Assembly: GCA_003552565.1 (NCBI GenBank)
Contig: PUNB01000062.1
Location: 1 to 40,606, forward strand
Length of the DNA stretch: 40,606 nt
Direction: 5' to 3'
From: Lentisphaerota bacterium
GTDB taxonomy: Bacteria; Verrucomicrobiota; Lentisphaeria; Oligosphaerales; PUNB01
In this document: piece after piece, positions 1 through 40,606 of the stretch
Layout of the letters: every line of letters begins with the position of its first letter
How positions within the stretch are numbered: the first letter of the stretch is position 1
The notes under the pieces: model-generated
What the model saw: the letters and a program-made list of their open reading frames with translations, nothing else
Told to the model about the DNA's origin: nothing
Databases searched by the model: none
Program-made: the position numbers and the translations under genes

Positions 1-137
1 ATGGAGGGCGAGCAGCCAGCCTGAGCCACACGAAGAGTGGTCAGGTCCCCGCGAGCCATAAAAGAGCCCGTTCCCTTGCGAGCACACCTTAATGCCCGCG
101 AGGACGCGGCCGCTCCCGAGGTGTTGCCCGAGACTAA

Positions 138-367
138 GTCTCTCCCTCGGGGTATCCGGCGCTTCGCGCCGGCGGTTGGACTTGTATGGGACTTCGTCTC
201 GGTGATCGGTTATCAATCATCCGAGTACCGTAATCGTACACGTACTCGTACACTCAAATCTTCGGGGTCAGAAATAATGACGATTAGCGTGACGAGTATG
301 TGTAAAAGTACGTAGAGTCTCACCCTTCGGGTTTCAGGCGCATCGCGCCGGGAGCGGTTCTTGTATG
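138..367. repeat. Mosaic repeat cluster: core palindromic element (138-195), GTACGAGTAC-type hairpin (about 215-316), second core element (317-367)
   Basis: About 90% identical by eye to 39802-40054 in the same orientation. The core is 'GTCTCTCCCTCGGGGTATCCGGCGCTTCGCGCCGGCGG..GG.CTT.TATG.GAC'. Confidence 0.9.
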
Positions 368-1234
368 CAAAACAACCAAACAATTGTCTGGGAGGATGAT
401 GCATGGAAAGCGGTCTGTCTGCCGAAAGACGGAGCCCGCCTTAGCGAACTGTCGTATGAAGGCCAACCTCTGTTGACACCGGTGCCGGAGGATTTTTCGC
501 CGCCTGAGGAAGATTTCGGCGAATATGAACTCCGTCCGGTTTACGGCTATGACGATTGTTTTCCCACTGTCGATCAATGTACTCATCCCCAAAGCCGCGT
601 CGTAATTCCGGATCATGGAGAATTGTGCTGGCAACAATGGCAAGTGCGCTCGAATTCCGACGGCTTGACGGCTGAAACACGGCTAAACGGCTATCCCCTG
701 TGTTTCCAGCGGAAAATGATCTTCTCCTCGACGCAACTGACCTGGCAATGGCGGGTCGAAAATCCGGGATCCGCAGAATACTTCTTTATCCACGTCATGC
801 ATCCGTTGCTGCCGCTGGATCAAATATCGCATATCTCCCTGCCGCCCCATTCGCATGTCGTTGATGAAGAAGCGGATTGCCGGTTCCCTGTCAGCGGAGC
901 GACGGAAGTCGCCGACTTTCTCATGCGTTCAGCCAGAGACCGCGCATACATGCTGTTACTGAAGGATGTCAGCGAGGGACAAATTTCCTGGCGATATCTG
1001 AGCGGATTGAAAATAACCTCCGTGTTTTCCACTGAACAATTCCCAACCGTCGGAATCTGGTGGAACCCCCAGGCGCATCCGCCGGAACCAGGGAAACAAA
1101 GAAATGAGTGCGCTTTGGAACCAATTCCGGGCGCCGCCAGCAGCTTGGATAAATCATACCGGCAAAATTGCTGTATGACCGTGCCCGCTCATGGCGAATT
1201 GTCGTGGCGAGTGATTTGGAATCTTGAAAAATAA
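365..1234 (+). CDS. Aldose 1-epimerase-like (galactose-mutarotase fold) protein
   Basis: 289-aa ORF. The pattern 'GYDDCFPTV...IPDHGELCWQQWQV' resembles the 'G.P.LFP...HGF.R...W.V' sugar-binding pattern of the aldose-epimerase superfamily. It sits directly upstream of a class II aldolase. The assignment rests on motif recollection only. Confidence 0.5.
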   Translation: MQNNQTIVWEDDAWKAVCLPKDGARLSELSYEGQPLLTPVPEDFSPPEEDFGEYELRPVYGYDDCFPTVDQCTHPQSRVVIPDHGELCWQQWQVRSNSDGLTAETRLNGYPLCFQRKMIFSSTQLTWQWRVENPGSAEYFFIHVMHPLLPLDQISHISLPPHSHVVDEEADCRFPVSGATEVADFLMRSARDRAYMLLLKDVSEGQISWRYLSGLKITSVFSTEQFPTVGIWWNPQAHPPEPGKQRNECALEPIPGAASSLDKSYRQNCCMTVPAHGELSWRVIWNLEK

Positions 1235-1251
1235 AGCGAAAGAAACCCATT

Positions 1252-2256
1252 ATGCCCTTAATTACCGACAAACAGCAGGTTCTGGATATCTATGCCTGGG
1301 CCCGCGAGAAAAAGTGGGTGGTGCCCACTTTCTGCTCAGAAAACCTGACCACTACCGAAGCCATCCTGGAAGCCGCCAGAGAAACGGGAGAAAAACTCGG
1401 TATCGAAGACATACCGGTCACCATCGCCGTCACCAACCTTTATGATCATCGCTCCCAGACGGTGAATTACACCCATTCACGCTGCTGGCACATAGGCCTG
1501 CAACTGTTTCTCAAAGACCTGGAAGTGCTGTGCGGAGAGGATTCACCTTATGGAAAACTGAAAGTGATGGTCCACCTCGACCATATTCAGCCCGATGTCG
1601 ACACTGAGTTGCTGCAGTGGGATATGAACCAGTTCTCTTCCATCATGTTCGATGCCTCCACCCGGCCTTTCGATGAAAATATCCGTATGACCGCCGACTT
1701 TATTACACAGCACGGAAAAGAAATCGTGGTTGAAGGCGCCTGCGACGAGATTATCGAAGCATCCGGCGACGCTGCCGCCGATCTGACCACTCCGGAAAAA
1801 GCCCGCCATTATGTCGACAAAACCAATGCCGACTTCATTGTCGCCAACCTCGGCACCGAACACCGGGCCAGCGCTGCGGATCTGAAATATCACTCCGACG
1901 TCGCTCGGGAAATCAAACAGCAAATCGGCACTCGGATAGTACTGCACGGCTGCTCCTCGGTGCCCGCGGAGGAAATCCGTCACCTGTTCCAGGACGGTGT
2001 CTGCAAAGTAAATATTTGGACTGCCTTGGAGCGGGACAGCTCACCGGCGCTCCTGCGAGATATGGCCGCCAACGCCGCCAAGGTCGCCGGCGCAAAAGAG
2101 GCTGAAAAGCTGCTCCGAGAAAATTACCTGGGGACCAAAGCGGACACTGCCTCCAATGCTTCGATGGCCTATTGCACAACCGCTTATCGCCAGGATATTG
2201 TCTGCCGCCGGATGAAACAAATCGCCGCCGATTTTTTCCAAATGTGGTATGTTTAG
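1252..2256 (+). CDS. Class II ketose/fructose-bisphosphate aldolase family protein
   Basis: 334-aa ORF carrying the class II aldolase zinc-ligand blocks 'VMVHLDH', 'ANLGTEHRA' and 'IVLHGCSS'. Its length is typical of the GatY/KbaY/FbaA-like family. Confidence 0.8.
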   Translation: MPLITDKQQVLDIYAWAREKKWVVPTFCSENLTTTEAILEAARETGEKLGIEDIPVTIAVTNLYDHRSQTVNYTHSRCWHIGLQLFLKDLEVLCGEDSPYGKLKVMVHLDHIQPDVDTELLQWDMNQFSSIMFDASTRPFDENIRMTADFITQHGKEIVVEGACDEIIEASGDAAADLTTPEKARHYVDKTNADFIVANLGTEHRASAADLKYHSDVAREIKQQIGTRIVLHGCSSVPAEEIRHLFQDGVCKVNIWTALERDSSPALLRDMAANAAKVAGAKEAEKLLRENYLGTKADTASNASMAYCTTAYRQDIVCRRMKQIAADFFQMWYV

Positions 2257-2260
2257 TTTC

Positions 2261-2459
2261 GCCTGCACGGGCTTATGTGAGACTTCATATATATAACCTT
2301 GTCCCGAATCCGCCTGAGGCGGATCACAAACCTGATTCCAAAGTCAAAAAACACGAGACAAGGTGCGAGACAAGGTGCGAGACAAGGTTTTTTATGCCGC
2401 AACAGTCTCTACCTCGGGGTGTCAGGCGCTTCGCGCCGTGGGCGAGACTTGTATGAAAC
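2261..2459. repeat. Mosaic repeat cluster: partial core tail, 12-nt-periodic hairpin with an inserted GC hairpin, full core element
   Basis: Collinear with 40030-40222. It contains 3 tandem 12-mers, CGAGACAAGGTG/T, at 2354-2389, and the opposing arm AACCTTGTCCCG at 2295-2306. Confidence 0.9.
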
Positions 2460-2653
2460 AATGGGTTTAATGGCCGCCATGTGATTCGCTGACTTTCAAA
2501 ACGCAGGCTTCGCCAAAATAAGACAAGATATTTTAACCACTGAGCTTCACTTATCGGCATTGATCCGATGTCCGTTCACAAACCGAATTCATTGCTTTTA
2601 GATTATAAGTGTAGATTAATGTTGATTAGTGGTTTAACAGGAATATCATCTTC

Positions 2654-3367
2654 ATGCTCAATGCCTTTGACAAACCGGACAACTCAGCCGCCGACACCGC
2701 CTCCAGCAAGCCCGCGGCTGACGGTTTGTTCATTACCTTCGAAGGCACCGAAGGCGTCGGCAAATCAACCCAAGTCAAACTTTTAACGGATAACCTGCGC
2801 CACCGCGGTCTGCCGGTGGTTACAACCCGCGAGCCCGGCGGCACTCCGCTGGGAGAAGAATTGCGGGGCTTGCTTAAGCGTCCTTCGTCCCGCGCCGCCC
2901 CCTGTCCGCCGGCTGAACTGCTGATGATGGCCGCCTGCCGGGCCCAGCTGATGCGGGAAGTAGTCAGGCCGGCCCTGCAGAAACGTCAAGTGGTGATCGT
3001 TGACCGTTTTCTGGACTCCACCACCGCCTATCAAGGATACGGTCGCGGCCTGGATTTGGAATTCATCCAGCAACTGCATAATTTCACTCTTGAAAACACT
3101 CGTCCAGACTTGACGTTCCTGTTGGACCTGGATATCGCTATCGGCACTCAGCGCAGCCGTGAAAGAGGCGGAAATACGTTATCCGAAGACCGATTCGACA
3201 ATGAAGAGGATATCTTTCATCGAAAAGTTCGCAATGGTTTTTTAACCCTGGCTCGACAGGAACCGCAAAGAATAAAAATCGTCGACGCTTCTCTCGCCCC
3301 GGAAGAAGTGCAGGAACTGATTTTAGAGCAGGTAATTAAAACCCATAAGCAAAAACAACCAGCCTGA
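2654..3367 (+). CDS. tmk: Thymidylate kinase
   Basis: P-loop 'FITFEGTEGVGKST', the 'TREPGGT' block and the 'DRFLDSTTAYQGYGRG' block are diagnostic of dTMP kinase. Confidence 0.92.
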   Translation: MLNAFDKPDNSAADTASSKPAADGLFITFEGTEGVGKSTQVKLLTDNLRHRGLPVVTTREPGGTPLGEELRGLLKRPSSRAAPCPPAELLMMAACRAQLMREVVRPALQKRQVVIVDRFLDSTTAYQGYGRGLDLEFIQQLHNFTLENTRPDLTFLLDLDIAIGTQRSRERGGNTLSEDRFDNEEDIFHRKVRNGFLTLARQEPQRIKIVDASLAPEEVQELILEQVIKTHKQKQPA

Positions 3368-3376
3368 AAATAGAAG

Positions 3377-4225
3377 ATGCCAAACACAGAACAAAAAAAG
3401 CTGCATGAACTTATATCGCGACATGTGGAAAAACTGCCGCCGATGCCAAATTCAATTGACCGGCTTCTAAGGGAAGCCGCCAATCCAGATCGCAACGAAG
3501 AAAATATAAAAGCCATCATAAAAAGTGATCCGGGACTGTGTTCTGAACTACTGCATCTGGCGGCCTGCGAAGTTCATGACAGATCCAAGGCGGCCGAAAC
3601 TCTGGATGAAGCAATAGCCCAGACCAGTCTTGATTACCTGATTGACCTGGCGGGCACCTCTTATCTCAGCCAGACCATCGAACAACAGTTCAGCGCTATG
3701 GAAAGACTGGATGAGTATTTCCGCCATTCCCGCGAGATCGCCGCCACTTGTCCTATCCTGGCCGATCTGATTGAATTGCCCAAGCATGATCGACAATTCT
3801 ATGAAATGGCCGGTGTCCTGCACGACATGGGCAGACTGATCATCGGACTGGCCCGCAACCAAACAGGCATAACCCTGATGGGGCCGGATCTAAAACAAAT
3901 GACAACCATCACGGATTACGAAAAAAACGTTATCGGCCTGAATCATTGCGAAGTCGGAGCCGATATATGCCGCAAATGGAACCTTTCAGAAAAGCTGCGC
4001 GAAGCGGTGGCAAGACACCACAGCCCTATTTTAGGGGAAGATAATTTCAGCTTCTCCGGCTCCATTCTTTTCCTGGCCCATTTCGTCGCTGGCGATGACT
4101 TCACCGGCGAAATCATCGCCCAGATAATTCCGGAAAGCCTTTTCGAACGGCTCGGATTGAACATGGAACTGTTTGATCAGGCCAAACAATTATATCGAGA
4201 ACAAACAAACAGGAAATACGCATAA
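3377..4225 (+). CDS. HDOD domain-containing signalling protein
   Basis: 282 aa. It has an N-terminal 'LPPMPNSIDRLL....IKAIIKSDPGLCSELLHLA' block, followed by 'HDMGRL' and 'LNHCEVGADICRKWNL...HH', as in HDOD (HD-related output) domains. Confidence 0.75.
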   Translation: MPNTEQKKLHELISRHVEKLPPMPNSIDRLLREAANPDRNEENIKAIIKSDPGLCSELLHLAACEVHDRSKAAETLDEAIAQTSLDYLIDLAGTSYLSQTIEQQFSAMERLDEYFRHSREIAATCPILADLIELPKHDRQFYEMAGVLHDMGRLIIGLARNQTGITLMGPDLKQMTTITDYEKNVIGLNHCEVGADICRKWNLSEKLREAVARHHSPILGEDNFSFSGSILFLAHFVAGDDFTGEIIAQIIPESLFERLGLNMELFDQAKQLYREQTNRKYA

Positions 4226-4226
4226 A

Positions 4227-4763
4227 ATGGCAGAGATCATTAAAGGAAAAGCCTACGTAGTGGGCGACAACATCGACACCGATCAGATTATCCCGGCTCA
4301 ATATCTGAACCTGGTGCCTACCATCCGGGAAGAGTATGACAAACTCGGAAGTTACGCCCTCTCAGGACTGCCGGAGGGCTATCCCCACTTCGTTCCCCCC
4401 GGCCAGACGAAAACCCCCTACAAGGTAATTTTTGCCGGGCGCAATTTCGGCTGCGGCTCCAGCCGGGAACACGCTCCGGTTTGCCTGGGAGCCGCCGGCG
4501 CCCGAGCAGTCGTTGCTGAATCCTTCGCTCGGATTTTTTTCCGCAACTGTATCGCCACCGGTGAATTATATCCGATTGACGCAACCGAACGTCTATGTGA
4601 AATGATCAAAACCGGAGAAGACGTGGAACTGGACCTTGAACAAAACACTCTGAGAATCCCCGCCCGCAACATAACCATTGAAACCCAGCCATTGGGAGAT
4701 GCCCGTCAGGTAATCGAGCACGGCGGGCTGTTTAACCACGCCAGAAAGACCGGTATGATCTAA
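4227..4763 (+). CDS. leuD: 3-isopropylmalate dehydratase small subunit-like protein (short LeuD/HacB type of the aconitase family)
   Basis: 'MAEIIKGKAYVVGDNIDTDQIIPAQYL' and 'AGRNFGCGSSREHAP' are aconitase swivel-domain motifs. I chose the ATG at 4227 (the track ORF begins at 4173) because the homology starts there and it immediately follows the upstream stop at 4225. Confidence 0.85.
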   Translation: MAEIIKGKAYVVGDNIDTDQIIPAQYLNLVPTIREEYDKLGSYALSGLPEGYPHFVPPGQTKTPYKVIFAGRNFGCGSSREHAPVCLGAAGARAVVAESFARIFFRNCIATGELYPIDATERLCEMIKTGEDVELDLEQNTLRIPARNITIETQPLGDARQVIEHGGLFNHARKTGMI

Positions 4764-4819
4764 AGAAAAGAACTGTACCGCGGTTGAGCAAGCGGATATT
4801 GCTAAAGCAGTACGGGACT

Positions 4820-5383
4820 GCGGAAACCTGAAAGCTGAAGGCTGAGGAAAAGCGGGAAACTCGCTGGTCGCAAGTCATAATCCGTATCTTTAATATGTAA
4901 TGCGTAATGGATGGGACGGCGGGGGGAGAGGAATGTATCATAGTGTGTAAGTCGCTGGTCGCGTGTCGCTAGTCATAATTCTTGATCTATAATGCGCAAT
5001 GGATGGAACTACGAGACTGCAATTTTATGAGGCCTGTGGAAGTTTCTATTAAAAATTACACAAGCGTCCCATGGGATGCGTTACTACACTTTGTCTCGCA
5101 CCTTGTCTCGCACTTTGTCCAACTGCCTTCTCAAAACCAAACAAGTACTCGACAAGGCGCGAGACAAAGTGCGAGACTAGGTTTCATTTTATGTGCGTGT
5201 AATGGCCTCACACCCCTTTTCGCATACCCTCTAGTTACGGCTCGACATGCGAGAACGGTGTACGAGTTGGCGCAATCGTAATCCGCTCTCGTCACCCGCT
5301 AATAACGACGAACGAAGCACGATGAACGACGAACCGTGTTTCGAACAAGCCCGACCCTTGGCGCAAGGCCGAAAAGGAACCGG
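4820..5383. repeat. Mosaic repeat cluster with several module types
   Basis: It contains a ~55-bp direct duplication (4861-4915 and 4952-5007), a CGAGACAAGG-type hairpin (5089-5183) and a 'CTTTTCGCATACCCTCTAG' module (5213-5236). An AACGACGAACGAAG module (5301-5342) is identical over 42 nt to 39150-39191. A degenerate core element abuts the ribD stop. Confidence 0.85.
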
Positions 5384-6421
5384 TCAAAAATCTCCCGTCA
5401 CCAGCAGGTCTTCGCCTATCCTCCTTGCGCGCATATTTTTCAGTTTCCAGGCTTGTTCCAGTGATACCGGATCATCCCCGCCCACCGCCGGACGACTGGA
5501 GCGGCCGCCAAGAATACGTGGAGCAATAAAGAACATAGCCTGATCAACTATACCGGCGGCCAAAACCGCCGCCGCTAACTCTCCTCCGCCTTCCACCAAT
5601 AAGGCCGTAATATTCTCTTTCCCCAGGTCTCGCATACAATTCCGCCACTCCTGCTTGTCGCCGGGCGCTATCAGCCGCGGGGGGGTTTCAGGATCCCGCC
5701 ACAATTCCAAGTCTCGACTGAAATTCTGACTGCGAGAACAGATTATCGGCATCGGCTGCCGTTCCCAATCAGCCGGTTCCCTGACTTTCAAACGCGGATT
5801 ATCCCGGCGAACTGTTTCGCCCCCCACCATGATTGCGTCCGCCCAGCGTCGCTGTTTCTGCACCAGGCGCCGGGATTTCTCCCCGCTGATCCATTTCGAA
5901 TCACCACCAACAGTGGCAATCCGTCCGTCAAGAGTCATCGCCAGTTTCAGGATCACAAAAGGGCGTTTCTCGCACACCCAGCAGAAGAAAGCCTCATTCA
6001 ATCTTCGGCATTTCTCTTCCTCCACCCCACACTCCACCTGTAATCCCGCCTCTCGCAGTATACTCAGGCCGCGGCCCGCATGTCGGGGATCCGGATCTTC
6101 ACAGCCCGCCACAACCCGTTTAACTCCGGCGGCCTTAATCGCTTCCGTACAGGGAGAAGTCCGACCGCGAGTGGAACAGGGTTCAAGATTAACATAGAGC
6201 GTCGAACCTTCAGCTCTCTCTCCGGCCTCCTTCAGGGCCGCGATCTCGGCATGACTCTCACCGGCCCGACGATGATATCCCTCTCCAACCGTCGCGCCAT
6301 TCCGCACCGCCACCGCGCCCACCATCGGATTGGGGCTGGTGCGCCCCCAGCCTCGGCGCGCCAGAGACAAAGCCCGCCGCATATAACGACGATCCAACCG
6401 CAATTTTTCCGGCTCCGACAT
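5384..6421 (-). CDS. ribD: Bifunctional riboflavin biosynthesis protein RibD (pyrimidine deaminase / uracil reductase)
   Basis: CDA zinc motifs 'HAEIAAL' and 'PCSTRGRTSPC', followed by a C-terminal RibD reductase domain ('LKLAMTLDGRIA', 'LLVEGGGELA'). Confidence 0.93.
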   Translation of the reverse strand: MSEPEKLRLDRRYMRRALSLARRGWGRTSPNPMVGAVAVRNGATVGEGYHRRAGESHAEIAALKEAGERAEGSTLYVNLEPCSTRGRTSPCTEAIKAAGVKRVVAGCEDPDPRHAGRGLSILREAGLQVECGVEEEKCRRLNEAFFCWVCEKRPFVILKLAMTLDGRIATVGGDSKWISGEKSRRLVQKQRRWADAIMVGGETVRRDNPRLKVREPADWERQPMPIICSRSQNFSRDLELWRDPETPPRLIAPGDKQEWRNCMRDLGKENITALLVEGGGELAAAVLAAGIVDQAMFFIAPRILGGRSSRPAVGGDDPVSLEQAWKLKNMRARRIGEDLLVTGDF

Positions 6422-6512
6422 AAATAATTAGGTTCCTTCGAGATTTGCTTTACAAGTAATCAGCAGCATATTAAATAAGGTTTTGTTTTAACTGACAGGA
6501 GTAAAAAACAGG

Positions 6513-7004
6513 ATGAAAAATTACTACTTAAAGCAGAAAGTATTTTCGATCCGGGACAGTTATAATGTTTATGATGAAAATCAAAACTTGGTTTATTATG
6601 CTTGTGCAAAATTATTTTCTCTGCCGCGGCAATATAAAATATACCGCGGTTCAGATGATTCTTTGCTCTTCACCATGAAACGACGCGTATTCAGTTTCAT
6701 GCCCGCCTATGATCTCTTCGATGCCTCGGGCCGTGAAATCGCAAACATGCGTAAGCAACTGGCTATATTCAGCAACCGGATCGACATCCAATCGGGAGAT
6801 AAATCCTACAACCTCGAAGGAAACATCTGGGCTCACAATTTCACCATTTCAACCCCTGAAAAAACCGTTCTCAATGTCAAGAAAAAAATCATTTCCTGGG
6901 GCGACACCTATGAAATAACCATTGAGGACGATTCTGAAACCGACAAACTGGTCGCGTTTGTGGTTATGATTGACAGCATTTATCACCGACGAAAATCTAA
7001 ATAG
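6513..7004 (+). CDS. YxjI / LURP-one-related (tubby C-terminal-like) family protein
   Basis: 163 aa. The N-terminus 'YYLKQKVFSIRDSYNVYDENQNLVYY' closely resembles that of the Bacillus YxjI family ('LYIKQKVFSLGEKFTV.DE.G..VY'). Confidence 0.7.
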   Translation: MKNYYLKQKVFSIRDSYNVYDENQNLVYYACAKLFSLPRQYKIYRGSDDSLLFTMKRRVFSFMPAYDLFDASGREIANMRKQLAIFSNRIDIQSGDKSYNLEGNIWAHNFTISTPEKTVLNVKKKIISWGDTYEITIEDDSETDKLVAFVVMIDSIYHRRKSK

Positions 7005-7150
7005 CCGTCGCAGGAAAGCACCAAGTCAGGTTTCTAGCCTGAATAATTTACGAGCCAAGTTTGCCGCCTGACCACTTCCAGACTAAATAGACCACCCCAT
7101 GCGAGAAGTGGAAGTGAGCCGAATTCGCATGTATCAATAAGGTAGTGCAT

Positions 7151-8452
7151 CTACCCCTCTTTCCGTTCAATGTCAGCCCCCAGCTGAATCAATTTTTGTT
7201 CAATACCTTCGTATCCCCGATCAATAAAATGCACATTTCTGATTATACTCTGACCTTTTGCGCACAGCGCCGCCCCCAGCAACGCGATGCCGGCGCGGAT
7301 ATCCGGACTGCTCAGCTCAATAGGATGCAAAGTCGAGGGACCGGCGACAACCACCCGGTGCGGATCGCAGATGACCGCGTTAGCTCCCATGACGATCAGG
7401 CGGTCAACAAAATACATTCTGCTCTCATAGAGTTTTTCGAAAAACAAAACCGTGCCGCTGACCTGAGTCGCCAGGACAATACAAACGCTCATCAGGTCAG
7501 AAGGAAACTGCGGCCATATCCCGTCATCAATCACCGGAATGCCGCCGGTGAAATCAGGCTGAATCCGCCGCTCCTGTTCCGGACCTACCCGCACCCAGTC
7601 AGTACCGAATTGCAATTCAATGCCGAGCCGGCGAAAAACATGCGCGATCATACGGTAATGTTCGGGATTTATATCCGTCACTGTAACATCACCGCCGGTG
7701 GCCGCGCCAAGAGCGATAAAACTGCCTGCTTCAGTATGATCTGAAACCACTCGACAGTGTGTACCGTTTAATTTTTCAACACCTGTAATACGCAGGTTCG
7801 GCGAACCGTTGCCCTCAATGACAGCTCCCATAGCAACAAGCATTTCTCCTAAAGCCTGAACATGCGGTTCACAGGCGGCGTTGCGAATGATTGTTTCCCC
7901 CTCGGCCAACACCGCCGCCAGCATCAAATGTTCGGTGGCGGTAACGCTGGCCTCAGTCAGAAATATATCCGCTCCCCGCAAGCGGCGGGCGGCGTTAAAA
8001 CGGAAACAGCCGTCAATTTCAATCTCAACCCCCATGGAGGACAATCCATGAAAATGCGAATCCAGACGTCGTTTGCCGATCACATCCCCGCCTGGCGGCG
8101 GCATGGAAACCCGGCCTGAACGATGCAGTAAAGGCGCGGCAAACAGCACACCCGCCCGTAACTGACTGCTTAATGAGCGCGGAATATCCGCGTCCCCAAC
8201 ATCCCGGGCAGTTATAACCGCCCGCCGCGGCTGTCGTTCAACCTCGGCTCCCAGCATCTCCGCCAACTGCAGCATTATCTCCACATCGCCGATAGCGGGA
8301 AGGTTGTCAATAATCACCGGTTGATCAGTCAGAAGAGCGGCCGCCAGCATCGGCAGCGCCGCGTTCTTATTCCCCGAAACAGCAACCTTCCCGCTCAAAG
8401 GCGTCCCCCCTGCAATCTTAAAATATCCGCACGCAGTATTCCTAGCGTTCAT
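7151..8452 (-). CDS. murA: UDP-N-acetylglucosamine 1-carboxyvinyltransferase
   Basis: 433 aa. It has 'GGTPLSGKVAVSGNKNAALPMLAAALL' and the EPSP-synthase-fold repeats, and its length is right for full-length MurA. Confidence 0.93.
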   Translation of the reverse strand: MNARNTACGYFKIAGGTPLSGKVAVSGNKNAALPMLAAALLTDQPVIIDNLPAIGDVEIMLQLAEMLGAEVERQPRRAVITARDVGDADIPRSLSSQLRAGVLFAAPLLHRSGRVSMPPPGGDVIGKRRLDSHFHGLSSMGVEIEIDGCFRFNAARRLRGADIFLTEASVTATEHLMLAAVLAEGETIIRNAACEPHVQALGEMLVAMGAVIEGNGSPNLRITGVEKLNGTHCRVVSDHTEAGSFIALGAATGGDVTVTDINPEHYRMIAHVFRRLGIELQFGTDWVRVGPEQERRIQPDFTGGIPVIDDGIWPQFPSDLMSVCIVLATQVSGTVLFFEKLYESRMYFVDRLIVMGANAVICDPHRVVVAGPSTLHPIELSSPDIRAGIALLGAALCAKGQSIIRNVHFIDRGYEGIEQKLIQLGADIERKEG

Positions 8453-8506
8453 ATCCGTTTCCGATTCTTTGTTTTACCGCTATAATTACCGCCGGCTCTG
8501 GCCCAT

Positions 8507-9511
8507 TTACTCTTTTCCAGGCTCCCGGGTCATCAACTCTCGCACCGCCCGAGCTGGTTCTTTGCCTTCATACAGCACTTGATAAGTCTCTTCGACAATC
8601 GGCACCTCTATCCCCGCTTCGGCGGCCAGCCAGCGTACTCCGACAGCGGTTTTCACACCTTCCGCCACGGAATTTCCCATTTTTTCAGTCGCCTCAGCCA
8701 ATGACAGCCCCTGGCCGATCCATTCCCCGAACCGGCGATTACGGCTGTGCAGACTGCTGCAAGTGACTAATAAATCGCCTATGCCGCTCAGCCCGGAAAA
8801 GGTTTCCGCCACGCCTCCCAAACTGCGCCCCAGGCGCATCATTTCCGCAATCGCCCGGGTCACCAGCGCCGCCTTTGAATTGTCCCCCAGACCCAAGCCA
8901 TCCCCAACTCCCGCGGCGATGGCGTAAACATTCTTCAGCGCACCCCCCAATTCCACGCCGACAATGTCAACCGATGTATACACCCGAAAATATTCATTAA
9001 TGAAAATATCCTGAACACGCTTGGCGATCAACTCATCCGACGCGGCGGATACCACGGCGGCGGGCATCTTCCGCACCACCTCCTCGGCATGACTTGGACC
9101 GGAAAGAGTACATACCTCCACATCCCCCAGCGCTTGCCGTATCAGCTGGGAAGGGCGCAGGCAAGACTGCGTTTCGATTCCCTTGGCGACATTCACCAGT
9201 ACCGGCATGTTTCCGCCGGCTGCCCCCAGCCCTTTTAACCGCTCAAGCACCGCCCCCAAATACTGCACAGGGGTCGCCAGCACCGCCATTTCAGCTCCCT
9301 CCTCGGAAAAGGCTTGCCGTAAATCATCCGACACATTCAAGGAAGACGGAACTCGAACCCCAGGCAGGAATTGCCTGTTCTCCCTAAACTCCCGGATTTC
9401 CCGTGCCTGCTCAGAAAAGGCGCTCCACAAAGTCACCTGGTGACCATTGTCATGCAGCAGCAGCGCCAGCGCGGTGCCCCAGGAACCGTCGCCCAGTACA
9501 CTTATTCGCAT
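8507..9511 (-). CDS. gpsA: NAD(P)H-dependent glycerol-3-phosphate dehydrogenase
   Basis: Rossmann motif 'ISVLGDGSWGTALA', plus 'GALKNVYAIAAG' and 'SRNRRFG'. It lies immediately downstream of plsY, a conserved pairing. Confidence 0.93.
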   Translation of the reverse strand: MRISVLGDGSWGTALALLLHDNGHQVTLWSAFSEQAREIREFRENRQFLPGVRVPSSLNVSDDLRQAFSEEGAEMAVLATPVQYLGAVLERLKGLGAAGGNMPVLVNVAKGIETQSCLRPSQLIRQALGDVEVCTLSGPSHAEEVVRKMPAAVVSAASDELIAKRVQDIFINEYFRVYTSVDIVGVELGGALKNVYAIAAGVGDGLGLGDNSKAALVTRAIAEMMRLGRSLGGVAETFSGLSGIGDLLVTCSSLHSRNRRFGEWIGQGLSLAEATEKMGNSVAEGVKTAVGVRWLAAEAGIEVPIVEETYQVLYEGKEPARAVRELMTREPGKE

Positions 9512-10158
9512 GGTTTTTCTTTTCCTTTTCGGCTGAACTTATGCTCCGTACCTTTCAGAAGCCGCTGTATGTTTCCTCGATGTCGCCATATAATGAACAG
9601 GCTTAAAACGGTCAGAAGTATCAGAATCTGTATCTCCGTCCCGCCCTCATAATCCGGCTGCCGCCAGTTAACGGCGGTGAAATGAGCCATAGGCAGAACC
9701 GCCGCGGCACCGATACTGGCCAAAGAAACATAGCGGGAGATATGAAACAGCAAAAGCCATACCACGCCGCCCGCAAGGAAAGCCCAGGGAGACAGAACAA
9801 ATATAGCTCCTAAAGTAGTGGCCACGCCTTTGCCGCCATTGAAACCGAGCCAGATCGGCCACACGTGCCCAATCACAGCTCCCGCGGCCGCCGCCACCGG
9901 CAGCCAGGCTCCCCCCGGCAAAGCGCCATCAACAAATATTAAAACCACTCCCGTCGGCACGGCTCCTTTGCCGAAATCCAGCAAAAAACAGGTTTTCCCC
10001 CACTTTCCCCCAAGCACCCGGGTAAGATTGGTGGCCCCGACATTGCCGCTGCCGATCCGCCGAATGTCAACCCCTTTGAGTTTTCCCAAAAGCAAAGCGA
10101 AAGGCACGGATCCAAGAAGATACGCCGCCACAAAAGTAATAAAAATATTCACTGTCAT
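9502..10158 (-). CDS. plsY: Glycerol-3-phosphate acyltransferase PlsY
   Basis: 'AYLLGSVPFA', 'GSGNVGATN' and multiple transmembrane segments. I prefer the start at 10158 (MTVNIF...); the longer ORF start at 10179 is also possible. The gene overlaps the gpsA start by 10 nt. Confidence 0.88.
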   Translation of the reverse strand: MTVNIFITFVAAYLLGSVPFALLLGKLKGVDIRRIGSGNVGATNLTRVLGGKWGKTCFLLDFGKGAVPTGVVLIFVDGALPGGAWLPVAAAAGAVIGHVWPIWLGFNGGKGVATTLGAIFVLSPWAFLAGGVVWLLLFHISRYVSLASIGAAAVLPMAHFTAVNWRQPDYEGGTEIQILILLTVLSLFIIWRHRGNIQRLLKGTEHKFSRKGKEKPCE

Positions 10159-10249
10159 AAAAAACCTGACATCCCCCATGTTTTCCGCTTGAGTTCTTTT
10201 CGACCTTCTGTAAAAATGGCGACTTTGTCATTTCTGTCGGATAAGCGGG

Positions 10250-10521
10250 TCGCTTAAGTGTATCCGAGCAAGGGCAGCGGCGAAGAAAGCGATTAAGTGT
10301 ATTTGAACGCCTCTCTCTAAACACTTCAGCATCCTCTTAACCCCACCCTTCGTCTCACCCTTACTTGGTTACGCTTAAACCACTATCTTTATCGGTCAGT
10401 GGGCGACAAACATTCGCGACAAGGTTCTAGACAAGGTTAGGCCTATCCCATGGGATGTTGTGAATTTGCCCTGACACCTGAAAACTGACACCTGAAAACA
10501 CGAATCTCACATAATCCCGAA
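10250..10521. repeat. Mosaic repeat cluster between the kinase 3' end and plsY
   Basis: It contains 'CGATTAAGTGTAT' modules, a half arm 'CGCGACAAGGTTCTAGACAAGGTT', the palindrome 'TCCCATGGGAT' (also at about 5068) and the tandem 'CTGACACCTGAAAA' x2. A truncated core tail 'TCTCACATAA' abuts the kinase stop. Confidence 0.8.
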
Positions 10522-12651
10522 CTAATCCAGATAGTACAAAAAATCATCTATCGCGCTTTCCAGTCCCGGACTCAGTTCCACCGCTTTCCGGCTGTAGGCC
10601 CGGGCCCGCTCCGAATAACCATACCAATCAGCCAACAAAGCCAGCCGGAAGAAATCCTCGGCGGCGTCTTTTTCCGGGTCAGTCCCGAACATCTCGTTTT
10701 GCGGTGCGTCTCTCATCATTAAACGCTTCTCGGCGTAATGCTCGAAAAATTCAAAAAACTGCTCAATCGCCACGGTGTGCCATTGCAGCTCGCGTATATT
10801 GCCTCTGCCATCTGCCGGCCTAAATGCCAAGTGATGCTCATTGGCGAATGGAATAGTTCCGTAAATTCTAGTTCCATTCTCAAGGAGAATCCCTTCTTCT
10901 CTCGCTCTGAACGGAGTACGCATCAGCTGCCGCAAATAGCCGTGCATGCGACTCAAGCGTACAATACGTTCCTTCTCCAGCTCCCGCACACCTTCGGGAT
11001 TGCGCTGCACATAATCACGCAGTTCGTCCTTGTTCGCACCGAAATTCAGGCCTTCAGGATGCGGCCGCTTATCAAGTTCAGGCACGGGAACCCCCGCAGG
11101 TTCGAAATCACCATCTTCCTCGTCATCAACGTCCTCATCAAATAAAGCCCAAGGGTCTTCCTGCTCCTGTGCCTCCACAGGTTCCGACTCCTGCCATAGC
11201 CATGAAGGCTCTACCTCCGCACTCTCTTCACTGTCAAGCTCCTGCTCCGGCAGTTCATCCCATACTTTCGGCTCATCACGCCGAATCGGTCTTTCTTCCG
11301 TCTCGTCCTCTACTCCTTCCGGAGCTTCATCCTCCTCAAGCTCAGGCGCTATTGGTTCTTCTTCCGGAGGGACAGGTTCCGCTTCCTCCTCCACCCTTCC
11401 AGTACCAAAGAGACCGCTGTAAATCCTGTTCATTACCGGCTGTACATGCTCTAGATACCAAGTCTCCTCCTCCCGCGCCCCCCGCCAGAAAACCATCGCT
11501 ACCACAGCCAGAGCCGCCAGAACCGCAGCTCCGGCCGCCAGCCTTATCCTGCTTTGTCTACGCCGCCGCAGATACTCTTTTCGAGCCTTCTCACCCACCG
11601 CTCTTTGACTTAATGAATTACCGCGATTACCTTTCCGCAAACAGCGCCGAAGATAAACCGCGATTCTACTCTTCCTTACCGGCTCCTCGGCCGGCAGTTC
11701 CTGGCGTGTTTCCTCTAGAAAAGATATCACTCGATCACAACTGACTGAACGTTCCTCCGGCTTCAGCGCCAGCATGCGCAGGATAAACTCGTTCAGTTCC
11801 TCACTCACATCCGGACGCTCCTCGATCGGTTCTCCCGCAATCAGCAATTCGGAAACATCGTCCATTTCCATATCAATATCACCGCGTTTGCTGGAAAAAG
11901 GCGGATGTCCTGTCACCGCGAAATATAGACAAGCTCCCAGGCTGAAGATGTCACTTCGGTAATCACCTGCACTCCCCCGTAGCACCTCTGGACTGGCATA
12001 GCGCAAGTCCACATTCGACCCGTCGCCCTCACTATCCAATTCGGCGTCCGGGTCAATTCGGGCCATGCCGAAATCGCTTATCTTGACATCACCTTCAACA
12101 TTGAACAGAATATTGCGTGGATTAAGATCACCATGCACAACCCCTTCCCGATGCGCCGAGGCCATTCCCCGGGCTGTCTGGGCCATGCAATGAAGACAGG
12201 CGGAAATAGATAAAGGATACTCCCCCTTCACTTTGTCATACAAGGATCCGCCGGACATGTATTCCATGGATATGTAGTAGCGCCCTTCGAATTCGCCGCT
12301 GGAGAAAATCGGCACCAAATGAGGACTGTTCAGCGCCGCCACCCTTCTGGTCTGCTGGACCAGCCGCTCGCGCGCCCGCCGGCGCCTGGTCAGCTTCGAG
12401 CTGAAAATCTTGACTGCCACTGTTCGGTCAAGCTTGAGATCATTCGCCCGATAGACCGAGCACAGCTCCCGCTCCTCTATCGGCTCTTCCAACAGATAAT
12501 GACCGAACCGACAAGGTACGATAATCAGATTATCACAACTAGGACAATCCAATTCATCAAAAGGATCAAAATTGGAAACATCAAGCTTCTGCTCACAATG
12601 CGGACAGAATATCTTGACTTGCTTACTTGGTTTTGATTGAAGATCGGACAT
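10522..12651 (-). CDS. Membrane-anchored Ser/Thr protein kinase with N-terminal zinc ribbon and acidic linker
   Basis: The N-terminus has CPHC...CPSC. The Hanks kinase motifs are 'VAVKIF', 'HGDLNPRN', 'DFGMA' and 'ASPE'. A single transmembrane segment ('AAGAAVLAALAVVAMVFW') is followed by a ~130-aa D/E-rich low-complexity region and a ~190-aa C-terminal domain. Confidence 0.85.
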   Translation of the reverse strand: MSDLQSKPSKQVKIFCPHCEQKLDVSNFDPFDELDCPSCDNLIIVPCRFGHYLLEEPIEERELCSVYRANDLKLDRTVAVKIFSSKLTRRRRARERLVQQTRRVAALNSPHLVPIFSSGEFEGRYYISMEYMSGGSLYDKVKGEYPLSISACLHCMAQTARGMASAHREGVVHGDLNPRNILFNVEGDVKISDFGMARIDPDAELDSEGDGSNVDLRYASPEVLRGSAGDYRSDIFSLGACLYFAVTGHPPFSSKRGDIDMEMDDVSELLIAGEPIEERPDVSEELNEFILRMLALKPEERSVSCDRVISFLEETRQELPAEEPVRKSRIAVYLRRCLRKGNRGNSLSQRAVGEKARKEYLRRRRQSRIRLAAGAAVLAALAVVAMVFWRGAREEETWYLEHVQPVMNRIYSGLFGTGRVEEEAEPVPPEEEPIAPELEEDEAPEGVEDETEERPIRRDEPKVWDELPEQELDSEESAEVEPSWLWQESEPVEAQEQEDPWALFDEDVDDEEDGDFEPAGVPVPELDKRPHPEGLNFGANKDELRDYVQRNPEGVRELEKERIVRLSRMHGYLRQLMRTPFRAREEGILLENGTRIYGTIPFANEHHLAFRPADGRGNIRELQWHTVAIEQFFEFFEHYAEKRLMMRDAPQNEMFGTDPEKDAAEDFFRLALLADWYGYSERARAYSRKAVELSPGLESAIDDFLYYLD

Positions 12652-12814
12652 AAGATTATTGGGCTTTTTATCAAAACGAATAGGTTGCTAATAGTTTTTT
12701 CTTAGATTTTGTGGGTAACAGCAATGCATCATTTCTGAATGTAAATTGAAGCAAGCTGCCCACTCAATTTAAAAAGGAACCAGATTATTTACTTTAAAAA
12801 CTGGATGCTTAGCT

Positions 12815-13342
12815 TTAACCCGACTGAACTCCCCCGGTTTCATCCAGCGGTTCCGCAGAGGGGTAATTCTCCAGTTCATAATTAATCTCCCTCGAAGGCA
12901 TCCGCAGTCGTGTCAACCGCACTCCTGACTCGGCGAAAAACTGCTCTGCCAGAGTGCTGTGATAATTGGAGAAAACTACGACGGTGCCGATTCCGGCGGC
13001 GATAAGCGCTTTAGCGCAGGCAGTGCAGGGAAGATTGGTTACATACGCAGCGGCGCCTAAAACCGACACTCCATGCCGCGAAGCCTGAGCCAAGGCATTA
13101 ACCTCAGCATGATTAGTCCGTACACAATGATTGTCCACGATTAAGCAACCGACCTCATTGCAATGCGGCGCGCCCGGCAGCGACCCGTTGTAACCGGTGG
13201 CCAGAACATAGCGATCGCGGACAAGCACACAACCACAATGCATCCGCGGACAGGTTGAGCGTTCCGAAGCCAGCATCGCCAGTTTCAGAAAATACTCATC
13301 CCAGCTCGGGCGTTCCCAATCTTTGCTGCTGTTGTGTTTCAT
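12815..13342 (-). CDS. Deoxycytidylate (dCMP) deaminase, ComEB-like
   Basis: 175 aa with the zinc motifs 'HAEVNAL' and 'PCTACAK'. The size and layout match dCMP deaminase. Confidence 0.85.
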   Translation of the reverse strand: MKHNSSKDWERPSWDEYFLKLAMLASERSTCPRMHCGCVLVRDRYVLATGYNGSLPGAPHCNEVGCLIVDNHCVRTNHAEVNALAQASRHGVSVLGAAAYVTNLPCTACAKALIAAGIGTVVVFSNYHSTLAEQFFAESGVRLTRLRMPSREINYELENYPSAEPLDETGGVQSG

Positions 13343-13474
13343 TGCCGACTTATCTTAAGACTGAGCATTTTACATTTAATCATTTAGATTATTCCCCGCC
13401 TTCATAGTTCGCAATATAATGATGCATTACGATGTTAATCTACTTGGAAATCTCTGTTTAACAAGAGCTGCGAG

Positions 13475-14473
13475 ATGAAAAAGAACAGTTTTCCCGGGAA
13501 TGTGGAAATTTTAATTGTCGGCCCCAACCCGGCCTGGCAGAAGACCCTTGTGTTTCGCCGTCTGGTTAAAGGGGAGGTTAATCGCGCCATAGAAAGACAG
13601 GAAGCGGCCGGCGGCAAAGGAATTCATACCCTTTCAGCCTGCCGTCGCCTGACTCAGCACTCCCTGCTTTTCCAGTTTGCCGGCGGCGATGCCGGCAGGC
13701 GCCTGACTGAGGATCTGCAGCAGCGTCAACTCTCTCATCTAACTGTTTCGATTGAAGACGAGACCCGCATCTGCAACACCCTGCTTGATCTCGAAGATAA
13801 TTCGATGACAGAACTGATAGAACCATCGCCCCAGGTCGCAGAAAAAGAAATCCGCCAGGCCCGCCAAAAACTTGCCTCTCTGCTGCCATCCGTCAGCGTC
13901 CTGACGCTCTGCGGCACTATGCCCCGGGGCATAAACACAACTTTCTACAGTAAGCTGATTGAAAACTGCCGGCAACACGCCTGGATCGTGGTCGATTCAT
14001 ATCGAGAGCTTGGTCCAGTCCTGCAGCAAGCGCCGCACATGCTGAAAATAAATCGCCGGGAACTGACTTCTATGACCGGCGACAACAACCCCGATGAAGC
14101 CGCAAAAAGCCTTTTCCAGCAATTCAGCATCCTCTGGATCGCCGTCACCGCCGGAGAAAACAACGCCAGTTTTTACAGCCGCAACAATAAATGGATCTAC
14201 ACACTGCCGAAGATCGAACAGGTCATCAACCCGATCGGCGCGGGCGACACCGCCACCGGCATTCTTGCGGCCGAACTGTCAGAACTCAATCTTTCACCGG
14301 CCTCCTGTACTTCTTACTCATCGAAAAACTATAACTGTTTGTCAGCCGCCTTGGCAACAAGCTTCCGCCGCGCCCTGGCCGCCGCCTCCGCCTCATGCCT
14401 GAACACCCGCCCCGCCGCCTTCGATTTCGAAAAAGCCGCCGAAATTCAGGCACAAATAACAATGAAGAACTGA
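13475..14473 (+). CDS. PfkB-family sugar-phosphate kinase (1-phosphofructokinase / tagatose-6-P kinase-like)
   Basis: 'GGKGIH' N-terminal motif and 'NPIGAGDTATG' C-terminal PfkB signature. The substrate cannot be determined from the sequence. Confidence 0.7.
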   Translation: MKKNSFPGNVEILIVGPNPAWQKTLVFRRLVKGEVNRAIERQEAAGGKGIHTLSACRRLTQHSLLFQFAGGDAGRRLTEDLQQRQLSHLTVSIEDETRICNTLLDLEDNSMTELIEPSPQVAEKEIRQARQKLASLLPSVSVLTLCGTMPRGINTTFYSKLIENCRQHAWIVVDSYRELGPVLQQAPHMLKINRRELTSMTGDNNPDEAAKSLFQQFSILWIAVTAGENNASFYSRNNKWIYTLPKIEQVINPIGAGDTATGILAAELSELNLSPASCTSYSSKNYNCLSAALATSFRRALAAASASCLNTRPAAFDFEKAAEIQAQITMKN

Positions 14474-14492
14474 AAAAGACGGCCTTGCGGAA

Positions 14493-14677
14493 GTTTGCAC
14501 CGCGCGGGCGTTCGCCGCCCTTGTCTCCTCGTTACCGCGCGGATGCTTGGCCCCACTGGCTCTTCGTTGCCGCAGTTACCGCACGGGTGCCCGCCGGCCC
14601 TTAGGTCCCATTACCGCACGGGCACTCCTCACCCTGTTACCGCGCGGGCGTATTATTACGCCTTATTACGCCCGGCC
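14493..14677. repeat. Degenerate ~33-35-bp tandem array (core GTTACCGCGCGGGCG) ending in a GGCGTA-TTAT-TACGCC hairpin
   Basis: Five to six units are visible. It has the same orientation and the same terminal unit ('GTTACCGCGCGGGCGTATTATTACGCC') as the array at 16462-16742. Confidence 0.85.
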
Positions 14678-16405
14678 AGACGCCCGATCACACACCCGGC
14701 CCCTCGCCGGAACGGCTCCCAGCGGCCATCGCCCCCGAGGTTGATAATGACCGAAAAGAATGTCCGCCGCGGCCGCCAGCCCTTCATCGCGGGTTTGAAA
14801 AGTCATCAGCACCGCGTCCGCCTGATTGTCAACCCAAGGTGGATACGGTGTATTGGTTAAACTGACCACCGGCAGGCCGTGACCTTTCACCGCCCGAATC
14901 AATTCCGCGTTGTTTTCCTGGCTGCGAGCCGCCCAGTCAGTGACCGCTACAAGATCAAAACCAGGTTCAAAACGTTCCATGGTTCTTCTGATCTCATCCT
15001 CCGACGGATGCCATGAAATCGGCAAGTGCAGGATATTGCCGCTGTAAGCCATCAGCTTCTCCAGCAGCATGCCGTTGTGAACATATAAATCATCAGCCTG
15101 CATGCCGGTAAGACTATCGCAGAACTGCTCAATCAGAATAATCCGCGCCCCCTGAGGCAATGGCAGCAGCTCGGAGTTAAAACGAGCATAATTCGCCCCT
15201 TCATAAGCTAGGTCGCGAGCAGTGCTGACCACCTCCGGTTCGAAGACCGCCTTCGCCGCCTCTTTCGGTTCGGCTTTAGGCTTGTCAAAGATGCCGTACT
15301 CCATTTTCATTGACAGCAGACGACGATTGGCCTCATCCAGCCTGGATTCCGGCAAATCGCCGCGCCGAACCGCCTCGATAATGGCACTGTGAACCTGGCG
15401 GCATAAATTGTTCTCGGCTTTCATCAGAACCACATCAGCTCCCGCCGCCAATGCCCGCCAACAGGCTTCGGGTATCGGATGAAGCTGAGATATACCCTCC
15501 ATTTCCATGTTATCGGTTGTCACCACACCATCAAAACCAAGTTCACCGCGCAGAAAATCAGTAATAATAGCCGAACTGAGAGTCGCCGGCCGCCCTGAAG
15601 AATCAAGCGCCGGAAAAGCCGTATGCGCCAGCATGATGCTCGACAGCCATTGGCGGCCGCCCGTATATGGCAGTATTTCCCGTTCCATCAACAGTTTTTT
15701 TGAAACATCTATTGAAGTTACGGCATGGTGGGCATCCTGATCACTGTCCCCGCGCCCGGGAAAATGCTTGGCGCTGCCGATCACCCCCTCTTCGCGCAAA
15801 CCCTGCAGGAAAGCCGCTCCGTAATCCTTGCAGACCTCGGCTCTATCACTGAACGCCCGCCATCCGATCTCCGGATTCCTCCAATTGCTGTTGACATCCA
15901 GCACCGGAGAATTAACCCAGTGGATGCCCACCGCCCGCTGCTGTCTGGCCATGGCACGAGCGGCTCGATAAGCGCTGTCCGGTGAGCCGCAGGCTGTCAG
16001 TCCGACCTGGGACGGCATGAAACGAACACCACCCATGCAATAATTTGAAGACCGATCACCTTCCTGGTCACCAACGAAATGCAGGGGGATGGAATGCTCC
16101 CGGGCCAGCGCCAGATCCTGCAACTGATTTAGAACTTCGGCGTACTGTCCGGGCGAAGCGTAAGGAGCCGCCCGCCGCCAGCCATCGCGGGTCTCGCCGA
16201 CAACGCTCTGAGTCAACCGCAAACCGCCGCAATGTAATTTCTGAACCTGCTCATACACCAGCGGATACAGAGTTGTTCCGTTGAAACACAAAGTCAAAAC
16301 CTGACCCGCTTTCTGTTCCAAGCTCATACGAGACACCAGTTCCATCGCCGCTTTCTCCACTGTCGAACGATCCCTGATTAAATTTTTCTTAGCCTCCATA
16401 TACAA
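14666..16405 (-). CDS. Glycoside hydrolase family 3 protein (NagZ / beta-hexosaminidase-like, with C-terminal domain)
   Basis: 'LEQKAGQVL' and 'KHFPGRGDSDQDAHH' are GH3 N-domain signatures. The last ~10 codons and the TAA stop (14666-14668) lie inside a repeat array. Confidence 0.88.
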   Translation of the reverse strand: MYMEAKKNLIRDRSTVEKAAMELVSRMSLEQKAGQVLTLCFNGTTLYPLVYEQVQKLHCGGLRLTQSVVGETRDGWRRAAPYASPGQYAEVLNQLQDLALAREHSIPLHFVGDQEGDRSSNYCMGGVRFMPSQVGLTACGSPDSAYRAARAMARQQRAVGIHWVNSPVLDVNSNWRNPEIGWRAFSDRAEVCKDYGAAFLQGLREEGVIGSAKHFPGRGDSDQDAHHAVTSIDVSKKLLMEREILPYTGGRQWLSSIMLAHTAFPALDSSGRPATLSSAIITDFLRGELGFDGVVTTDNMEMEGISQLHPIPEACWRALAAGADVVLMKAENNLCRQVHSAIIEAVRRGDLPESRLDEANRRLLSMKMEYGIFDKPKAEPKEAAKAVFEPEVVSTARDLAYEGANYARFNSELLPLPQGARIILIEQFCDSLTGMQADDLYVHNGMLLEKLMAYSGNILHLPISWHPSEDEIRRTMERFEPGFDLVAVTDWAARSQENNAELIRAVKGHGLPVVSLTNTPYPPWVDNQADAVLMTFQTRDEGLAAAADILFGHYQPRGRWPLGAVPARGRVCDRASGRA

Positions 16406-16461
16406 ATACCTTCCCTGTTTTTTTATTATCTTCCGCCGCCGTTCATGGCGGTACTATGCCG

Positions 16462-16742
16462 CCGCTCGTTTACCCCGCTGTTATAGCATGGGGGCTTTTT
16501 CCGCCCGAGCGCTCGCCACCCTTGGCCCCTCGTTACCGCGCGACCGTTCGCCGCCCTTGGCCCCTCGTTACCGGGCGGGCGTTCGCCGCCCTTGCCCCAG
16601 TTTCCGCGCAGGCGTTCGCCGCCCTTGGCCCCTCGTTACCGGGCGGGCGTTCGCCGCCCTTGCCCCAGTTTCCACGCGGGCATTCGCCGCCCTTGGTCCA
16701 GTTACCGCGCGGGCGTATTATTACGCCCGGCTTCACGCCCGG
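16462..16742. repeat. Tandem array with alternating 35/33-bp units (68-bp higher-order period)
   Basis: The 'GTTCGCCGCCC' phase markers fall at 16511, 16546, 16581, 16614, 16649 and 16682. Alternating A units end in '...CTTGGCCCCTCGTTACCGGGCGGGC' and B units in '...CTTGCCCCAGTTTCCGCGCAGGC'. All frames are open because of the repeat. Confidence 0.9.
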
Positions 16743-16771
16743 TTGCTCGCTCGCCCCCGCCACTGCCGTCA

Positions 16772-18079
16772 TCAAAGCCGGCCGTACCCACACTCATCCA
16801 GACAGCTGCGTTCTTCAGTCTCCGGGTTCATAACCTGGCTCTCACCCAGGCAGGCGGCCATAAGCGCCTCAATATCCAGCGGTTCTTCCTGAGCTTCAAC
16901 TTTTCCAAGGTCAGCCATGGTTAAAGGCCTTTCAGGAGCGAATACAGTGCAGCTGTCAGGTGTTTCCCGACAGGAAACGTCATAGGTGCCGATACTGCGG
17001 GCCAGCGCCACGGTCTCATATTTGTCATTGCCCAGCAGCGGACGGTGAATCGGCAGCTCCGAAGCCTGACTGACCACATGCAGATTCTCCATTGTCTGAC
17101 TGGCCACCTGCCCCAGGTTATCGCCGGTAACCAGTCCCCGAATGTTCTTTCTCCTGGCAATACGACAGGCAATGCGGACCATTAAGCGCCGATAAAGAAT
17201 CGTCCGATAACGCGGATTGCATCTATCCCTAATCTCCTTCTGCGCCGATAGAAGGTTGATGCAGTATAAATTCCCGGGCTTTTGGTAGGTATTCAACAAT
17301 CGCGCCAGGCAGGCCACCTTGGTCACCGTCTCCTCCGGAGTGTATGGAGCGCTGTGAAAAGTGATAAAATCCAGAGGCGCTCCCCGGCGCATCACAGAAT
17401 AAGCCGCCGCCGGTGAGTCAATGCCCCCTGACAACAGACACAATGCCCGGCCGGCACTGCCGCTGGGCAGCCCGCCGGGACCGGGAATATTGGCGAACGA
17501 CACATACGCCGCCTGTTTTCTGACCTCCACCTGCACCAGCAGCTCGGGATTCTTCAGATCCACCTTCAGCCGCGGATAGCGCGGCAGCAGTTTATGGGCG
17601 AAATGCAGCTCGATGTCATGACTTGACATCGGAAAATCAGAGCTTCCGCGCCGGGCCCGCATAGCGTATCTGACACAAGCTGACTCTCCCGCCGCGACGG
17701 CGTATTTCTCATATACTTGGGGAAAGTGCTTCTCAACAGCCTCCTCGATGGCCGCCAAATCCGGCTCTGTCCGCAGGGCCGGAGACACAGAAATCAACCC
17801 GAACACTTTAGCCGCCCTCTCCGGCAGACACCTCACATCCTCAACGCTGAATTCCGCTCCGTGTTCCGGCTTGGGCCGCAGAAAAATACGCCCGGGCTCG
17901 CGCACCGCCTTAAATGGAGTAATGTCCTTGAGCTGACGGTGTATACCCTCCATCAGCATTCGTTCAAACTGACTCCGGTTCATTCCCTTGGTGGCAATCT
18001 CGCCATATCGGCAGAGAATACTGTTGCAGGAAAAAGCCGGCATTTCGTGAGTTGTGTTTATTGTATCAGAAACTGTCAT
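16772..18079 (-). CDS. thiI: tRNA 4-thiouridine synthase ThiI
   Basis: THUMP-type N-terminal half plus the PP-loop 'LLSGGIDSPAAAY'. No rhodanese domain is present. Confidence 0.88.
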   Translation of the reverse strand: MTVSDTINTTHEMPAFSCNSILCRYGEIATKGMNRSQFERMLMEGIHRQLKDITPFKAVREPGRIFLRPKPEHGAEFSVEDVRCLPERAAKVFGLISVSPALRTEPDLAAIEEAVEKHFPQVYEKYAVAAGESACVRYAMRARRGSSDFPMSSHDIELHFAHKLLPRYPRLKVDLKNPELLVQVEVRKQAAYVSFANIPGPGGLPSGSAGRALCLLSGGIDSPAAAYSVMRRGAPLDFITFHSAPYTPEETVTKVACLARLLNTYQKPGNLYCINLLSAQKEIRDRCNPRYRTILYRRLMVRIACRIARRKNIRGLVTGDNLGQVASQTMENLHVVSQASELPIHRPLLGNDKYETVALARSIGTYDVSCRETPDSCTVFAPERPLTMADLGKVEAQEEPLDIEALMAACLGESQVMNPETEERSCLDECGYGRL

Positions 18080-18288
18080 AATAATCTTTTCGCCAGAATT
18101 TCAACGAGTTCAGAGATTTTGAAATATCCAGAATTATGCAGGTTTTGTATCAAAGCCGTCGTTTTTTATAATAGCAGCCACAAAAAAATAACCGCCGACA
18201 ACGGAAAAACAAATACCGCCGCATGAATGGACTTGTATGAATTGGTAATGCGTCAGTGAAAGGTGCGAAATTCGTGTCGGTTGACGAT

Positions 18289-18360
18289 AATCCGCCTCAG
18301 GCGGATCGAGAACGGGCAACGAGTCGCTCGAATCGCCCGTCGTTCTCGCCGCCGTTCTCG
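18289..18360. repeat. Small repeat cluster: CCGCCTCAGGCGG hairpin plus CGTTCTCG-type module
   Basis: 'TCCGCCTCAGGCGGATC' is shared with 2309, 19625, 26731 and 40075. It is followed by the inverted 'GAGAACGGGCAACGAG...CGTCGTTCTCGCCGCCGTTCTCG'. Confidence 0.7.
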
Positions 18361-18542
18361 TTTTCCGGCTGGTTGTTTTCAAACGTTGCTCCTATGACTG
18401 ACGGATTGCATGAATTGTTCATAATAGGAGATTGCGTTTCCCATAATTATGAATTAAATTAATATTTGCGATTGCGGGTGAGTTTTGTCCGCCCCAAGCG
18501 TACATTATTATTAACCTTGAACTAATCTACAGGAGAAAAACC

Positions 18543-19049
18543 ATGCACCGCAAAATGACCAGTAAAGAAAATTTCCGCCGCCTGTTTAAGACTTTAATCT
18601 GCATGTTCGGAATCGCGGCTATCGGCGCCCCGGCTGCAAGAGCCCAGCTGGATGAATTTTACACCGTCGACAGTCAGTCGATAATGGAAGTTCATCCCGC
18701 CTTCCAGGAAGCCATGCAGGAGTATCAGCAGGAAATTCAGCAAATGCAGCAGCAGTTGCAGCAGGCTGACGAAGCACAGCGCCAGATGATGGGCCAAATG
18801 ATGCAGCAGCAACTGCAGCGGCGCGGCGCGGAACTGCAGGAAGAAGCTTTTGATAAGATGCGTCAGGACATTCAGCGCATCGCCGATGAAAAAGGCTACA
18901 GCCCCGTATTCGACATCAATGTCGTTCTGGTCGGCGGTCGAGACATCACCGATGAAATTATGGATGAAATGGACATCGAAGAACCGGGAGCTGAAATGCC
19001 GCAACAGCCCCCCCAGGAAATGCCGGAAGAAATGCCGGTAATGCCCTAA
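18543..19049 (+). CDS. OmpH/Skp-like periplasmic chaperone
   Basis: Signal peptide, a Q/E-rich coiled-coil core, and 'IADEKGYSPVFD' near the C-terminus, as in the OmpH family. Confidence 0.6.
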   Translation: MHRKMTSKENFRRLFKTLICMFGIAAIGAPAARAQLDEFYTVDSQSIMEVHPAFQEAMQEYQQEIQQMQQQLQQADEAQRQMMGQMMQQQLQRRGAELQEEAFDKMRQDIQRIADEKGYSPVFDINVVLVGGRDITDEIMDEMDIEEPGAEMPQQPPQEMPEEMPVMP

Positions 19050-19074
19050 CGCCAATTTCGCGCAAAACAGCCTG

Positions 19075-19640
19075 CGTCAAGGCATCCCTGTCTCTCCTAG
19101 GAAGACCCCATGCGGAAAGGGGTCGAGACCTGAATTTATGTTGCTAAAAACCTTGTCTCGAACCTTGTCCCGAACCGAAATCCGATTGGTTTTAATGTTT
19201 TTATCCGAAATGGAATATGGTTCGGGACAAAGTTGAACTCAAGAACATGCGATATACCTTTTCGCATACCCTCTAGGAAGAGGCTATGCGAAAAGGGTTT
19301 TGTGGAACTCACAAGCTCGAAAGTGACTCTGCGTTCCACGGCCAATTGGATTAAGGCGAAAGATTATGACGAAAGATTAGGGAAAAACGGGTGCGCCCCT
19401 TAATCTTTTGCCCTGATCTTTCGCCTTAATCTCGTTTCTGAACCCTTTTCGCATGGGGTCTAGATAAACAAGCTGTGCGAAAAGGTGTATGTGCTTATGC
19501 ACAAAAAAAATAACTTCAGAACCTCCGACTTCCTCCTTCAGGTTTCAGATTTCTGCCCTGATGAATGACACATGGCCGAATTCGCATGTATTAACCAAGC
19601 TAGGTTTTCTGAACTTTGTCTTGTCCGCCTCAGGCGGATC
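19075..19640. repeat. Mosaic repeat cluster downstream of the Skp-like gene
   Basis: It contains several 'CATGCGAAAAGG / CCTTTTCGCAT' hairpins (about 19085-19125, 19257-19296, 19441-19490), an ACCTTGTC-type hairpin (19149-19233) and an 84-nt hairpin (19348-19431). It also has the 'GCCGAATTCGCATGTAT' module (also at about 7123) and a CCGCCTCAGGCGG hairpin. Confidence 0.85.
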
Positions 19641-19779
19641 TGATGTTCATTCCAACCCGACAAACCTTCCGACTCTCATTCACTTGCTTTTGCTCAGCCA
19701 CCAGTTATGTTTCAGTTTATTAGCTAATTGCTGATTGACTTGCAAAAACAATGATTCTACTCACCAACGGGAGGGAATA

Positions 19780-21297
19780 ATGCATCCCAGCAGCGAAGCC
19801 GGCAAAGTGAACAAAGGACGTTCCCTGGAAGCGATGGAGGCTTTCCACACCCTGCTCTCCTTTCTCGCGATTCGTCTATCCCCCGCAAATGAACAACTGC
19901 TCTGTGAGACCGCAAAGGAACCACCGCCGGACGGAGGCGAGTGGATTTTGCAGGCGTTGTGGAATGAAGGCAGACTTCGGGAATCAAGCGAACTGTGCAC
20001 AGAAGAAGGGAACCGAGTGGAAATCATCCACCCCGGCACTTGGAACTCGGAGGCCGGCCCGGACTTTCTAGAAGCGGTGATTAAGCTCGACGGCCACACC
20101 AAACGCGGAGCGGTGGAAATACATCGACATGTAAACGACTGGTTCGCTCATGGACATGACAAGGATCAACGATACAGAGATGTCATTCTGCATGTTGTCT
20201 GGAACGGCAACACTGAAAAATCAGTGCCCGGCCAGTTGCCGCCATGCCTGGAACTGGAAGGGTGTCTTCCCTCTTGCTGGAATGAACTTTTTAATCAGCT
20301 TGCGACTGTGGGATATCCTTACTCCCGGCGTGTTTCCCCCGGCGGCTGCGCCCTGCGGGCAGCGGAGGTTGATGACGCGCTTATAGGCGATTTCCTCACC
20401 GGCGCCGGATTGACCCGTTTCCGTCGCAAAAGCCGATCACTGCTGGATCGGGCGCTGGCGGCGGGCTTTGAACAAACCGCCTATGAATATTTTTGTGAAG
20501 TCATGGGCTATAAGGTTAATCGAGAACCATTCCTTAATCTGGCTCGACACCTGCCGTTACGTAGTCTCCAGGAAATCAACGCCCCCTTAAGCCGCCTGGC
20601 CGTTTTACTCGGCAGCGCGGGTTTTCTCTTCGACCCGACTGTTGAGGACCAAGCGGCAACGCCGGCGCAGCGGAATCTGAACCGCGAGCTTTGGCACCGC
20701 TGGTGGAGCTCGGGCATGCCGCCGATATGTTTGCAATGGCAAAAAAGCGGCACCAGGCCGGCAAACCTTCCAGAAAGACGTTTGATAATTATTTGGAAAC
20801 TGCTTGAACAGTGGAACTATCGTCCGCTTGAACTATGGCGCCGCGGACTGCCGGAGAACCTTTCGCCCGCGGCGGCGATTAAACACCTGCGAAATATATT
20901 CAGCATCTCTTCGGACCCGGAATTCTCCCGACTGCTGAAACTTACCGGCGCCAAGGGGGCTTCACTCGGCACTCAGAGAATCCTAGATATCGCGGTAAAT
21001 CTGCTCCTGCCCTTGATGCAGGCCTGGGCAAATCAGCAGAATAGCCTATCTCTACAGCGATGGTCCGAAGAAGTCTATTTAAATTTACCTCGGCTGCAGG
21101 AGAATCAGGTAACAAGAAAAATTACTCATCGACTTCTGGTTCCGGCCAGCCGCCAACAGGAAATTGTGAAAAAAGCCGTTCAGCAGCAGGGCCTGCAGGC
21201 GGTGGATCGCCAATTTTGCCAGCGGTTCATCAGTGACTGTGGGATTTGCCCCCTAAGCAATCAACAAATGTTTGCAAAGTCCTTGGCCGGGAATTAA
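19780..21297 (+). CDS. DUF2851 family protein
   Basis: 'GPDF..A.I......G.VEIH...DW..HGH..D..Y..VILHVVW' is the DUF2851 signature. I chose the ATG at 19780 because GGGAGGGA sits 4 nt upstream; the track ORF begins at a TTG at 19735. Confidence 0.75.
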   Translation: MHPSSEAGKVNKGRSLEAMEAFHTLLSFLAIRLSPANEQLLCETAKEPPPDGGEWILQALWNEGRLRESSELCTEEGNRVEIIHPGTWNSEAGPDFLEAVIKLDGHTKRGAVEIHRHVNDWFAHGHDKDQRYRDVILHVVWNGNTEKSVPGQLPPCLELEGCLPSCWNELFNQLATVGYPYSRRVSPGGCALRAAEVDDALIGDFLTGAGLTRFRRKSRSLLDRALAAGFEQTAYEYFCEVMGYKVNREPFLNLARHLPLRSLQEINAPLSRLAVLLGSAGFLFDPTVEDQAATPAQRNLNRELWHRWWSSGMPPICLQWQKSGTRPANLPERRLIIIWKLLEQWNYRPLELWRRGLPENLSPAAAIKHLRNIFSISSDPEFSRLLKLTGAKGASLGTQRILDIAVNLLLPLMQAWANQQNSLSLQRWSEEVYLNLPRLQENQVTRKITHRLLVPASRQQEIVKKAVQQQGLQAVDRQFCQRFISDCGICPLSNQQMFAKSLAGN

Positions 21298-21375
21298 ATT
21301 ATATTTTTTAACCTGATTCCGTTTAATTGACAGTAGGCACGCTTGATAAAAGTTATAATACAGGGCAGGGAACCT

Positions 21376-22107
21376 ATGAAATATGCGATTTTCGGCGACA
21401 TACACTCAAATCTGGAGGCATTAACGGCAGTTCTGGAAAAAGCCGAGCAGGAAGAAGTTGACAAATACATTTGCACCGGTGACATTGTCGGCTACAACGC
21501 CGACCCTTTTGAATGCCTGAACAAGATACGTGAATTACAGCCTGACGTTATTGTCCGCGGCAACCATGATGATTATATCGGCTCCGAAATTGACCTTCTG
21601 GGCTTCAACCCCCAGGCGGCGCATGTGGTGGAATGGACCCGCGAACACCTTAACCCGGAAGACCGTCAATGGCTGGCGGAACTGCCGTTGAGCAAAACAG
21701 TGAACCACAACACAACAATAGTCCATGCCACTCTCGATATGCCCGGGCGCTGGGGCTATATTTTTGACAAATTCAATGCCATGTCATCTTTCAACTATCA
21801 ATACACGCCCATCTGCTTTTTCGGTCATACTCATATCCCTTCGAAGTTCGAAAAATTCGGCGGTGTCAACGGCGACGGCGGATTTGAGGAAATAATTCTC
21901 CAGCCAGGACATAAATACATGATAAATCCCGGCAGTGCGGGACAGCCGCGGGATGGCGACAGCCGAGCGGCCATGGCTATTTACGACACTGAAGAGAAGT
22001 TGATAACCCTGCACCGGGTGGAATACGACATAGAAACCGCACAGAAAAAAATCAGAAACAGCAGCCTGCCCGAAAGATGCGCGGAAAGGCTGGCCTTGGG
22101 GCGGTAA
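21376..22107 (+). CDS. Metallophosphoesterase family protein (YfcE/MJ0936-like)
   Basis: The motifs 'FGDIHSN', 'GDIVGY', 'GNHD' and 'GHTH' are all present. The ATG at 21376 is preferred over the upstream TTG. Confidence 0.85.
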   Translation: MKYAIFGDIHSNLEALTAVLEKAEQEEVDKYICTGDIVGYNADPFECLNKIRELQPDVIVRGNHDDYIGSEIDLLGFNPQAAHVVEWTREHLNPEDRQWLAELPLSKTVNHNTTIVHATLDMPGRWGYIFDKFNAMSSFNYQYTPICFFGHTHIPSKFEKFGGVNGDGGFEEIILQPGHKYMINPGSAGQPRDGDSRAAMAIYDTEEKLITLHRVEYDIETAQKKIRNSSLPERCAERLALGR

Positions 22108-23165
22108 TGAATATTCTGATCGTCAAACCCAGCAGCCTGGGAGACATTATTCATACCTTGCCGGCGGTAACTATGATCCGCCGAAACATTCCTAACGCAG
22201 TGATCAACTGGGTGGTGAACGAAGAGTACGCGCGGCTTTTGGACCTCTGTCCCGATGTGGATAACGTGGTGGTTTTTCGTCGCCATCACTGGAATCGTCT
22301 TCGCAACTGGCGCTCACTGCTGTCTTTTGTCCGCGAACTGCGAGAATTGGACGTTGACATCGCCTTGGATTTCCAAGGGCTTTTTCGCAGCGGCCTGATC
22401 TCTTTTCTAAGCGGTGCCAAACGACGCGCGGGATTTCGCAATGCCCGCGAGGGAGCCATCTATTTTTATAACGAAAGAATCCTCCTGCCGGCAAATTTAA
22501 AACATGCCGTGGATAAAAACTTTTTCCTGCTGCAGTCAGTGCTGCAAATAGATGACGATGTGCATGATAACGGCTTGAGCTGTTCAGAAATCGATCTACG
22601 CAACTTGCGGCTGCTGCTGAAAAAACAGCAAATAGATCTCCAGTATTCACTCTTGACCGTCGCTCCCGCAGCCAGATGGAGAAGTAAAACCTGGCCGCCG
22701 GATTTTTTTGCGGAGACTATCGAAAAAATCTGGCGCCGGCATCCTGAAACAATTGTGGCGTTGGCGGGGCAGCAAGAAGAAAGGCCGCTAGGGAATTTTA
22801 TCAAAGAACGCTGCGAAAACAAAGGAACAATTGTCAATCTGATGGGAGAAACCGAACTGGGAACTCTGACGGCTTTGCTGCGTCATAGTGAAACCGTATT
22901 AACCAACGACAGCGGCGCAATGCATCTGGCCGCGGCCGTGGACACTCCGGTAGTGGCTTTATTCGGGCCCACCGACCCGGAAAAAACCGGGCCTTACGGT
23001 GATATGCACTGTGTTTTACAAGGAAGTTGTGACCAGCTCCCATGCGGCGAGCGGGTATGCGCTGAAGGCACCAACGCCTGTCACAACAGCGTTACTCCCG
23101 ATGAAGCGGCCGAAGCTGTAACACGCCGACTGAAACAATCGACCACAGAAGAAAAACCCAATTAA
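22107..23165 (+). CDS. Glycosyltransferase family 9 (LPS heptosyltransferase-like)
   Basis: 'ILIVKPSSLGDIIHTLPAV' and 'TNDSGAMHLAAAV' are GT9 hallmarks. The start ATG overlaps the upstream stop (TAATG at 22105-22109). Confidence 0.85.
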   Translation: MNILIVKPSSLGDIIHTLPAVTMIRRNIPNAVINWVVNEEYARLLDLCPDVDNVVVFRRHHWNRLRNWRSLLSFVRELRELDVDIALDFQGLFRSGLISFLSGAKRRAGFRNAREGAIYFYNERILLPANLKHAVDKNFFLLQSVLQIDDDVHDNGLSCSEIDLRNLRLLLKKQQIDLQYSLLTVAPAARWRSKTWPPDFFAETIEKIWRRHPETIVALAGQQEERPLGNFIKERCENKGTIVNLMGETELGTLTALLRHSETVLTNDSGAMHLAAAVDTPVVALFGPTDPEKTGPYGDMHCVLQGSCDQLPCGERVCAEGTNACHNSVTPDEAAEAVTRRLKQSTTEEKPN

Positions 23166-23182
23166 ACCATTTGGAATTCGCC

Positions 23183-24097
23183 ATGATCAATCATTTTCGT
23201 TTAAAACTGGTGATCTCACTGTCCGCACTGCTGGTTTCATTGCCGGTTCTCGCCTCCATCGGTATTCGGATAAGTTCCGACCGTAATAAGTATATTCAAT
23301 ACGAACCCATTGAAATCACCTTGACCCTGCGCAACAACACCGGCAATCGGTTGAACTTCGGCGAAAGCGGCGCCGAAGGCCAACAAAGAGGTTCTTTGCT
23401 TTTACATGTCACCGACGGCCGCGGCAACGAAGTGCGACAGATAAATTCCCCTGAGAAAATCATCTCCAATCTAGAGTTGGCGGCCGGGGAATCAAAGCAG
23501 TTCACTTTCCCGCTGAATAATTTTTACCATCTGAGCCGGGATACGACTTACACCATATACGCCCAGGCTGGGCATGACCGGCTCAGCCATGATTACCGAT
23601 CAGACAGCCTGCGGTTTGAAGTGCTTAAAGCGCATCCGATCTGGCAGCAGGATTTCGGCATACCCGCGGAAGACGATGACGAAAAAATCACCACCCGTAC
23701 CGCCAGCATCCGTCGGCTCAGCCATGGAAAAGATCAGGTTTACTGCTTTCAGATCGAAGATGACAAATATGTTTATACTGTCAGGCGCATAGCGGATCAC
23801 ATCCACGGAGCCGATCCACGCGGACTGATAGACGGACAGGGGAAAGTGCATATTTTCCTGCGAATTCAATCGAGAATATTTCTCTACCAAGTTTATGATC
23901 ACACCGGCCGCAGAATACAGGAAGCATTCTATACCTTTGAAAATCAAAGCCGCCCACGAATGACGCGCGATTCCAGAACCGGCAACGTGCATGTGCTGGG
24001 AGGGCGACGGGCGCAAAGAAACGAGGATTACATTCTTCCTGAAGACATGGCAAGCGGAGAAAGGCCGGTGGATGTTCCCGTTGTGGAAATACCTTGA
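23183..24097 (+). CDS. Secreted hypothetical protein
   Basis: The ORF has a plausible signal peptide ('LKLVISLSALLVSLPVLAS'). It starts 15 nt after the GT9 stop and uses codons like its neighbours. I recognise no domain. Confidence 0.6.
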   Translation: MINHFRLKLVISLSALLVSLPVLASIGIRISSDRNKYIQYEPIEITLTLRNNTGNRLNFGESGAEGQQRGSLLLHVTDGRGNEVRQINSPEKIISNLELAAGESKQFTFPLNNFYHLSRDTTYTIYAQAGHDRLSHDYRSDSLRFEVLKAHPIWQQDFGIPAEDDDEKITTRTASIRRLSHGKDQVYCFQIEDDKYVYTVRRIADHIHGADPRGLIDGQGKVHIFLRIQSRIFLYQVYDHTGRRIQEAFYTFENQSRPRMTRDSRTGNVHVLGGRRAQRNEDYILPEDMASGERPVDVPVVEIP

Positions 24098-24099
24098 GC

Positions 24100-24580
24100 A
24101 AGGTTAGCAAGAGCCTATGCGAAAAAATGTTTACGGTCTCTACATGCACGAAAAATAAAACTTGGTCGTGTCCGCCTTCAGGCGGCAGTTGCAGCGAGCT
24201 TCCGCCTTCGCCCGCGGGACTACGGCGTGACATGTCAGAGAGCGGGCGCAAGGCCTATGGAGATTCGGCGGATTCCGGGGGCTGAAGCCTCCGAATAGCT
24301 GCCGCCTGAAGGTGGAACTCCGGCATTTTGACGCGCTCATTAAGGTGAAGTTTCATACAAACCCGGCCGCCGGCGCGAAGCGCCGAACAATCCGGAGCTG
24401 GAAGCTCCAGCCACCATCTTAACCGCCGGCGCGAGGCGCTAGATATCACGAGGGAGCGACTTGATGCGGCATATAAAACCTTGTCTCGCACCTTGTCCCG
24501 TGTTTTTTTGATTTTGGAATCAGGTTCGGGACAAGGTTATATATTCGAAGTCTCACATAAGCCCGGCGGTTCTCAGCCGA
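24100..24580. repeat. Mosaic repeat cluster between convergent genes
   Basis: It contains a 'CTATGCGAAAAA...CACGAAAAATAAAACTT' module (compare 27030-27085) and paired CCGCCTTCAGGCGG hairpins. A core doublet split by the hairpin CCGGAGCTGGAAGCTCC (24350-24461) is the reverse complement of 39939-40053. An 'empty-site' 12-nt-periodic hairpin sits at 24477-24539, and a truncated core abuts the glycosylase stop. Confidence 0.9.
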
Positions 24581-25237
24581 TCAGGCCATGCTCGAATTTT
24601 TACCCTCTGCCACCATTAAAGCGTGGAATTCCTGATAAACGGCCAGGTCGCGCGGCAGGTCGCACTGACAGATAGTCTTGACTTCCTGATACTTCATCCC
24701 GGGATCAACCAGACCGAAGGAGGCAAGGATTCTTTTAGTGTACGCGTCCACCACCATTTCCGTCTTTTTATAAGCGTACAACAGTATGCTGTCAGCGGTC
24801 TCTTCTCCTACTCCCCAGACAGACAAAAGCTGTTCCCGACTCGGTTCATGACCTTGCAGCCGCTGAAAGAAAGAAGAGAATTCCCGCAGTTTGCGGCTTT
24901 TTACATTGTAATAACCGCTGGGTCTGATCAAATCGGACAATTGTTCATGCGGTGCCTCAAATATGGCTGAAGGAGTCAAAAGAGCGCTCTCAGATAATTT
25001 CCGCAAAGCTTTTTCCACGTTGATCCAGGCTGTGTTCTGGGTCAAAATGGCGCCGACGCATATTTCGAACCGTTCCTCTTCGGTTCGCGGAAAATCATAA
25101 CAGCCCGAATGATATCCGGTATAACGCCCCTGGTCCATCATCCTTTTATCAGCCAGTGAAAGCAGCGGCCACCATCCCTGGGGGCCATGCGCTTGCCACA
25201 ATGGCAGGTAAATATCACGATAAACATTTACGCGCAT
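24581..25237 (-). CDS. Endonuclease III-related HhH-GPD DNA glycosylase
   Basis: 'GPQGWWP', 'GAILTQNTAW', the helix-hairpin-helix 'VWGVGEETADSILLYA' and the downstream Asp ('VVDAYTKR'). Confidence 0.8.
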   Translation of the reverse strand: MRVNVYRDIYLPLWQAHGPQGWWPLLSLADKRMMDQGRYTGYHSGCYDFPRTEEERFEICVGAILTQNTAWINVEKALRKLSESALLTPSAIFEAPHEQLSDLIRPSGYYNVKSRKLREFSSFFQRLQGHEPSREQLLSVWGVGEETADSILLYAYKKTEMVVDAYTKRILASFGLVDPGMKYQEVKTICQCDLPRDLAVYQEFHALMVAEGKNSSMA

Positions 25238-25245
25238 TTTCTCGC

Positions 25246-25950
25246 ATGACTCGTTTTGATCTGCATATTCACTCCGCTCTGTCCGCCTGCGGCGAAAACG
25301 TCATGTCACCGGCCAGAATTATTGAAAAGGCCCGCGAGGCCGGATTAAATCTGCTCGCGATTACTGATCATAACGCCTCATCACAAGTGGAAATGTCCTC
25401 GCGCCTAGGAATAAAGATGGGTATTACTGTAATACCGGCCATGGAAGTAACCAGCCGGGAAGAAGCTCATTTGCTGGCATATTTTTCGGAACTTTCTCAA
25501 CTGTCGCAATTTCAGGAACTGATTGACGCGCACCTGCCAAAAATCCCCAATAACCCCCGCGTGTTCGGGTGGCAGCTAATATACGATGAGCGCGAAAACA
25601 TTGTCGAAACCGACGATCAATTGCGTCAAGTAGGCGTAAATCTCGGCATGGATGCTTTAATCGAACACATTCACGAACTTCGTGGGCTGGCTATTCCAGC
25701 CCATGTTTTTCGCCCCCGCTACAGTTTAACCAGCCAGCTGGGATTCATCGACCCTTCTGAAGATTTCGACGGACTGGAAGTCTGCCGCCGGCAATGGCAT
25801 CTTAGACATTTATGCCTGGGAATGAAAGAAGCAGGCTTTCCCCTGATCACCGGTTCAGACAGCCACTTTCTTGAAGACATAGGCCATGATTTTCTTGAGA
25901 TCAATGAAAATGTGACTGACCTACACGAACTGGCAGCCCAAATTTTCTAA
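25246..25950 (+). CDS. PHP-domain metal-dependent phosphoesterase
   Basis: 'FDLHIHSALSACG', 'ITDHN', and 'AHV'/'GSDSH' metal-ligand blocks. The ATG at 25246 was chosen because the homology begins there. Confidence 0.8.
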   Translation: MTRFDLHIHSALSACGENVMSPARIIEKAREAGLNLLAITDHNASSQVEMSSRLGIKMGITVIPAMEVTSREEAHLLAYFSELSQLSQFQELIDAHLPKIPNNPRVFGWQLIYDERENIVETDDQLRQVGVNLGMDALIEHIHELRGLAIPAHVFRPRYSLTSQLGFIDPSEDFDGLEVCRRQWHLRHLCLGMKEAGFPLITGSDSHFLEDIGHDFLEINENVTDLHELAAQIF

Positions 25951-25967
25951 TGAGAAGGAATTAATTT

Positions 25968-26654
25968 ATGAACACGCGCACCGATGAAATCAAGCAGCGG
26001 GCAGCGACATTATTGAAACACATTGAAGAACTTGCCGCCAATCAACAACATGGAAGCGGCCAGGTGCGGCTGATCGCGGTTACCAAAACACGTCCGGTTG
26101 CAACCATTAAAGCCGCGTACAACGCCGGACTGAAGTGTTTCGGAGAAAACCGAGTACAGGAACTGGCAGAAAAAGCTCCCAGCCTGCCTTCTGATATTGA
26201 ATGGCACATGATCGGCCATTTGCAGCGCAATAAAGTACGGCACGCGGTGCGGCTCTCCGCCTGCATACATTCGGTTGACTCGCTAGAGCTGCTCCATCGG
26301 ATCGACCGCGTGGCGGGAGAGGAAAGCCGACATCCCGCCATTCTTTTACAAATAAACCTGTCAGGAGAAGACACCAAGAGCGGGGCGTCCCCCGAGGAAG
26401 GAACACTTTTGGCAACAGCAGCGTTGAACTGTCGCAATCTGCAGTGTAAAGGCCTGATGACAATGGCTCCCTATCACGCAGGAGAAGAAGAACTGCATGA
26501 TATTTTTGCCGGTTTGCGAAAACTGCGGGACCGAATCGCTTCAGAAACAGACCTGGATCTGCCGGAACTTTCGATGGGAATGTCAAACGACTATGAAGCA
26601 GCCATTGCGGAAGGCGCCACCATGGTGCGCATCGGCAGCGCGCTCTTTGGATAG
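25968..26654 (+). CDS. yggS: YggS-family pyridoxal-phosphate homeostasis protein
   Basis: 'LIAVTKTRP' (PLP lysine), 'FGENRVQE', 'HMIGHLQRNK' and 'SMGMSNDYE..I..G.T.VRIGSALFG'. Confidence 0.92.
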   Translation: MNTRTDEIKQRAATLLKHIEELAANQQHGSGQVRLIAVTKTRPVATIKAAYNAGLKCFGENRVQELAEKAPSLPSDIEWHMIGHLQRNKVRHAVRLSACIHSVDSLELLHRIDRVAGEESRHPAILLQINLSGEDTKSGASPEEGTLLATAALNCRNLQCKGLMTMAPYHAGEEELHDIFAGLRKLRDRIASETDLDLPELSMGMSNDYEAAIAEGATMVRIGSALFG

Positions 26655-27325
26655 AGGGTATACGAAAAGGGTTCGAGGCTTGATTTTGTGCTAACCTTGT
26701 CCCGAACCTTGTCACGCACCTTGTCGCATACGCCTCAGGCGGATCGCACACCTTGTCCCAAACTCTGACCCTATCCGTGTTATAATCCGTGGTTCTAAAA
26801 AAACGGCTCTACAGGAAATCCCAAGTGTAATGTGTTAAAGAGATTCGAGTGTACGAGTACGTGTACGAGTACGGGAAGCGCTGCATCGTCATACGGTTTC
26901 GTACTCGTACACCTACTCGTACACGCAAATCTTTCGATTCCTGCCTGCTACCCCGAGGGAGAGACTTATTTAATGGTTTCTGGTGTCAGGTGTCAAGTCC
27001 TGACTAAAAGTTGACACCTTATTAATAGCTAGACCCCATGCGAAAAGGTGTATGCAGTCTCTACACGCACAAGAAAAATAAAACTTTGTCTCGCACCTAG
27101 TCTGGTTTTCTGTCGATTCCTCATTTTTCAGACTAAGTGCGAGACAAGGTGCGAGACTAGATGGGCACAAAATGCCCTGACACCTGAACACTGAAACCTG
27201 AAACCAAGAAGTCTCACATAAGCCCCGCCATCGGCGCGAAGCACGCCGGATACCCCGAGGGAGAAACATCGAACATTGAACACCGAACATTGATCGACGA
27301 ACGAAGAACCGTGTTTCACATAAGC
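26653..27325. repeat. Mosaic repeat cluster (~670 bp) between convergent yggS and the DUF4168 gene
   Basis: Modules in order are a CGAAAAGG module, four ACCTTGTC units with an inserted CCTCAGGCGG hairpin, and 'TCCGTGGTTCTAAAAAAA'. Next come the GTGTACGAGTAC hairpin (26849-26924), a CACCTGA module and a CATGCGAAAAGG module. The cluster ends with a CGAGACAAGG hairpin (27083-27160), a CACCTGAACACTGAAACCTGAAACC module, a core element (27211-27267) and a CGACGAACGAAG module. Confidence 0.9.
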
Positions 27326-27341
27326 TAATTAGCTGGATAAA

Positions 27342-28112
27342 CTATTCCATCGGCTGCACCGGAACCTCCTGCTGCTGCTGGGGCTCGGGCTGCGGTGATT
27401 CCGCTTCAATAATTTCCAGAAAATCATCCTGCAACTCCAGATCGTACTGCAAAAGCTCCATGATTTTTTCATAACGGTCTAGCCCCATACCGACCGCTTC
27501 GGCTTTTTCTTCCAAGGTTTTTTCCGCTTCCTCGATTATACTCTGAACGGCGGCCTCGTCTTCAACCCCGGCTAAATTCTGCTGTAGATTCTGACGCAGC
27601 TGCTGCAGTTCAATAAAAACTTCCGCCGTCTGGTCCAGCTCACCATCCGCCAAATCTTCACCGGTCAATTCCGGTTCGCCTCTGACCAGCAGAAGAAATT
27701 CACGCTGCAGCTCCCGCTCCTGCTCAATCGCCTGCATGATCTGCTCGTGCTCCTGCAATGAAATACCGGCCTCTTCGGCAACTGCTTCCAGCTCTTCCTC
27801 AGCCTTGGCGATTCGTTCCTGAACCACTTGCTGATCCTCAACACCAATCAGTTCTTCCTGCAATTCCTGGTTCAGCTCTTCTGCCTTCTGCTGAACCATG
27901 GCGGCCGCCTCCAGTTTCTCCTGATCGACATCTTCAGGATCCATGGCCGGCGCTTGCGGCATCATTTGCGGCGCCTGCTGGGGTGCTTGCTGCGGAGCCT
28001 GCTGCGGCTGTTGTGCCCTAACACCAAGATTCAAACCGAATGCACAGACAACAAAGCCGCTGATGGCGCCGACAATAATCTTTTCTTTGGATAGATTCAT
28101 AATACTTTTCAT
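27342..28112 (-). CDS. Secreted protein with two DUF4168-like repeats
   Basis: Signal/transmembrane segment and a PQQA-rich linker, followed by two copies of a ~90-aa E/Q-rich unit ('...AEE.GISLQEHEQIMQAIEQERELQREF' and '...AEAVGMGLDRYEKIMELLQYDLELQDDF') resembling DUF4168. Confidence 0.55.
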   Translation of the reverse strand: MKSIMNLSKEKIIVGAISGFVVCAFGLNLGVRAQQPQQAPQQAPQQAPQMMPQAPAMDPEDVDQEKLEAAAMVQQKAEELNQELQEELIGVEDQQVVQERIAKAEEELEAVAEEAGISLQEHEQIMQAIEQERELQREFLLLVRGEPELTGEDLADGELDQTAEVFIELQQLRQNLQQNLAGVEDEAAVQSIIEEAEKTLEEKAEAVGMGLDRYEKIMELLQYDLELQDDFLEIIEAESPQPEPQQQQEVPVQPME

Positions 28113-28151
28113 TGGATTTTCCTTTCTTTTATTCTATTCTGGGTACATAAA

Positions 28152-28290
28152 CTTATGTGAGACCTCGCGGTTTCAGTGTTCAGGTGTCATCTCTGAAACC
28201 CGAAACCTGACTCCAAAAACCATTCAGCAAGTCCTAAACTCAGGGTATCCGGCGCATCGCGCCGGCGATCTGGCTTGTCGGCAGAATCAT
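28152..28290. repeat. Repeat cluster upstream of the DUF4168 gene
   Basis: Core tail 'CTTATGTGAGAC', a GGTTTCAGTGTTCAGGTGTC / CTGAAACC hairpin, and the core centre 'GGGTATCCGGCGCATCGCGCCGGCG'. Confidence 0.8.
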
Positions 28291-28456
28291 ATAGCCAATA
28301 AGCACGCGGGAACTTAGAAACTTACAATAAAAGCAAGTTCCGACAATCAACCTACGAAACTCGCTCAGCCATCCCCTAAAACGTTTTGGGGAAGATGAAA
28401 AAGTGTCACTGATACTGGTCTCAAGGGTGTAGCGACTTCACGGCAATAAATAGATG

Positions 28457-28496
28457 AATCAACTCATGCCGCGCTGTGGCGCGGCATGAGTTGATT
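28457..28496 (-). terminator. Probable intrinsic terminator of the GSMT-SDMT operon
   Basis: Perfect 18-bp stem (AATCAACTCATGCCGCGC / GCGCGGCATGAGTTGATT) with a 4-nt loop, 5 nt beyond the SDMT stop. On the minus strand it is followed by a moderately T-rich tract (CATCTATTTATT). Confidence 0.5.
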
Positions 28497-28501
28497 ATCT
28501 G

Positions 28502-29338
28502 TCAGGCTTTCTTGAAAAGAAAGATCCCCCAGGTCAAGTAACCTTTATTGCCGCCGTCAACCCAATGACGAAGTCCTTTTTTCATATTGGCTATATATTC
28601 CTCAGAGACCTGCCCCTTAAGCTTTGCCTCATTCTTTTCAAGTTCCGCCAGCACTCGCGAATAGTGAGCCGGCAGCTGCTCGGAATGATCGACAAACCGC
28701 TGTTCCCGCAGACCATGCTTTTCAGCCGCCCGGCGATAAAACTCGACCGATCCCAAAGTGCTGAGCTGAAGCCGGTCAAGAATCGGCTGGAGCATTTCAT
28801 TCGAACAGTCCTCGCGCTTCATAGGGTCCGTGAAAACAAACTCCCCGCCCGGCTTGAGCAGCCGGCCGACTTCTTCAATCACTTTCTCCCTATCGCCACT
28901 GTGCAGAAATGAGTCCTGAGACCAGACAACATCAAAAGCACCGTCTTCACAAGGAACATCTTCAAAACTGGCGTCGATCACCTCGATCAAATGATCCAGC
29001 CCCTGCTCTCGATTCATTTGCCGATCGCGTTCGTTCTCCGTTTCGCTGAGATTAAGCGCCGTCACCCGGCAGCCATAAGTTTTGGCCAGATAACGGGCCG
29101 CGCCTCCGTAGCCGGCGCCTAGGTCGAGCACTCTGGCTTCAGAGTCGAGTCTTTGACAAAGGCCGGCCATTTCTTCGACCGTTCTCCGACTGGCCTCGAA
29201 GATAGATTCATCATCGCTTAAATACTTGCCGATGTGAATATCCTCTCCGCCCCAAATTGTGTAGTAAAAGGTGTCGGCGTCAGTGCTGTTGTAATAGCTT
29301 CTGGCCGTTTCCACCGCTTTATCATATTGCTTTTCCAT
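28502..29338 (-). CDS. Sarcosine/dimethylglycine N-methyltransferase (SDMT)
   Basis: 'ARSYYNSTDADTFYYTIWGGEDIHIGKY' and 'VLDLGAGYGGAARYLA' match the SDMT/DMT enzymes of halophile glycine-betaine synthesis. The gene is 2 nt downstream of a GSMT-like gene. Confidence 0.8.
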   Translation of the reverse strand: MEKQYDKAVETARSYYNSTDADTFYYTIWGGEDIHIGKYLSDDESIFEASRRTVEEMAGLCQRLDSEARVLDLGAGYGGAARYLAKTYGCRVTALNLSETENERDRQMNREQGLDHLIEVIDASFEDVPCEDGAFDVVWSQDSFLHSGDREKVIEEVGRLLKPGGEFVFTDPMKREDCSNEMLQPILDRLQLSTLGSVEFYRRAAEKHGLREQRFVDHSEQLPAHYSRVLAELEKNEAKLKGQVSEEYIANMKKGLRHWVDGGNKGYLTWGIFLFKKA

Positions 29339-29340
29339 AA

Positions 29341-30135
29341 TTATTCTCCTTCGATGTATTTTTTCTCGGCCACATGGATGTAAAAATCCGGTTCTTCCTC
29401 CCGATAGGTTTCCTGAAAATCACCATAGGTGTTGACTCTCTGGAAACCGACTTCACCGAGCAGTCTGACCGTATAATCCTTGCGAATGGGAAACATATTC
29501 AAATGGTAAACCTTATCATCGGGGAAAGAGTAGCGAAAGCGAGCCAGGCCGTCGTCGACATGTTCCGGCTCCACTCTGATGTCGTCACCGCAGTAATAAA
29601 AGGTGTGCTTACTGGAGTATCCCTGATCGAGAATGGCGTCATAATTACGCTGGTCCAGAATCAGAATGCCGTCATGTTTGAGCATGGCGTAATACTCAGC
29701 CAAAGTTTTCCGCCGGTCATTTTCATTAAACAAATGAGTAAAAGAATTGCCGAGGCAGATAATAGCGTCGTACTCGGTGTGAACGTCCCGGTTTAGAAAA
29801 CGCCAGTCTGCCAGCACTGTTCTCAGAATGTGTCCGCGGCGTGAGGCGTTTTCAAACGCCTTGCACAGCATTTGCGCCGAACCGTCGACACTGACGACTT
29901 CAAAGCCCTCTTCCAGTAAACGCACAGAGTGAAAACCGGTGCCGGTGGCGACATCCAGAACGCGCTTGGCTCCGTGTTGACGCAGGGTGTCAATGAAAAA
30001 AGAACCCTCGCTTTTCATGCGTCCGTCCCAGTCAATCAGTTCATCCCATTTATCGACGAAACCTTCGACGTATTCTTCTTTGTAGTGAGTTGTATCTCTT
30101 ACTTCCAGTGGATCATGTCCAAATTGCTGTTCCAT
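29341..30135 (-). CDS. Glycine/sarcosine N-methyltransferase (GSMT)
   Basis: 'QFGHDPLEVRDTTHYKEEYVEGFVDKWDELIDWDGRMKSEG.FF' and 'RVLDVATGTGFHSVRLLEEGF.VVSVDGS' closely match characterised GSMTs of the Halorhodospira/Aphanothece type. Confidence 0.8.
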   Translation of the reverse strand: MEQQFGHDPLEVRDTTHYKEEYVEGFVDKWDELIDWDGRMKSEGSFFIDTLRQHGAKRVLDVATGTGFHSVRLLEEGFEVVSVDGSAQMLCKAFENASRRGHILRTVLADWRFLNRDVHTEYDAIICLGNSFTHLFNENDRRKTLAEYYAMLKHDGILILDQRNYDAILDQGYSSKHTFYYCGDDIRVEPEHVDDGLARFRYSFPDDKVYHLNMFPIRKDYTVRLLGEVGFQRVNTYGDFQETYREEEPDFYIHVAEKKYIEGE

Positions 30136-30438
30136 AATTTCCTTTCTTCGTTTTTTGTGAATACTATCAACCCGCTGAAATCCTTGTCGAATAAAATATT
30201 CGGACTTCGCCGGCCATTTGCAACAGCCGCAACTTTAACTCAGAAGGGGCCAGTACCGGCGAAAGCTGTGTATCGCAGGCAAAAGCTTTTACACTATAAC
30301 CGATTAAAAAGTTTGCAAGAGCAAACTGGCAAAATTGATCGTCAATAAAGATTTTGCAATTGGCTTTCATATAGAGTATAGTAATATCCACAACCATATT
30401 GACCAAGTAAACCGCCTGTTCGCAAGCGTCAAAAACCC

Positions 30439-31815
30439 ATGAACAAACATTATATTCTCACAACAACAATAGCAGTCATTCTGCTCACCGCCGCCAGAAC
30501 GCCAGTGCTCGCGGACGGCAGCGATAGTGAAGAGTCCATCCGGCGCACGGAGATGGTCAAGGCAGTCGAAAAGGTGGTGCCGACAGTGGTCAATATTTCC
30601 GCCGAGAGGCTGGTCAGAGTATCAGACCCATTTGAAAGCTTTTTCCGTGATTTCTTCGAGCTTCCGCCCGAACGTTACCGCCGGGAAAACACCCCTGTTG
30701 GAAGCGGGGTGATCATTGCCTCACCAGGCTTGATATTAACCAATCTGCACGTTATCCGCAGGGCCTCCGGCATTGAAGTAAGGTTAAACGATAAAACCTC
30801 TTACCCCGCCCGGGTTGCAGCTTTCGATCAAGTCAATGATTTGGCGCTGCTGATGCTGGAGCCGGACTCGGAAAATAATTCTGAATACAACCTGCCGCCA
30901 ATCAACTTTGCCTGGCCGGATGACCTATATCTGGCTGAGCCGGTGGCCGCGGTGGGCAATCCATTCGGGCTGGAAAGCAGTGTAACCACCGGCATAATCA
31001 GCGCCCTCAACCGCCACTGGCGAAGCGGTGAAATGCATTTTGATGATATTGTGCAGACAGACAGCGCCATCAACCCCGGCAACAGCGGCGGCCCGCTGAT
31101 CAATCTCGAAGGAGAACTGATCGGCATCAATCTGGCAATTCGCGCCGGCGCCGAAGGGATAGGTTTCGCCATTCCCGTCCGCAGACTTGAAAAAGTGCTT
31201 GCTGAATGGCTCAGACCACGTTATTTTTCCACTGGCACGATTGGTTTCTCCCCCTTGAACCATCTTGACGCCGAAAACAACTGGCGCCTGATCGCCGGCG
31301 ACGTGGAGGAAGACGGACCGGCCGCCGAAAGCGGGCTGCGGGAAGGGGATGTCATCAAAGCAATCAACGGCCGCACCGTCCGTCGAGCCCTGGAGGCAGG
31401 CAGAGAACTGTGGCATCTGGAGCCGGGAGATGACATTGAATTGACCTTGGATTCCGGCGAGCTGATTACATTCGTCATTCCGTCAATGAGTGACCGGCAG
31501 CTGATTGATCAAAGGTTAAGACTGCAGACTCAAGAGCTGTCCACGGCTCTAAAAGAGGCGCTGCGTCTCCCGCGGGAAGTACAGGGATTAATTGTCAGCG
31601 ACGTTTATGAACACAACGATTTCAGGGACAGAATCGGACGCGGCGATATTATCCTCAGTTTCGATTCCCGCCATATCAGCGGCAAGGAAGAGCTGGCGGA
31701 GGCGCTGCGGAACAAGCGTGCCGGCGATCCGATTGAACTGCGAATACTGGCGAGCCGCCGCCATCGAGGTCAGCATACTTTGCAGCCGCGCAGTTTGAGA
31801 GTCCTCTTGCGCTAA
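30439..31815 (+). CDS. HtrA/DegP-family serine protease with two PDZ-like regions
   Basis: Signal peptide and a catalytic triad in the contexts 'TNLHVI', 'NDLALL' and 'GNSGGPLIN'. PDZ-like segments include 'GLREGDVIKAINGR'. Confidence 0.88.
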   Translation: MNKHYILTTTIAVILLTAARTPVLADGSDSEESIRRTEMVKAVEKVVPTVVNISAERLVRVSDPFESFFRDFFELPPERYRRENTPVGSGVIIASPGLILTNLHVIRRASGIEVRLNDKTSYPARVAAFDQVNDLALLMLEPDSENNSEYNLPPINFAWPDDLYLAEPVAAVGNPFGLESSVTTGIISALNRHWRSGEMHFDDIVQTDSAINPGNSGGPLINLEGELIGINLAIRAGAEGIGFAIPVRRLEKVLAEWLRPRYFSTGTIGFSPLNHLDAENNWRLIAGDVEEDGPAAESGLREGDVIKAINGRTVRRALEAGRELWHLEPGDDIELTLDSGELITFVIPSMSDRQLIDQRLRLQTQELSTALKEALRLPREVQGLIVSDVYEHNDFRDRIGRGDIILSFDSRHISGKEELAEALRNKRAGDPIELRILASRRHRGQHTLQPRSLRVLLR

Positions 31816-31891
31816 ATTAAAACAACAATTTCACCGTGATCTTCACGGCTGATTATTTATACTGGAACAGTCAACCACTAGGCCAATAAAC

Positions 31892-32179
31892 ATGAAATGG
31901 ACTGATTATCTTTTTACCGTTTTGTTTGTTATCATCCTGTCGGGCACTTTCTTTATTCTGATCCCCCTGCATACTGAATACCACAGAGCCCGCCAAGAGA
32001 AAAGAGAGCTGCGACAGGAACTGCTCCAACAGGAACTTCGGGCGCATCAGCTGCGGCAGGAATTGCGGGCTTTGCGCAACGATCCGGCGACAGTCGAGCG
32101 CATAGCTCGGGAAAAACTGGGATGGAGCCGCGAAGGAGAAACAATATATCACTTTGAATACACCGAGGAGGAAGAGTGA
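31892..32179 (+). CDS. ftsB: Septum formation initiator FtsB/DivIC-family protein
   Basis: 95 aa with an N-terminal transmembrane segment, a leucine-zipper-like coiled coil and the 'ERIAREKLGWSREGETI' tail typical of FtsB. Confidence 0.7.
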   Translation: MKWTDYLFTVLFVIILSGTFFILIPLHTEYHRARQEKRELRQELLQQELRAHQLRQELRALRNDPATVERIAREKLGWSREGETIYHFEYTEEEE

Positions 32180-32182
32180 GTC

Positions 32183-32818
32183 ATGGGGAGCGATGGTGTC
32201 GAAAAAAACCCGCCGCCTGTTCGCAAACTGACCGCACCTTTGCAGGAAGAAGAAGTTAGAAAACTGCACGCCGGTGATTTTGTTGATTTAAGTGGGCAAT
32301 TGTTAACTGCCCGAGACGCGGCTCATAAAAGACTGGCGGCCGCAGAGGAACCGCCGGTTTCCATGCAGCGGAGCATTATATACCATTGCGGTCCAGTAAT
32401 CCTGCCTGACACCGCCGGAGGCTGGCGTATCATTGCCGCCGGCCCAACCACCTCCAGCCGTGAAGAACCCTATATGGCGAATATAATCAGCTCCCTGAAT
32501 CTGCGCATGATCATCGGCAAAGGCGGCATGGGCAATTCCACCCTGGACGCCTGCCGTCGCTGCGGATGCGTTTACGCGCACGCCGTCGGCGGTGCGGCGC
32601 AAGTTCTGGCACAGCTGATTAAAAACGTACAGGGCCCGTTCTGGCCTGAAGAAGGATTGTCGGAAGCAATCTGGAAGCTGGAGGTGAATCATTTCCCCCT
32701 GGTTATCACTATGGACAGCCACGGGAAAAGTATACACTCCGAAGTGAAAACCTACTCAGCCGAGAAACTGACGCGGCTGAAAATGACTCAGCCGTTCAGT
32801 GAACGGCCTGATTATTAA
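32183..32818 (+). CDS. Fe-S hydro-lyase beta-type subunit (FumA C-terminal / TtdB family)
   Basis: 'L.AGD.V.LSG.LLTARDAAHKRL', 'IYHCGP' and 'IGKGGM' are class I fumarase/tartrate dehydratase beta-domain motifs. Confidence 0.8.
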   Translation: MGSDGVEKNPPPVRKLTAPLQEEEVRKLHAGDFVDLSGQLLTARDAAHKRLAAAEEPPVSMQRSIIYHCGPVILPDTAGGWRIIAAGPTTSSREEPYMANIISSLNLRMIIGKGGMGNSTLDACRRCGCVYAHAVGGAAQVLAQLIKNVQGPFWPEEGLSEAIWKLEVNHFPLVITMDSHGKSIHSEVKTYSAEKLTRLKMTQPFSERPDY

Positions 32819-32841
32819 AGCAGGAGAAGGAAACTTAATTT

Positions 32842-33828
32842 ATGAATGAACCCCCGAAAAAACGCGTTTTGTCCGGTATCCAGCCTTCCGGAAGATTGCA
32901 TCTGGGCAATTATTTCGGCATGATTAAACCGGCCGTGGAACTCCAGAATCAAGCCGACAATCAATGCTTCTATTTTATTGCCGATTACCATGCCTTGACG
33001 CAGCTTCCCGACCCTGAACAATTGCGCAGCCACAGCCTGGAAGCGACTCTGGATCTGCTGGCCTGCGGTGTCGACCCGGAGAAAACGGTGCTTTTCCGCC
33101 AGTCCGACATTCCGGAAATCCCCCAGTTGACCTGGATACTGAGCTGTCTCGCCCCGCTCGGACTGCTGGAACGATGCCACAGCTATAAAGACAAAATCAG
33201 CCGCGGATTCTCACCCAACGCGGGACTATTCAATTACCCTGTCCTAATGGCGGCTGATATCCTCGCTTACAATTCTGATTTGGTGCCGGTCGGCAAAGAC
33301 CAGAAACAGCACTTGGAAGTTACCCGCGACCTGGCACAGAAATTTAACTGGCAGTATGGCGATGTACTGGTCGAACCGAAAGCACTGATCCGGGATGAAA
33401 CAGCGGTGGTGCCGGGAATAGACGGCCGGAAAATGTCTAAAAGCTATGATAATTTCATTGAATTATTTGGCCGCGATAAAACCATTCGAGAAAAAATCAT
33501 GCGAATACAAACCGACTCCACTCCCTTGGAAGCGCCGAAAGATCCAGACAAATGCAACGTGTTCGCTCTTTATAAACTGCTGGCTTCTCAAGAGGAAATG
33601 GAAGAAATGCGGGCGGCCTATCTGAAAGGGGGGCTGGGATATGGACATGCGAAAAAAGCGCTGCTGGAAAAATTCCAGGAATACTTCGCCGCTGCCCGCG
33701 AACGGCGTCAGGAACTGGCGCGAACTCCGGAAAAAATAGAAGAAGTCCTCCAGGAAGGCGCCAAAAAAGCCCGAAAAACCACCACAACGGTTCTGGAAAA
33801 AGTACTCAAAGCAATAGGTATACGATGA
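32842..33828 (+). CDS. trpS: Tryptophan--tRNA ligase
   Basis: 'GIQPSGRLHLGNY' (HIGH region), 'GKDQKQHLE' and 'KMSKS'. Confidence 0.93.
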   Translation: MNEPPKKRVLSGIQPSGRLHLGNYFGMIKPAVELQNQADNQCFYFIADYHALTQLPDPEQLRSHSLEATLDLLACGVDPEKTVLFRQSDIPEIPQLTWILSCLAPLGLLERCHSYKDKISRGFSPNAGLFNYPVLMAADILAYNSDLVPVGKDQKQHLEVTRDLAQKFNWQYGDVLVEPKALIRDETAVVPGIDGRKMSKSYDNFIELFGRDKTIREKIMRIQTDSTPLEAPKDPDKCNVFALYKLLASQEEMEEMRAAYLKGGLGYGHAKKALLEKFQEYFAAARERRQELARTPEKIEEVLQEGAKKARKTTTTVLEKVLKAIGIR

Positions 33829-33878
33829 TTCCCCGCCATGCACGCCAAAACAGACCGGAAAATTCCCGCAATTCGCCG

Positions 33879-34397
33879 ATGAACGCGGCGATCGGACTCG
33901 GCGCAAACCGTGAAAAACCTAAACAGACCATTTTAAAAGCGGTGGACAAACTGCGACAATCCGGATTCGCCGACATCCGCTTGTCATCGTTTTATCTGAC
34001 CGAACCAGAAGACTGCCGTCCCGGCACTCCGGACTTTGTCAACGCCGCCGTTGTCGGCCTATGGCCCGCCTCTCCGGAAGAACTGCTTGCCGCCTGCCGA
34101 AAAATAGAACGGGAACTAGGCCGACCGGCGGAGCATGCCAAAGACGAAGCCCGAACCATTGATTTAGATATCCTGATGTTCGATGACCAATATTTACATA
34201 CTGAATCCCTGCGGGTTCCGCACCCCTTGTTGACAGAGCGGCTTTTTGTTTTAACCCCTCTGTCGGAAATTGCCGGCGACTGGATAGTGGGGAAAAACGG
34301 CATAAAAAAGAGCGTCAAGGAGTGGAAGAAAACCCTGAAAACAAACAACCCGGATGCCGTCGGCAAAGTGCGTTTCCTCTGCACAGTTTGCGGCTAA
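33879..34397 (+). CDS. folK: 2-amino-4-hydroxy-6-hydroxymethyldihydropteridine diphosphokinase
   Basis: 'IGLGAN', 'RTIDLDIL' and 'L.VPHP.L.ER.FVL.PL.EI'. The ATG at 33879 was chosen because the homology starts there; the track ORF starts at 33825. Confidence 0.88.
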   Translation: MNAAIGLGANREKPKQTILKAVDKLRQSGFADIRLSSFYLTEPEDCRPGTPDFVNAAVVGLWPASPEELLAACRKIERELGRPAEHAKDEARTIDLDILMFDDQYLHTESLRVPHPLLTERLFVLTPLSEIAGDWIVGKNGIKKSVKEWKKTLKTNNPDAVGKVRFLCTVCG

Positions 34398-34523
34398 GCC
34401 GGAGCAAATCATTGCAGTATATAATATTATGAATAAATTTGATGGATTTTAGGGCTTTACAGGCAGGATTTTTATCAAAAATCAGCATTTTAACGACAAT
34501 CTAAAAAAATCCCGGAGATTGAC

Positions 34524-35285
34524 ATGCCCAGAGCATCTAGATATCTGAAAGAAGGGTACCTTTACCATCTGACGCATCGCTGTTCGGACGGTGAATTCTT
34601 TCTTCGCTTCGCCAGAGAACGGGACGCTTACCGTGAGTGGCTGCGTACAGGGGTTAATCGTTATAAGGTCTCAGTGCTAGGATATGCAATCACCTGTAAT
34701 CACACTCATGTGGTTGTCGATGCAACTGATCGGTCCGCTGTGGCCGACATGATGAAATTGGCTTCAGGAGTCGTCGCTCAATCCCTGAATCAGCGCAAAG
34801 GACATGAAGGCTCTGTGTGGGAACACCCTTACCAGTGTACTCGCATAGAGAGTGGTGCTCATCTTCTTAATTGTCTGCGTTACATCGACCTAAACATGGT
34901 CCGGGCAAGAAAGACGGAACACCCGGGTCAATGGCGCTGGTGCGGATATGACGAACTTGTCGGAAAACGCAGGCGCTACCGGATAATCGACCAAGAACGA
35001 TTGTTGGCGCTTGCAGGATTCGCTTCCAGTCGTGCTTTTGCCGAGTATTATGCGACCAGTGTCAGCGACAAACTGGAACGGCATCGCCAAGTACGGGAAC
35101 CTTATTGGACAGAAGCGGTTGCGGTTGGCAGTAAGGAGTTTGTCGAAGATGCCGGGGAAGCCGTTGCTCATCGGCGGCGGATGCATCATTATAAAATCGA
35201 CATTGAAGCTGAGGAGAACTTGTGGGTCGTTCGGGAATCATCTGTCCCTTACAGCTCTGCTTTTGGGGATAAATCAGCCTTCTAA
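34524..35285 (+). CDS. rayT: REP-associated tyrosine transposase-like protein (Y1 HUH transposase, IS200/IS605 TnpA superfamily)
   Basis: The 253-aa size is typical of RAYTs. The HUH motif is 'NHTHVVV' (H60-T-H62) and the catalytic Tyr context is 'LRYIDLNMVRA' (Y120). There is no tnpB partner and no IS terminal structure nearby. Confidence 0.75.
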   Translation: MPRASRYLKEGYLYHLTHRCSDGEFFLRFARERDAYREWLRTGVNRYKVSVLGYAITCNHTHVVVDATDRSAVADMMKLASGVVAQSLNQRKGHEGSVWEHPYQCTRIESGAHLLNCLRYIDLNMVRARKTEHPGQWRWCGYDELVGKRRRYRIIDQERLLALAGFASSRAFAEYYATSVSDKLERHRQVREPYWTEAVAVGSKEFVEDAGEAVAHRRRMHHYKIDIEAEENLWVVRESSVPYSSAFGDKSAF

Positions 35286-35526
35286 GCTATTACACGGCCT
35301 TCAGAAAAACTGTAAACATCTTTATAACAGTCACTTGCTATGGCTTATCCGCAAATGGTACAAACTTTTTCGCACGGGAGCATCGGTTAAGCTTACCGGG
35401 TGAGGGTGGCGGTTAAGAAAACGATTAAGCGTATTGCAGAGTAAAGCTTCAACCACACTTCGCCCCCCACGCCAAGCATTCAAACAAAAATTCAGAATCA
35501 ACGAACCTCGTGTTTGCCCTCGCCTT

Positions 35527-38500
35527 CTACTCCAGCAGAGTGCGCAGTTCATCCGCGCTCATTTTGCCAAGAGGCACAGAGGCCTCTGATTCAGTGTCGG
35601 CAACCAGGTTTTCAAACAGTTCAGACTTGTGTTTCTGCATTGCCAGAACTTTATCCTCAATTGTGTCGGCGGCCACCAAACGATAAGCGACAACACTTTT
35701 TGTTTGGCCAATTCGGTGAGTACGGTCAATAGCCTGATTTTCCACTGCCGGATTCCACCAGGGGTCGAAAATAAAAACATAATCAGCCTTGGTCAGGGTC
35801 AAACCGGTGCCTGCCGCTTTCAGACTGAGAAGAAAAATTCCGGCATCTTCACTTTGGTTGAAATCGCGCACGATTTCACTACGTTTCTCAACAGGAGTTG
35901 AGCCGGTGATCATCCAGGCAGGCAGTCCTTTCGCAGTTAAGTCGGCCTCGATCAGCTTCAACATGCGGACAAACTGGCTGAATACAAGGATCGAATGTCC
36001 CTCCGCCAAAAGTTCCTCAAGCATTTCCACAAGCGCATCGTGCTTGGCCGACTCCTCCACCTGATGCTTACGGTCGCGGATCAAAAGAGGATGACAGCAA
36101 GCCTGACGCAGCCGGGTCAAAAGAGCCAGCATTTCCACGGCTGTGTTGGTGTTTCTGGCCTGCTCCCGGGTTTCTTCCAGCAGCTGATCATAGAACTCTC
36201 TCTGCGACTCTGACATTTCCACGCGAATAACTTCGTCGATCCTTTCCGGCAATTCCCGAGCCACCATATCTTTGGTGCGCCGCAGCATTAAAGGCGCCAC
36301 CTGTCTGCCGAGCCGCGCCGCCCGCTCGGCGCTTTCGCCGGCTTTTAGGAACTTTTCACGAGATTCAAGATATTCAGGATTGAGAAAATCCATGATCGAC
36401 CACATGTCGAGAAGACGGTTCTCCAGCGGGGTGCCGGTAAGAGCCAGCCGCTGATCGGAACGCAGACGCTTGACCGCCTGACTGACCAAGGCTTCGGGAT
36501 TCTTGATCTGCTGCGCTTCATCCAGTATGACTATTTCAAAATGAATGTTCTCCAGCAGCCTGATGTCATTTCGAACCAAGGCGTAATTGGCCACCAGCAA
36601 ATCCCAATTCCCCTGCTGTAAAACTCCCTGCCGTCTTTCCGGGGGACCTGAGAAAACAGCGCAATTTATATCAGGAGCGAATTTGGCGCATTCATCCAGC
36701 CATACTGAAGAAACCGAGGCTGGACAAACTACCAGCGCCAAGGGTTTTTCCGACCGCCGCGATGACTCGGTGTCGCGGCGGCGCTCATCCAGAACCGCCT
36801 GCAGTAAAGCCAGCATCTGCAGAGTTTTCCCCAGCCCCATGTCATCGGCAAGGATGGCTCCGATCCGGTAACGAAGACGATCGGACAGGAACTCAAAACC
36901 TTCTTTCTGATAACCCCGCATCACTGGCTCCAGCCGCGGCGGCAGGGGCAACTCTTGCGGCTCCGGCTGGTTTATTATTTCTTCATGCAGCTTTCGATCC
37001 CTGGAGGCAATCTGATATTCCACTTCTTTTGTCTGCAGATTCAACAGCAGCTTACGAGTGTCCGGCCAGAACAACCGCAGCCTGCTTCCCCTGCCGAAAC
37101 CTGACTCGCTGATTATACGCCGAATATTTTTTACTCTTTCGGCATCAAAAGTAAGCCAGTAACCAGCTTTGCTGCGAGCCACCGGCGGAGAGCGGCCTAT
37201 GGCCGCGGAAACTTCACTGTCTTCCAAGCTGGCATCGCCAGAACGCCACGACAACCGTAAATCAATAAAAACTTTGCTTCGAGCAAAAGTGAGCATCGGC
37301 TGAAGAGGAAAGTCCGGAGCCAGCAGCGGAGCCAGCTCGGATGAATAATCCTTTTTAACAGCAGCGGGAAGATGATGCCAGAATTGCAGAAATCGGCTGA
37401 CGTTTTCCATTTGCCCTCGAAGACGATAAGAATCACTGTCGCCCACCCTTATCAAAGGCAGCCGGGAAATCTCTTCCTGCACACTGGAAAGAACCGGGGA
37501 TTCATAAATGGTCAACGCCAAACGCCCGTCCTTTAACTCCCTTAATCCGCCGGTCGGAACCTTGACGCCCGGATGCAGGAAAGCTTCTCCCATTCGGAAC
37601 GAAAGCAGCACGTCCCCGCCGTCAGCGCGAGCGGACACCTCAACCGGCGACTCGGTTTCCTTTTTCTTCTGAAGAATTTCACCCTCCAGTAAATCGAACC
37701 GGTTCTGAATAAGCGTGGGCAGATATTCCTCCACCTTGCCGAGAGGGATTCCCGGCGATTTGCGAGAGAAAAAATCAGTCAAAATTTTCCAAGAAACCGG
37801 CGGAGTAAAATCAAGAATTCTGCCGTCGATTATTACCTTTTTCTTTCCTTCCGAAAGCATCTTGAAGATTTCGTGAAAATGATAGCGAGTCCCGTCCGGC
37901 AGCATTACCAAAGCCGCCACTCGAATCATACCATTTTCAGCATACACTTCAAAATGCAGTGAGCATGTTTCCGCTTCCGCTCCAAGAGGCTTTTGCGAAT
38001 CCCGCTCAATAAACCTGCCCGGCACATGGCGCCAAAGCTCCTGCCACTTGGCAAAACGGGATTCGAAGATTTTCAGGATGTTCAAGTTCTGCTCAATGCT
38101 GAGGCGAAGTTCCGGAAACTCCTCCGGTTTTTGCATTGATTGCATATATCCATAGTAATAAGGATAAGAGTAAGGAAAAGAATGGCGGCGGGTCTTATTC
38201 CGGTACTCCTGGTACAGCCATTTTAAAAATTCCCGGTCCTCTTCCGGCCACTGTTCCCGCATAACACAGCCTTGCTGGAACCTGGATCCCAGTCGCTGGA
38301 TCTCCTGCATCTTCATAAGCCTTCGGTGTTCGTCTTCAACACTGTAAAAACGAATCGCCACTCTGCCCGGCTGATAATGAAAGTCAGCCTCCACTTCCAG
38401 ACGGCGATAAACCGGCTGATCTTCGTATACAATATTTGAAGAATATTGAACTGGGGAAGAAAATAAATCAGGCTGCGAATTTCCCCCATGCTCTTTTTGC

Positions 38501-38907
38501 CGCCAGCCGCTGTTTTCTCTCGGCGGAGTCTCGGCGGACTTCTTCGGCGGCGCACCGCTTTTTTCCAAGCCTGCCTTTCCGCCGGTTTCCCAGCCTTCCG
38601 CCCGGCATACCTGCTCAAAGAGAAAAGCGGCCAGCCAGCAATGCACACAGGCAGCATCAGGATAACCGCAGGTGCATGAACGGCGCCATGTCTCTCCATC
38701 AAAACTCCAGACCGGGCGCTGAGTTCCCAAGATAAGCTCCAGCGTTGTATCCGTCCACTCCAGACGACGGATATTTTCCCGCTGGCCGACCATTTTCGCC
38801 GTGTTGCGCACGCCGAGAGAAAACTGCCGGTCAATATCTTGCCTCACCGGCCATTGCTCCAGCCAGGGAGGCGGATTCTCTGGATAAGGAAAATTCGGTT
38901 TTTTCAT
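35527..38907 (-). CDS. SWIM zinc finger + SNF2-family helicase/ATPase
   Basis: N-terminal SWIM motif 'CTCGYPDAACVHC..' (CxC...CxH) and a ~550-aa middle region. The SNF2 motifs are 'DDMGLGKT', 'ILDEAQQIKN', 'LTGTPLENRL' and 'QAIDRTHRIGQ'. Confidence 0.88.
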   Translation of the reverse strand: MKKPNFPYPENPPPWLEQWPVRQDIDRQFSLGVRNTAKMVGQRENIRRLEWTDTTLELILGTQRPVWSFDGETWRRSCTCGYPDAACVHCWLAAFLFEQVCRAEGWETGGKAGLEKSGAPPKKSAETPPRENSGWRQKEHGGNSQPDLFSSPVQYSSNIVYEDQPVYRRLEVEADFHYQPGRVAIRFYSVEDEHRRLMKMQEIQRLGSRFQQGCVMREQWPEEDREFLKWLYQEYRNKTRRHSFPYSYPYYYGYMQSMQKPEEFPELRLSIEQNLNILKIFESRFAKWQELWRHVPGRFIERDSQKPLGAEAETCSLHFEVYAENGMIRVAALVMLPDGTRYHFHEIFKMLSEGKKKVIIDGRILDFTPPVSWKILTDFFSRKSPGIPLGKVEEYLPTLIQNRFDLLEGEILQKKKETESPVEVSARADGGDVLLSFRMGEAFLHPGVKVPTGGLRELKDGRLALTIYESPVLSSVQEEISRLPLIRVGDSDSYRLRGQMENVSRFLQFWHHLPAAVKKDYSSELAPLLAPDFPLQPMLTFARSKVFIDLRLSWRSGDASLEDSEVSAAIGRSPPVARSKAGYWLTFDAERVKNIRRIISESGFGRGSRLRLFWPDTRKLLLNLQTKEVEYQIASRDRKLHEEIINQPEPQELPLPPRLEPVMRGYQKEGFEFLSDRLRYRIGAILADDMGLGKTLQMLALLQAVLDERRRDTESSRRSEKPLALVVCPASVSSVWLDECAKFAPDINCAVFSGPPERRQGVLQQGNWDLLVANYALVRNDIRLLENIHFEIVILDEAQQIKNPEALVSQAVKRLRSDQRLALTGTPLENRLLDMWSIMDFLNPEYLESREKFLKAGESAERAARLGRQVAPLMLRRTKDMVARELPERIDEVIRVEMSESQREFYDQLLEETREQARNTNTAVEMLALLTRLRQACCHPLLIRDRKHQVEESAKHDALVEMLEELLAEGHSILVFSQFVRMLKLIEADLTAKGLPAWMITGSTPVEKRSEIVRDFNQSEDAGIFLLSLKAAGTGLTLTKADYVFIFDPWWNPAVENQAIDRTHRIGQTKSVVAYRLVAADTIEDKVLAMQKHKSELFENLVADTESEASVPLGKMSADELRTLLE

Positions 38908-39010
38908 AAACGTTGTTCTGGTTCACACATAACTTCAGAAAAGCTGATTCGGTGTGCACACACACCTAGCCGAAGATGAATAAAACTCATCCTTAAAATA
39001 CATTCAATAA

Positions 39011-39241
39011 GCTCCCATACAAGCCCGACCGACGGCGCGAAGGGCCTGATACCCCGGAACAGAAACAGCGGCGAACGAGATCGGCGACGATAACGGTAAA
39101 CGATTATGAGACTCGTCATCCGTTCTTGTCGCCGTTATCGTCAACCGCCAATAACGACGAACGAAGCACGATGAACGACGAACCGTGTTTCACATAAGCC
39201 CGACCGCCGGCGCAATGCGCCTGATACCACGAGGCAGAAAC
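39011..39241. repeat. Repeat cluster upstream of the SNF2 gene: two core elements flanking GACGATAACGG and AACGACGAACGAAG modules
   Basis: The cores lie at about 39011-39066 and 39187-39241 (minus orientation). The segment 39150-39191 is identical to 5301-5342. Confidence 0.88.
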
Positions 39242-39464
39242 ACTTTTTGAACAGAAAATCGCGAAGTTCGCTAAGAGTTTGTGATATAAAATATATTTCT
39301 TTTCGTTCTTTGCGATCTGTAAAAATTAATTTTCATGCAAAGCAGGCGGGTGCCTTTGAGTCTCCCGTCTCTCGGCTCCATCCCCGTTTCACCTGTCCAT
39401 TTCGACCCATTCCCCTTTTTATCCGTTTTCATTTTTTTTTACAGGATCCTGATTCAGGGAAATT

Positions 39465-39707
39465 TCAGCGACGGCGCACTAACAGCAAACCACTCAGAAA
39501 CACCAGCGCCAGATTATTCAAAAGCAGGAGCCAGGACATACGCGCTGCGCCAGCACTTAAACCGCGGGGCAGAAAAAATAACGACCAGCTTTCCGCCAGG
39601 CCGCCGATTCGCAGGTAGGCATATATATTCATAGAAAACAACAGAGTGATTAGACCAGCAATAATAATTCCAGGAAGCAATGTTTTCTTAGCTCTTTTTC
39701 TTGCCAT
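39465..39707 (-). CDS. Possible small two-transmembrane-segment membrane protein
   Basis: 80-aa ORF with a basic N-terminus (MARKRAKK) and two hydrophobic segments. I recognise no homology, and it may be spurious. Confidence 0.3.
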   Translation of the reverse strand: MARKRAKKTLLPGIIIAGLITLLFSMNIYAYLRIGGLAESWSLFFLPRGLSAGAARMSWLLLLNNLALVFLSGLLLVRRR

Positions 39708-39801
39708 TACAATTGTCCTTTTACTGTTAATCAGGGTTTACATTTTCAGTCTACATATAACATCACCCGCGGCTAATGTTTAAGCCACAGGCATCCGGGA
39801 T

Positions 39802-40527
39802 GCTTATGTGAGACTTCGTCTCGGTGATCGGTTATCAGTCATCCGAGTGCCGTACTCGTACACGTACTCGTACACTCAAATCTCCGGGGTCAGAAATAAT
39901 GACGATTAGCGTATACGAGTACGTGTAAAAGTACGTAGAGTCTCTCCCTCGGGGTATCCGGCGCTTCGCTCCGGCGGTCGAGATGGTGGCCGGAGCTTCC
40001 AGCTCCGGATTGTCAGGCGCATCGCGCCGGCGGCCGGGCTTATGTGAGACTTCGCGTTGTTAACCTTGTCCCGAATCCGCCTCAGGCGGATCACAAACCT
40101 GATTCCAAAGCCTAAAAACACTAGACAAGGTGCGAGACAAGGTGCGAGACAAGGTTTATTATGCCGCAACAGTCTCTACCTCAGGGTATCAGGCGCCTCG
40201 CGCCGGCGGTCGGGCTTATGTGAAACACGGTTCGTCGTTGTTCGTTTTATATCAGTGTTAATCAGTGTCCATCCGTGGTTCTAATAAAAAAATTGCGGCG
40301 TGAATGAGGACAGATTTAAGTGTACGAGTACGTGTACGAGTACGGGAAATGCTGCGGTATCGTTATACGGTTTCGTACTCGTACACCTACTCGTACACGC
40401 AAATCTTTCGTATCCTGCCTGCTGCCCCGAGGGAGAGACTTGTTGAATGTGTCACCTGAACACTGAAACCTGAAACCGCGAAGTCTCACATAAGCCCTAC
40501 CGCCGGCGCGCGGCGCCTGATACCCCG
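39802..40527. repeat. Densest mosaic repeat cluster (~725 bp, no credible CDS)
   Basis: Module order is a core tail, a GTACGAGTAC hairpin, a core doublet with a CCGGAGCTTCCAGCTCCGG insert (39939-40053) and a 12-nt-periodic hairpin (40063-40156). Then follow a core (about 40165-40222), a CGACGAACG module, a TCCGTGGTTCTAATAAAAAAA module, a GTGTACGAGTAC hairpin (40320-40398), a CACCTGAACACTGAAACC module and a core (40473-40527). Confidence 0.9.
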
Positions 40528-40606
40528 TAGAAGAAACAGGGAACACTAATAATGAATTTTGAATTCTGAATTCTGAATGTTGAGTTTCGGACAGACCAGA
40601 CAGTTC

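Follow-up and report, generated by a model that had tools for sequence, protein, structure and literature searches.

A NIME/BIME-like mosaic repeat of a Lentisphaerota bacterium and its relatives whose joint may be a site-specific integration site

REPs and BIMEs are known to stabilise upstream mRNA, and insertion sequences (IS) of the IS110 family are known to home into pre-existing REPs; for NIMEs, the literature has proposed a host-level role in recombination. The contig analysed here, from an uncultured Lentisphaerota bacterium of the PVC group, a stretch of 40,606 nucleotides hereafter called the window, carries a dense family of intergenic repeats that a preliminary description had likened to REP/BIME systems.

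Counts against shuffled sequence confirmed that this family is real. The central hairpin GGCGCNTCGCGCC, allowing at most one mismatch, has 12 matches in the window against 0.58 expected (0 of 100 shuffles reach 12), and the 12-mer joint CTTRTRTGARAC has 11 exact copies against 0.04 expected; the junction 'TCTCACATAAGCC', previously said to join the core to modules, is genuine. With an nhmmer profile made from the clear core copies the window was searched, and the total came to nine full copies of about 55 nt, two doublets and at least eight fragments, spread over nine intergenic gaps. The preliminary description had put the recurring element at about 55 nt and at least 14 copies, in both orientations and always intergenic, which was correct, its coordinates being good within a few bases: cores occur in both orientations and every copy in the window sits between Pfam-supported genes. 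Its literal 55-nt consensus has no occurrence in the window, even with three mismatches; the nearest copy, at 40172-40226, differs at five positions, and the consensus is still a fair one. Consistent palindromy of the core is limited to a 5-bp stem. In five gaps the 3' core piece begins 2-19 nt past the stop codon of a co-oriented gene. The features of the window are as follows.

138-192, +: full core, GTCTC, GC-hairpin tail and joint CTTGTATGGGAC, with a GTACG hairpin unit next (nhmmer 55.0 bits)
193-316, +: GTACG-type hairpin module, 124 nt, in the slot between the joint 181-192 and GTCTC at 317 (94% identity to 39803-39912)
317-371, +: full core ending an array, final pentamer degenerate (CTTGTATGCAAAA) (nhmmer 47.1 bits)
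2268-2283, +: array head, 3' core fragment and joint CGGGCTTATGTGAGAC, the joint beginning 15 nt past the aldolase stop codon (sequence read; nhmmer)
2284-2404, +: module B, 121 nt, AACCTTGTCCCG arm, CCGCCTGAGGCGG hairpin, three GAGACAAGGTGC repeats, ending ...TATGCCGCAACA (89% to 40035-40227; TRF period 12; unit fold z=-2.8)
2405-2459, +: full core ending an array (nhmmer 54.9 bits)
5083-5192, no strand: inverted pair of 12-nt tandem arrays (GAGACAAGGTGC type), a long hairpin module without attached core (window repeat pairs; TRF)
5283-5337, -: CGACGA-type module after the degenerate core 5338-5369 (87% identity to 39132-39218)
5338-5369, -: degenerate partial core, altered stem (GCCTTGcgcCAAGG), beginning 14 nt past the ribD stop codon (nhmmer E=0.0018)
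10467-10503, -: TGACACCTGAAAAC module, period 14 (repeat pair; TRF)
10504-10519, -: degenerate joint CGGGATTATGTGAGAT, 2 nt past the Ser/Thr-kinase stop codon, in a 342-bp gap (sequence; synteny)
24350-24460, -: doublet core, 5' part, duplicated GC hairpin and inserted GGCTGGAGCTtccAGCTCCGG hairpin (nhmmer; 84% complementary to 39939-40058)
24461-24549, -: module B, shorter copy (inverted repeat pairs)
24550-24567, -: array head and core fragment GCCGGGCTTATGTGAGAC, the joint beginning 19 nt past the HhH-GPD gene stop codon (sequence; nhmmer)
26682-26780, -: module-B-like piece, ACCTTGTC 12-mers and CGCCTCAGGCGG hairpin (repeat pairs; TRF)
26841-26942, -: long GTACG hairpin module (91-92% identity to 40312-40449)
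26943-26965, -: 5' core fragment GTCTCTCCCTCGGGGTAGCAGGC fused to the GTACG hairpin (nhmmer E=0.004; repeat pair)
27078-27210, -: inverted 12-mer arrays, then a TGAAAC-type module, 3' of the core 27211-27267 (repeat pairs)
27211-27267, -: full core, 2-nt insertion in the hairpin 5' arm (nhmmer 48.5 bits)
27268-27312, -: short CGACGA/AACACCGAACATTG module, 45 nt (repeat pair)
27313-27324, -: array head, isolated joint CTTATGTGAAAC, 17 nt past the DUF4168 gene stop codon (sequence)
28152-28163, +: isolated joint CTTATGTGAGAC heading a module, no upstream core (sequence)
28164-28230, +: TGAAAC-type module, 67 nt (repeat pair)
28231-28283, +: full core, degenerate termini, antisense to both flanking genes (nhmmer 45.7 bits)
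39013-39066, -: full core ending an array, upstream of the SNF2 helicase start codon (nhmmer 47.6 bits)
39067-39186, -: CGACGA-type long hairpin module, 120 nt, closed by GAAAC...GTTTC (repeat pair; fold z=-1.9 and -2.3)
39187-39241, -: full core (nhmmer 56.3 bits)
39803-39814, +: isolated joint heading a GTACG unit (sequence)
39815-39939, +: GTACG-type hairpin module of 125 nt with GAGAC...GTCTC as closing ends (fold z=-4.8 and -5.6; stability matched by 0 of 200 shuffles)
39940-40050, +: doublet core (nhmmer)
40051-40171, +: module B, opening with the 11 nt (TTCGCGTTGTT) found as right-end terminus of the L097 IS110-family element (sequence comparison)
40172-40226, +: full core, best-scoring copy (nhmmer 61.3 bits)
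40227-40262, +: truncated CGACGA-type module (inverted repeat pairs)
40312-40416, -: long GTACG hairpin module (repeat pairs; in Rfam only far-sub-threshold miRNA hairpin matches)
40417-40439, -: 5' core fragment fused to the GTACG hairpin (repeat pair; nhmmer E=0.54)
40440-40482, -: TGAAAC-type module, 43 nt (repeat pair)
40483-40537, -: full core (nhmmer 52.6 bits)

The '55-bp core' is no element by itself: it is the conserved region where the parts of a DNA-level mosaic of repeats join. The recurring unit consists of the 12-nt joint, one interchangeable long-hairpin module, and GTYTC with a tail of about 38 nt, namely, CCCTCGGGGTATC, a GC hairpin of 5-7 bp and GGCGGYCGGG. Modules are long hairpins of 40-125 nt and of several types, with arms of 12- or 14-nt tandem oligomers, and since units are chained head to tail, a tail plus the joint that follows it reads as a 'core'. 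Each module lies between the inverted pentamers GARAC and GTYTC, which close its hairpin in most predicted folds. Positions 3 and 53 inside one core vary independently (odds ratio 1.08, p=1.0), and the pentamers, though present, are thus not the mutual partners expected of a self-contained palindrome bounded by GTCTC...GAGAC, as had been claimed. Across the adjacent module, GARAC and the next GTYTC are concordant in 25 of 30 cases (odds ratio 25.7, p=6e-4). Core ends therefore co-vary across the neighbouring module and not with each other, which identifies the core as the junction of a mosaic; this concordance could stem from whole-unit copying instead of base-pairing, which leaves the unit boundary supported but not a structural role. 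About 35 joints lack an upstream core and each heads a module, and cores that end an array have a degenerate last pentamer. Folding energies no better than those of dinucleotide shuffles had been named as counting against the original interpretation, and this is what single cores gave (z from -1.4 to +1.6, about 0); whole units gave z from -1.9 to -5.6, and short units about 0 to -1.1. Structure resides in the modules, not in the core.

The family is not confined to the window, as more than 65 further copies were found on about 50 contigs of related PVC (Lentisphaerae-like) bacteria; with no family in Rfam matching the repeat, its description as lineage-specific, dense, modular and intergenic is supported. 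In other genomes and populations the same modules recur at 80-95% identity beside unrelated genes. One core copy is present in a relative whose MurA is 71% identical, a lower-GC population has a diverged 'type-2' core, and a third core type flanks an IS lineage of 67% identity. Assemblies break within the repeats. By synteny, the kinase-plsY gap measures 342 bp and is repeat-filled in the window, whereas relatives have 18 bp or an overlap.

Site-specific integration takes place in the slot that separates the joint from GTYTC. The earlier notion of the core as a docking unit is borne out and can be sharpened, the junction being a slot for alternative modules and, in relatives, for an IS110-family element with IS1111-like ends, which occupies exactly this slot in at least eight contexts. 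Its recombinase is encoded between ...CTTATGTGAGAC and GTCTCTCC... in L048, L070, L085, L097, L098/L099 and L100-L106, with differing outer contexts; the window holds no IS110-family gene, and the link to the IS rests on these related contigs. Modules and IS share identical junctions (GAGAC/TTCG... and ...A/GTCTC), and the IS terminus TTCGCGTTGTT is identical to the start of module B copies. Near-empty slots, reading joint, ACCGGT and GTTTC, are present; a fully empty slot, with the joint abutting GTCTC directly, was not seen. In the conserved non-coding right end of the IS lies a guide-like segment, CTCCCC followed by CACATAAG, CATACAAG or CATACGAG and then AATC, which shares 8 nt with the flank (GTCT followed by the same variants) in three of three lineages, with three of three substitutions mirrored; for a single IS copy, such an 8-mer match arises in 9% of shuffles. 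Structure prediction leaves this segment unpaired within an invariant stem; since the putative RNA was compared across only five sequences, its invariant stems are tentative. For a second guide-like segment, one of three changes is mirrored in the flank.

Based on these results, we lean towards a NIME/BIME-like mosaic in which the joint serves for site-specific integration, with arrays that are DNA-level and use joint and tail as a landing pad; most likely the element works as such a pad in the DNA rather than as a signal in RNA. The pad would be read by a sequence-specific recombination system, arrays would grow and be reshuffled through integration into joints or recombination between joints, and the family may persist in intergenic space as selfish or neutral DNA. 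Candidate targets of the IS recombinase and its right-end RNA would be CTTATGTGAGAC/GTCTCTCCCTCGGGGTAT. The IS110-family recombinase is a candidate for the enzyme that moves the hairpin modules; among 122 neighbouring ORFs, no alternative mobilising enzyme recurs near arrays.

However, the IS may just have adapted to exploit a repeat that is abundant and spreads in some other way. It is possible, though we find it doubtful, that an unrelated or extinct mechanism made the mosaic (another transposase, homologous recombination between joints, replication slippage), and that the IS merely homes into an abundant safe site; in a variant, the host may have co-opted the mosaic, for example to promote recombination as NIMEs would, in keeping with the proposal cited above, or to bind nucleoid proteins, for which the periodic 12- or 14-nt arms (TRF) could be site arrays. 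Passive homing agrees with the known behaviour of IS110-family elements at REPs, with the presence of many arrays in a window that has no IS110 gene, with most module families sharing no terminus with the IS, and with the L017 'module' and the L085 sequence having only a 38-nt hairpin in common. It sits less well with the junctions shared by modules and IS, and with at least one module family (B) whose first 11 nt are those of the IS right-end terminus. Dispersal by a Y1 transposase, also put forward previously, we judge unlikely. Cores would here be REP-like palindromes, cleaved and dispersed as ssDNA by a Y1 (HUH) REP-associated tyrosine transposase (RAYT), the candidate gene being at 34524-35285. 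Its 253-aa Y1_Tnp product (31 bits, cut-off 23) has an intact HUH motif and catalytic Tyr helix, and its best NCBIfam match is to REP-associated tyrosine transposase (54.8 bits, IS200 16.9), but this is below the RAYT equivalog cut-off of 80. An ortholog (78% identity) occurs in a related MAG that also has a core, and three cores are found some 500 bp away from a second Y1 gene (L017); this second gene, however, belongs to a separate repeat-bounded unit that has cores on just one side, and no core adjoins the Y1 gene in the window, L091, L093 or L094. The window gene is flanked by a different inverted palindrome, GCGGCT(A/T)AGCCGC, kept in four genomes but present only twice in the window, and thereby fits the 'TIRYT/TIRtron' class, not REPtrons. 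Although the core is dense and intergenic, with a GC hairpin and conserved unpaired flanks, it lacks the GTAG or CGTC tag, reading GTAT with T as fourth base in at least 90% of copies, and its copies form head-to-tail chains, not inverted REPIN doublets. The hallmarks of REPs, a GTAG or CGTC tag and inverted dimers, are thus lacking.

Least probable, in our view very much so, is that transcribed cores or modules serve as 3'-UTR stabilisers, processing sites, terminators or inter-operon insulators. REPs and BIMEs offer the precedent, all copies lie between genes, five window arrays start just past co-oriented stop codons, modules are very stable hairpins, and in 17 of 54 copies the loop-closing pair is U-G instead of C-G, a change that preserves pairing on just one of the strands. 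Nevertheless, gene-relative orientation outside the window is random (14/27 and 24/47, p=1) and no core has a T-run or terminator-like site, which together argue for a DNA-level element. Furthermore, the core stem has zero compensatory changes, its non-pairing bases are as conserved as the stem, and core folding does not exceed that of shuffles. Arrays also lie upstream of, and antisense to, genes (28231; 39013-39241), and of the roughly 32 isolated joints found on other contigs only 3 are within 45 nt of the stop codon of a long co-oriented ORF. The 3'-end stabilisation or termination once suggested is therefore not borne out.

In comparison with known systems, the arrays parallel the GC alternation of NIME arrays, their cores (0.64) alternating with modules (0.46). 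IS1111-group elements encode the bridge RNA in the right end, and the IS described here likewise has a right end (230-310 nt) longer than the left (about 100 nt). Its two guide-like segments, 4 and 11 nt from the junction and of the same sense, do not follow the LTG/RTG rule of IS621; in three lineages, a segment of the non-coding end agrees with whichever joint variant is present locally, which is how bridge-RNA guides behave.

Although the literal 55-nt consensus of the preliminary description has no match at ≤3 mismatches, the element itself, hereafter the core, is real. Its central hairpin, GGCGCNTCGCGCC, occurs 12 times in the window with ≤1 mismatch, against 0.58 expected, and a profile built from the clear copies recovered nine full singlets, two doublets and several fragments, in essential agreement with the copy coordinates first reported. 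At least 19 copies or fragments are present in the 40.6 kb window and, as had been noticed before, every one of them lies between genes; the gaps that they occupy separate housekeeping genes, namely those for aldolase, thymidylate kinase, RibD, MurA, GpsA, ThiI, a TrpS/TyrS-type synthetase, an SNF2 helicase and others. Other intergenic sequences of the window include a 33-35-nt tandem repeat unrelated to the core family (~6 copies, unit CCGCGCGGGCGTTCGCCGCCCTTGGCCCCTAGTTA), which fills the thiI-GH3 gap at 16501-16716 and has two more copies downstream of the GH3 gene at 14491-14637. Between two arrays, at ~39460-39708 (-), lies an unannotated ORF of ~82 codons with hydrophobic stretches, below the 100-aa size of our ORF listing.

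The proposal that these copies represent a family not limited to the window was borne out by more than 65 further copies in related contigs and by one core copy in a MAG with 71% MurA identity. In species-representative genomes, a pattern scan gave 23 loci. Three of these carry full-length copies, and the other 20 are chance matches to the GC hairpin in GC-rich genomes. The three contigs with full-length copies share several modules with the window, at 80-95% identity, next to unrelated genes, and come from a single sediment sample, for which record titles point to a soda lake:

Contigs with full-length core copies, all from sediment sample B1-Sed10
L003, PUJZ01000081
L017, PUOM01000143
L020, PUMP01000008

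They are filed under three unrelated MAGs, those of a Methanomassiliicoccaceae archaeon, a Halomonas sp. and a Nealsonbacteria bacterium, which is probably the result of mis-binning of contigs from a PVC bacterium. A metagenome scan yielded 41 true loci with 57 copies, most of them within ~150 bp of contig ends, which split into a close group and a diverged 'type-2' group; the latter stems from a population of lower GC and has GG inserted in the 5' arm of the hairpin. The family is lineage-wide and evolving. As for the source organism, its MurA (best relatives at 71% identity, the named matches being Lentisphaeria MAGs) places it among deep Lentisphaerae-like PVC bacteria. The source genome is covered by 40.6 kb and the related material consists of short contigs broken at repeats; one Logan contig is identical to window positions 262-2317, with both ends falling within repeats. 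The repeats fragment assemblies and seem to cause mis-binning. Other sequences were seen next to cores: a ~50-nt sequence, AAAAAATCTTTGCGTTCTTKGCGACCTTCTGTTAAAAATGTGTTYCATGAG, occurs twice in L025, a contig from a relative (520-570 and 866-920), one copy directly before a core and the other before unique DNA, and sequences like TTTGCGATCT..GTAAAAA are found 3' of cores in the window (39290-39330) and in L097, another contig.

The core had been described as a palindromic unit bounded by GTCTC and GAGAC, and this part of the description did not survive folding and covariation analyses. Single cores, folded on both strands, show no advantage over dinucleotide shuffles (z between -1.7 and +1.6). 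The 5-bp stem, scored in 54 distinct copies, pairs in 93-100% of cells and shows no compensatory change at any pair; its sole variation is C-G to U-G at the loop-closing pair (17/54 copies), and a sixth pair is formed in just 6/54 copies, the five others being nearly invariant. The non-pairing stretches GGGGTATC and GGGCTTRTRTG are conserved at least as strongly as the stem, and most conserved bases of the 55-nt unit lie outside the palindrome. Moreover, position 3 (C/T) varies independently of position 53 (G/A) (odds ratio 1.08, p=1.0), and position 53 goes closely with the opening bases of the module that follows (p=3e-6). The terminal pentamers thus neither covary with each other nor confer an energy advantage, and a whole-core stem closed by GTCTC/GAGAC was rejected on both grounds. 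In the doublets, at 24350-24460 (-) and 39940-40050 (+), the GC hairpin is directly repeated on either side of a third, inserted hairpin; a tRNA-like or tmRNA-like cloverleaf was considered for these three-hairpin structures and rejected, as ARAGORN called 0 genes.

The real unit became apparent from a 12-mer, CTTRTRTGARAC, whose exact sequence occurs 11 times in the window against 0.04 expected. Some 35 copies of this joint exist without the rest of the core upstream, a module following each, and in the type-2 population the same 12-mer is also found after other tails. Within the window, the following joints were identified:

Joints without a complete core in the window
28152 (start), isolated 12-nt joint
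39803 (start), isolated 12-nt joint
27313 (start), isolated 12-nt joint
10504-10519, degenerate joint

Across the module, the GARAC of the joint is concordant with the GTYTC of the next core in 25/30 cases (G-C 14, A-T 11; odds ratio 25.7, p=6e-4). Compared with MITEs, which have terminal inverted repeats and a target-site duplication, the modules are bracketed by co-varying 5-7-bp inverted termini, GTGARAC / GTYTCAC; since every junction carries the same joint sequence, no variable target-site duplication can be made out. Folded whole, the units form long hairpins, which the pentamers close in most predicted folds, with z of -4.8 and -5.6 for units with the GTACG module, -1.9 to -2.8 for module B, and -1.9 and -2.3 for CGACGA, and the arms of the modules consist of tandem oligomers with a 12- or 14-nt period. 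The GC fraction is 0.64 (63.6%) in cores, 0.46 (45.9%) in modules and 0.52 (51.9%) in the window. Therefore, from the isolated joints, the concordance across modules, the unit folds and the contrast in GC, the architecture is a chain of joint, hairpin module, and a tail made of GTYTC plus the GC hairpin, and what had been called the core is made up of a tail and the joint after it. Adjacent cores of an array point the same way, forming head-to-tail chains, and cores at array ends keep CTTGTATG with degenerate last pentamers, as expected if GARAC belongs with the following module.

Core-free gaps of the window, at 18280-18307, 19138-19180 and 19613-19640, hold module pieces (the CCGCCTCAGGCGGATC hairpin and ACCTTGTC 12-mers), which places modules away from joints as well. 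Long periodic-arm hairpins (GTCACGAAGTCATG...) are present at 1400-1515, 4110-4230 and 4945-5065 of L094, a contig from a more distant, higher-GC genome without cores, and are related to a module beside a core in L003. Hairpin modules with periodic arms may therefore predate the core and joint and have a wider distribution than these.

A role at transcript 3' ends or in termination had also been suggested, and neither the orientation of the copies nor the positions of terminator-like sites support it. Outside the window, orientation relative to the nearest upstream and downstream ORF is random (14/27 and 24/47), and arrays lie between tandem, convergent and divergent genes alike. None of the 35 terminator-like sites in 20607-40606 overlaps a core, and no T-run follows the core hairpin, which continues into GGCGGTCGGGCTT. 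Five window arrays do start 2-19 nt after a co-oriented stop codon, which we read as arrays filling the available intergenic space; outside the window, 3 of ~32 isolated joints lie ≤45 nt from the stop codon of a long co-oriented ORF. Placement in sense-strand 3'-UTRs was accordingly rejected, the orientation being random outside the window and the stop-codon pattern not general. The family most likely acts at the DNA level, not at the RNA level. The element corresponds to no described Rfam family, in line with initial expectations: the whole window gave 0 matches at gathering thresholds, and in permissive mode the only hits were of GTACG hairpins to animal miRNA models, at 23-31 bits for cut-offs of 85-100. 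In the conserved Ser/Thr-kinase-plsY-gpsA-murA cluster, the kinase-plsY gap spans 342 bp and is repeat-filled here, versus 18 bp or an overlap in relatives, which indicates insertion. A plasmid or phage origin is not supported, as blastn gave no match. The best terminator-like call of its region, a strong 18-bp hairpin at 28457-28496 (-) just downstream of a methyltransferase gene (28502-29338), is distinct from the repeat family.

If the family moves as DNA, the mobiliser put forward at the outset was a Y1 transposase, and the window does encode one, which had gone unnoticed:

34524-35285 (+), RAYT-like Y1 transposase gene, 253 aa, amid housekeeping genes
34387-34400 and 35342-35355, inverted palindrome GCGGCT(A/T)AGCCGC bracketing the Y1 gene

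The protein scores above the Pfam Y1_Tnp threshold, its best NCBIfam match is the REP-associated tyrosine transposase (54.8 versus an equivalog cut-off of 80), its HUH motif and catalytic Tyr helix are intact, and it belongs to a family of more than 560 length-conserved homologs in PVC bacteria. The bracketing palindrome was found in four genomes, and just twice in the window (GCGGCTAAGCC), the flanks being otherwise unique. The flanks are conserved beyond the ORF in a relative despite different neighbours, and the gene recurs with its flanks at non-syntenic positions in L091, L093 and L094, three contigs from other genomes. By these sequence features the gene matches the 'TIRYT/TIRtron' class with inverted flanking palindromes described by Di Nocera et al., rather than a REP-flanked RAYT. 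No cores adjoin the Y1 gene of the window or its orthologs, and given its unrelated palindrome and otherwise unique flanks it is not supported as the core mobiliser. A REP/RAYT system as producer of the cores is ranked low, because the flank palindrome differs, cores do not adjoin, and the core has neither a GTAG or CGTC tag nor the inverted-dimer habit of REPs. A second Y1 gene (43% identical) does lie ~500 bp from three cores in L017, within its own repeat-bounded unit. At 4597-5944 of L017, the 191-aa Y1 gene has around it a 28-nt repeat, GCGGGTCAGTCCTCTAATTT..., in two direct copies and one inverted copy, and an antisense fragment of another Y1 gene (CLMTNHIHIHL) lies at ~5640-5900; the region resembles a Y1-element hotspot next to a core array.

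Among 122 ORFs beside arrays, the IS110-type transposase represents the only recurrent mobile-element family. It is a 461-aa DEDD recombinase with PF01548 and PF02371, encoded in L048, L070 and L085. With cores read forward, its copies are arranged as ...CTTATGTGAGAC, the IS, and then GTCTCTCCCTCGGGG..., which is the exact module slot, namely the place between the joint and the next GTYTC, and the outer contexts differ. Other samples yielded homologs (95%, 76% and 67% identity) that are arranged in the same way, and the 67%-identity lineage is multi-copy with at least three distinct right-hand contexts. The slot target would be CTTATGTGAGAC/GTCTCTCCCTCGGGGTATC. The copies, on contigs from other genomes or metagenomes, are as follows:

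Slot-resident IS110-family (IS1111-like) element, always between joint and next GTCTC
L070 214-1925, lineage 1, 8-mer in IS segment and flank CACATAAG
L048, lineage 1, same 8-mer
L097 1547-3272, lineage 1, same 8-mer
L085 1529-1825
L098 and L099, lineage 2, 8-mer in IS segment and flank CATACAAG
L100-L106, lineage 3, 8-mer in IS segment and flank CATACGAG

The right end of the IS measures 230-310 nt versus ~100 nt for the left end, and includes a ~150-nt block that is conserved across lineages and has no model in Rfam. This block contains the segment CTCCCC-N8-AATC, and in each of the three lineages the flank reads GTCT followed by the identical 8-mer, substitutions being mirrored between IS segment and flank in 3/3 cases. 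The 8-mer match on a single IS copy is not significant, since 9% of shuffles match, and is persuasive only across the three lineages; a second segment, ATACCYC, mirrors the other flank in just one change out of three. In the RNAalifold prediction, the first segment belongs to a long unpaired strand inside an invariant CCGGG/CCCGG stem, whose pairs do not vary across five sequences. The two segments share one sense and lie 4 and 11 nt away from the junction, which departs from the IS621 rule. IS1111-group elements are described as encoding bridge RNAs in their right end, and the end lengths and block location of the slot IS agree with that group. On these sequence comparisons, the block is a candidate bridge RNA. 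The idea of the repeat as a docking unit for other modules thereby gains a concrete occupant: in relatives, an IS110-family element uses the slot in several contexts, which makes the slot a true integration site, and the non-coding end of this element follows the joint sequence.

For a family with this distribution and unit structure, and with neither strand bias nor RNA-type signals, we infer that joint and tail probably act as a landing pad for sequence-specific recombination, at which arrays grow and are reshuffled. What moves the hairpin modules is a separate matter. It is tempting to speculate that IS1111-type bridge-RNA recombinases move them in trans, as non-autonomous cargo, into the landing pad, and that each insertion regenerates the pad, giving rise to self-extending arrays, an idea that we regard as rather improbable. 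The IS and the modules occupy the same slot, and the right-end terminus of the IS, TTCGCGTTGTT, equals the first 11 nt of module B at window position 40051 and at L017 6613. Near-empty slots exist, with the joint followed by ACCGGT and GTTTC..., and fully empty ones (CTTRTRTGAGAC directly followed by GTCTCNCC, or GARAC then GTYTC after the joint) were not found. Derivation of L017 6362-6600 from the L085 IS by deletion is not supported, only a 38-nt hairpin being in common.

The main rival, to which we give a slightly better though still minor chance, holds that the modules are moved by something else and that the IS merely homes into an abundant safe site. Were the IS link incidental, this would be one more lineage-specific repeat family, of modest meaning. 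If the modules are indeed cargo of bridge-RNA recombinases, this would explain the conserved non-pairing core bases (GGGGTAT, CTTRTRTG), which would be conserved because a guide RNA reads them, and the family would be, to our knowledge, the first natural case of MITE-like repeats that spread by bridge recombination, as well as a NIME-like mosaic outside Neisseria. Mosaic arrays such as BIMEs and NIMEs have been known for decades, with an unclear mechanism of assembly. The present case is unusually legible, with a universal 12-nt joint, few hairpin modules and an IS110-family element in the slot, and it makes testable the notion that the target site of a programmable recombinase is where such mosaics are assembled and what keeps them uniform. 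A natural multi-copy 'landing pad' and a candidate IS1111-type guide RNA become available for study as well.

By design, rather than by homology, the closest analogue is the NIME, in which a short conserved dRS3 element alternates with more than 100 families of RS modules, some with 5-bp terminal inverted repeats, in arrays that also hold IS elements; the GC content is 55.8% for dRS3, 45.2% for RS and 51.6% for the genome, and in the 2007 literature NIMEs had not been seen outside Neisseria. The likeness consists of a short inverted-repeat element with diverse 20-200-bp modules, intergenic arrays and GC alternation. However, dRS3 itself, ATTCCCN8GGGAAT (ATTCCCNNNNNNNNGGGAAT), bears no sequence relation to the present repeats and is not enriched in the window, where two matches at ≤2 mismatches stand against 2.49 expected and both lie outside arrays. 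The conserved piece of the present family, a 12-nt joint plus a ~43-nt tail with a GC hairpin, exceeds dRS3 in length and is directional, its modules form long hairpins whose arms are periodic, and the host is a PVC bacterium.

The resemblance to REP/BIME systems noted initially holds for the dense extragenic GC-rich hairpins, the limited linker motifs and the mosaic arrangement, and REPs are likewise described as targets of IS110-family insertion (IS621, ISPpu9), but it does not extend to the tag, the rarity of head-tail dimers or a cognate RAYT. REPs are defined by a GTAG/CGTC tag, a 20-40-bp unit with a 6-13-bp stem, and head-head or tail-tail dimers, head-tail ones being rare (Di Nocera 2013). 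Here, the stem has 5-7 bp within a 55-nt conserved unit, and cores run head to tail. No REP tag (GTAG, GYAG/GTRG/GTGG, CGTC) is present: the sequence 5' of the stem is GGGGTATC(M), at least 90% of 54 copies have T as the fourth base of GTAT, and there is no CGTC/GACG at the stem foot on either strand. BIME linkers are short, compared with hairpins of 40-125 nt here, and BIME REPs alternate in orientation. REPINs are two inverted REPs in one hairpin, whereas cores are not inverted doublets, and in REPIN/RAYT systems the cognate RAYT is flanked by the dispersed repeat, whereas here the palindrome flanking the Y1 gene has no relation to the core and is not spread through the window. The likeness to RAYTs and TIRYTs lies in a single-copy-like, length-conserved Y1 gene with inverted palindromes, as in 'TIRtrons'.

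The bridge-RNA IS110/IS1111 elements IS621 and ISPpu9/10 resemble the IS in the slot, though not the core itself, in the DEDD recombinase, the single exact target, the long non-coding right end with a predicted structured block and a loop segment that matches the target and co-varies with it, and the pairing register differs from the IS621 rule. Pneumococcal BOX elements, which are modular and MITE-like, are intergenic composites of a few module types with hairpin potential, in a fixed A-(B)n-C order and with no known universal joint, and we know of no IS110 link for them. We file the present family among NIME/BIME-like mosaics, as one that belongs to a PVC lineage and follows a grammar of its own.

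Follow-up and report, generated by a model that had tools for sequence, protein, structure and literature searches.

What are the long hairpins, built from tandem 12-nucleotide units, that recur along this stretch of a Lentisphaerota genome? We analyzed the whole stretch, 40,606 nucleotides (the window), for which a preliminary description had reported such hairpins in eight copies. Consistent with that report, 28 sites in the window match the 12-mer CGAGACAAGGTG (≤2 mismatches), all within the reported copies, while shuffled windows hold 2.42 ± 1.64 and none of 100 shuffles reaches 28. TRF agrees, placing period-12 arrays at 2354-2388, 5087-5119, 5151-5177, 19149-19176, 26693-26725 and 40123-40155. 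The family, here 12a, comprises six two-armed hairpins (c1 to c6) and two one-armed arrays, every copy intergenic within the window.

2295 to 2389, no strand assigned: 12a hairpin c1, left arm of one unit (2295-2306), right arm of three units (2354-2389), then TTTTTAT
5087 to 5183, no strand assigned: 12a hairpin c2, three plus three units, 25-nt loop
19149 to 19234, no strand assigned: 12a hairpin c3, left arm of two units, right arm GGTTCGGGACAAAGT(T)
24477 to 24539, no strand assigned: 12a hairpin c4, two plus one units
27082 to 27163, no strand assigned: 12a hairpin c5, two plus three units
40062 to 40156, no strand assigned: 12a hairpin c6, one plus three units, a near-copy of c1
10415 to 10438, forward strand: one-armed 12a array, two direct units
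26693 to 26760, reverse strand: one-armed 12a array, three plus one direct units

The 12-nt unit consists of a core, GACAAGGT, and a linker, K-C-G-R. Units abut without spacers at period 12 in short head-to-tail arrays, and two such arrays in inverted orientation make up a fold-back hairpin. The unit itself is not self-complementary and carries no GTAG or CGTC tag. From c1 to c6 the arms hold 1|3, 3|3, 2|1, 2|1, 2|3 and 1|3 units; unit number thus varies between copies, as had been reported, but the second arm therefore sometimes has fewer than two units (c3 and c4) and not always two or three. Overall, the window has ~1 array cluster per 5 kb and ~0.7 motifs per kb.

All six two-armed copies fold into long hairpins with stems of 12-36 bp and z-scores of -2.9 to -8.3 relative to dinucleotide shuffles (c1, -29.9 kcal/mol, z -2.9; c2, -45.1 kcal/mol, z -8.3; c3, z -4.4; c4, z -5.1; c5, z -4.7; c6, z -3.8), and both strands fold about equally well. 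Neither one-armed array folds: the one at 10415-10438, which lies 84 nt 3' of a Ser/Thr kinase gene and for which no inverted partner was found, has a z-score of +0.2, and the one at 26693-26760, which is split by the mini-palindrome TACGCCTCAGGCGGATC at 26729-26745, has a z-score of +1.0. Loops of the two-armed copies span 25-55 nt, as described, but are not A/T-rich throughout, with the c1 and c6 loops holding a G+C-rich 17-nt palindrome (at 2309-2325 in c1).

Stems made of tandem units had been predicted to pair in several registers, and the minimum-energy and centroid structures of c5 (27080-27165 folded) indeed differ by a 12-nt register. The left inner unit of c5 reads CACCTAGTCTGG and its right-arm units CAGACTAAGTG and CGAGACTAGATG, which confirms the CTAGTC/GACTAG noted earlier in both arms at 27083-27160. 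Here CTAGTC pairs with GACTAA as a compensated double change, and a second double change, GTCTGG/CAGAC, is likewise compensated. The copy at 19161 has C-G in place of T-A. Compensatory drift nonetheless holds for part of the set only: c1 (sense strand) and c6 carry a C.A mismatch in the stem, and the three mismatched or wobble pairs of c2 are resolved when pairing shifts by one unit. Across 10 hairpins analyzed with RNAalifold, 6 of 16 pairs show a double change and the covariation term is +0.44, which gives no net support for covariation between the arms. A unit-level permutation test returned p = 0.02, a value we do not rely on, as differing registers and related copies make the test ill-posed.

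We considered whether the hairpins are a structured ncRNA gene, one option in the preliminary description, or a regulatory RNA acting in cis. Although their stable folds and the compensated changes in c5 and at 19161 would fit such an RNA, we regard this as highly improbable: both strands fold alike, arms, unit number and loop sequence and length all vary, one-armed and direct-only arrays are common, covariation is unsupported, the surroundings are mosaic, and a search for a promoter signal found none. Rfam 15 gave 0 matches at the gathering threshold; in E-value mode (E ≤ 5) it returned only generic miRNA-hairpin models, scoring 28-32 bits where the thresholds are 85-86, which we judged spurious. 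A weak Rfam cobalamin match lies inside a gene, and the window contains no tRNA or tmRNA genes.

The 12a hairpin is not a stand-alone RNA gene but a component of a dense mosaic. Its partners are heptamer arrays, a ~60-nt GC-hairpin element (the B element) and the 17-nt mini-palindrome. In composites, hairpins travel with a conserved head and the B element; in the composite that carries c1 the order is head GGGCTTATGTGAGACTTC, 8 nt, hairpin, TTATGCCGCAAC, and B element (AGTCTC...GGCGCTTCGCGCC...).

2269 to 2459, no strand assigned: ~190-nt composite carrying c1 (self-BLAST, alignment, motif coordinates)
24347 to 24564, reverse orientation: paralogue of this composite (self-BLAST, alignment)
39939 to 40228: paralogue of this composite (self-BLAST, alignment)
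27208 to 27267, forward strand: full B element with head GAAGTCTCACATAAGCCC, G+C hairpin and tail CCCCGAGGGAGAAAC
39185 to 39243, forward strand: full B element
40480 to 40537, forward strand: full B element
40171 to 40228, reverse strand: full B element
2404 to 2459, reverse strand: full B element
2269 to 2286: B head alone
24547 to 24564: B head alone
28151 to 28166: B head alone
39802 to 39817: B head alone

Hairpins c1, c4 (reversed) and c6 are copies of this one composite and not, as had been assumed, independent hairpins. Whole 12-mers, and the mini-palindrome (22 nt in this comparison), are present in some of the paralogues and missing from others; c4 lacks the mini-palindrome and one unit. 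Folding of the B element was no better than that of shuffles in four of five copies. A hammerhead-like core (CUGAUA...GAAAC) within the element was considered and dropped, since it lacks G8, differs among copies and draws no Rfam match.

We observed that at least two sister families absent from the preliminary list, including one with the 12-nt unit GTGTACGAGTAC (12b) and one with the 13-nt unit GATTAAGGCGAAA, build the same type of hairpin.

26846 to 26927, no strand assigned: 12b hairpin, (GTGTACGAGTAC)x2, loop, (GTACTCGTACAC)x2 (TRF)
40318 to 40400: 12b copy
222 to 320: 12b copy
39848 to 39935: 12b copy
19345 to 19436, no strand assigned: 13-mer hairpin, GATTAAGGCGAAA units against CCTTAATCTTTCG (TRF), fold -44 kcal/mol

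The 12b hairpins fold at -44 to -46 kcal/mol. The 13-mer family also occurs in the loci L013, L030 and L193, and a relative at 65% identity (L198) has inverted octamer arrays. Across the window and the PVC loci we compared 130 tandem arrays with periods of 11-14. An inverted partner of 18 nt lies no more than 250 nt away for 52 of them, compared with 0 in a reverse-only control, and at least eight unit families are involved.

Genomic position bears on a second alternative. Within the window, which carries housekeeping genes, the 12a, 12b and 13-mer hairpins lie where neighboring genes run in the same direction or converge, and the five divergent spacers contain none of them. The repeats accumulate in spacers holding gene 3' ends. 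Copy c1 starts 39 nt past the stop codon of an aldolase gene (best homologue 66% identical, with adjoining genes that differ downstream), and c2 and c4 each sit between convergent genes. The hairpins might exist to terminate transcription (bidirectionally) or to protect the 3' ends of mRNAs, with an RNA hairpin and U-tract under selection. Every two-armed window copy is arranged 5'-ACCTTGTC...GACAAGGT-3' and the stem therefore ends in GGTT; stems often have T's after and A's before them (GGTTTTTTAT at 2389; on the reverse strand at 19149, 24477 and 27082). Canonical terminators are not enriched in the window, so other structures may serve in their place. By the standards of intrinsic terminators the stems qualify, and a T-run lies on the plausible strand, that of the upstream gene, in 4-5 of six two-armed copies.

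Other features make selection for termination quite unlikely as the reason for these hairpins. Loops of 25-55 nt, compared with 3-8 nt, are atypical of intrinsic terminators, and a terminator scan therefore calls none of the sites. The T-run of the copy at 19149 is on the wrong strand for both adjoining genes, the sense strand of the copy at 2295 has C.A mismatches, one-armed and direct-only arrays cannot end transcription, and a divergent arrangement in Moanabacter follows no T-run logic. Where a hairpin with a T-run does lie behind a gene, its transcribed form probably terminates the transcript or stabilizes its 3' end, which we regard as a side effect and not as what maintains the family.

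Both unit orientations occur within single elements of the window, and many independent assemblies contain the elements. These two observations run against a decayed coding repeat, or an error of assembly, as the source of the repeats. Some database matches to unit dimers are coding (an enolase-superfamily gene of Chloroflexi, LemA and a phage repeat protein) and short ORFs overlap some copies, as a coding origin might predict; yet the coding matches are single dimers in unrelated taxa, and the ORFs are 87-106 aa long and have no family match. We consider a coding or artefactual origin refuted for practical purposes.

More generally, genome-collection matches outside the PVC group proved to be coding coincidences. 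The 4 loci from a viral-contig scan were all coding repeats, and plasmid and phage BLAST searches gave no match to the repeats. A metagenome scan with a B-head 15-mer, a poor query, yielded 120 loci, most of them chance single matches; only L093, L139 and L167 are true relatives.

Within the PVC group, 12-mer arrays are present in MAGs of Kiritimatiellia, Lentisphaeria and Verrucomicrobiota, in direct, convergent or divergent layouts. Copies sharing a loop with those of the window occur in other metagenome assemblies (L047, L139 and L050). Hairpin c6 is 94% identical to L047 over 116 nt, and the L047 contig terminates inside a 12-mer array; c3 is 83% identical to L050 over 78 nt, and the AACCGAAATCC with which its loop begins also trails arrays in L002, L029, L048, L050 and L053. 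By BLAST, c2 shares 88-95% identity with L022, L030, L063 and L065, and its centre, GTCCAA...TCGAC, is the same as in tight hairpins of the PVC MAG T3Sed10. A Lentisphaerae bin has an array inside a >300-nt repeat whose paralogues hold 11, 3, 3 and 2 units, and in Kiritimatiellia loci one type of unit grades in phase into another. The window arrangement is convergent and that of Moanabacter, which we take to be a member of Verrucomicrobia, is divergent; loops and flanks are unrelated.

Occurrence of the same core in three PVC classes or phyla suggests sequence-specific recognition rather than neutral drift, though the search pattern biases this comparison and accounts for part of the apparent conservation of the core. 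The 12-mer could then be the site of a conserved PVC DNA- or RNA-binding protein, with arrays as multi-site platforms offering about one site per helical turn and the hairpin secondary. Consistent with such sites, the core is kept as the linker varies, it recurs across the group in all three layouts between unrelated loops and flanks, and many arrays are direct-only (47 of 91 loose clusters and 31 of 61 strict 12a arrays). In direct arrays 15-45 nt past a stop codon, the core is on the sense strand in ~12 cases versus 3, cases that are not independent. However, at least eight unrelated unit families share this construction, and each would therefore need its own protein. Units that morph in phase, sites behind genes and not at promoters (0/5 divergent window spacers) and a density of about one cluster per 5 kb also fit poorly. 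The preliminary description had offered a protein-binding array as one option; recurrence of the core keeps that idea alive, but its use of an architecture common to unrelated units leads us to judge it improbable.

We instead favor, at slightly better than even chances, a reading in which the hairpins belong to a REP/REPIN/BIME/NIME-type family of intergenic repeats, non-coding, non-autonomous and shaped by slippage, in an uncultured PVC-group (Kiritimatiellia/Lentisphaerae-like) bacterium. In its favor, the elements are intergenic and multi-copy, form strong hairpins on either strand and share one architecture across unrelated families; against it, we found no target-site duplication (TSD) or empty site, the link to a Y1 transposase is weak, and the units are non-palindromic. 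That about half of 12a arrays are direct-only is unexplained by a purely hairpin-based model. Under the favored reading, replication slippage would change unit number, the arms would stay complementary through intrastrand template switching inside the hairpin or because pairing is under selection, and a trans-acting enzyme recognizing hairpin DNA would disperse the copies. The sole candidate type seen is a Y1 (HUH) transposase resembling RAYT or TIRYT, whose gene in relatives of this genome has palindromic flanks with the same kind of tandemly duplicated half-site.

The 12-mer element is clearly akin to REP/REPIN/BIME clusters. It is likewise short, extragenic and dense behind genes, it occurs as singletons, inverted pairs, tandem clusters and mosaics with other motifs, and it is accompanied by a single-copy Y1 gene with its own inverted palindrome flanks. 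Inverted copies with a short spacer, forming a hairpin, extragenic and numerous, define a REPIN, and the window has six such two-armed copies in 40.6 kb. REP, REPIN and BIME elements with RAYT form REPtrons, and TIR families with TIRYT form TIRtrons (Bertels & Rainey 2011; Ton-Hoang 2012; Di Nocera 2013). Unlike in RAYT systems, the flanks of the Y1 gene here do not carry the dispersed repeat (~40 kb examined; other Y1 genes may exist). Described REP families, which occur in the PVC group, comprise singletons, inverted dimers and tandem clusters of a 20-40-nt unit that is itself an imperfect palindrome or stem-loop with a terminal GTAG or CGTC (PMC3733652). The unit here is a non-palindromic 12-mer (or 13-, 8- or 7-mer), and a stem forms only between two arrays. 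A literature search found no description of the unit dimers, and the construction of arms from short tandem arrays of varying unit number appears undescribed, in line with the preliminary description, which knew of no REP, MITE or sRNA class so built; the kinship with REP elements is clear nonetheless.

Other known systems share parts of the architecture. NIME and pneumococcal BOX elements are modular mosaics of small intergenic repeats, and BOX, which folds stably, has a variable tandem number of boxB between boxA and boxC. The 12-mer elements resemble them in their intergenic mosaics and variable tandem modules but have no sequence similarity, belong to another phylum and place the repeated module in both arms, whereas in BOX it is 45 nt long and internal to the structure. 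Foldback (FB) transposons of Drosophila and other eukaryotes are kilobase-sized, some with coding sequence; they too have long inverted arms made up of short tandem sub-repeats, in numbers that differ from copy to copy, a parallel in architecture only. Inverted pairs of Neisseria uptake sequences (DUS) double as terminators. An inverted pair of 10-12-nt motifs behind genes, some T-runs and ~0.7 motifs per kb recall DUS and their density, but tandem arrays, long loops, absence from coding sequence and several unrelated motif families do not. A CRISPR array was rejected, as units abut at period 12 in place of 24-48-nt repeats with unique spacers, and so were plasmid or phage iterons and centromere repeats, given the housekeeping genes and the lack of plasmid or phage matches.

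Like MITEs, the elements are small, non-coding, multi-copy and intergenic with inverted ends; unlike them, they have many one-armed copies and no TSD or parent IS with matching ends was found. No consistent direct repeat was present at the borders of c1, c4, c6 and L047, borders that are blurred by neighboring mosaic modules. As a possible link between the flank of the RAYT-like Y1 gene and the composite, TTGCGGC / ATAAGCC was considered and rejected as a split target site (17 TTGCGGC matches versus 11.5 expected, which is no enrichment; no empty site found). In 66 array-carrying loci we found no autonomous IS with matching ends; ORF clustering recovered sulfatases, oxidoreductases and ABC proteins and no recurrent transposase, and tblastn with two Y1 proteins found no Y1 gene. 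An IS4-like element near some Moanabacter arrays was rejected as a partner, its ends being unrelated to the units. The proposal of a mobile non-autonomous hairpin is the best supported of the earlier ones (intergenic, multi-copy, mosaic, paralogues differing by whole units and by a nested mini-palindrome, related copies in other assemblies), though a TSD, an empty site and a partner transposase were not found.

If the REP/REPIN-type reading is correct, the architectures known for such elements widen to stems made of arrays of tiny non-palindromic units, which gives slippable hairpins of variable length, and their phylum range extends into a superphylum that has been little studied and whose members are for the most part known only from metagenomes. 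The mosaics break short-read assemblies, inflate intergenic length and create spurious ORFs (87-106 aa), and the arrays could be VNTR-type loci for strain typing.

The window also encodes the Y1 gene mentioned above.

34524 to 35285: RAYT-like Y1 gene, Pfam Y1_Tnp 31 bits (cut-off 23), NCBIfam REP_Tyr_transpos 54.8 bits

Its HUH and tyrosine motifs are both intact. The gene is flanked by an inverted palindrome, TTGCGGCTAAGCC / GGCTTATCCGCAA, that is unlike the 12-mers and not dispersed within the ~40-kb window. A bolder, rather unlikely proposal is that PVC bacteria (Kiritimatiellia, Lentisphaeria and some Verrucomicrobiota) carry an undescribed class of fold-back REPIN analogues with a 7-13-nt non-palindromic unit, in which repeated Y1/HUH cleavage and rejoining at a hairpin half-site would build the arrays, inverted arrays being the transposable or amplifiable form. 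Such an origin is suggested by traces in relatives of the window genome, where an inverted palindrome flanks the Y1 homologues and, in four of six genomes, its half farther from the gene is present as a tandem duplicate; these half-site duplications beside Y1 genes offer a concrete, testable route to the origin of the arrays.

The 12-nt unit CGAGACAAGGTG (≤2 mismatches) matched 28 times in the 40.6-kb window against a mean of 2.4 in dinucleotide-preserving shuffles, and none of the 100 shuffles attained that number. A single chance match lies in the aldolase gene; the remainder all fall at the sites named in the preliminary description, where Tandem Repeats Finder also called period-12 arrays. 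As that description had claimed, arrays of this family (12a) form hairpins, with six two-armed copies folding into stems of 12-36 bp (z-scores below are against dinucleotide shuffles).

2295-2389, two-armed 12a hairpin (z = -2.9)
5087-5183, two-armed 12a hairpin (z = -8.3)
19149-19234, two-armed 12a hairpin (z = -4.4)
24477-24539, two-armed 12a hairpin (z = -5.1)
27082-27163, two-armed 12a hairpin (z = -4.7)
40062-40156, two-armed 12a hairpin (z = -3.8)
10415-10438, one-armed 12a copy, no fold
26693-26760, one-armed 12a copy, no fold

Every two-armed copy in the window reads 5'-ACCTTGTC...GACAAGGT-3', so that the stem ends in GGTT. Consistent with the earlier proposal that these stems can pair in several registers, the minimum-energy and centroid structures of 27080-27165 differ in register by one unit, and three mismatches or wobbles in 5087-5183, spaced 12 nt apart, become Watson-Crick pairs when an arm is shifted by one unit. 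Compensation between the arms is only partial overall. The CTAGTC/GACTAG pair reported at 27083-27160 was correct, and the same hairpin (27082-27163) holds a second compensated change, TCTGG with CAGAC; copies 2295 and 40063 each carry an uncompensated C.A mismatch. Statistically supported arm-arm covariation, the support initially sought, was not obtained: although 6 of the 16 pairs showed double changes, RNAalifold gave a covariation energy term of +0.44 for the 12a family, in which variation between arms is too low to make a covariation test meaningful. A unit permutation test gave p = 0.02, a value confounded by register differences and the kinship of the copies. The arms may be subject to homogenisation.

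The eight copies are not all independent. Copies 2295, 40063 and (reversed) 24477 are paralogues of a single ~190-nt composite that runs head, 8 nt, hairpin, TTATGCCGCAAC and B, a ~60-nt element. There are thus fewer independent entities than the count of copies suggests, and the hairpin is a module, not a free-standing gene. In the alignment these paralogues are exactly one 12-mer apart, and a 22-nt mini-palindrome segment is present or absent. Unit number differs between copies of the feature, whose arms are arrays of 12-nt units, and the units may be prone to slippage. The 17-nt mini-palindrome itself directly follows a ACCTTGTC-type unit on its 3' side in four of five copies. It is present in the composites at 2295 and 40063 and at L047 (L numbers denote loci fetched from other genomes or metagenomes) and absent from 24477 and L139, and so behaves as a nested element that is separately inserted or deleted.

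The window is ordinary chromosome with genes for class II aldolase, thymidylate kinase, RibD, EPSP synthase, GpsA, PlsY, a Ser/Thr kinase, ThiI, TrpS or TyrS, FolK, an SNF2 helicase and others, and no tRNA genes. The 12-mer clusters are intergenic throughout (overlapping ORFs of 87-106 aa are unsupported) and lie in unusually long spacers (0.35 to >1.7 kb), which self-comparison of the window found to be densely filled with other small repeats. The repeat families of the window are as follows.

26846-26927, 40318-40400, 222-320, 39848-39935: 12b hairpin, (GTGTACGAGTAC)2, loop, (GTACTCGTACAC)2, -32 to -46 kcal/mol
19345-19436: 13-mer hairpin (GATTAAGGCGAAA / CCTTAATCTTTCG), -44 kcal/mol
27208-27267, 39185-39243, 40480-40537 (+): element B (~60 nt), head GAAGTCTCACATAAGCCC, hairpin GGCGC-NNC-GCGCC, tail CCCCGAGGGAGAGACTT
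2404-2459, 40171-40228, 39939-40053, 137-195, 316-365 (-): element B
2309-2325, 18291-18307, 19624-19640, 26729-26745, 40076-40092: 17-nt mini-palindrome TCCGCCTSAGGCGGATC
10471-10499, 27176-27205, 40454-40477, 28172-28204: heptamer arrays, first group
5304-5334, 27265-27302, 39153-39183: heptamer arrays, second group
40553-40587: heptamer array, third group
19240-19300, 19090-19130, 19445-19500, 26650-26675, 27030-27060, 5205-5235: small palindromes on CCTTTTCGCATACCCTCTAG / CTAGACCCCATGCGAAAAGG, flanking 12a and 13-mer hairpins
16501-16716, 14499-14662: 35-nt unit array and copies

The second fold-back family, 12b, has two hexamer-based GTGTACGAGTAC units in each arm and was not detected in any other genome fetched. 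The 13-mer fold-back family is common to the window, a soda-lake MAG of the PVC superphylum group and a Kiritimatiellia MAG (L013 205-239; L030 181-265; L193 3078-3160). About ten B heads occur in the window, several where mosaic DNA meets unique DNA, and lone heads mark the mosaic edge adjoining genes. B has two subtypes with matching head and tail ends (AAGTCTC/GAGACTT versus GTGTTTC/GAAACAC), along with hybrids; it has no Rfam match and its folds are not significant. The heptamer arrays are of CCTGAAA, AACGACG/AACATCG and TGAATTT types, the first two each joined to a particular B-head variant. A further small palindrome family is built on CCTTTTCGCATACCC. Separately, a G+C-rich 35-nt unit (CCGCGCGGGCGTTCGCCGCCCTTGGCCCCTCGTTA) forms a tandem array of 6.3 copies with a GGGCGTATTATTACGCCC hairpin at its end, and dispersed copies lie behind a PfkB-family kinase gene.

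Hairpins of the 12a, 12b and 13-mer families occupy co-directional or convergent spacers (2256-2654, 4763-5384, 10179-10522, 19049-19735, 24097-24581, 26654-27342 and 38907 onward). None of the window's five divergent spacers (6421-6513, 13342-13475, ~25200, 30135-30439 and 18079-18543) contains one, the last holding a mini-palindrome only. Such gene-end hairpins might terminate transcripts or stabilise their 3' ends, and in four to five of the six two-armed copies Ts follow the stem on the strand of the upstream gene. Canonical terminators are not enriched in the window, which makes an effect of this kind plausible for some copies. That it explains the family as a whole is made less likely by loops of 25-55 nt, by the T-run of copy 19149 on the wrong strand and by the numerous direct-only arrays. 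A position at gene ends would be expected equally of tolerated selfish insertions, a pattern known from REP and BIME elements, and any influence on transcripts may be a side effect. Among terminator-like calls in the window, the strongest is a perfect 18-bp hairpin at 28457-28496 (-), AATCAACTCATGCCGCGC CACA GCGCGGCATGAGTTGATT, behind a methyltransferase gene.

A scan for two adjacent units, using one genome per species, identified at least 66 loci against a chance expectation of ~4 matches. Matches in Chloroflexi, Altiarchaeota, delta-proteobacterial and Spirochaetaceae MAGs and in Streptomyces were set aside as coding coincidences (in an enolase-superfamily gene, LemA and a Streptomyces match that looks coding) or lone matches, and those on viral contigs as coding repeats of one phage protein. 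The other loci belong to Kiritimatiellia, Lentisphaeria, 'PVC group' and Verrucomicrobiota MAGs, including 'Candidatus Moanabacter', which we take to be Verrucomicrobia; a few short contigs binned elsewhere derive from the same soda-lake samples and have probably been mis-binned. In some copies the similarity to the window extends beyond the units. L047 matches 40039-40154 at 94% identity over 116 nt, loop and head included, and L050 matches 19149-19225 at 83%. The T3Sed10 MAG has tight hairpins whose centre is that of copy 5087, and the head-plus-hairpin composite is present at L139 and L167, from other metagenomes. The nearest homologue of the window's aldolase is only 66% identical.

In a Lentisphaerae bin, the array lies within a conserved >300-nt repeat whose four copies contain 11, 3, 3 and 2 units (L019 1414-1546, L020 2807-2842, L040 7318-7353 and L066 843-866), a VNTR-like variation among paralogues. 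At L047 the contig terminates within a 12-copy array of 14-nt (7+7) units adjoining the hairpin composite (2423-2589), indicating that such arrays break assemblies. A more distant relative, L198 (aldolase identity 65%), has inverted octamer arrays (CTCACGCA x6.4; 5287-5403) and further long hairpins in spacers surrounding the aldolase gene.

Across PVC loci the 12-mers are arranged as direct arrays (2-11 units), as convergent arms like those in the window, or as divergent arms with 80-115-nt loops, Moanabacter being an example. Kiritimatiellia loci contain 12-mer units that give way, still in phase, to GATTAAGAT and GATAAGGAT units, suggesting that unit families grade into one another. We examined all period-11-14 tandem arrays in the window and PVC loci (n = 130) for an inverted partner, defined as 18 nt of reverse complement with ≤3 mismatches within 250 nt. 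Fifty-two arrays had one (30 of the 61 12a arrays and 22 of the remaining 69), spanning at least eight unit families, while the reversed, uncomplemented control gave 0. The fold-back arrangement is thus the conserved feature and a property of the class rather than of one 12-mer.

A structured RNA, one of the original suggestions, is disfavored, with no Rfam family matched and both strands of the hairpins folding about alike. The arrays are not CRISPRs because their units lack spacers, and plasmid or phage DNA was ruled out by the absence of matches in plasmid and phage collections. Unit dimers had no match in the literature searched. No recurrent transposase was found beside the arrays, and the ends of an IS4-like element close to some Moanabacter arrays are unrelated to the units. 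A cobalamin-riboswitch match at 8079-8359 (+), inside the EPSP synthase coding region, is weak and probably spurious (score 19.5 bits, threshold 31.5 bits; E = 0.58).

The description that fits the feature best is that of a fold-back member within a system of REP/REPIN/BIME-like mosaic repeats, in a Kiritimatiellia/Lentisphaerae-like bacterium. Elements of this kind are well known and the feature is a variant of them, though its construction, from non-palindromic units that form a stem only between arrays, appears undescribed.

Repeats of this system may be mobilised in trans. The window encodes one protein resembling the transposases of REPtrons and TIRtrons (RAYT/TIRYT).

34524-35285 (+), RAYT/TIRYT-like Y1 (HUH) transposase gene, 253 aa, motifs intact
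34380-34414 and 35328-35362, inverted palindromes flanking the Y1 gene, TTGCGGCTAAGCC ... GGCTTATCCGCAA

The protein scores 31 bits with Pfam Y1_Tnp (cut-off 23) and 54.8 bits with the NCBIfam REP-associated tyrosine transposase model, under the cut-off of 80. It contains the HUH-type motif NHTHVV and LRYIDLNMVRA, and shows weak similarity to the structure of ISDra2 TnpA. Kiritimatiellia-type MAGs encode homologues with 52-78% amino acid identity, their gene neighbourhoods being unrelated; the best homologues are Kiritimatiellia by name. The gene and its inverted small-palindrome flanks are conserved in every case; at L196 the palindrome is CGACGCTTATCGTCG, with the stem covaried and the loop TAAG kept. 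This organization fits the TIRtron, a term of Di Nocera et al. (PMC3733652). The flank palindrome is not dispersed and differs from the 12-mers, so the gene and its flanks do not form a REPtron, and no 12-mer array locus contains a Y1 gene. A link between the Y1 transposase and the 12-mer arrays is therefore doubtful.

The flanks themselves resemble the fold-back arrays. Tandem duplication of the gene-distal half-palindrome, together with its flank, was seen in four of six genomes.

L193: 13-mers x3 upstream, 14-mers x2 downstream
L194: 15-mers x3 upstream, 33-mers x2 and 12-mers x2 downstream
L195: 12-mers x2 upstream
L191: 7-mers x2.3 upstream

The layout is that of the hairpins, with inverted tandem units on both sides and the Y1 gene as the 'loop', and by analogy suggests that Y1-type cleavage and rejoining could make such arrays. 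L194 has a second Y1 gene, which is likewise preceded by a duplicated 33-mer.

Follow-up and report, generated by a model that had tools for sequence, protein, structure and literature searches.

A 22-nt hairpin module distinguishes filled from empty copies of a foldback-type intergenic repeat in a poorly sampled bacterial lineage

Two of three copies of a composite repeat in the 40,606-nt stretch of DNA analyzed here (hereafter, the window) carry a 22-nt piece with a GC hairpin, and the third copy lacks exactly this piece without any scar. The indel is clean and verified, and the repeat family, which comes from a poorly sampled lineage, has not been described previously. In our reading, the 22-nt piece is an optional part of a modular intergenic repeat of the foldback type, namely a hairpin module that was gained in a single old event and has since been spread passively. 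This reading is tentative, and we give it a probability of roughly 0.45.

The window is an entire contig, both ends of which lie inside repeats. It has a GC content of ~51% and ordinary chromosomal content, with murA, ribD, thiI, tmk, htrA, and genes for heptosyltransferases, a Ser/Thr kinase, and an Snf2 helicase. The nearest homologue of its aldolase is 65–66% identical, and the top matches are metagenome-assembled genomes (MAGs) labelled Armatimonadota, Lentisphaerae, and Sumerlaeia. The source lineage has no close sequenced relative. About a fifth of the window (~8.3 kb) is intergenic DNA, which is densely packed with short repeat modules. At least eight module families recur in the intergenic regions, in varying order. 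One of them consists of 12-mer units of the type ACCTTGTCNCGM, present as ~27 units in eight clusters; these units form tandem arrays, often with two inverted arms around a loop, that is, a foldback. Another, R60, is a palindromic unit of ~60 nt that reads AAGTCTC...GGCGC-NTC-GCGCC...GGGCTTATGTGAGACTTC. The GGAGCTTCCAGCTCC hairpin was considered as a second nested insertion and rejected, as it represents the junction palindrome of two tandem units of ~60 nt.

Alignment and profile comparison identified three elements, E1, E2, and E3, as copies of one composite of ~190 nt. Its parts follow each other in a fixed order: the 3' part of R60, one left-arm unit, an A-rich loop beginning with ACCTGATTCCAA, two to three right-arm units, and a full R60. 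The copies and their diagnostic parts are as follows.

2268–2460, plus strand: E1, a filled copy of ~193 nt, consisting of the GGGCTTATGTGAGACTTC motif, the left-arm 12-mer (2296–2307), the hairpin module, the CCAA-type unit with the A-rich loop, three GACAAGGTGCGA units, and R60; the left junction is reproduced in Logan contig L140.
2308–2329 (equally 2309–2330), plus strand: the 22-nt module of E1, ATCCGCCTGAGGCGGATCACAA, with a 7-bp GC stem and a 3-nt loop.
24399–24567, minus strand: E2, the empty copy, with two right-arm units only; contig L139 is identical here.
24537–24526, minus strand: unit ACCTTGTCCCGA of E2, followed directly and in exact 12-nt register by ACCTGATTCCAA (24525–24514).
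40035–40227, plus strand: E3, a filled copy, with its hairpin module at 40075–40096.

E1 and E3 are 87–89% identical to each other (repeat family D4). E1 follows the aldolase gene and E2 the HhH-GPD gene, 12 and 14 nt after the respective stop codons, and each has the same orientation as the gene it follows. E2 occupies the gap between the HhH-GPD gene and a gene encoding a protein of 308 aa. In the predicted single-strand fold, the arms of the composite pair with each other, and a single base separates the GC hairpin from the foot of the main stem.

E1 and E3 carry TCCGCCTSAGGCGGATCACAAA between CCCGAA and CCTGATTCC, which is missing from E2. The reverse complement of 24477–24539 within E2 runs from AACCTTGTCCCGAA directly into CCTGATTCCAAAATC, with the onward sequence AACCTTGTCCCGAA-CCTGATTCCAAAA, whereas the corresponding parts of E1 (2291–2389) and E3 (40061–40156) read AACCTTGTCCCGAA-TCCGCCT(G/C)AGGCGGATCACAAA-CCTGATTCCAAAG. 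MAFFT alignment of the copies resulted in a single 22-column gap in E2 at the hairpin site. Because AA both precedes the gap and ends the extra piece, two placements are equally good, namely 2308–2329 or 2309–2330 in E1 and 40075–40096 or 40076–40097 in E3. An initial annotation of this DNA had described a clean 22-nt difference between the copies. The difference is indeed exactly 22 nt long and seamless, but it is not the only one: in E2, the right arm has two instead of three GACAAGGTGCGA units, the loop contains an additional A, and overall identity to both E1 and E3 is ~82% in ungapped alignment columns. ACCTGATTCCAA agrees with the consensus of the 12-mer units at 8 of 12 positions, indicating that it is a degenerate 12-mer unit with a CCAA tail. 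Thus, the left-arm unit and the CCAA unit of E2 are in exact 12-nt register, and the 22-nt module of E1 and E3 falls exactly between these two units.

The empty site was reproduced in an independent assembly. ENA contig L139 (ERZ27265998), which originates from another sample, spans the whole of E2 and matches window positions 25366–23828 with 99.87% identity (two mismatches, no gap). We conclude that the empty E2 is real and not an assembly artefact. Logan contig L140 (SRR490150) corresponds to window positions 262–2317 and ends within the E1 hairpin, thereby confirming the left junction of a filled copy.

The hairpin itself recurs far more often than expected. The core CCGCCTSAGGCGG was found with at most one mismatch at five sites in the window, compared with 0.08 expected, and the 18-mer ATCCGCCTSAGGCGGATC with up to three mismatches yielded the same five sites only, each found on both strands, compared with 0.11 expected. 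All five copies are intergenic. Only 17–18 nt are common to all of them, and the complete 22-nt unit of E1 and E3 recurs only at 26728. The DNA fold of the E1 module has a free energy of −7.3 kcal/mol (z −4.2). The central base of the hairpin, G in E1, is C in every other copy, and this is the sole change among the modules of E1, E3, and a fourth copy of the composite from another metagenome (L119, see below). The change turns the palindrome into its own reverse complement and could be either a point mutation or a loop inversion. The hairpin sites outside the composite copies are the following.

18290–18307, plus strand: the sole solo hairpin, ATCCGCCTCAGGCGGATC; identical in ENA contig L142.
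19611–19655, plus strand: a degenerate copy in the same arrangement as E1 and E3, AACTTTGTCTTG-TCCGCCTCAGGCGGATC-TGATGTTC-ATTCCAA; identical in ENA contig L142.
24168–24201, plus strand: a hairpin of a different family, GTCCGCCTTCAGGCGGCAGTTGCAGCGAGCTT, with an inverted partner at 24298–24330 and relatives in two further contigs.
26694–26765, plus strand: a 12-mer array with hairpin module; identical in Logan contig L138.
26728–26749, plus strand: the module ATACGCCTCAGGCGGATCGCAC of this array, located between unit ACCTTGTCGC and the CCAA-type unit ACCTTGTCCCAA (26750–26761), with a match of 19/22 to the module of the composite.

ENA contig L142 (ERZ27265998) matches window positions 17780–21014 with one SNP and no gap and confirms the hairpins at 18290 and 19623. 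Logan contig L138 equals window positions 26861–24538 and confirms the 26728 array exactly. The initial annotation held that the hairpin occurs alone in several other contexts. This is true for the copy at 18290, which has unrelated flanks: the best upstream 12-mer match contains six mismatches, and nothing else nearby recurs. This copy is flanked by two divergently oriented genes, thiI and one that is OmpH-like, and is situated beside another small inverted repeat. The solo copy demonstrates that the hairpin is separable from its host element. The copies assigned to 19622 and 26730, in contrast, share the flanking architecture of E1 and E3. In the 19623 locus, AACTTTGTCTTG is a 12-mer unit with three mismatches, and ATTCCAA follows 8 nt to the right, compared with 9 nt in the composite. 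The 26728 locus reads ACCTTGTCGC-ATACGCCTCAGGCGGATCGCAC-ACCTTGTCCCAAACTC, the 16 nt after its module match ACCTGATTCCAAAGTC of the composite at 12/16 positions, and the profile of the composite family aligns to this region with its positions 15–81 (E = 3e-6). The sites at 24168–24186 and 24298–24316, which had been taken for the same hairpin, belong to another family. They form an inverted pair and consist of CCGCCTTCAGGCGGCAG with a 4-nt loop and a different tail, CAGTTGCAGCGAGCTT (TTGCAGCGAGCTT).

If E1 and E3 are counted as one, three of the four independent hairpin loci have the end of a 12-mer unit at most 2 nt away on the same strand (P ~2e-5, based on ~1.8% of the intergenic positions having such a unit end). 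Furthermore, CCAA-tailed units occur in the window only right after the hairpin (E1, E3, and 26728) or in E2. Judged from the sequences, both patterns are as expected if all of these loci descended from one composite.

The initial annotation considered the hairpin to be a mobile or copy-pasted unit in its own right. The seamless filled/empty pair and the one unrelated solo copy are in line with this idea, but there was no sign of repeated independent insertion. An active element of this kind would be a palindrome of 17–22 nt, either REP-like or IS200/IS605-like, which a tyrosine (HUH) transposase moves in trans and which creates an independent junction at each site. Peel-and-paste transposition of such a hairpin would leave no footprint and no target duplication, just as observed for the filled/empty pair. 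The subterminal hairpins of IS200/IS605 elements are similar to REPs (PMC3333891). A strong association also exists between the hairpin and the 3' side of 12-mer units, and the hairpin's 17-mer is perfect in L119 and four of the five copies in the window, despite a divergence of 13–22% in the surrounding sequence. All five window copies lie on the plus strand and the empty E2 on the minus strand; this possible strand bias would likewise fit, although with few copies and P ~0.06 it is a hint only. IS200/IS605-type elements, however, need a conserved target of 4–5 nt directly 5' of the insertion as well as a transposase. The tetranucleotides 5' of the hairpins differ (CCGA, GCAT, CTTG, and GATA), and no transposase, Y1 or other, was found among the 20 window proteins scanned. 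No target duplication extends beyond the ambiguous AA, and aligning the flanks of all hairpin sites in the window uncovered no shared insertion signature. Over 4.8 kb of repeat-rich DNA, the two near-identical samples did not differ in the presence or absence of a hairpin. Finally, every filled junction shares the downstream CCAA-type unit, which argues for common descent rather than target preference. We consider active mobility of the hairpin unlikely.

The known classes of small mobile palindromes do not accommodate the module either. The two REP superfamilies are defined by an unpaired GTAG or CGTC tetranucleotide at one palindrome end, as described by Di Nocera et al. (PMC3733652). The hairpins in the window have neither tag on either strand; with slashes marking the junctions, their flanks read CGAA/TCCGCC...GGCGGATC/ACAA, GATA/A..., CTTG/T..., and GCAT/A.... 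The common unit is a perfect palindrome of 17 nt and the indel is 22 nt long, compared with 20–40 bp for REP palindromes. REPs are also numerous in a genome and lie between genes, mostly downstream of them; the 40.6 kb of the window contain five copies of the hairpin, all intergenic. A REPIN comprises two inverted REPs as the mobile unit and is accompanied by a cognate single-copy RAYT gene flanked by REPs. The hairpins described here are single, not inverted dimers, and no RAYT gene is found in the 40 kb. MITEs, in turn, have terminal inverted repeats and a target-site duplication around the inserted unit, whereas the 22-nt module is nearly all stem, has no separate ends, and shows only the ambiguous AA as a junction repeat.

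Searches beyond the window revealed one further copy of the composite. A metagenome scan with GACAAGGTKCGNGACAAGGT, which represents two adjacent 12-mer units, returned at least 120 loci, mostly coding or unrelated. Among the matches listed, the only contigs from a close relative were L118 and L119 (Ga0207421_10134962, from another metagenome). The latter contains a fourth copy of the composite, filled with the identical 22-mer. It has two right-arm units, as does E2, shares 82–86% identity with E1 and E3 and 78% with E2, and is surrounded by the same modules in another order. Foldbacks of ACCTTGTC-type 12-mers are present in many other metagenomes, with seven contigs as examples, and none of them has the hairpin; the 12-mer foldbacks of other families within the window likewise lack it. 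The contigs of the nearest relative (65–66% aldolase identity) contain mosaics of similar style but with different sequences, and none of the modules described here.

Scanning the contigs of a genome collection with ACCTTGTCCCGAAN{0,30}CCTGATTCC gave a single chance match in a coding region of a Bryobacteraceae MAG. The source genome and its close relatives are thus either absent from that collection or without an exact match. A search of ~3 million viral contigs for the hairpin gave 12 matches, which is about the estimated chance number; the GGCTTATGTGAGACTTC motif and the filled/empty pattern gave none, and the nine matches to the 12-mer pattern were all in coding regions or unrelated arrays. 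In L124, an IMG/VR contig, the same 17–18-mer occurs twice, each time in a short intergenic gap. A protein search with the translated repeat (a spurious ORF) found no further copies, and a protein query fusing four flanking proteins found distant endonuclease III-like matches only.

Does the indel represent a gain of the hairpin or its loss? In an alignment of the four copies (E1, E2, E3, and L119; 150 ungapped columns), the informative sites split 5/3/3, and the tree is star-like. Therefore, the tree does not decide between insertion and deletion, and E2 is not demonstrably an outgroup.

A loss would mean that the filled form is ancestral to the entire group and that E2 dropped the hairpin plus 5 nt, be it by precise excision or by a deletion between the flanking AA dinucleotides through replication slippage or stimulation by the hairpin. 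Of the six loci that show the arrangement, five are filled, among them the diverged 26728 and 19623 as well as L119 from the other genome, and CCAA-type units are otherwise always tied to the hairpin. The star-like tree is compatible with a loss, too. The ends of the indel share a 2-nt microhomology (AA), and palindromes are known deletion hot spots (Sinden 1991; Bzymek & Lovett 2001, as cited by Di Nocera et al., PMC3733652), so that the small perfect palindrome and the AA flanking the 22 nt also count against a single gain. However, the microhomology is just 2 nt long and the stem is short (7 bp), and a deletion would have had to restore the 12-nt register exactly, which only an estimated ~3 of roughly 40–50 nearby endpoint pairs do. 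We also rejected the diverged copies as proof of an older filled state: within the common core, 26728 is ~80% identical to E1 and thus no more diverged than E2 (82%). We regard loss as a serious alternative, though somewhat less probable than a gain.

Several observations argue for a gain. The units of E2 are in register, like those of every other array, and a random deletion would seldom restore the register. By a small margin, E2 is also the most divergent of the four (78–82% identity, compared with 82–87% among the others). Together with the solo hairpin at 18290 and the hairpin-less 12-mer foldbacks that are the rule elsewhere, this favors an empty ancestor that acquired the hairpin. Furthermore, we counted the identity of the 22-mer in L119, whose overall identity to E1 and E3 is only 82–86%, as evidence for a single old gain. 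That the gain occurred once is a reading of very few copies, taken from 40 kb and one 1.2-kb contig of the lineage.

In our preferred scenario of a single gain, a single seamless acquisition at the unit boundary would have brought the module into an E2-like element with two units in register, and the donor may have been a hairpin of the 18290 type. Templated repair, gene conversion, and footprint-free single-strand transposition are candidate mechanisms among which the data do not choose; no enzyme, donor, or mechanism for the gain was identified in the data examined. The module would then have spread passively whenever the composite was copied as a whole (E1, E3, and L119) or fragmented (26728 and 19623). 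Growth of the mosaics by nested insertion, as proposed in the initial annotation, is possible, and the data fit a single gain or loss that was carried along by the larger element. The host element usually lies just downstream of a gene and points in the same direction. In single-stranded DNA or RNA, the module is predicted to form a 7-bp GC hairpin stacked on the base of the long foldback stem, and the element may conceivably serve as an RNA structure at 3' ends.

A functional role would provide a different explanation for the recurrence of the hairpin. In this case, selection would maintain ATCCGCCTSAGGCGGAT wherever it is of use, as a binding site for a protein or as a structure at RNA 3' ends, and E2 would either never have needed it or have lost it. 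The core is indeed better conserved than its surroundings, a divergent promoter region contains the 18290 copy, stop codons shortly precede the others, and the two copies on L124 occupy short intergenic gaps. However, identical 17–18-mers at different places require copying and not convergence. The identity on L124 may be a look-elsewhere effect, because ~3 million contigs were searched for the exact sequence and the number of matches was about that expected by chance. The terminator scan detected no T-run and called no hairpin terminator-like, with terminator-like sites overall at chance level, and the module had no match in Rfam. We therefore consider selection as the cause very improbable.

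In descriptive terms, the loci belong to the BIME/NIME-type mosaics, which is a likeness of architecture and not of homology. The host element here is a foldback of 12-nt tandem units, and we know of no BIME that is built in this way. REPs and BIMEs of enterobacteria and pseudomonads, which include the REPINs mobilized by RAYT transposases, have been described as small GC-rich intergenic palindromes that are found mostly just downstream of genes and in mosaic clusters (PMC2817692, PMC3333891, PMC3116915); the window likewise contains small GC-rich intergenic palindromes mixed with other short motifs, with units that alternate or stand in tandem. Di Nocera et al. (2013, PMC3733652) describe REPs nested in larger palindromic repeats, namely GTAG-15 in Anabaena variabilis, GTAG-23 in Thermomicrobium roseum, and CGTC-1 in Halothiobacillus neapolitanus, and for T. 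roseum also hundreds of "empty" target palindromes. The module resembles these REPs in being a small palindrome inside a longer palindromic repeat, and its filled/empty relation is that seen in T. roseum. The nested REPs, however, are tagged, are dimers in two of three cases, and sit between the arms of the palindrome that hosts them, whereas the window contains a single untagged hairpin at one foot of the loop and at a tandem-unit boundary, and only one empty copy is known.

The nesting elements of streptococci and neisseriae are MITE-like units of ~100 nt, whose mobility is attributed to IS transposases. The module described here is 22 nt long, has no ends of its own, and comes from an unrelated lineage with unrelated sequences. 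Shared features are the modular construction and the variable number of tandem subunits, for example boxB, described for BOX, RUP, SPRITE, NIMEs, and Correia elements (PMC3049150).

These data establish a clean, verified indel in a repeat family that is new, but they do not prove a new mobile element. The nesting of small palindromes in larger ones has been described before, and the architecture resembles that of BIME/NIME-type mosaics. If the hairpin were nevertheless mobile, it would be the smallest unit of footprint-free single-strand transposition in an undescribed lineage, moved in trans by an unseen HUH/RAYT-like enzyme. Such a system, the existence of which we doubt, would insert and excise precisely at 12-nt unit boundaries and thereby build and dismantle mosaics module by module. 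How BIMEs, NIMEs, and BOX elements are assembled is poorly understood, and filled/empty pairs within one genome are among the few direct clues. A complete genome of the organism could give hundreds of junctions, which would suffice to tell gain, loss, and movement of modules apart.

The most common module in the repeat mosaics of the window is R60, a palindromic unit of ~60 nt with the sequence AAGTCTC...GGCGC-NTC-GCGCCGGCGG...GGGCTTATGTGAGACTTC. At least 10 copies of R60 occur in the window, in both orientations, and where two units stand in tandem, an additional hairpin, GGAGCTTCCAGCTCC, arises at the unit junction. The E composite, a repeat of ~190 nt, is bounded on both sides by direct repeats of the R60 3' motif. 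The modules are located as follows.

Repeat modules in the window (forward-strand positions)
134-196, 316-370, 2404-2460, 24345-24460, 27208-27267, 28241-28290, 39013-39066, 39186-39247, 39939-40053, 40166-40227, 40479-40537: R60, both orientations
2296-2389, 5083-5192, 10405-10440, 19145-19235, 24477-24540, 26689-26761, 27078-27165, 40063-40156: arrays of the 12-nt unit ACCTTGTCNCGM
2308, 18290, 19623, 26728, 40075: 17-nt hairpin, + strand
24168-24201 and 24298-24330: CCGCCTTSAGGCGGMAGTTKCAGCGAGCTT hairpins, inverted pair
14491-14665 and 16492-16727: CCCTCGTTACCGCGCGGGCGTTCGCCGCCCTTGG tandem arrays, same orientation
181-351 vs 39803-39974; 2268-2460 vs 40035-40227: block pairs shared by the contig ends

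The 12-nt unit ACCTTGTCNCGM forms tandem arrays throughout the window, usually as two inverted arms of 1-9 units each that flank a variable loop. Among the matches listed, closely similar units were found in contigs of many unrelated metagenomes (L004, L015, L018, L101, L104, L110, and L114; further L046/L076/L086/L106 and L052/L098). The arrays look like a widespread foldback repeat family, of which, to our knowledge, no description exists. Each unit may be a protein-binding site, or the arrays may be miniature elements whose ends contain multiple sites. A second family of small GC hairpins has the sequence CCGCCTTSAGGCGGMAGTTKCAGCGAGCTT; two copies in inverted orientation, ~110 nt apart, adjoin the empty E copy (E2), and further ones accompany 12-mer arrays in two metagenome contigs (L012, 1447-1530; L015, 700-760).

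All five copies of the 17-nt hairpin point in the same direction, and the sole minus-strand E copy of the window, E2, is the one that is empty. Almost none of the 2-kb bins of the window has a positive GC skew, so that the window appears to belong to a single replichore. The hairpin orientation could conceivably stem from a strand-specific process, the counts being too small to decide. At its centre, the hairpin has G in the filled copy E1 (2316) and C in all other copies (18298, 19631, 26736, and 40083). Because the palindrome is perfect, this change is equivalent to replacing the entire 17-mer by its reverse complement, and the central base of E1 could reflect loop inversion instead of point mutation. 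Outside the window, an identical hairpin of 17-19 nt occurs twice in an IMG/VR contig (L124, IMGVR_UViG_3300028638_000037; 429-446 and 9503-9521), each time in a short gap separating co-directional genes, and the same hairpin lies between short tandem repeats in L131 (7570-7586). As these contigs were retrieved by an exact-sequence search for the hairpin, the matches may be due to chance; they may also hint at a wider sharing of the hairpin.

A glycoside hydrolase gene (14666-16405) is flanked on either side by arrays of the GC-rich, 33-35-nt tandem repeat CCCTCGTTACCGCGCGGGCGTTCGCCGCCCTTGG. Both arrays have the same orientation and terminate in GTTACCGCGCGGGCGTATTATTACGCC, so that direct repeats enclose the gene. 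The two contig ends share repeat blocks with 87-94% identity, contiguous at the right end and split at the left end by two genes (365-2256). Evidently, the assembly broke the contig at these repeats.

The metagenome contig L119 (98-410), which comes from a relative, combines an E composite, R60, and short CTGAAACCTGA-type repeats, that is, the same modules as the window (40035-40227, 27176-27267, and 28152-28276), in an order unlike that at any place in it. Thus, module order has been reshuffled between genomes. The nearest relative found (L135-L137; 65% aldolase identity, conserved upstream neighbour gene) likewise has mosaics in its intergenic regions, made up of hairpins together with short tandem repeats, for example at 5901-5970, 11296-11410, and 17703-18830 of L135, and in L136 and L137. 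Its modules include GACGGAT 7-mers, CTCACGCA 8-mer foldbacks, and tandem blocks of ~135 nt, and none of the window's repeat sequences was found in L135, L136, or L137. The mosaic habit hence seems to characterize the lineage, with the repeat sequences themselves turning over.

Follow-up and report, generated by a model that had tools for sequence, protein, structure and literature searches.

Intergenic hairpin repeats built of hexamer arrays in a PVC-group genome, and their probable descent from a PF05635 gene cassette

Hairpin repeats in the window and across the genome

The stretch of DNA analysed here (the window) is the whole of the 40.6-kb contig C237, 40,606 nt long, of a 2.09-Mb assembly from uncultured PVC-group bacteria that comprises 275 contigs and is 86% complete. 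It carries four copies of a hairpin repeat whose arms are tandem arrays of a 12-nt unit, GTGTACGAGTAC; two of these are fold-backs of a class that we call type A, and two are composites of type B (Table 1). When up to one mismatch is allowed, the window contains 13 matches to the unit, where 0.03 would be expected, and double-unit matches number 58 in the whole genome against none for a reversed control pattern, which excludes chance as the source of these units.

Table 1. Hairpin repeats and associated features in the window, with the sites of the outer inverted repeat elsewhere
Feature	Position	Strand	Parts	Basis
Type-B composite, first	181..321	+	left part: CTTGTATGGGACTTCG junction, then small hairpin TCTCGGTGATCGG..CATCCGAG; inside-out arms 228-253 (GTACTCGTACAC type) and 289-312 (GTGTAC type, 1-nt deletion); spacer with CAAATCT/GATTAGC end motifs; then TAGAGTCTC leading into core	sequence; one of 20 copies at 92-99% identity; boundaries by flank alignment
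Left flank common to type-A copies	26776..26839	+		flank comparison
Type-A fold-back, copy 1	26840..26933	.	end motif GAGATTCGA; left arm 26849-26874 (2 x GTGTACGAGTAC + GG); loop 26875-26899 (25 nt); right arm 26900-26924; end motif GCAAATCT	sequence, fold; one of ten type-A copies in the genome
Truncated core module, reverse complement of AAGTCTCTCCCTCGGGG...	26934..26967	-		flank alignment, families D8/D12
Type-B composite, second	39803..39944	+	arms 39850-39875 and 39911-39935; then core at 39939-39985	family D9, 94% identity to 181-290; flank alignment
Type-A fold-back, copy 2	40312..40407	.	end motif AGATTTAA; left arm 40320-40345; 28-nt loop; right arm 40374-40398; end motif GCAAATCT	sequence, fold, D12 identity
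Truncated core module 3' of type-A copy 2	40408..40441	-		sequence, flank alignment
TGAATTYTGAAT array	40553..40590	.	alphabet of the arms of the genome's own PF05635 gene on contig C109; one of about 130 such arrays in the genome	
Outer inverted repeat, other sites	L114:3878-3895 and 4903-4927; L067:1306-1330 and 1778-1802; type-C right flanks of this genome			

The initial annotation had described the first type-A copy as a left arm of two 12-mers followed by a loop of about 25 nt, and the sequence reads in just that way. The near-identical second copy that it listed is 92% identical to the first over 96 nt (family D12), and both are indeed followed by a common sequence, GCAAATCT and then about 35 nt (TTCG.ATCCTGCCTGCT.CCCCGAGGGAGAGACTT). 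A variant placed near 215-316 and 39845-39938 was found at 228-312 and 39850-39935, and it has the opposite topology, with the GTACTCGTACAC-type arm first and the AGATTTG end motif turned toward the loop.

The type-A folds range from -54.7 to -61 kcal/mol (z = -5.3 to -7.0), with values of -54.7/-61 kcal/mol (z = -5.5/-7.0) for copy 1 (26849-26924) and -57.6/-57.3 kcal/mol for copy 2 (40320-40398). When the AGATT end motif is counted, the stems in the window comprise about 34 pairs and contain one or two mismatches, so that terminal inverted repeats form one long, near-perfect stem. The loops or spacers of all four copies measure 25-35 nt and contain no PF05635/TIGR02436 ORF. Elsewhere in the window, tandem arrays of 33-35-nt GC-rich units (family D1; 14491-14637 and 16492-16697) lie around the gene at 14666-16405 and are unrelated to the hairpin family.

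In the genome as a whole, 55 loci contain a GTGTACGAGTAC unit, and 46 of them are clear fold-backs. They fall into five subfamilies that have in common the arms and a non-periodic end motif, AGATYNNN, and that have unrelated interiors: type A (10 copies, loop of 25-28 nt), type B (20 copies, 92-99% identical, inside-out topology), type C (6 copies, interior of 130-190 nt), type D (about 10 copies) and type E (3 copies). The high identity among the type-B copies bears on a suggestion of the initial annotation, that such hairpins arose by a common generative mechanism rather than by simple copying of one element; within this family, such copying did occur.

None of the 46 fold-back loci lies inside a credible ORF. 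All are situated between protein-coding genes, and the gaps that contain them are enlarged, with a median length of 528 nt as compared to 95 nt genome-wide. The setting is strongly mosaic: 13-mers that are present five or more times account for about 9.7% of all bases in the assembly and for 41% of the intergenic ones. Every type-B copy is fused to a REP-like core, with CTTATGTGAGACTTCG on its left and a core ending in the same 16-mer on its right, and a truncated core is fused to the right of eight of the ten type-A copies. No target duplications were found at the boundaries of types A, B, C and D. For the interiors of types A, B and D, and likewise for the core, no match was found among 143 external loci, which argues that the three subfamilies multiplied within this lineage, probably as components of larger mosaic repeats.

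Two further observations concern the same setting. Half of the fold-back loci (23 of 46) are no more than a few hundred bases away from a contig end; the repeats are thus a main cause of assembly fragmentation, and the hairpins are probably under-counted in the assembly. Type-D hairpins on contigs C35, C47, C73, C118, C244 and C256 sit between direct 13-mer arrays (CACACTTCGTCCC, up to about 7 copies), and type-D hairpins also lie near GACTAGC heptamer arrays, a further layer of the mosaic structure.

A six-nucleotide register in the arms

The 12-mer is a dimer of two hexamers, GTGTAC and GAGTAC. Arm length varies between copies by one unit, on each side independently, and also by half units of 6 nt; since 6-nt as well as 12-nt steps occur, the elementary period is the hexamer GWGTAC. 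More generally, the arm is an array of GWGTAN hexamers whose unit number varies both between copies and between genomes, with differences of 6 and 12 nt.

The expectation that arm periodicity would always be 12 nt therefore does not hold, the register being 6 nt here and 6, 7 or 8 nt in related cassettes (see below). Nor is a period of 12 nt preferred genome-wide. Among 1650 short tandem arrays detected by TRF, period 7 is the richest (473 arrays against 34 in shuffled sequence), followed by period 12 (349 against 22), period 9 (222 against 39), period 13 (123 against 10) and period 6 (97 against 9). The period-12 signal comes mainly from two families, CGAGACAAGGTG with 182 arrays and GTGTACGAGTAC with 48, in a count that underestimates arms of fewer than two units. 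Two further modules that had been assigned the same hairpin logic, CTGAAAC and AACGACG, proved to be heptamer arrays that are mostly unpaired and do not form hairpins.

Arm conservation was assessed in 85 arm pairs from this and other genomes of several phyla. Hexamer positions 1-5 are kept in at least 82-85 of the 85 pairs in most columns of both arms, and variation is concentrated at positions 6, 12, 18 and 24, that is, at every sixth base; in the fourth hexamer, positions 19 and 21 vary as well. The sixth position is free even at the cost of a mismatch in the stem. At position 12, for example, 27 pairs are C/C, 18 are G/G and 40 are mismatched, and the 45 matched pairs represent a modest excess over the approximately 33 expected. 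We considered covariation as a proof of structure and rejected it: a switch from C:G to G:C is seen at position 12 only, where the pairs are often mismatched, and the modest compensation there gives weak support to selection for pairing as such. If pairing were the only constraint, compensated changes should appear anywhere along the arm. The register of five fixed positions and one free one instead suggests that the arms are under sequence-specific reading rather than under selection for mere pairing. In a comparison of seven full-length elements (see below), identity is 86% in the arms, as against 67% (nucleotide) and 61% (amino acid) in the ORF between them; among these aligned sequences, the arms are thus shown to evolve more slowly than the ORF.

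Full-length cassettes and their shortened derivatives

A pattern search for the arms in 40 relatives found them in a genome of the same family (G002, see below), and a scan of 185,579 species genomes found the exact 24-nt arm in at least 114 stretches from genomes of several phyla, namely Kiritimatiellia, Victivallales, Lentisphaerae, Verrucomicrobia and Planctomycetes, along with a few Gemmatimonadetes and deltaproteobacterial genomes. The copies in other genomes are mostly gene-less and occur in both topologies. At least 15 elements, however, are full-length: seven loci from the genome scan and eight metagenome loci found with the protein, hosted by Victivallales, Verrucomicrobia, Lentisphaerales and Kiritimatiellia genomes as well as by metagenomes. 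Here the arms are about 810 nt apart and enclose a single ORF of 249-263 aa with two PF05635/TIGR02436 domains, the only cargo between the arms in these roughly 15 elements. The association also holds in the other direction, in that all homologues of the ORF with at least 50% identity (about 15) lie within GTGTACGAGTAC-type arms. A PDB sequence search with the two-domain ORF gave no match.

An outer inverted repeat, GGGTCTTCCGCAGAATCTGTGGGTC / GACCCACAGATTCTGCGGAAGACCC, encloses the full-length cassettes, at a distance from the hairpin of about 125 nt on the upstream side and about 45 nt on the downstream side (Table 1), and is conserved between genomes. The left flanks of the type-A copies carry a piece of this outer repeat as AATCTGTGGGTAG, which is degenerate in the flank of copy 1; the match of the type-A left flank to the outer repeat of a full-length locus (L114, with its ORF at 4052-4810) was reached by none of 200 shuffles. 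Judged from these alignments, the arms in the window, including their non-periodic AGATTTGN end motif, are shown to be homologous to the arms of the full-length cassettes. Considering that the loops in the window hold no ORF and that relatives with the same arms do, the window copies are derivatives and not full members of the cassette family. In one metagenome contig (L054, Ga0315283_10374926), the full-length cassette at 59-1475 is preceded by two gene-less mini-hairpins and followed by one; these mini-hairpins have the same arms as the cassette, which indicates that the elements cluster in tandem.

Intermediates between the full-length and the gene-less forms were found both in this genome and elsewhere. 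In a genome of the same family (G002), 412 nt separate the arms, and the ORF between them matches PF05635 (47.9 bits) and contains one in-frame TAG; this pseudogene is an internal-deletion derivative, recombinant between the two domains. In the present assembly, a tblastn search with the full-length ORF detected no full-length cassette or cognate ORF, only fragments, which were present in all six type-C loci. When aligned to the G002 element (alignment A1), three of the six type-C copies keep just the 5' and 3' ends of the ORF, with different breakpoints, and three external loci (L067, L068 and L188) have independent internal deletions of the ORF. Across these alignments, a series of independent internal deletions is shown to have produced shortened forms. 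The loops of types A, B, D and E hold no ORF remnant, and so for these types descent by deletion is inferred from the shared arms, end motifs and flanks.

The best explanation, to which we assign a probability of roughly 0.7, is that the GTGTACGAGTAC hairpins are inverted arms orphaned from a hairpin-enclosed gene cassette with a two-domain PF05635 ORF; the link between gene and arms is in itself well supported. [quoted passage not shown] The arms would serve as periodic arrays that are recognized by their sequence, most plausibly by the protein of the cassette itself, and their unit number would drift through replication slippage. They would also form a stem of 24-35 bp which, if transcribed, is a putative substrate for RNase III by analogy with the stems of ORF-bearing intervening sequences (IVSs) in 23S rRNA; the genome does encode an RNase III. 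Its copies of the hairpin are probably non-autonomous. The lineage-private subfamilies A, B and D would have been amplified within larger mosaic repeats joined to the REP-like core, by a mechanism that leaves no target duplication. A point against this explanation is that, as no full-length cassette or cognate ORF is found in the assembly, it contains nothing that could mobilise the copies in trans; only the missing 14% of the genome might supply it.

Could the hairpins instead be older and independent of the gene, with the PF05635 gene a passenger that settles in their loops and types A, B, D and E as empty sites? Gene-less hairpins do outnumber gene-bearing ones in every genome sampled, and the remnant-free loops of these four types are also mutually unrelated; both points favour such a landing pad. 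The independent ORF deletions in type C and in the three external loci argue otherwise, however, since they demonstrate that decay yields short forms. In addition, type A retains part of the outer repeat that surrounds full-length elements, and the protein clade is found only within this arm type, although this last fact implies a specific partnership under either reading. Overall, we consider a landing pad unlikely.

PF05635 genes, known elements and remaining alternatives

The PF05635/TIGR02436 group, to which S23p of rRNA IVSs and relatives of the DGR factor Avd belong, is very common, and to our knowledge its proteins have no assigned function outside DGRs; we likewise know of no explanation for the dispersed tandem repeats of 6-8-nt units in bacterial intergenic DNA. 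Within the order studied here, the two are often found together. PF05635 genes occur in 36 of 41 genomes, and about 22 of the 32 loci with usable flanks have significant inverted arms of tandem units, about 15-250 nt from the matched part of the gene. The units are 6, 7 or 8 nt long, and each gene has its own unit sequence, often with a two-unit higher order; close relatives of the two-domain protein have hexamer arms of TCGTAA, CGTTGT, CTCGTG and CTTCCK. The five PF05635 genes of the genome itself have arms of GGGACTGC, TTCTGAAT, TAATTCG and CCACT-type units, and such alphabets are also dispersed as arrays (about 130 of the TGAATTY type, 13 of GGGACTRC and 9 of AATTACG). We found no description in the literature of PF05635 genes that are generally bracketed by inverted tandem-unit arms, or of gene-less derivatives of such loci.

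These results bear on the proposal that several repeat families share one design written in different alphabets. The idea of a preferred periodicity fails, and yet the shared architecture has a real basis in the PF05635 cassettes, each with arms of its own unit. The proposal could not be extended to the CGAGACAAGGTG family, for which no PF05635 partner was found in 12 sampled loci.

An alternative explanation for the spread of the hairpins, one that we regard as somewhat less probable again than a landing pad, is that they are REP/REPIN-like elements moved in trans by one of the Y1 (RAYT-type) transposases of the genome, acting on single-stranded hairpins. Like REP, REPIN and BIME elements that are associated with RAYT genes, the hairpins are high-copy, intergenic and mosaic, and they are joined to a REP-like GC hairpin core; the lack of target duplications fits HUH enzymes; and the genome has five Y1_Tnp matches, one of them in the window. 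This last gene (34524-35285, + strand) encodes 253 aa that match PF01797 with 31 bits and NCBIfam REP_Tyr_transpos with 54.8 bits, below the 80-bit cut-off. It is solitary and lies between AT-rich flanks, neither of which carries a repeat module, whereas three other Y1 genes (on C197, C33 and C121) are each bracketed by their own REP-like repeat (TTACCCATTTCGCGCATGG, CTGTCGCTCCGCCGGGACAAGCCCGAC and GGAGGGCGAGCGTCCCCGCGAGCC). No GWGTAC arms were found around any of the five matches, and a RAYT link was rejected, as the repeats next to the five genes, where there are any, belong to other families. The arms themselves also differ from REP sequences: they are tandem arrays in a 6-nt register, and in many genomes they enclose a PF05635 ORF and not a Y1 gene. 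The unit is, moreover, a fold-back of 70-125 nt whose stem of 24-35 bp, built of repeats, is far longer than the stems of typical REPs. Retro-mobility by means of the genome's own reverse transcriptase is likewise unsupported, since no such gene is present in the assembly.

It is quite improbable that the hairpins are host cis-acting RNA elements (terminators, attenuators or small RNAs) kept for gene regulation, as their great stability and intergenic location might suggest. Searches of the window with Rfam (at gathering scores) and for tRNAs gave no match, nor was there any match to rRNA, and a terminator scan of 26600-27400 returned no terminator-like site; no T-run follows the right arm, where the sequence reads GCAAATCTTTCG. 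Types A, B and C have no orientation bias with respect to neighbouring genes, the proportions of gene contexts at the hairpin loci equal the genome baseline, with no bias toward convergent genes, and the loops are not conserved between subfamilies. Least probable of all is that they are classical MITEs, shortened by deletion from an insertion sequence that has a DDE transposase and the same terminal inverted repeats, because, for all their conserved arms, variable interiors and high copy number, target-site duplications occur at no inspected boundary and no arm pair in this genome or in 80 external loci encloses a transposase, the sole cargo seen being the PF05635 ORF.

The cassette reading does nonetheless share one feature with MITEs, namely internal-deletion derivatives that keep the terminal inverted repeats of a gene-bearing element and form subfamilies differing in their interiors; the parent element here has no transposase. 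For the cassette itself, ORF-bearing IVSs in 23S rRNA are the obvious comparison, and these are known from Leptospira, Brucella and the Xanthomonas-type S23p as well. The nearest published case that we found is the 23S rRNA IVS of Coxiella burnetii, which contains an S23p ORF and a 28-bp stem with a variable number of tandem GACAGAT heptamers; RNase III cleaves inside this stem, and the ORF is prone to reductive decay (PMC4990558). Both kinds of element place a PF05635-family ORF within a long stem of terminal inverted repeats with variable tandem units. The elements described here differ in being intergenic rather than in an rRNA helix (helix 25 or 45), in having a hexamer unit with a two-hexamer higher order and an ORF that encodes a fused two-domain protein, and in having arms that persist and multiply without the ORF, at about 50 loci in one genome and in two topologies. 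The hairpins are best explained as a new variant of IVS-type element, with MITE-like decay and amplification. Dispersed repeats in Xanthomonas and Nostoc (GGGAATC / GGGGAYT) are also abundant tandem units of 6-9 nt in variable number in the non-coding DNA between genes; they have been interpreted as G-quadruplex formers, with no gene family named (PMC4692102). The repeats of the present genome do not consist of G-tracts; they come in inverted pairs and can be traced to a PF05635 cassette.

If the cassette reading is correct, one abundant repeat family becomes tied to a long-orphan protein family, with a decay series in a single genome that runs from ORF-remnant forms to bare hairpins amplified about fifty-fold. 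It would also suggest where some of the mosaic repeats, which occupy about 41% of the organism's intergenic DNA, came from, and it puts at hand a candidate pair of a defined protein and a defined 6-nt site. A bolder proposal, which we put forward tentatively and consider possible but doubtful, is that the two-domain PF05635 protein reads GWGTAN in register, and that protein and arms together constitute a self-propagating hairpin element without a known recombinase. In that case, each domain may recognize one hexamer type (GTGTA or GAGTA), and this would account for the higher order of 12 nt; the orphan hairpins, roughly 50 in this genome, would be what is left of a burst whose gene has since been lost; and the orphan family, including Avd and S23p, might have a general function in binding its own flanking repeat arrays.

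The inside-out topology of type B falls outside what decay of a cassette explains. In one external case, the inside-out form is a junction between two tandem cassettes. In the left part of both type-B copies in the window (210-229 and 39832-39851), ATCAGTCATCCGAG matches the reverse complement of the 3' end of the cassette ORF at 13 of 14 positions, a match equalled by 3 of 200 shuffles, and it pairs as a small hairpin with CTCGGTGA directly upstream; this similarity may be a trace of how the inside-out form arose. Another type-B copy (C245:333-445) has three changes in its left outer unit, CGTACTTTTACAC, which as a result is a perfect complement of the right outer unit, GTGTAAAAGTACG, itself degenerate; these changes look like the product of templated correction from arm to arm.

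Follow-up and report, generated by a model that had tools for sequence, protein, structure and literature searches.

A RAYT-like Y1 transposase gene in a Lentisphaerota genome is probably part of a TIRtron-type unit with its own short hairpin ends

The window (the whole 40,606-nt stretch of DNA that was analyzed) carries a real open reading frame at 34524–35285 on the plus strand, which encodes a Y1/HUH transposase of 253 aa. Upstream of it lie the genes for TrpS (32842–33828) and, as the immediate neighbor, HPPK/FolK (33825–34397), and downstream, in convergent orientation, the gene for an SNF2 helicase of 1126 aa (35527–38907). With these neighbors there is no tnpB at the locus, in line with the earlier note on this DNA, which had also called the frame correctly. 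The 5′ flank of the transposase gene is AT-rich (33% GC versus 52% across the window) and no high-copy repeat was found in it, as that note had described. Its description of the flank as free of repeats did not hold up, since the flank contains a conserved leader with diverged copies on two other contigs of the assembly, C109 and C148. On the 3′ side, a truncated plus-strand copy of a GGTTAAG-family mosaic module (35380–35435) occupies the spacer between the element described below and the 3′ end of the SNF2 gene. This module has at least 13–16 copies in the genome, one of them at about 10201–10400 of the window, so that the previously reported sharing of a 3′-flank module with the region around 10250–10350 was confirmed. 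The assembly comprises 2.09 Mb in 275 contigs and is 86% complete; as contigs end at repeats and the genome is incomplete, the repeat counts and the census of Y1 genes given here are lower bounds.

The protein matches the Pfam profile Y1_Tnp (PF01797) with 31 bits (cut-off 23) over residues 14–122, and the profile search proposed as a check in the earlier note thus places it inside the Y1/HUH family. Both motifs named there are present: NHTHVVV at residues 59–65, with the HUH histidines H60 and H62, and RYIDLNMVRA at residues 119–128, with the catalytic Tyr120 within YIDLNM. Against the NCBIfam model REP_Tyr_transpos (NF047646) the protein scored 54.8 bits, which does not reach the curated equivalog cut-off of 80, and against the IS200 model NF033573 it scored 16.9 bits (cut-off 55). 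A sequence search of the PDB gave no more than marginal hits, to ISDra2 TnpA (E 0.1–0.4), and a fold search was therefore needed. The best fold match of an AlphaFold2 model of the 253-aa protein (pLDDT 84.8) was 4ER8, the E. coli REP-associated transposase with a REP hairpin (E 5e-4, target-normalized TM-score 0.65), in an alignment of about 154 columns that spans nearly all of the 165-residue E. coli protein; the TnpA proteins of IS608 and ISDra2 came next. Taken together, the profile above its cut-off, the higher score with the RAYT than with the IS200 model and the fold place the gene product among the Y1/HUH transposases, on the RAYT side of the superfamily, as had been proposed. The last ∼115 residues make up a conserved C-terminal domain, for which we found neither a Pfam match nor an HTH family (Bac_DnaA_C, HTH_23, HTH_28) at E up to 1; a separate AlphaFold2 model of this domain (pLDDT 69) gave no PDB match at E below 1.

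A public protein search returned 567 relatives. Most of the 120 matches listed are 245–256 aa long, and the one with an organism name among them comes from a Kiritimatiellia MAG. An alignment of 36 homologues (49–78% identity) contains 45 invariant columns, including H60, H62, Y120, N124 and M125, and the Tyr motif of the aligned family reads Y[IV]DLNM (Y---NM). The full length of 253 aa is kept across PVC lineages. Compared with the closest orthologue, which is 78% identical, dN/dS is 0.11; judged by this ratio, purifying selection on the transposase is strong, and the protein is intact.

The earlier note had seen no obvious IS ends, but a 21-nt inverted repeat brackets the gene, and the same pair is found at the same distances in relatives. 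The left terminal inverted repeat, TTTGCGGCTAAGCCGGAGCAA, lies at 34387–34407 on the plus strand and includes a 13-nt hairpin, GCGGC-TAA-GCCGG (34390–34402). The right one lies at 35335–35355 and reads TTTGCGGATAAGCCATAGCAA on the minus strand; the two repeats match at 18 of the 22 positions compared. In the right repeat the hairpin (35340–35352) is eroded, with two Watson–Crick pairs and one G–T pair kept out of five, and its loop center is 61 nt past the stop codon. From the left end to the start codon runs an AT-rich leader of 116 nt (34408–34523, plus strand), which contains a block, GGGCTTTACAGGCAGGATTTTTATCAAAAATCAGCATTTTAACGAC (34452–34497), that is also conserved at two orthologue loci, L029 and L034, and in the copies without a gene on contigs C109 and C148. 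A simple scan for the sigma-70 consensus found none in 34300–35600, and no Rfam family was found anywhere in the window. From this arrangement, 34387–35355 is likely to be one unit of ∼970 bp, made up of the gene and its leader between two inverted repeats. The GGTTAAG module, 25 nt beyond the right inverted repeat, is a neighbor of this unit and lies outside it.

To compare the ends between genomes, 49 related loci were collected from PVC-group MAGs and a few others labelled Planctomycetota, Acidobacteria or Fibrobacterota, and for 28 full-length genes (including the one in the window) each left end was paired with the reverse complement of its own right end. In 21 of these 28 loci the loop center of the right hairpin lay between +60 and +62, and in 23 of them that of the left hairpin lay 126–136 nt ahead of the ATG; in most relatives the two hairpins are found at about −128 and +61. 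At orthologue loci in other assemblies, the distances seen were ∼133 nt from the hairpin to the ATG and ∼55 nt from the stop codon to the inverted copy. An ungapped alignment of 47 ends had its six-pair stem paired in 81% of cells versus 64% after shuffling, a value that none of 500 shuffles reached, with the reservation that this percentage is biased toward structure, as the register of the alignment was picked partly by hairpin score. Three observations are independent of the choice of register: the right hairpin stays at +61, left and right ends match each other, and the hairpin types agree with the protein tree. Double changes in the stem were frequent among the 47 ends: pair 7–17 is CG in 17, AU in 12 and UA in 12 ends, and pair 8–16 is GC in 35 and CG in 12. 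Two to three nt inside the stem lies a YAA triplet, with an A that is ≥90% conserved in the alignment of ends, giving a family consensus of a 13-nt hairpin, GYGGN-NNN-NCCRC, followed by NN-YAA. Across the relatives, the type of hairpin goes with the protein clade. As far as these alignments can tell, the end stems covary and change along with the protein clades.

Neighboring genes were different in every genome examined, and conserved synteny, looked for as a sign of vertical inheritance, was rejected, as the neighbors differ at all loci examined. For the pair L048 and L051, whose proteins are 95% identical, DNA similarity begins and ends a few bases outside both hairpins, which marks the boundaries of the unit. 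Inverted repeats thus travel with a RAYT-like Y1 gene, as in TIRtrons, at most of the 28 loci as well as in this pair. Relatives also contain relics that consist of the left hairpin and the first 30–50 codons only, a copy with an internal deletion (L080) and local tandem duplications. The present genome holds one full copy of the transposase family, along with a diverged solo left end with leader (C109:4291–4400), a short remnant (C231:11279) and an inverted doublet of two gene-less copies of the left end plus leader, ∼290 bp in all (C148:1944–2260). This doublet looks like a REPIN or MITE made from one end only. Copies within one relative genome are few and diverged (35–45% identical), and the distribution within the order is patchy: G001 and G002, although from the same family, have only distant matches, at about 37% identity.

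The element is shorter than 1 kb, has one Y1 gene but no tnpB and carries small subterminal hairpins, and it could on these grounds be taken for an insertion sequence of the IS200 type (IS200 group of the IS200/IS605 family) with a long transposase; the TnpA proteins of IS608 and ISDra2 are indeed the next-best structural matches. The ends of IS200/IS605 elements are recognized on one strand, as known from IS608, whereas the end hairpins here are inverted in orientation. The copy-number pattern differs as well, with one copy here and no near-identical multiple copies, and the score of 16.9 bits with NF033573 falls far below the cut-off of 55. Furthermore, the motif Y---NM is near the Y---NP of class 2 and not the Y---Q of the IS200/IS605 TnpA proteins, subclass 1.1 (Table 1, PMC6006769). 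On the grounds of motif, profile score and end orientation we rejected an IS200-type element, which we regard as highly improbable.

The single copy in this genome, the few diverged copies in relatives and the strong purifying selection also fit a domesticated gene. The transposase would then be an immobile host protein and the hairpins its binding or regulatory sites, for example for autoregulation or for local processing of single-stranded DNA. One full copy with a dN/dS of 0.11, a length of 253 aa that is conserved throughout PVC lineages and a hairpin that is amplified nowhere would all be expected of such a gene, and it has been argued that non-IS TnpA-Y1 subclasses may have cellular roles (Quentin et al. 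2018, PMC6006769). However, the context differs in each genome while DNA similarity stops at the hairpins, and it is common to find broken copies, solo ends, local tandem duplications and an internal deletion, which is the signature of a mobile element. The patchy occurrence within the order, where G001 and G002 have only matches of about 37% identity, likewise argues against a resident host gene. We consider domestication without mobility unlikely and prefer a TIRtron-type unit.

The transposase gene had been put forward as the candidate mobilizer of the mosaic repeats in the window. It is the only Y1 gene in these repeat-dense 40 kb, of which about 10% is covered by 14-mers present at least four times. 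Such 14-mers make up 4.8% of the whole assembly, a share that calls for some mobilizer. Acting in trans, the enzyme would then be the REP-associated transposase of this genome and would serve the abundant mosaic modules, either some of them or the whole set, with the GGTTAAG copy 3′ of the gene among its targets; its RAYT-like fold and best profile and the presence of this module 25 nt past the right end would be consistent with such a role. The GGTTAAG module, however, is found on one side of the gene only and outside the conserved inverted repeats, and no abundant repeat occurs on both sides of the gene. The abundant hairpins CCGCC-TCA-GGCGG and CCGGCGC-TTC-GCGCCGG of the mosaics are unlike its own GYGG...CCRC hairpin with YAA, and its score remains below the curated RAYT cut-off. 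Its own hairpin is present at low copy: the genome has 10 sites that match it with at most one mismatch, and a single occurrence of the 20-nt left end. Counts of exact matches to the hairpin GCGGCTWAGCCGC across 41 genomes were at the control (chance) level, with no amplification in the 40 relatives.

Nor is the gene the solitary single-copy RAYT it had been thought to be: although its family has one full copy here, a search of the contigs of this 86%-complete assembly gave five Y1_Tnp matches, the window gene and four others. C197:140–1310 encodes a Y1 protein of 311 aa with C-terminal HTH_23/HTH_28 domains and is associated with TTACCCATTTCGCGCATGGCC... hairpins (12 copies in the genome); the hairpin TTACCCATTTCGCGCATGGCCTGATTTGGGTAA is found in three copies upstream and two inverted copies downstream of the gene. 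This locus combines domains typical of TnpA-Y1 subclass 2.1 with the textbook arrangement of a REPtron/TIRtron. At C121:600–1245, the gene for a RAYT-like protein of 161 aa is preceded by three GCGTCCCCGCGAGCCATTGG units and followed by one in inverted orientation; 3 copies of this repeat were found in the genome. The gene at C33:6000–7330 is IS200-like, has a long N-terminal extension and is flanked by direct repeats of ∼50 and ∼100 nt (30 copies in the genome). At C138:1–3498, on the minus strand, a RAYT-like Y1 domain lies in frame within a 1166-aa open reading frame that resembles N6-adenine methyltransferases (motif DPCCGSGHFLV), and translated copies (‘VAGASSSG’, ‘DAPATF’) of the palindrome CCGGAGCTGGAAGCTCCGG, present 46 times in the genome, bracket the domain. 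The same palindrome is also a module of the mosaics in the window, at 24392 and 39990. We had considered that a RAYT with its REPs was inserted in a methyltransferase gene, an explanation weakened by the recurrence of Y1 domains within open frames of 1000–1700 aa in at least six relatives (G004, G007, G008, G021, G026, G030); the C138 gene looks like a conserved Y1/methyltransferase fusion.

The earlier note had wondered at one RAYT facing at least 10 module families. With four other Y1 genes, each with flanking repeats of its own, that is at least four RAYT-like genes plus one IS200-like gene in the genome, and with a private hairpin for the window gene, this puzzle dissolves. The most abundant modules are the GAGACAAGGTGC pair (251 copies), CCGCCTCAGGCGGATC (189 copies) and the CCGGCGC hairpin (135 copies), and no Y1 gene of this assembly adjoins any of the three.

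Co-occurrence between genomes, which had been suggested as a check, also speaks against a link between the window gene and the 12-mer arrays. Across 40 relatives, the GAGACAAGGTGC pair was counted 27 times in G007, 8 times in G008, 5 times in G020 and not at all in G013, with none for the reversed control. G013, without 12-mer arrays, holds the closest orthologue among these relatives (64% identical), whereas the array-rich G007 has a single short match to the transposase family, of about 45 residues and with an internal stop. The GAGACAAGGTGC pair and the transposase family thus did not co-occur in this comparison, which covers a handful of incomplete MAGs and one module of many. Y1 genes as a whole are present in 33 of the 41 genomes, a frequency at which their census cannot separate genomes with 12-mer arrays from those without. 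Considering all of this together, a REP-associated transposase acting in trans on the mosaics is quite unlikely as the nature of this gene. The window transposase is probably not the agent that spreads the mosaic repeats; if Y1 enzymes serve these modules at all, the other four Y1 genes or genes missing from the assembly are more plausible candidates.

In the window, the tandem 12-mer GAGACAAGGTGC is seen at 2355–2387, at 40122–40154 and at eight other sites. It is not specific to this species, as G007, G008 and G020 come from different families within the same order; its pairs in these genomes indicate a motif that is either old or spreading between lineages.

We compared the preferred reading, a TIRtron-type unit, with published systems. 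The TIRYT/TIRtron class was described by Di Nocera, De Gregorio and Rocco (2013, BMC Genomics 14:522, PMC3733652) as a RAYT-like gene between terminal inverted repeats; in the sections of that paper on which we draw, the repeats lie at similar distances from the gene, some are self-complementary and often they belong to no repeat family of the genome. Within the scope of those sections, the present element is alike in having a RAYT-like Y1 gene between terminal inverted repeats and no genome-wide REP family, in a repeat-to-CDS distance that is similar across species, in repeats of which some are self-complementary, in repeat families that are small or absent in many hosts and in the frequent presence of several different tyrosine transposases per genome. 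It differs in that the GGGGWSAS of many TIRs published there is absent and a 13-nt hairpin with NN-YAA is found instead, in its hosts, which are PVC-group MAGs, and in the tandem partial duplications at many ends, of which the same sections make no mention.

According to Quentin et al. [quoted passage not shown] 2017, PMC5581495). Proteins of subclass 2.1 have a median length of 238 aa, an NHVH or NH[YF]H motif, W[EQ], YIELNP or Y[IV]HLNP and a C-terminal HTH; neither REPs nor secondary structures were found near their genes (PMC6006769). The family described here resembles them in length class (253 aa), in its NHVH-type HuH motif, W[EQ] motif and C-terminal extension, and in the low number of diverged copies per genome, the patchy distribution and the lack of a high-copy REP. 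When set against Table 1 of PMC6006769, NH[TV]H and WE fit, and Y[IV]DLNM is closest to the YVDLNP of subclass 2.3. However, the signature of all class 2 TnpA-Y1 proteins is Y---NP (PMC6006769), as opposed to Y---NM with an invariant Met in this family; no HTH was found in the C-terminal part, while the C197 paralogue has HTH_23/HTH_28; and conserved, covarying hairpins adjoin the gene. Compared by published motifs and descriptions, the family lies near subclass 2.1/RAYT group 1.

The E. coli TnpA-REP/RAYT (4ER8; subclass 2.2) is the best structural match, shares the HUH motif with a single catalytic Tyr and is likewise encoded between hairpins in inverted orientation. Unlike the window gene, whose hairpin is not amplified and which lacks a flanking REP/REPIN family abundant in the genome, the E. 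coli enzyme of 165 aa comes with hundreds of REP copies. The protein studied here also has an extra C-terminal domain, and its 54.8 bits with the RAYT model compare with a cut-off of 80. Three features set the family apart from these published classes: the invariant Y---NM, the non-HTH C-terminal domain and the conserved, covarying hairpins in the terminal repeats. Published surveys of the TIRYT/group-1 class found no conserved secondary structures (PMC6006769), and the present family offers a clean comparative case for this class, with hairpins whose distance from the gene is fixed, whose stems covary and whose type shifts together with the protein among PVC-group bacteria.

Overall, 34387–35355 is probably a TIRtron-type unit, with a RAYT-like Y1 gene, a leader of 116 nt and short inverted repeats that contain hairpins of 4–5 bp. 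By inference from its relatives, the transposase would bind the hairpins of its own ends as single-stranded DNA and would cut near the conserved YAA, 2–3 nt inside each stem, using Tyr120 and a metal held by the HUH histidines. The unit could thereby be moved or copied at low frequency, as has been proposed for TIRYTs and group-1 RAYTs. The cognate DNA of the enzyme would be the low-copy end hairpin and not the abundant mosaic modules, though it may also act in trans on other hairpins, which is compatible with the sequence analysis. Since its right-end hairpin is eroded, this particular copy may have lost its mobility, despite an intact protein under purifying selection. Recognition of the substrate is directly testable with short oligonucleotides.

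A further feature of the family is that its ends are often stuttered. Tandem repetition of the outer flank plus the left hairpin arm, in two or three copies with units of mostly 12–14 nt, occurs at 13 of 46 ends, compared with 0 of 46 in the inner 80 nt that served as control. Such stutters were seen at L031, L032, L034, L039, L040, L048, L051, L053, L066 and L079, and they are unlike between L048 and L051 despite proteins that are 95% identical. One speculative explanation, which we rate as doubtful, is that the enzyme itself left them behind when it cut and rejoined DNA beside the hairpin or inside it. If this were true, the same Y1 chemistry, carried out by this enzyme or a paralogue, might also give rise to the 12-nt periodic arrays (such as GAGACAAGGTGC) of the mosaics, a route to generating repeats that has not been described for RAYTs. 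The labile, stuttered ends might bear on the origin of the periodic mosaic repeats of this lineage.

At the left boundary of the unit, the TAA loop of the hairpin (34390–34402) doubles as the stop codon of the HPPK/folK gene. The closest relative with folK is G001, where FolK is 56% identical and the gene downstream of folK is a different one; the final seven FolK residues encoded in the window have no counterpart in this orthologue. The native end of folK seems to have been replaced by the element.
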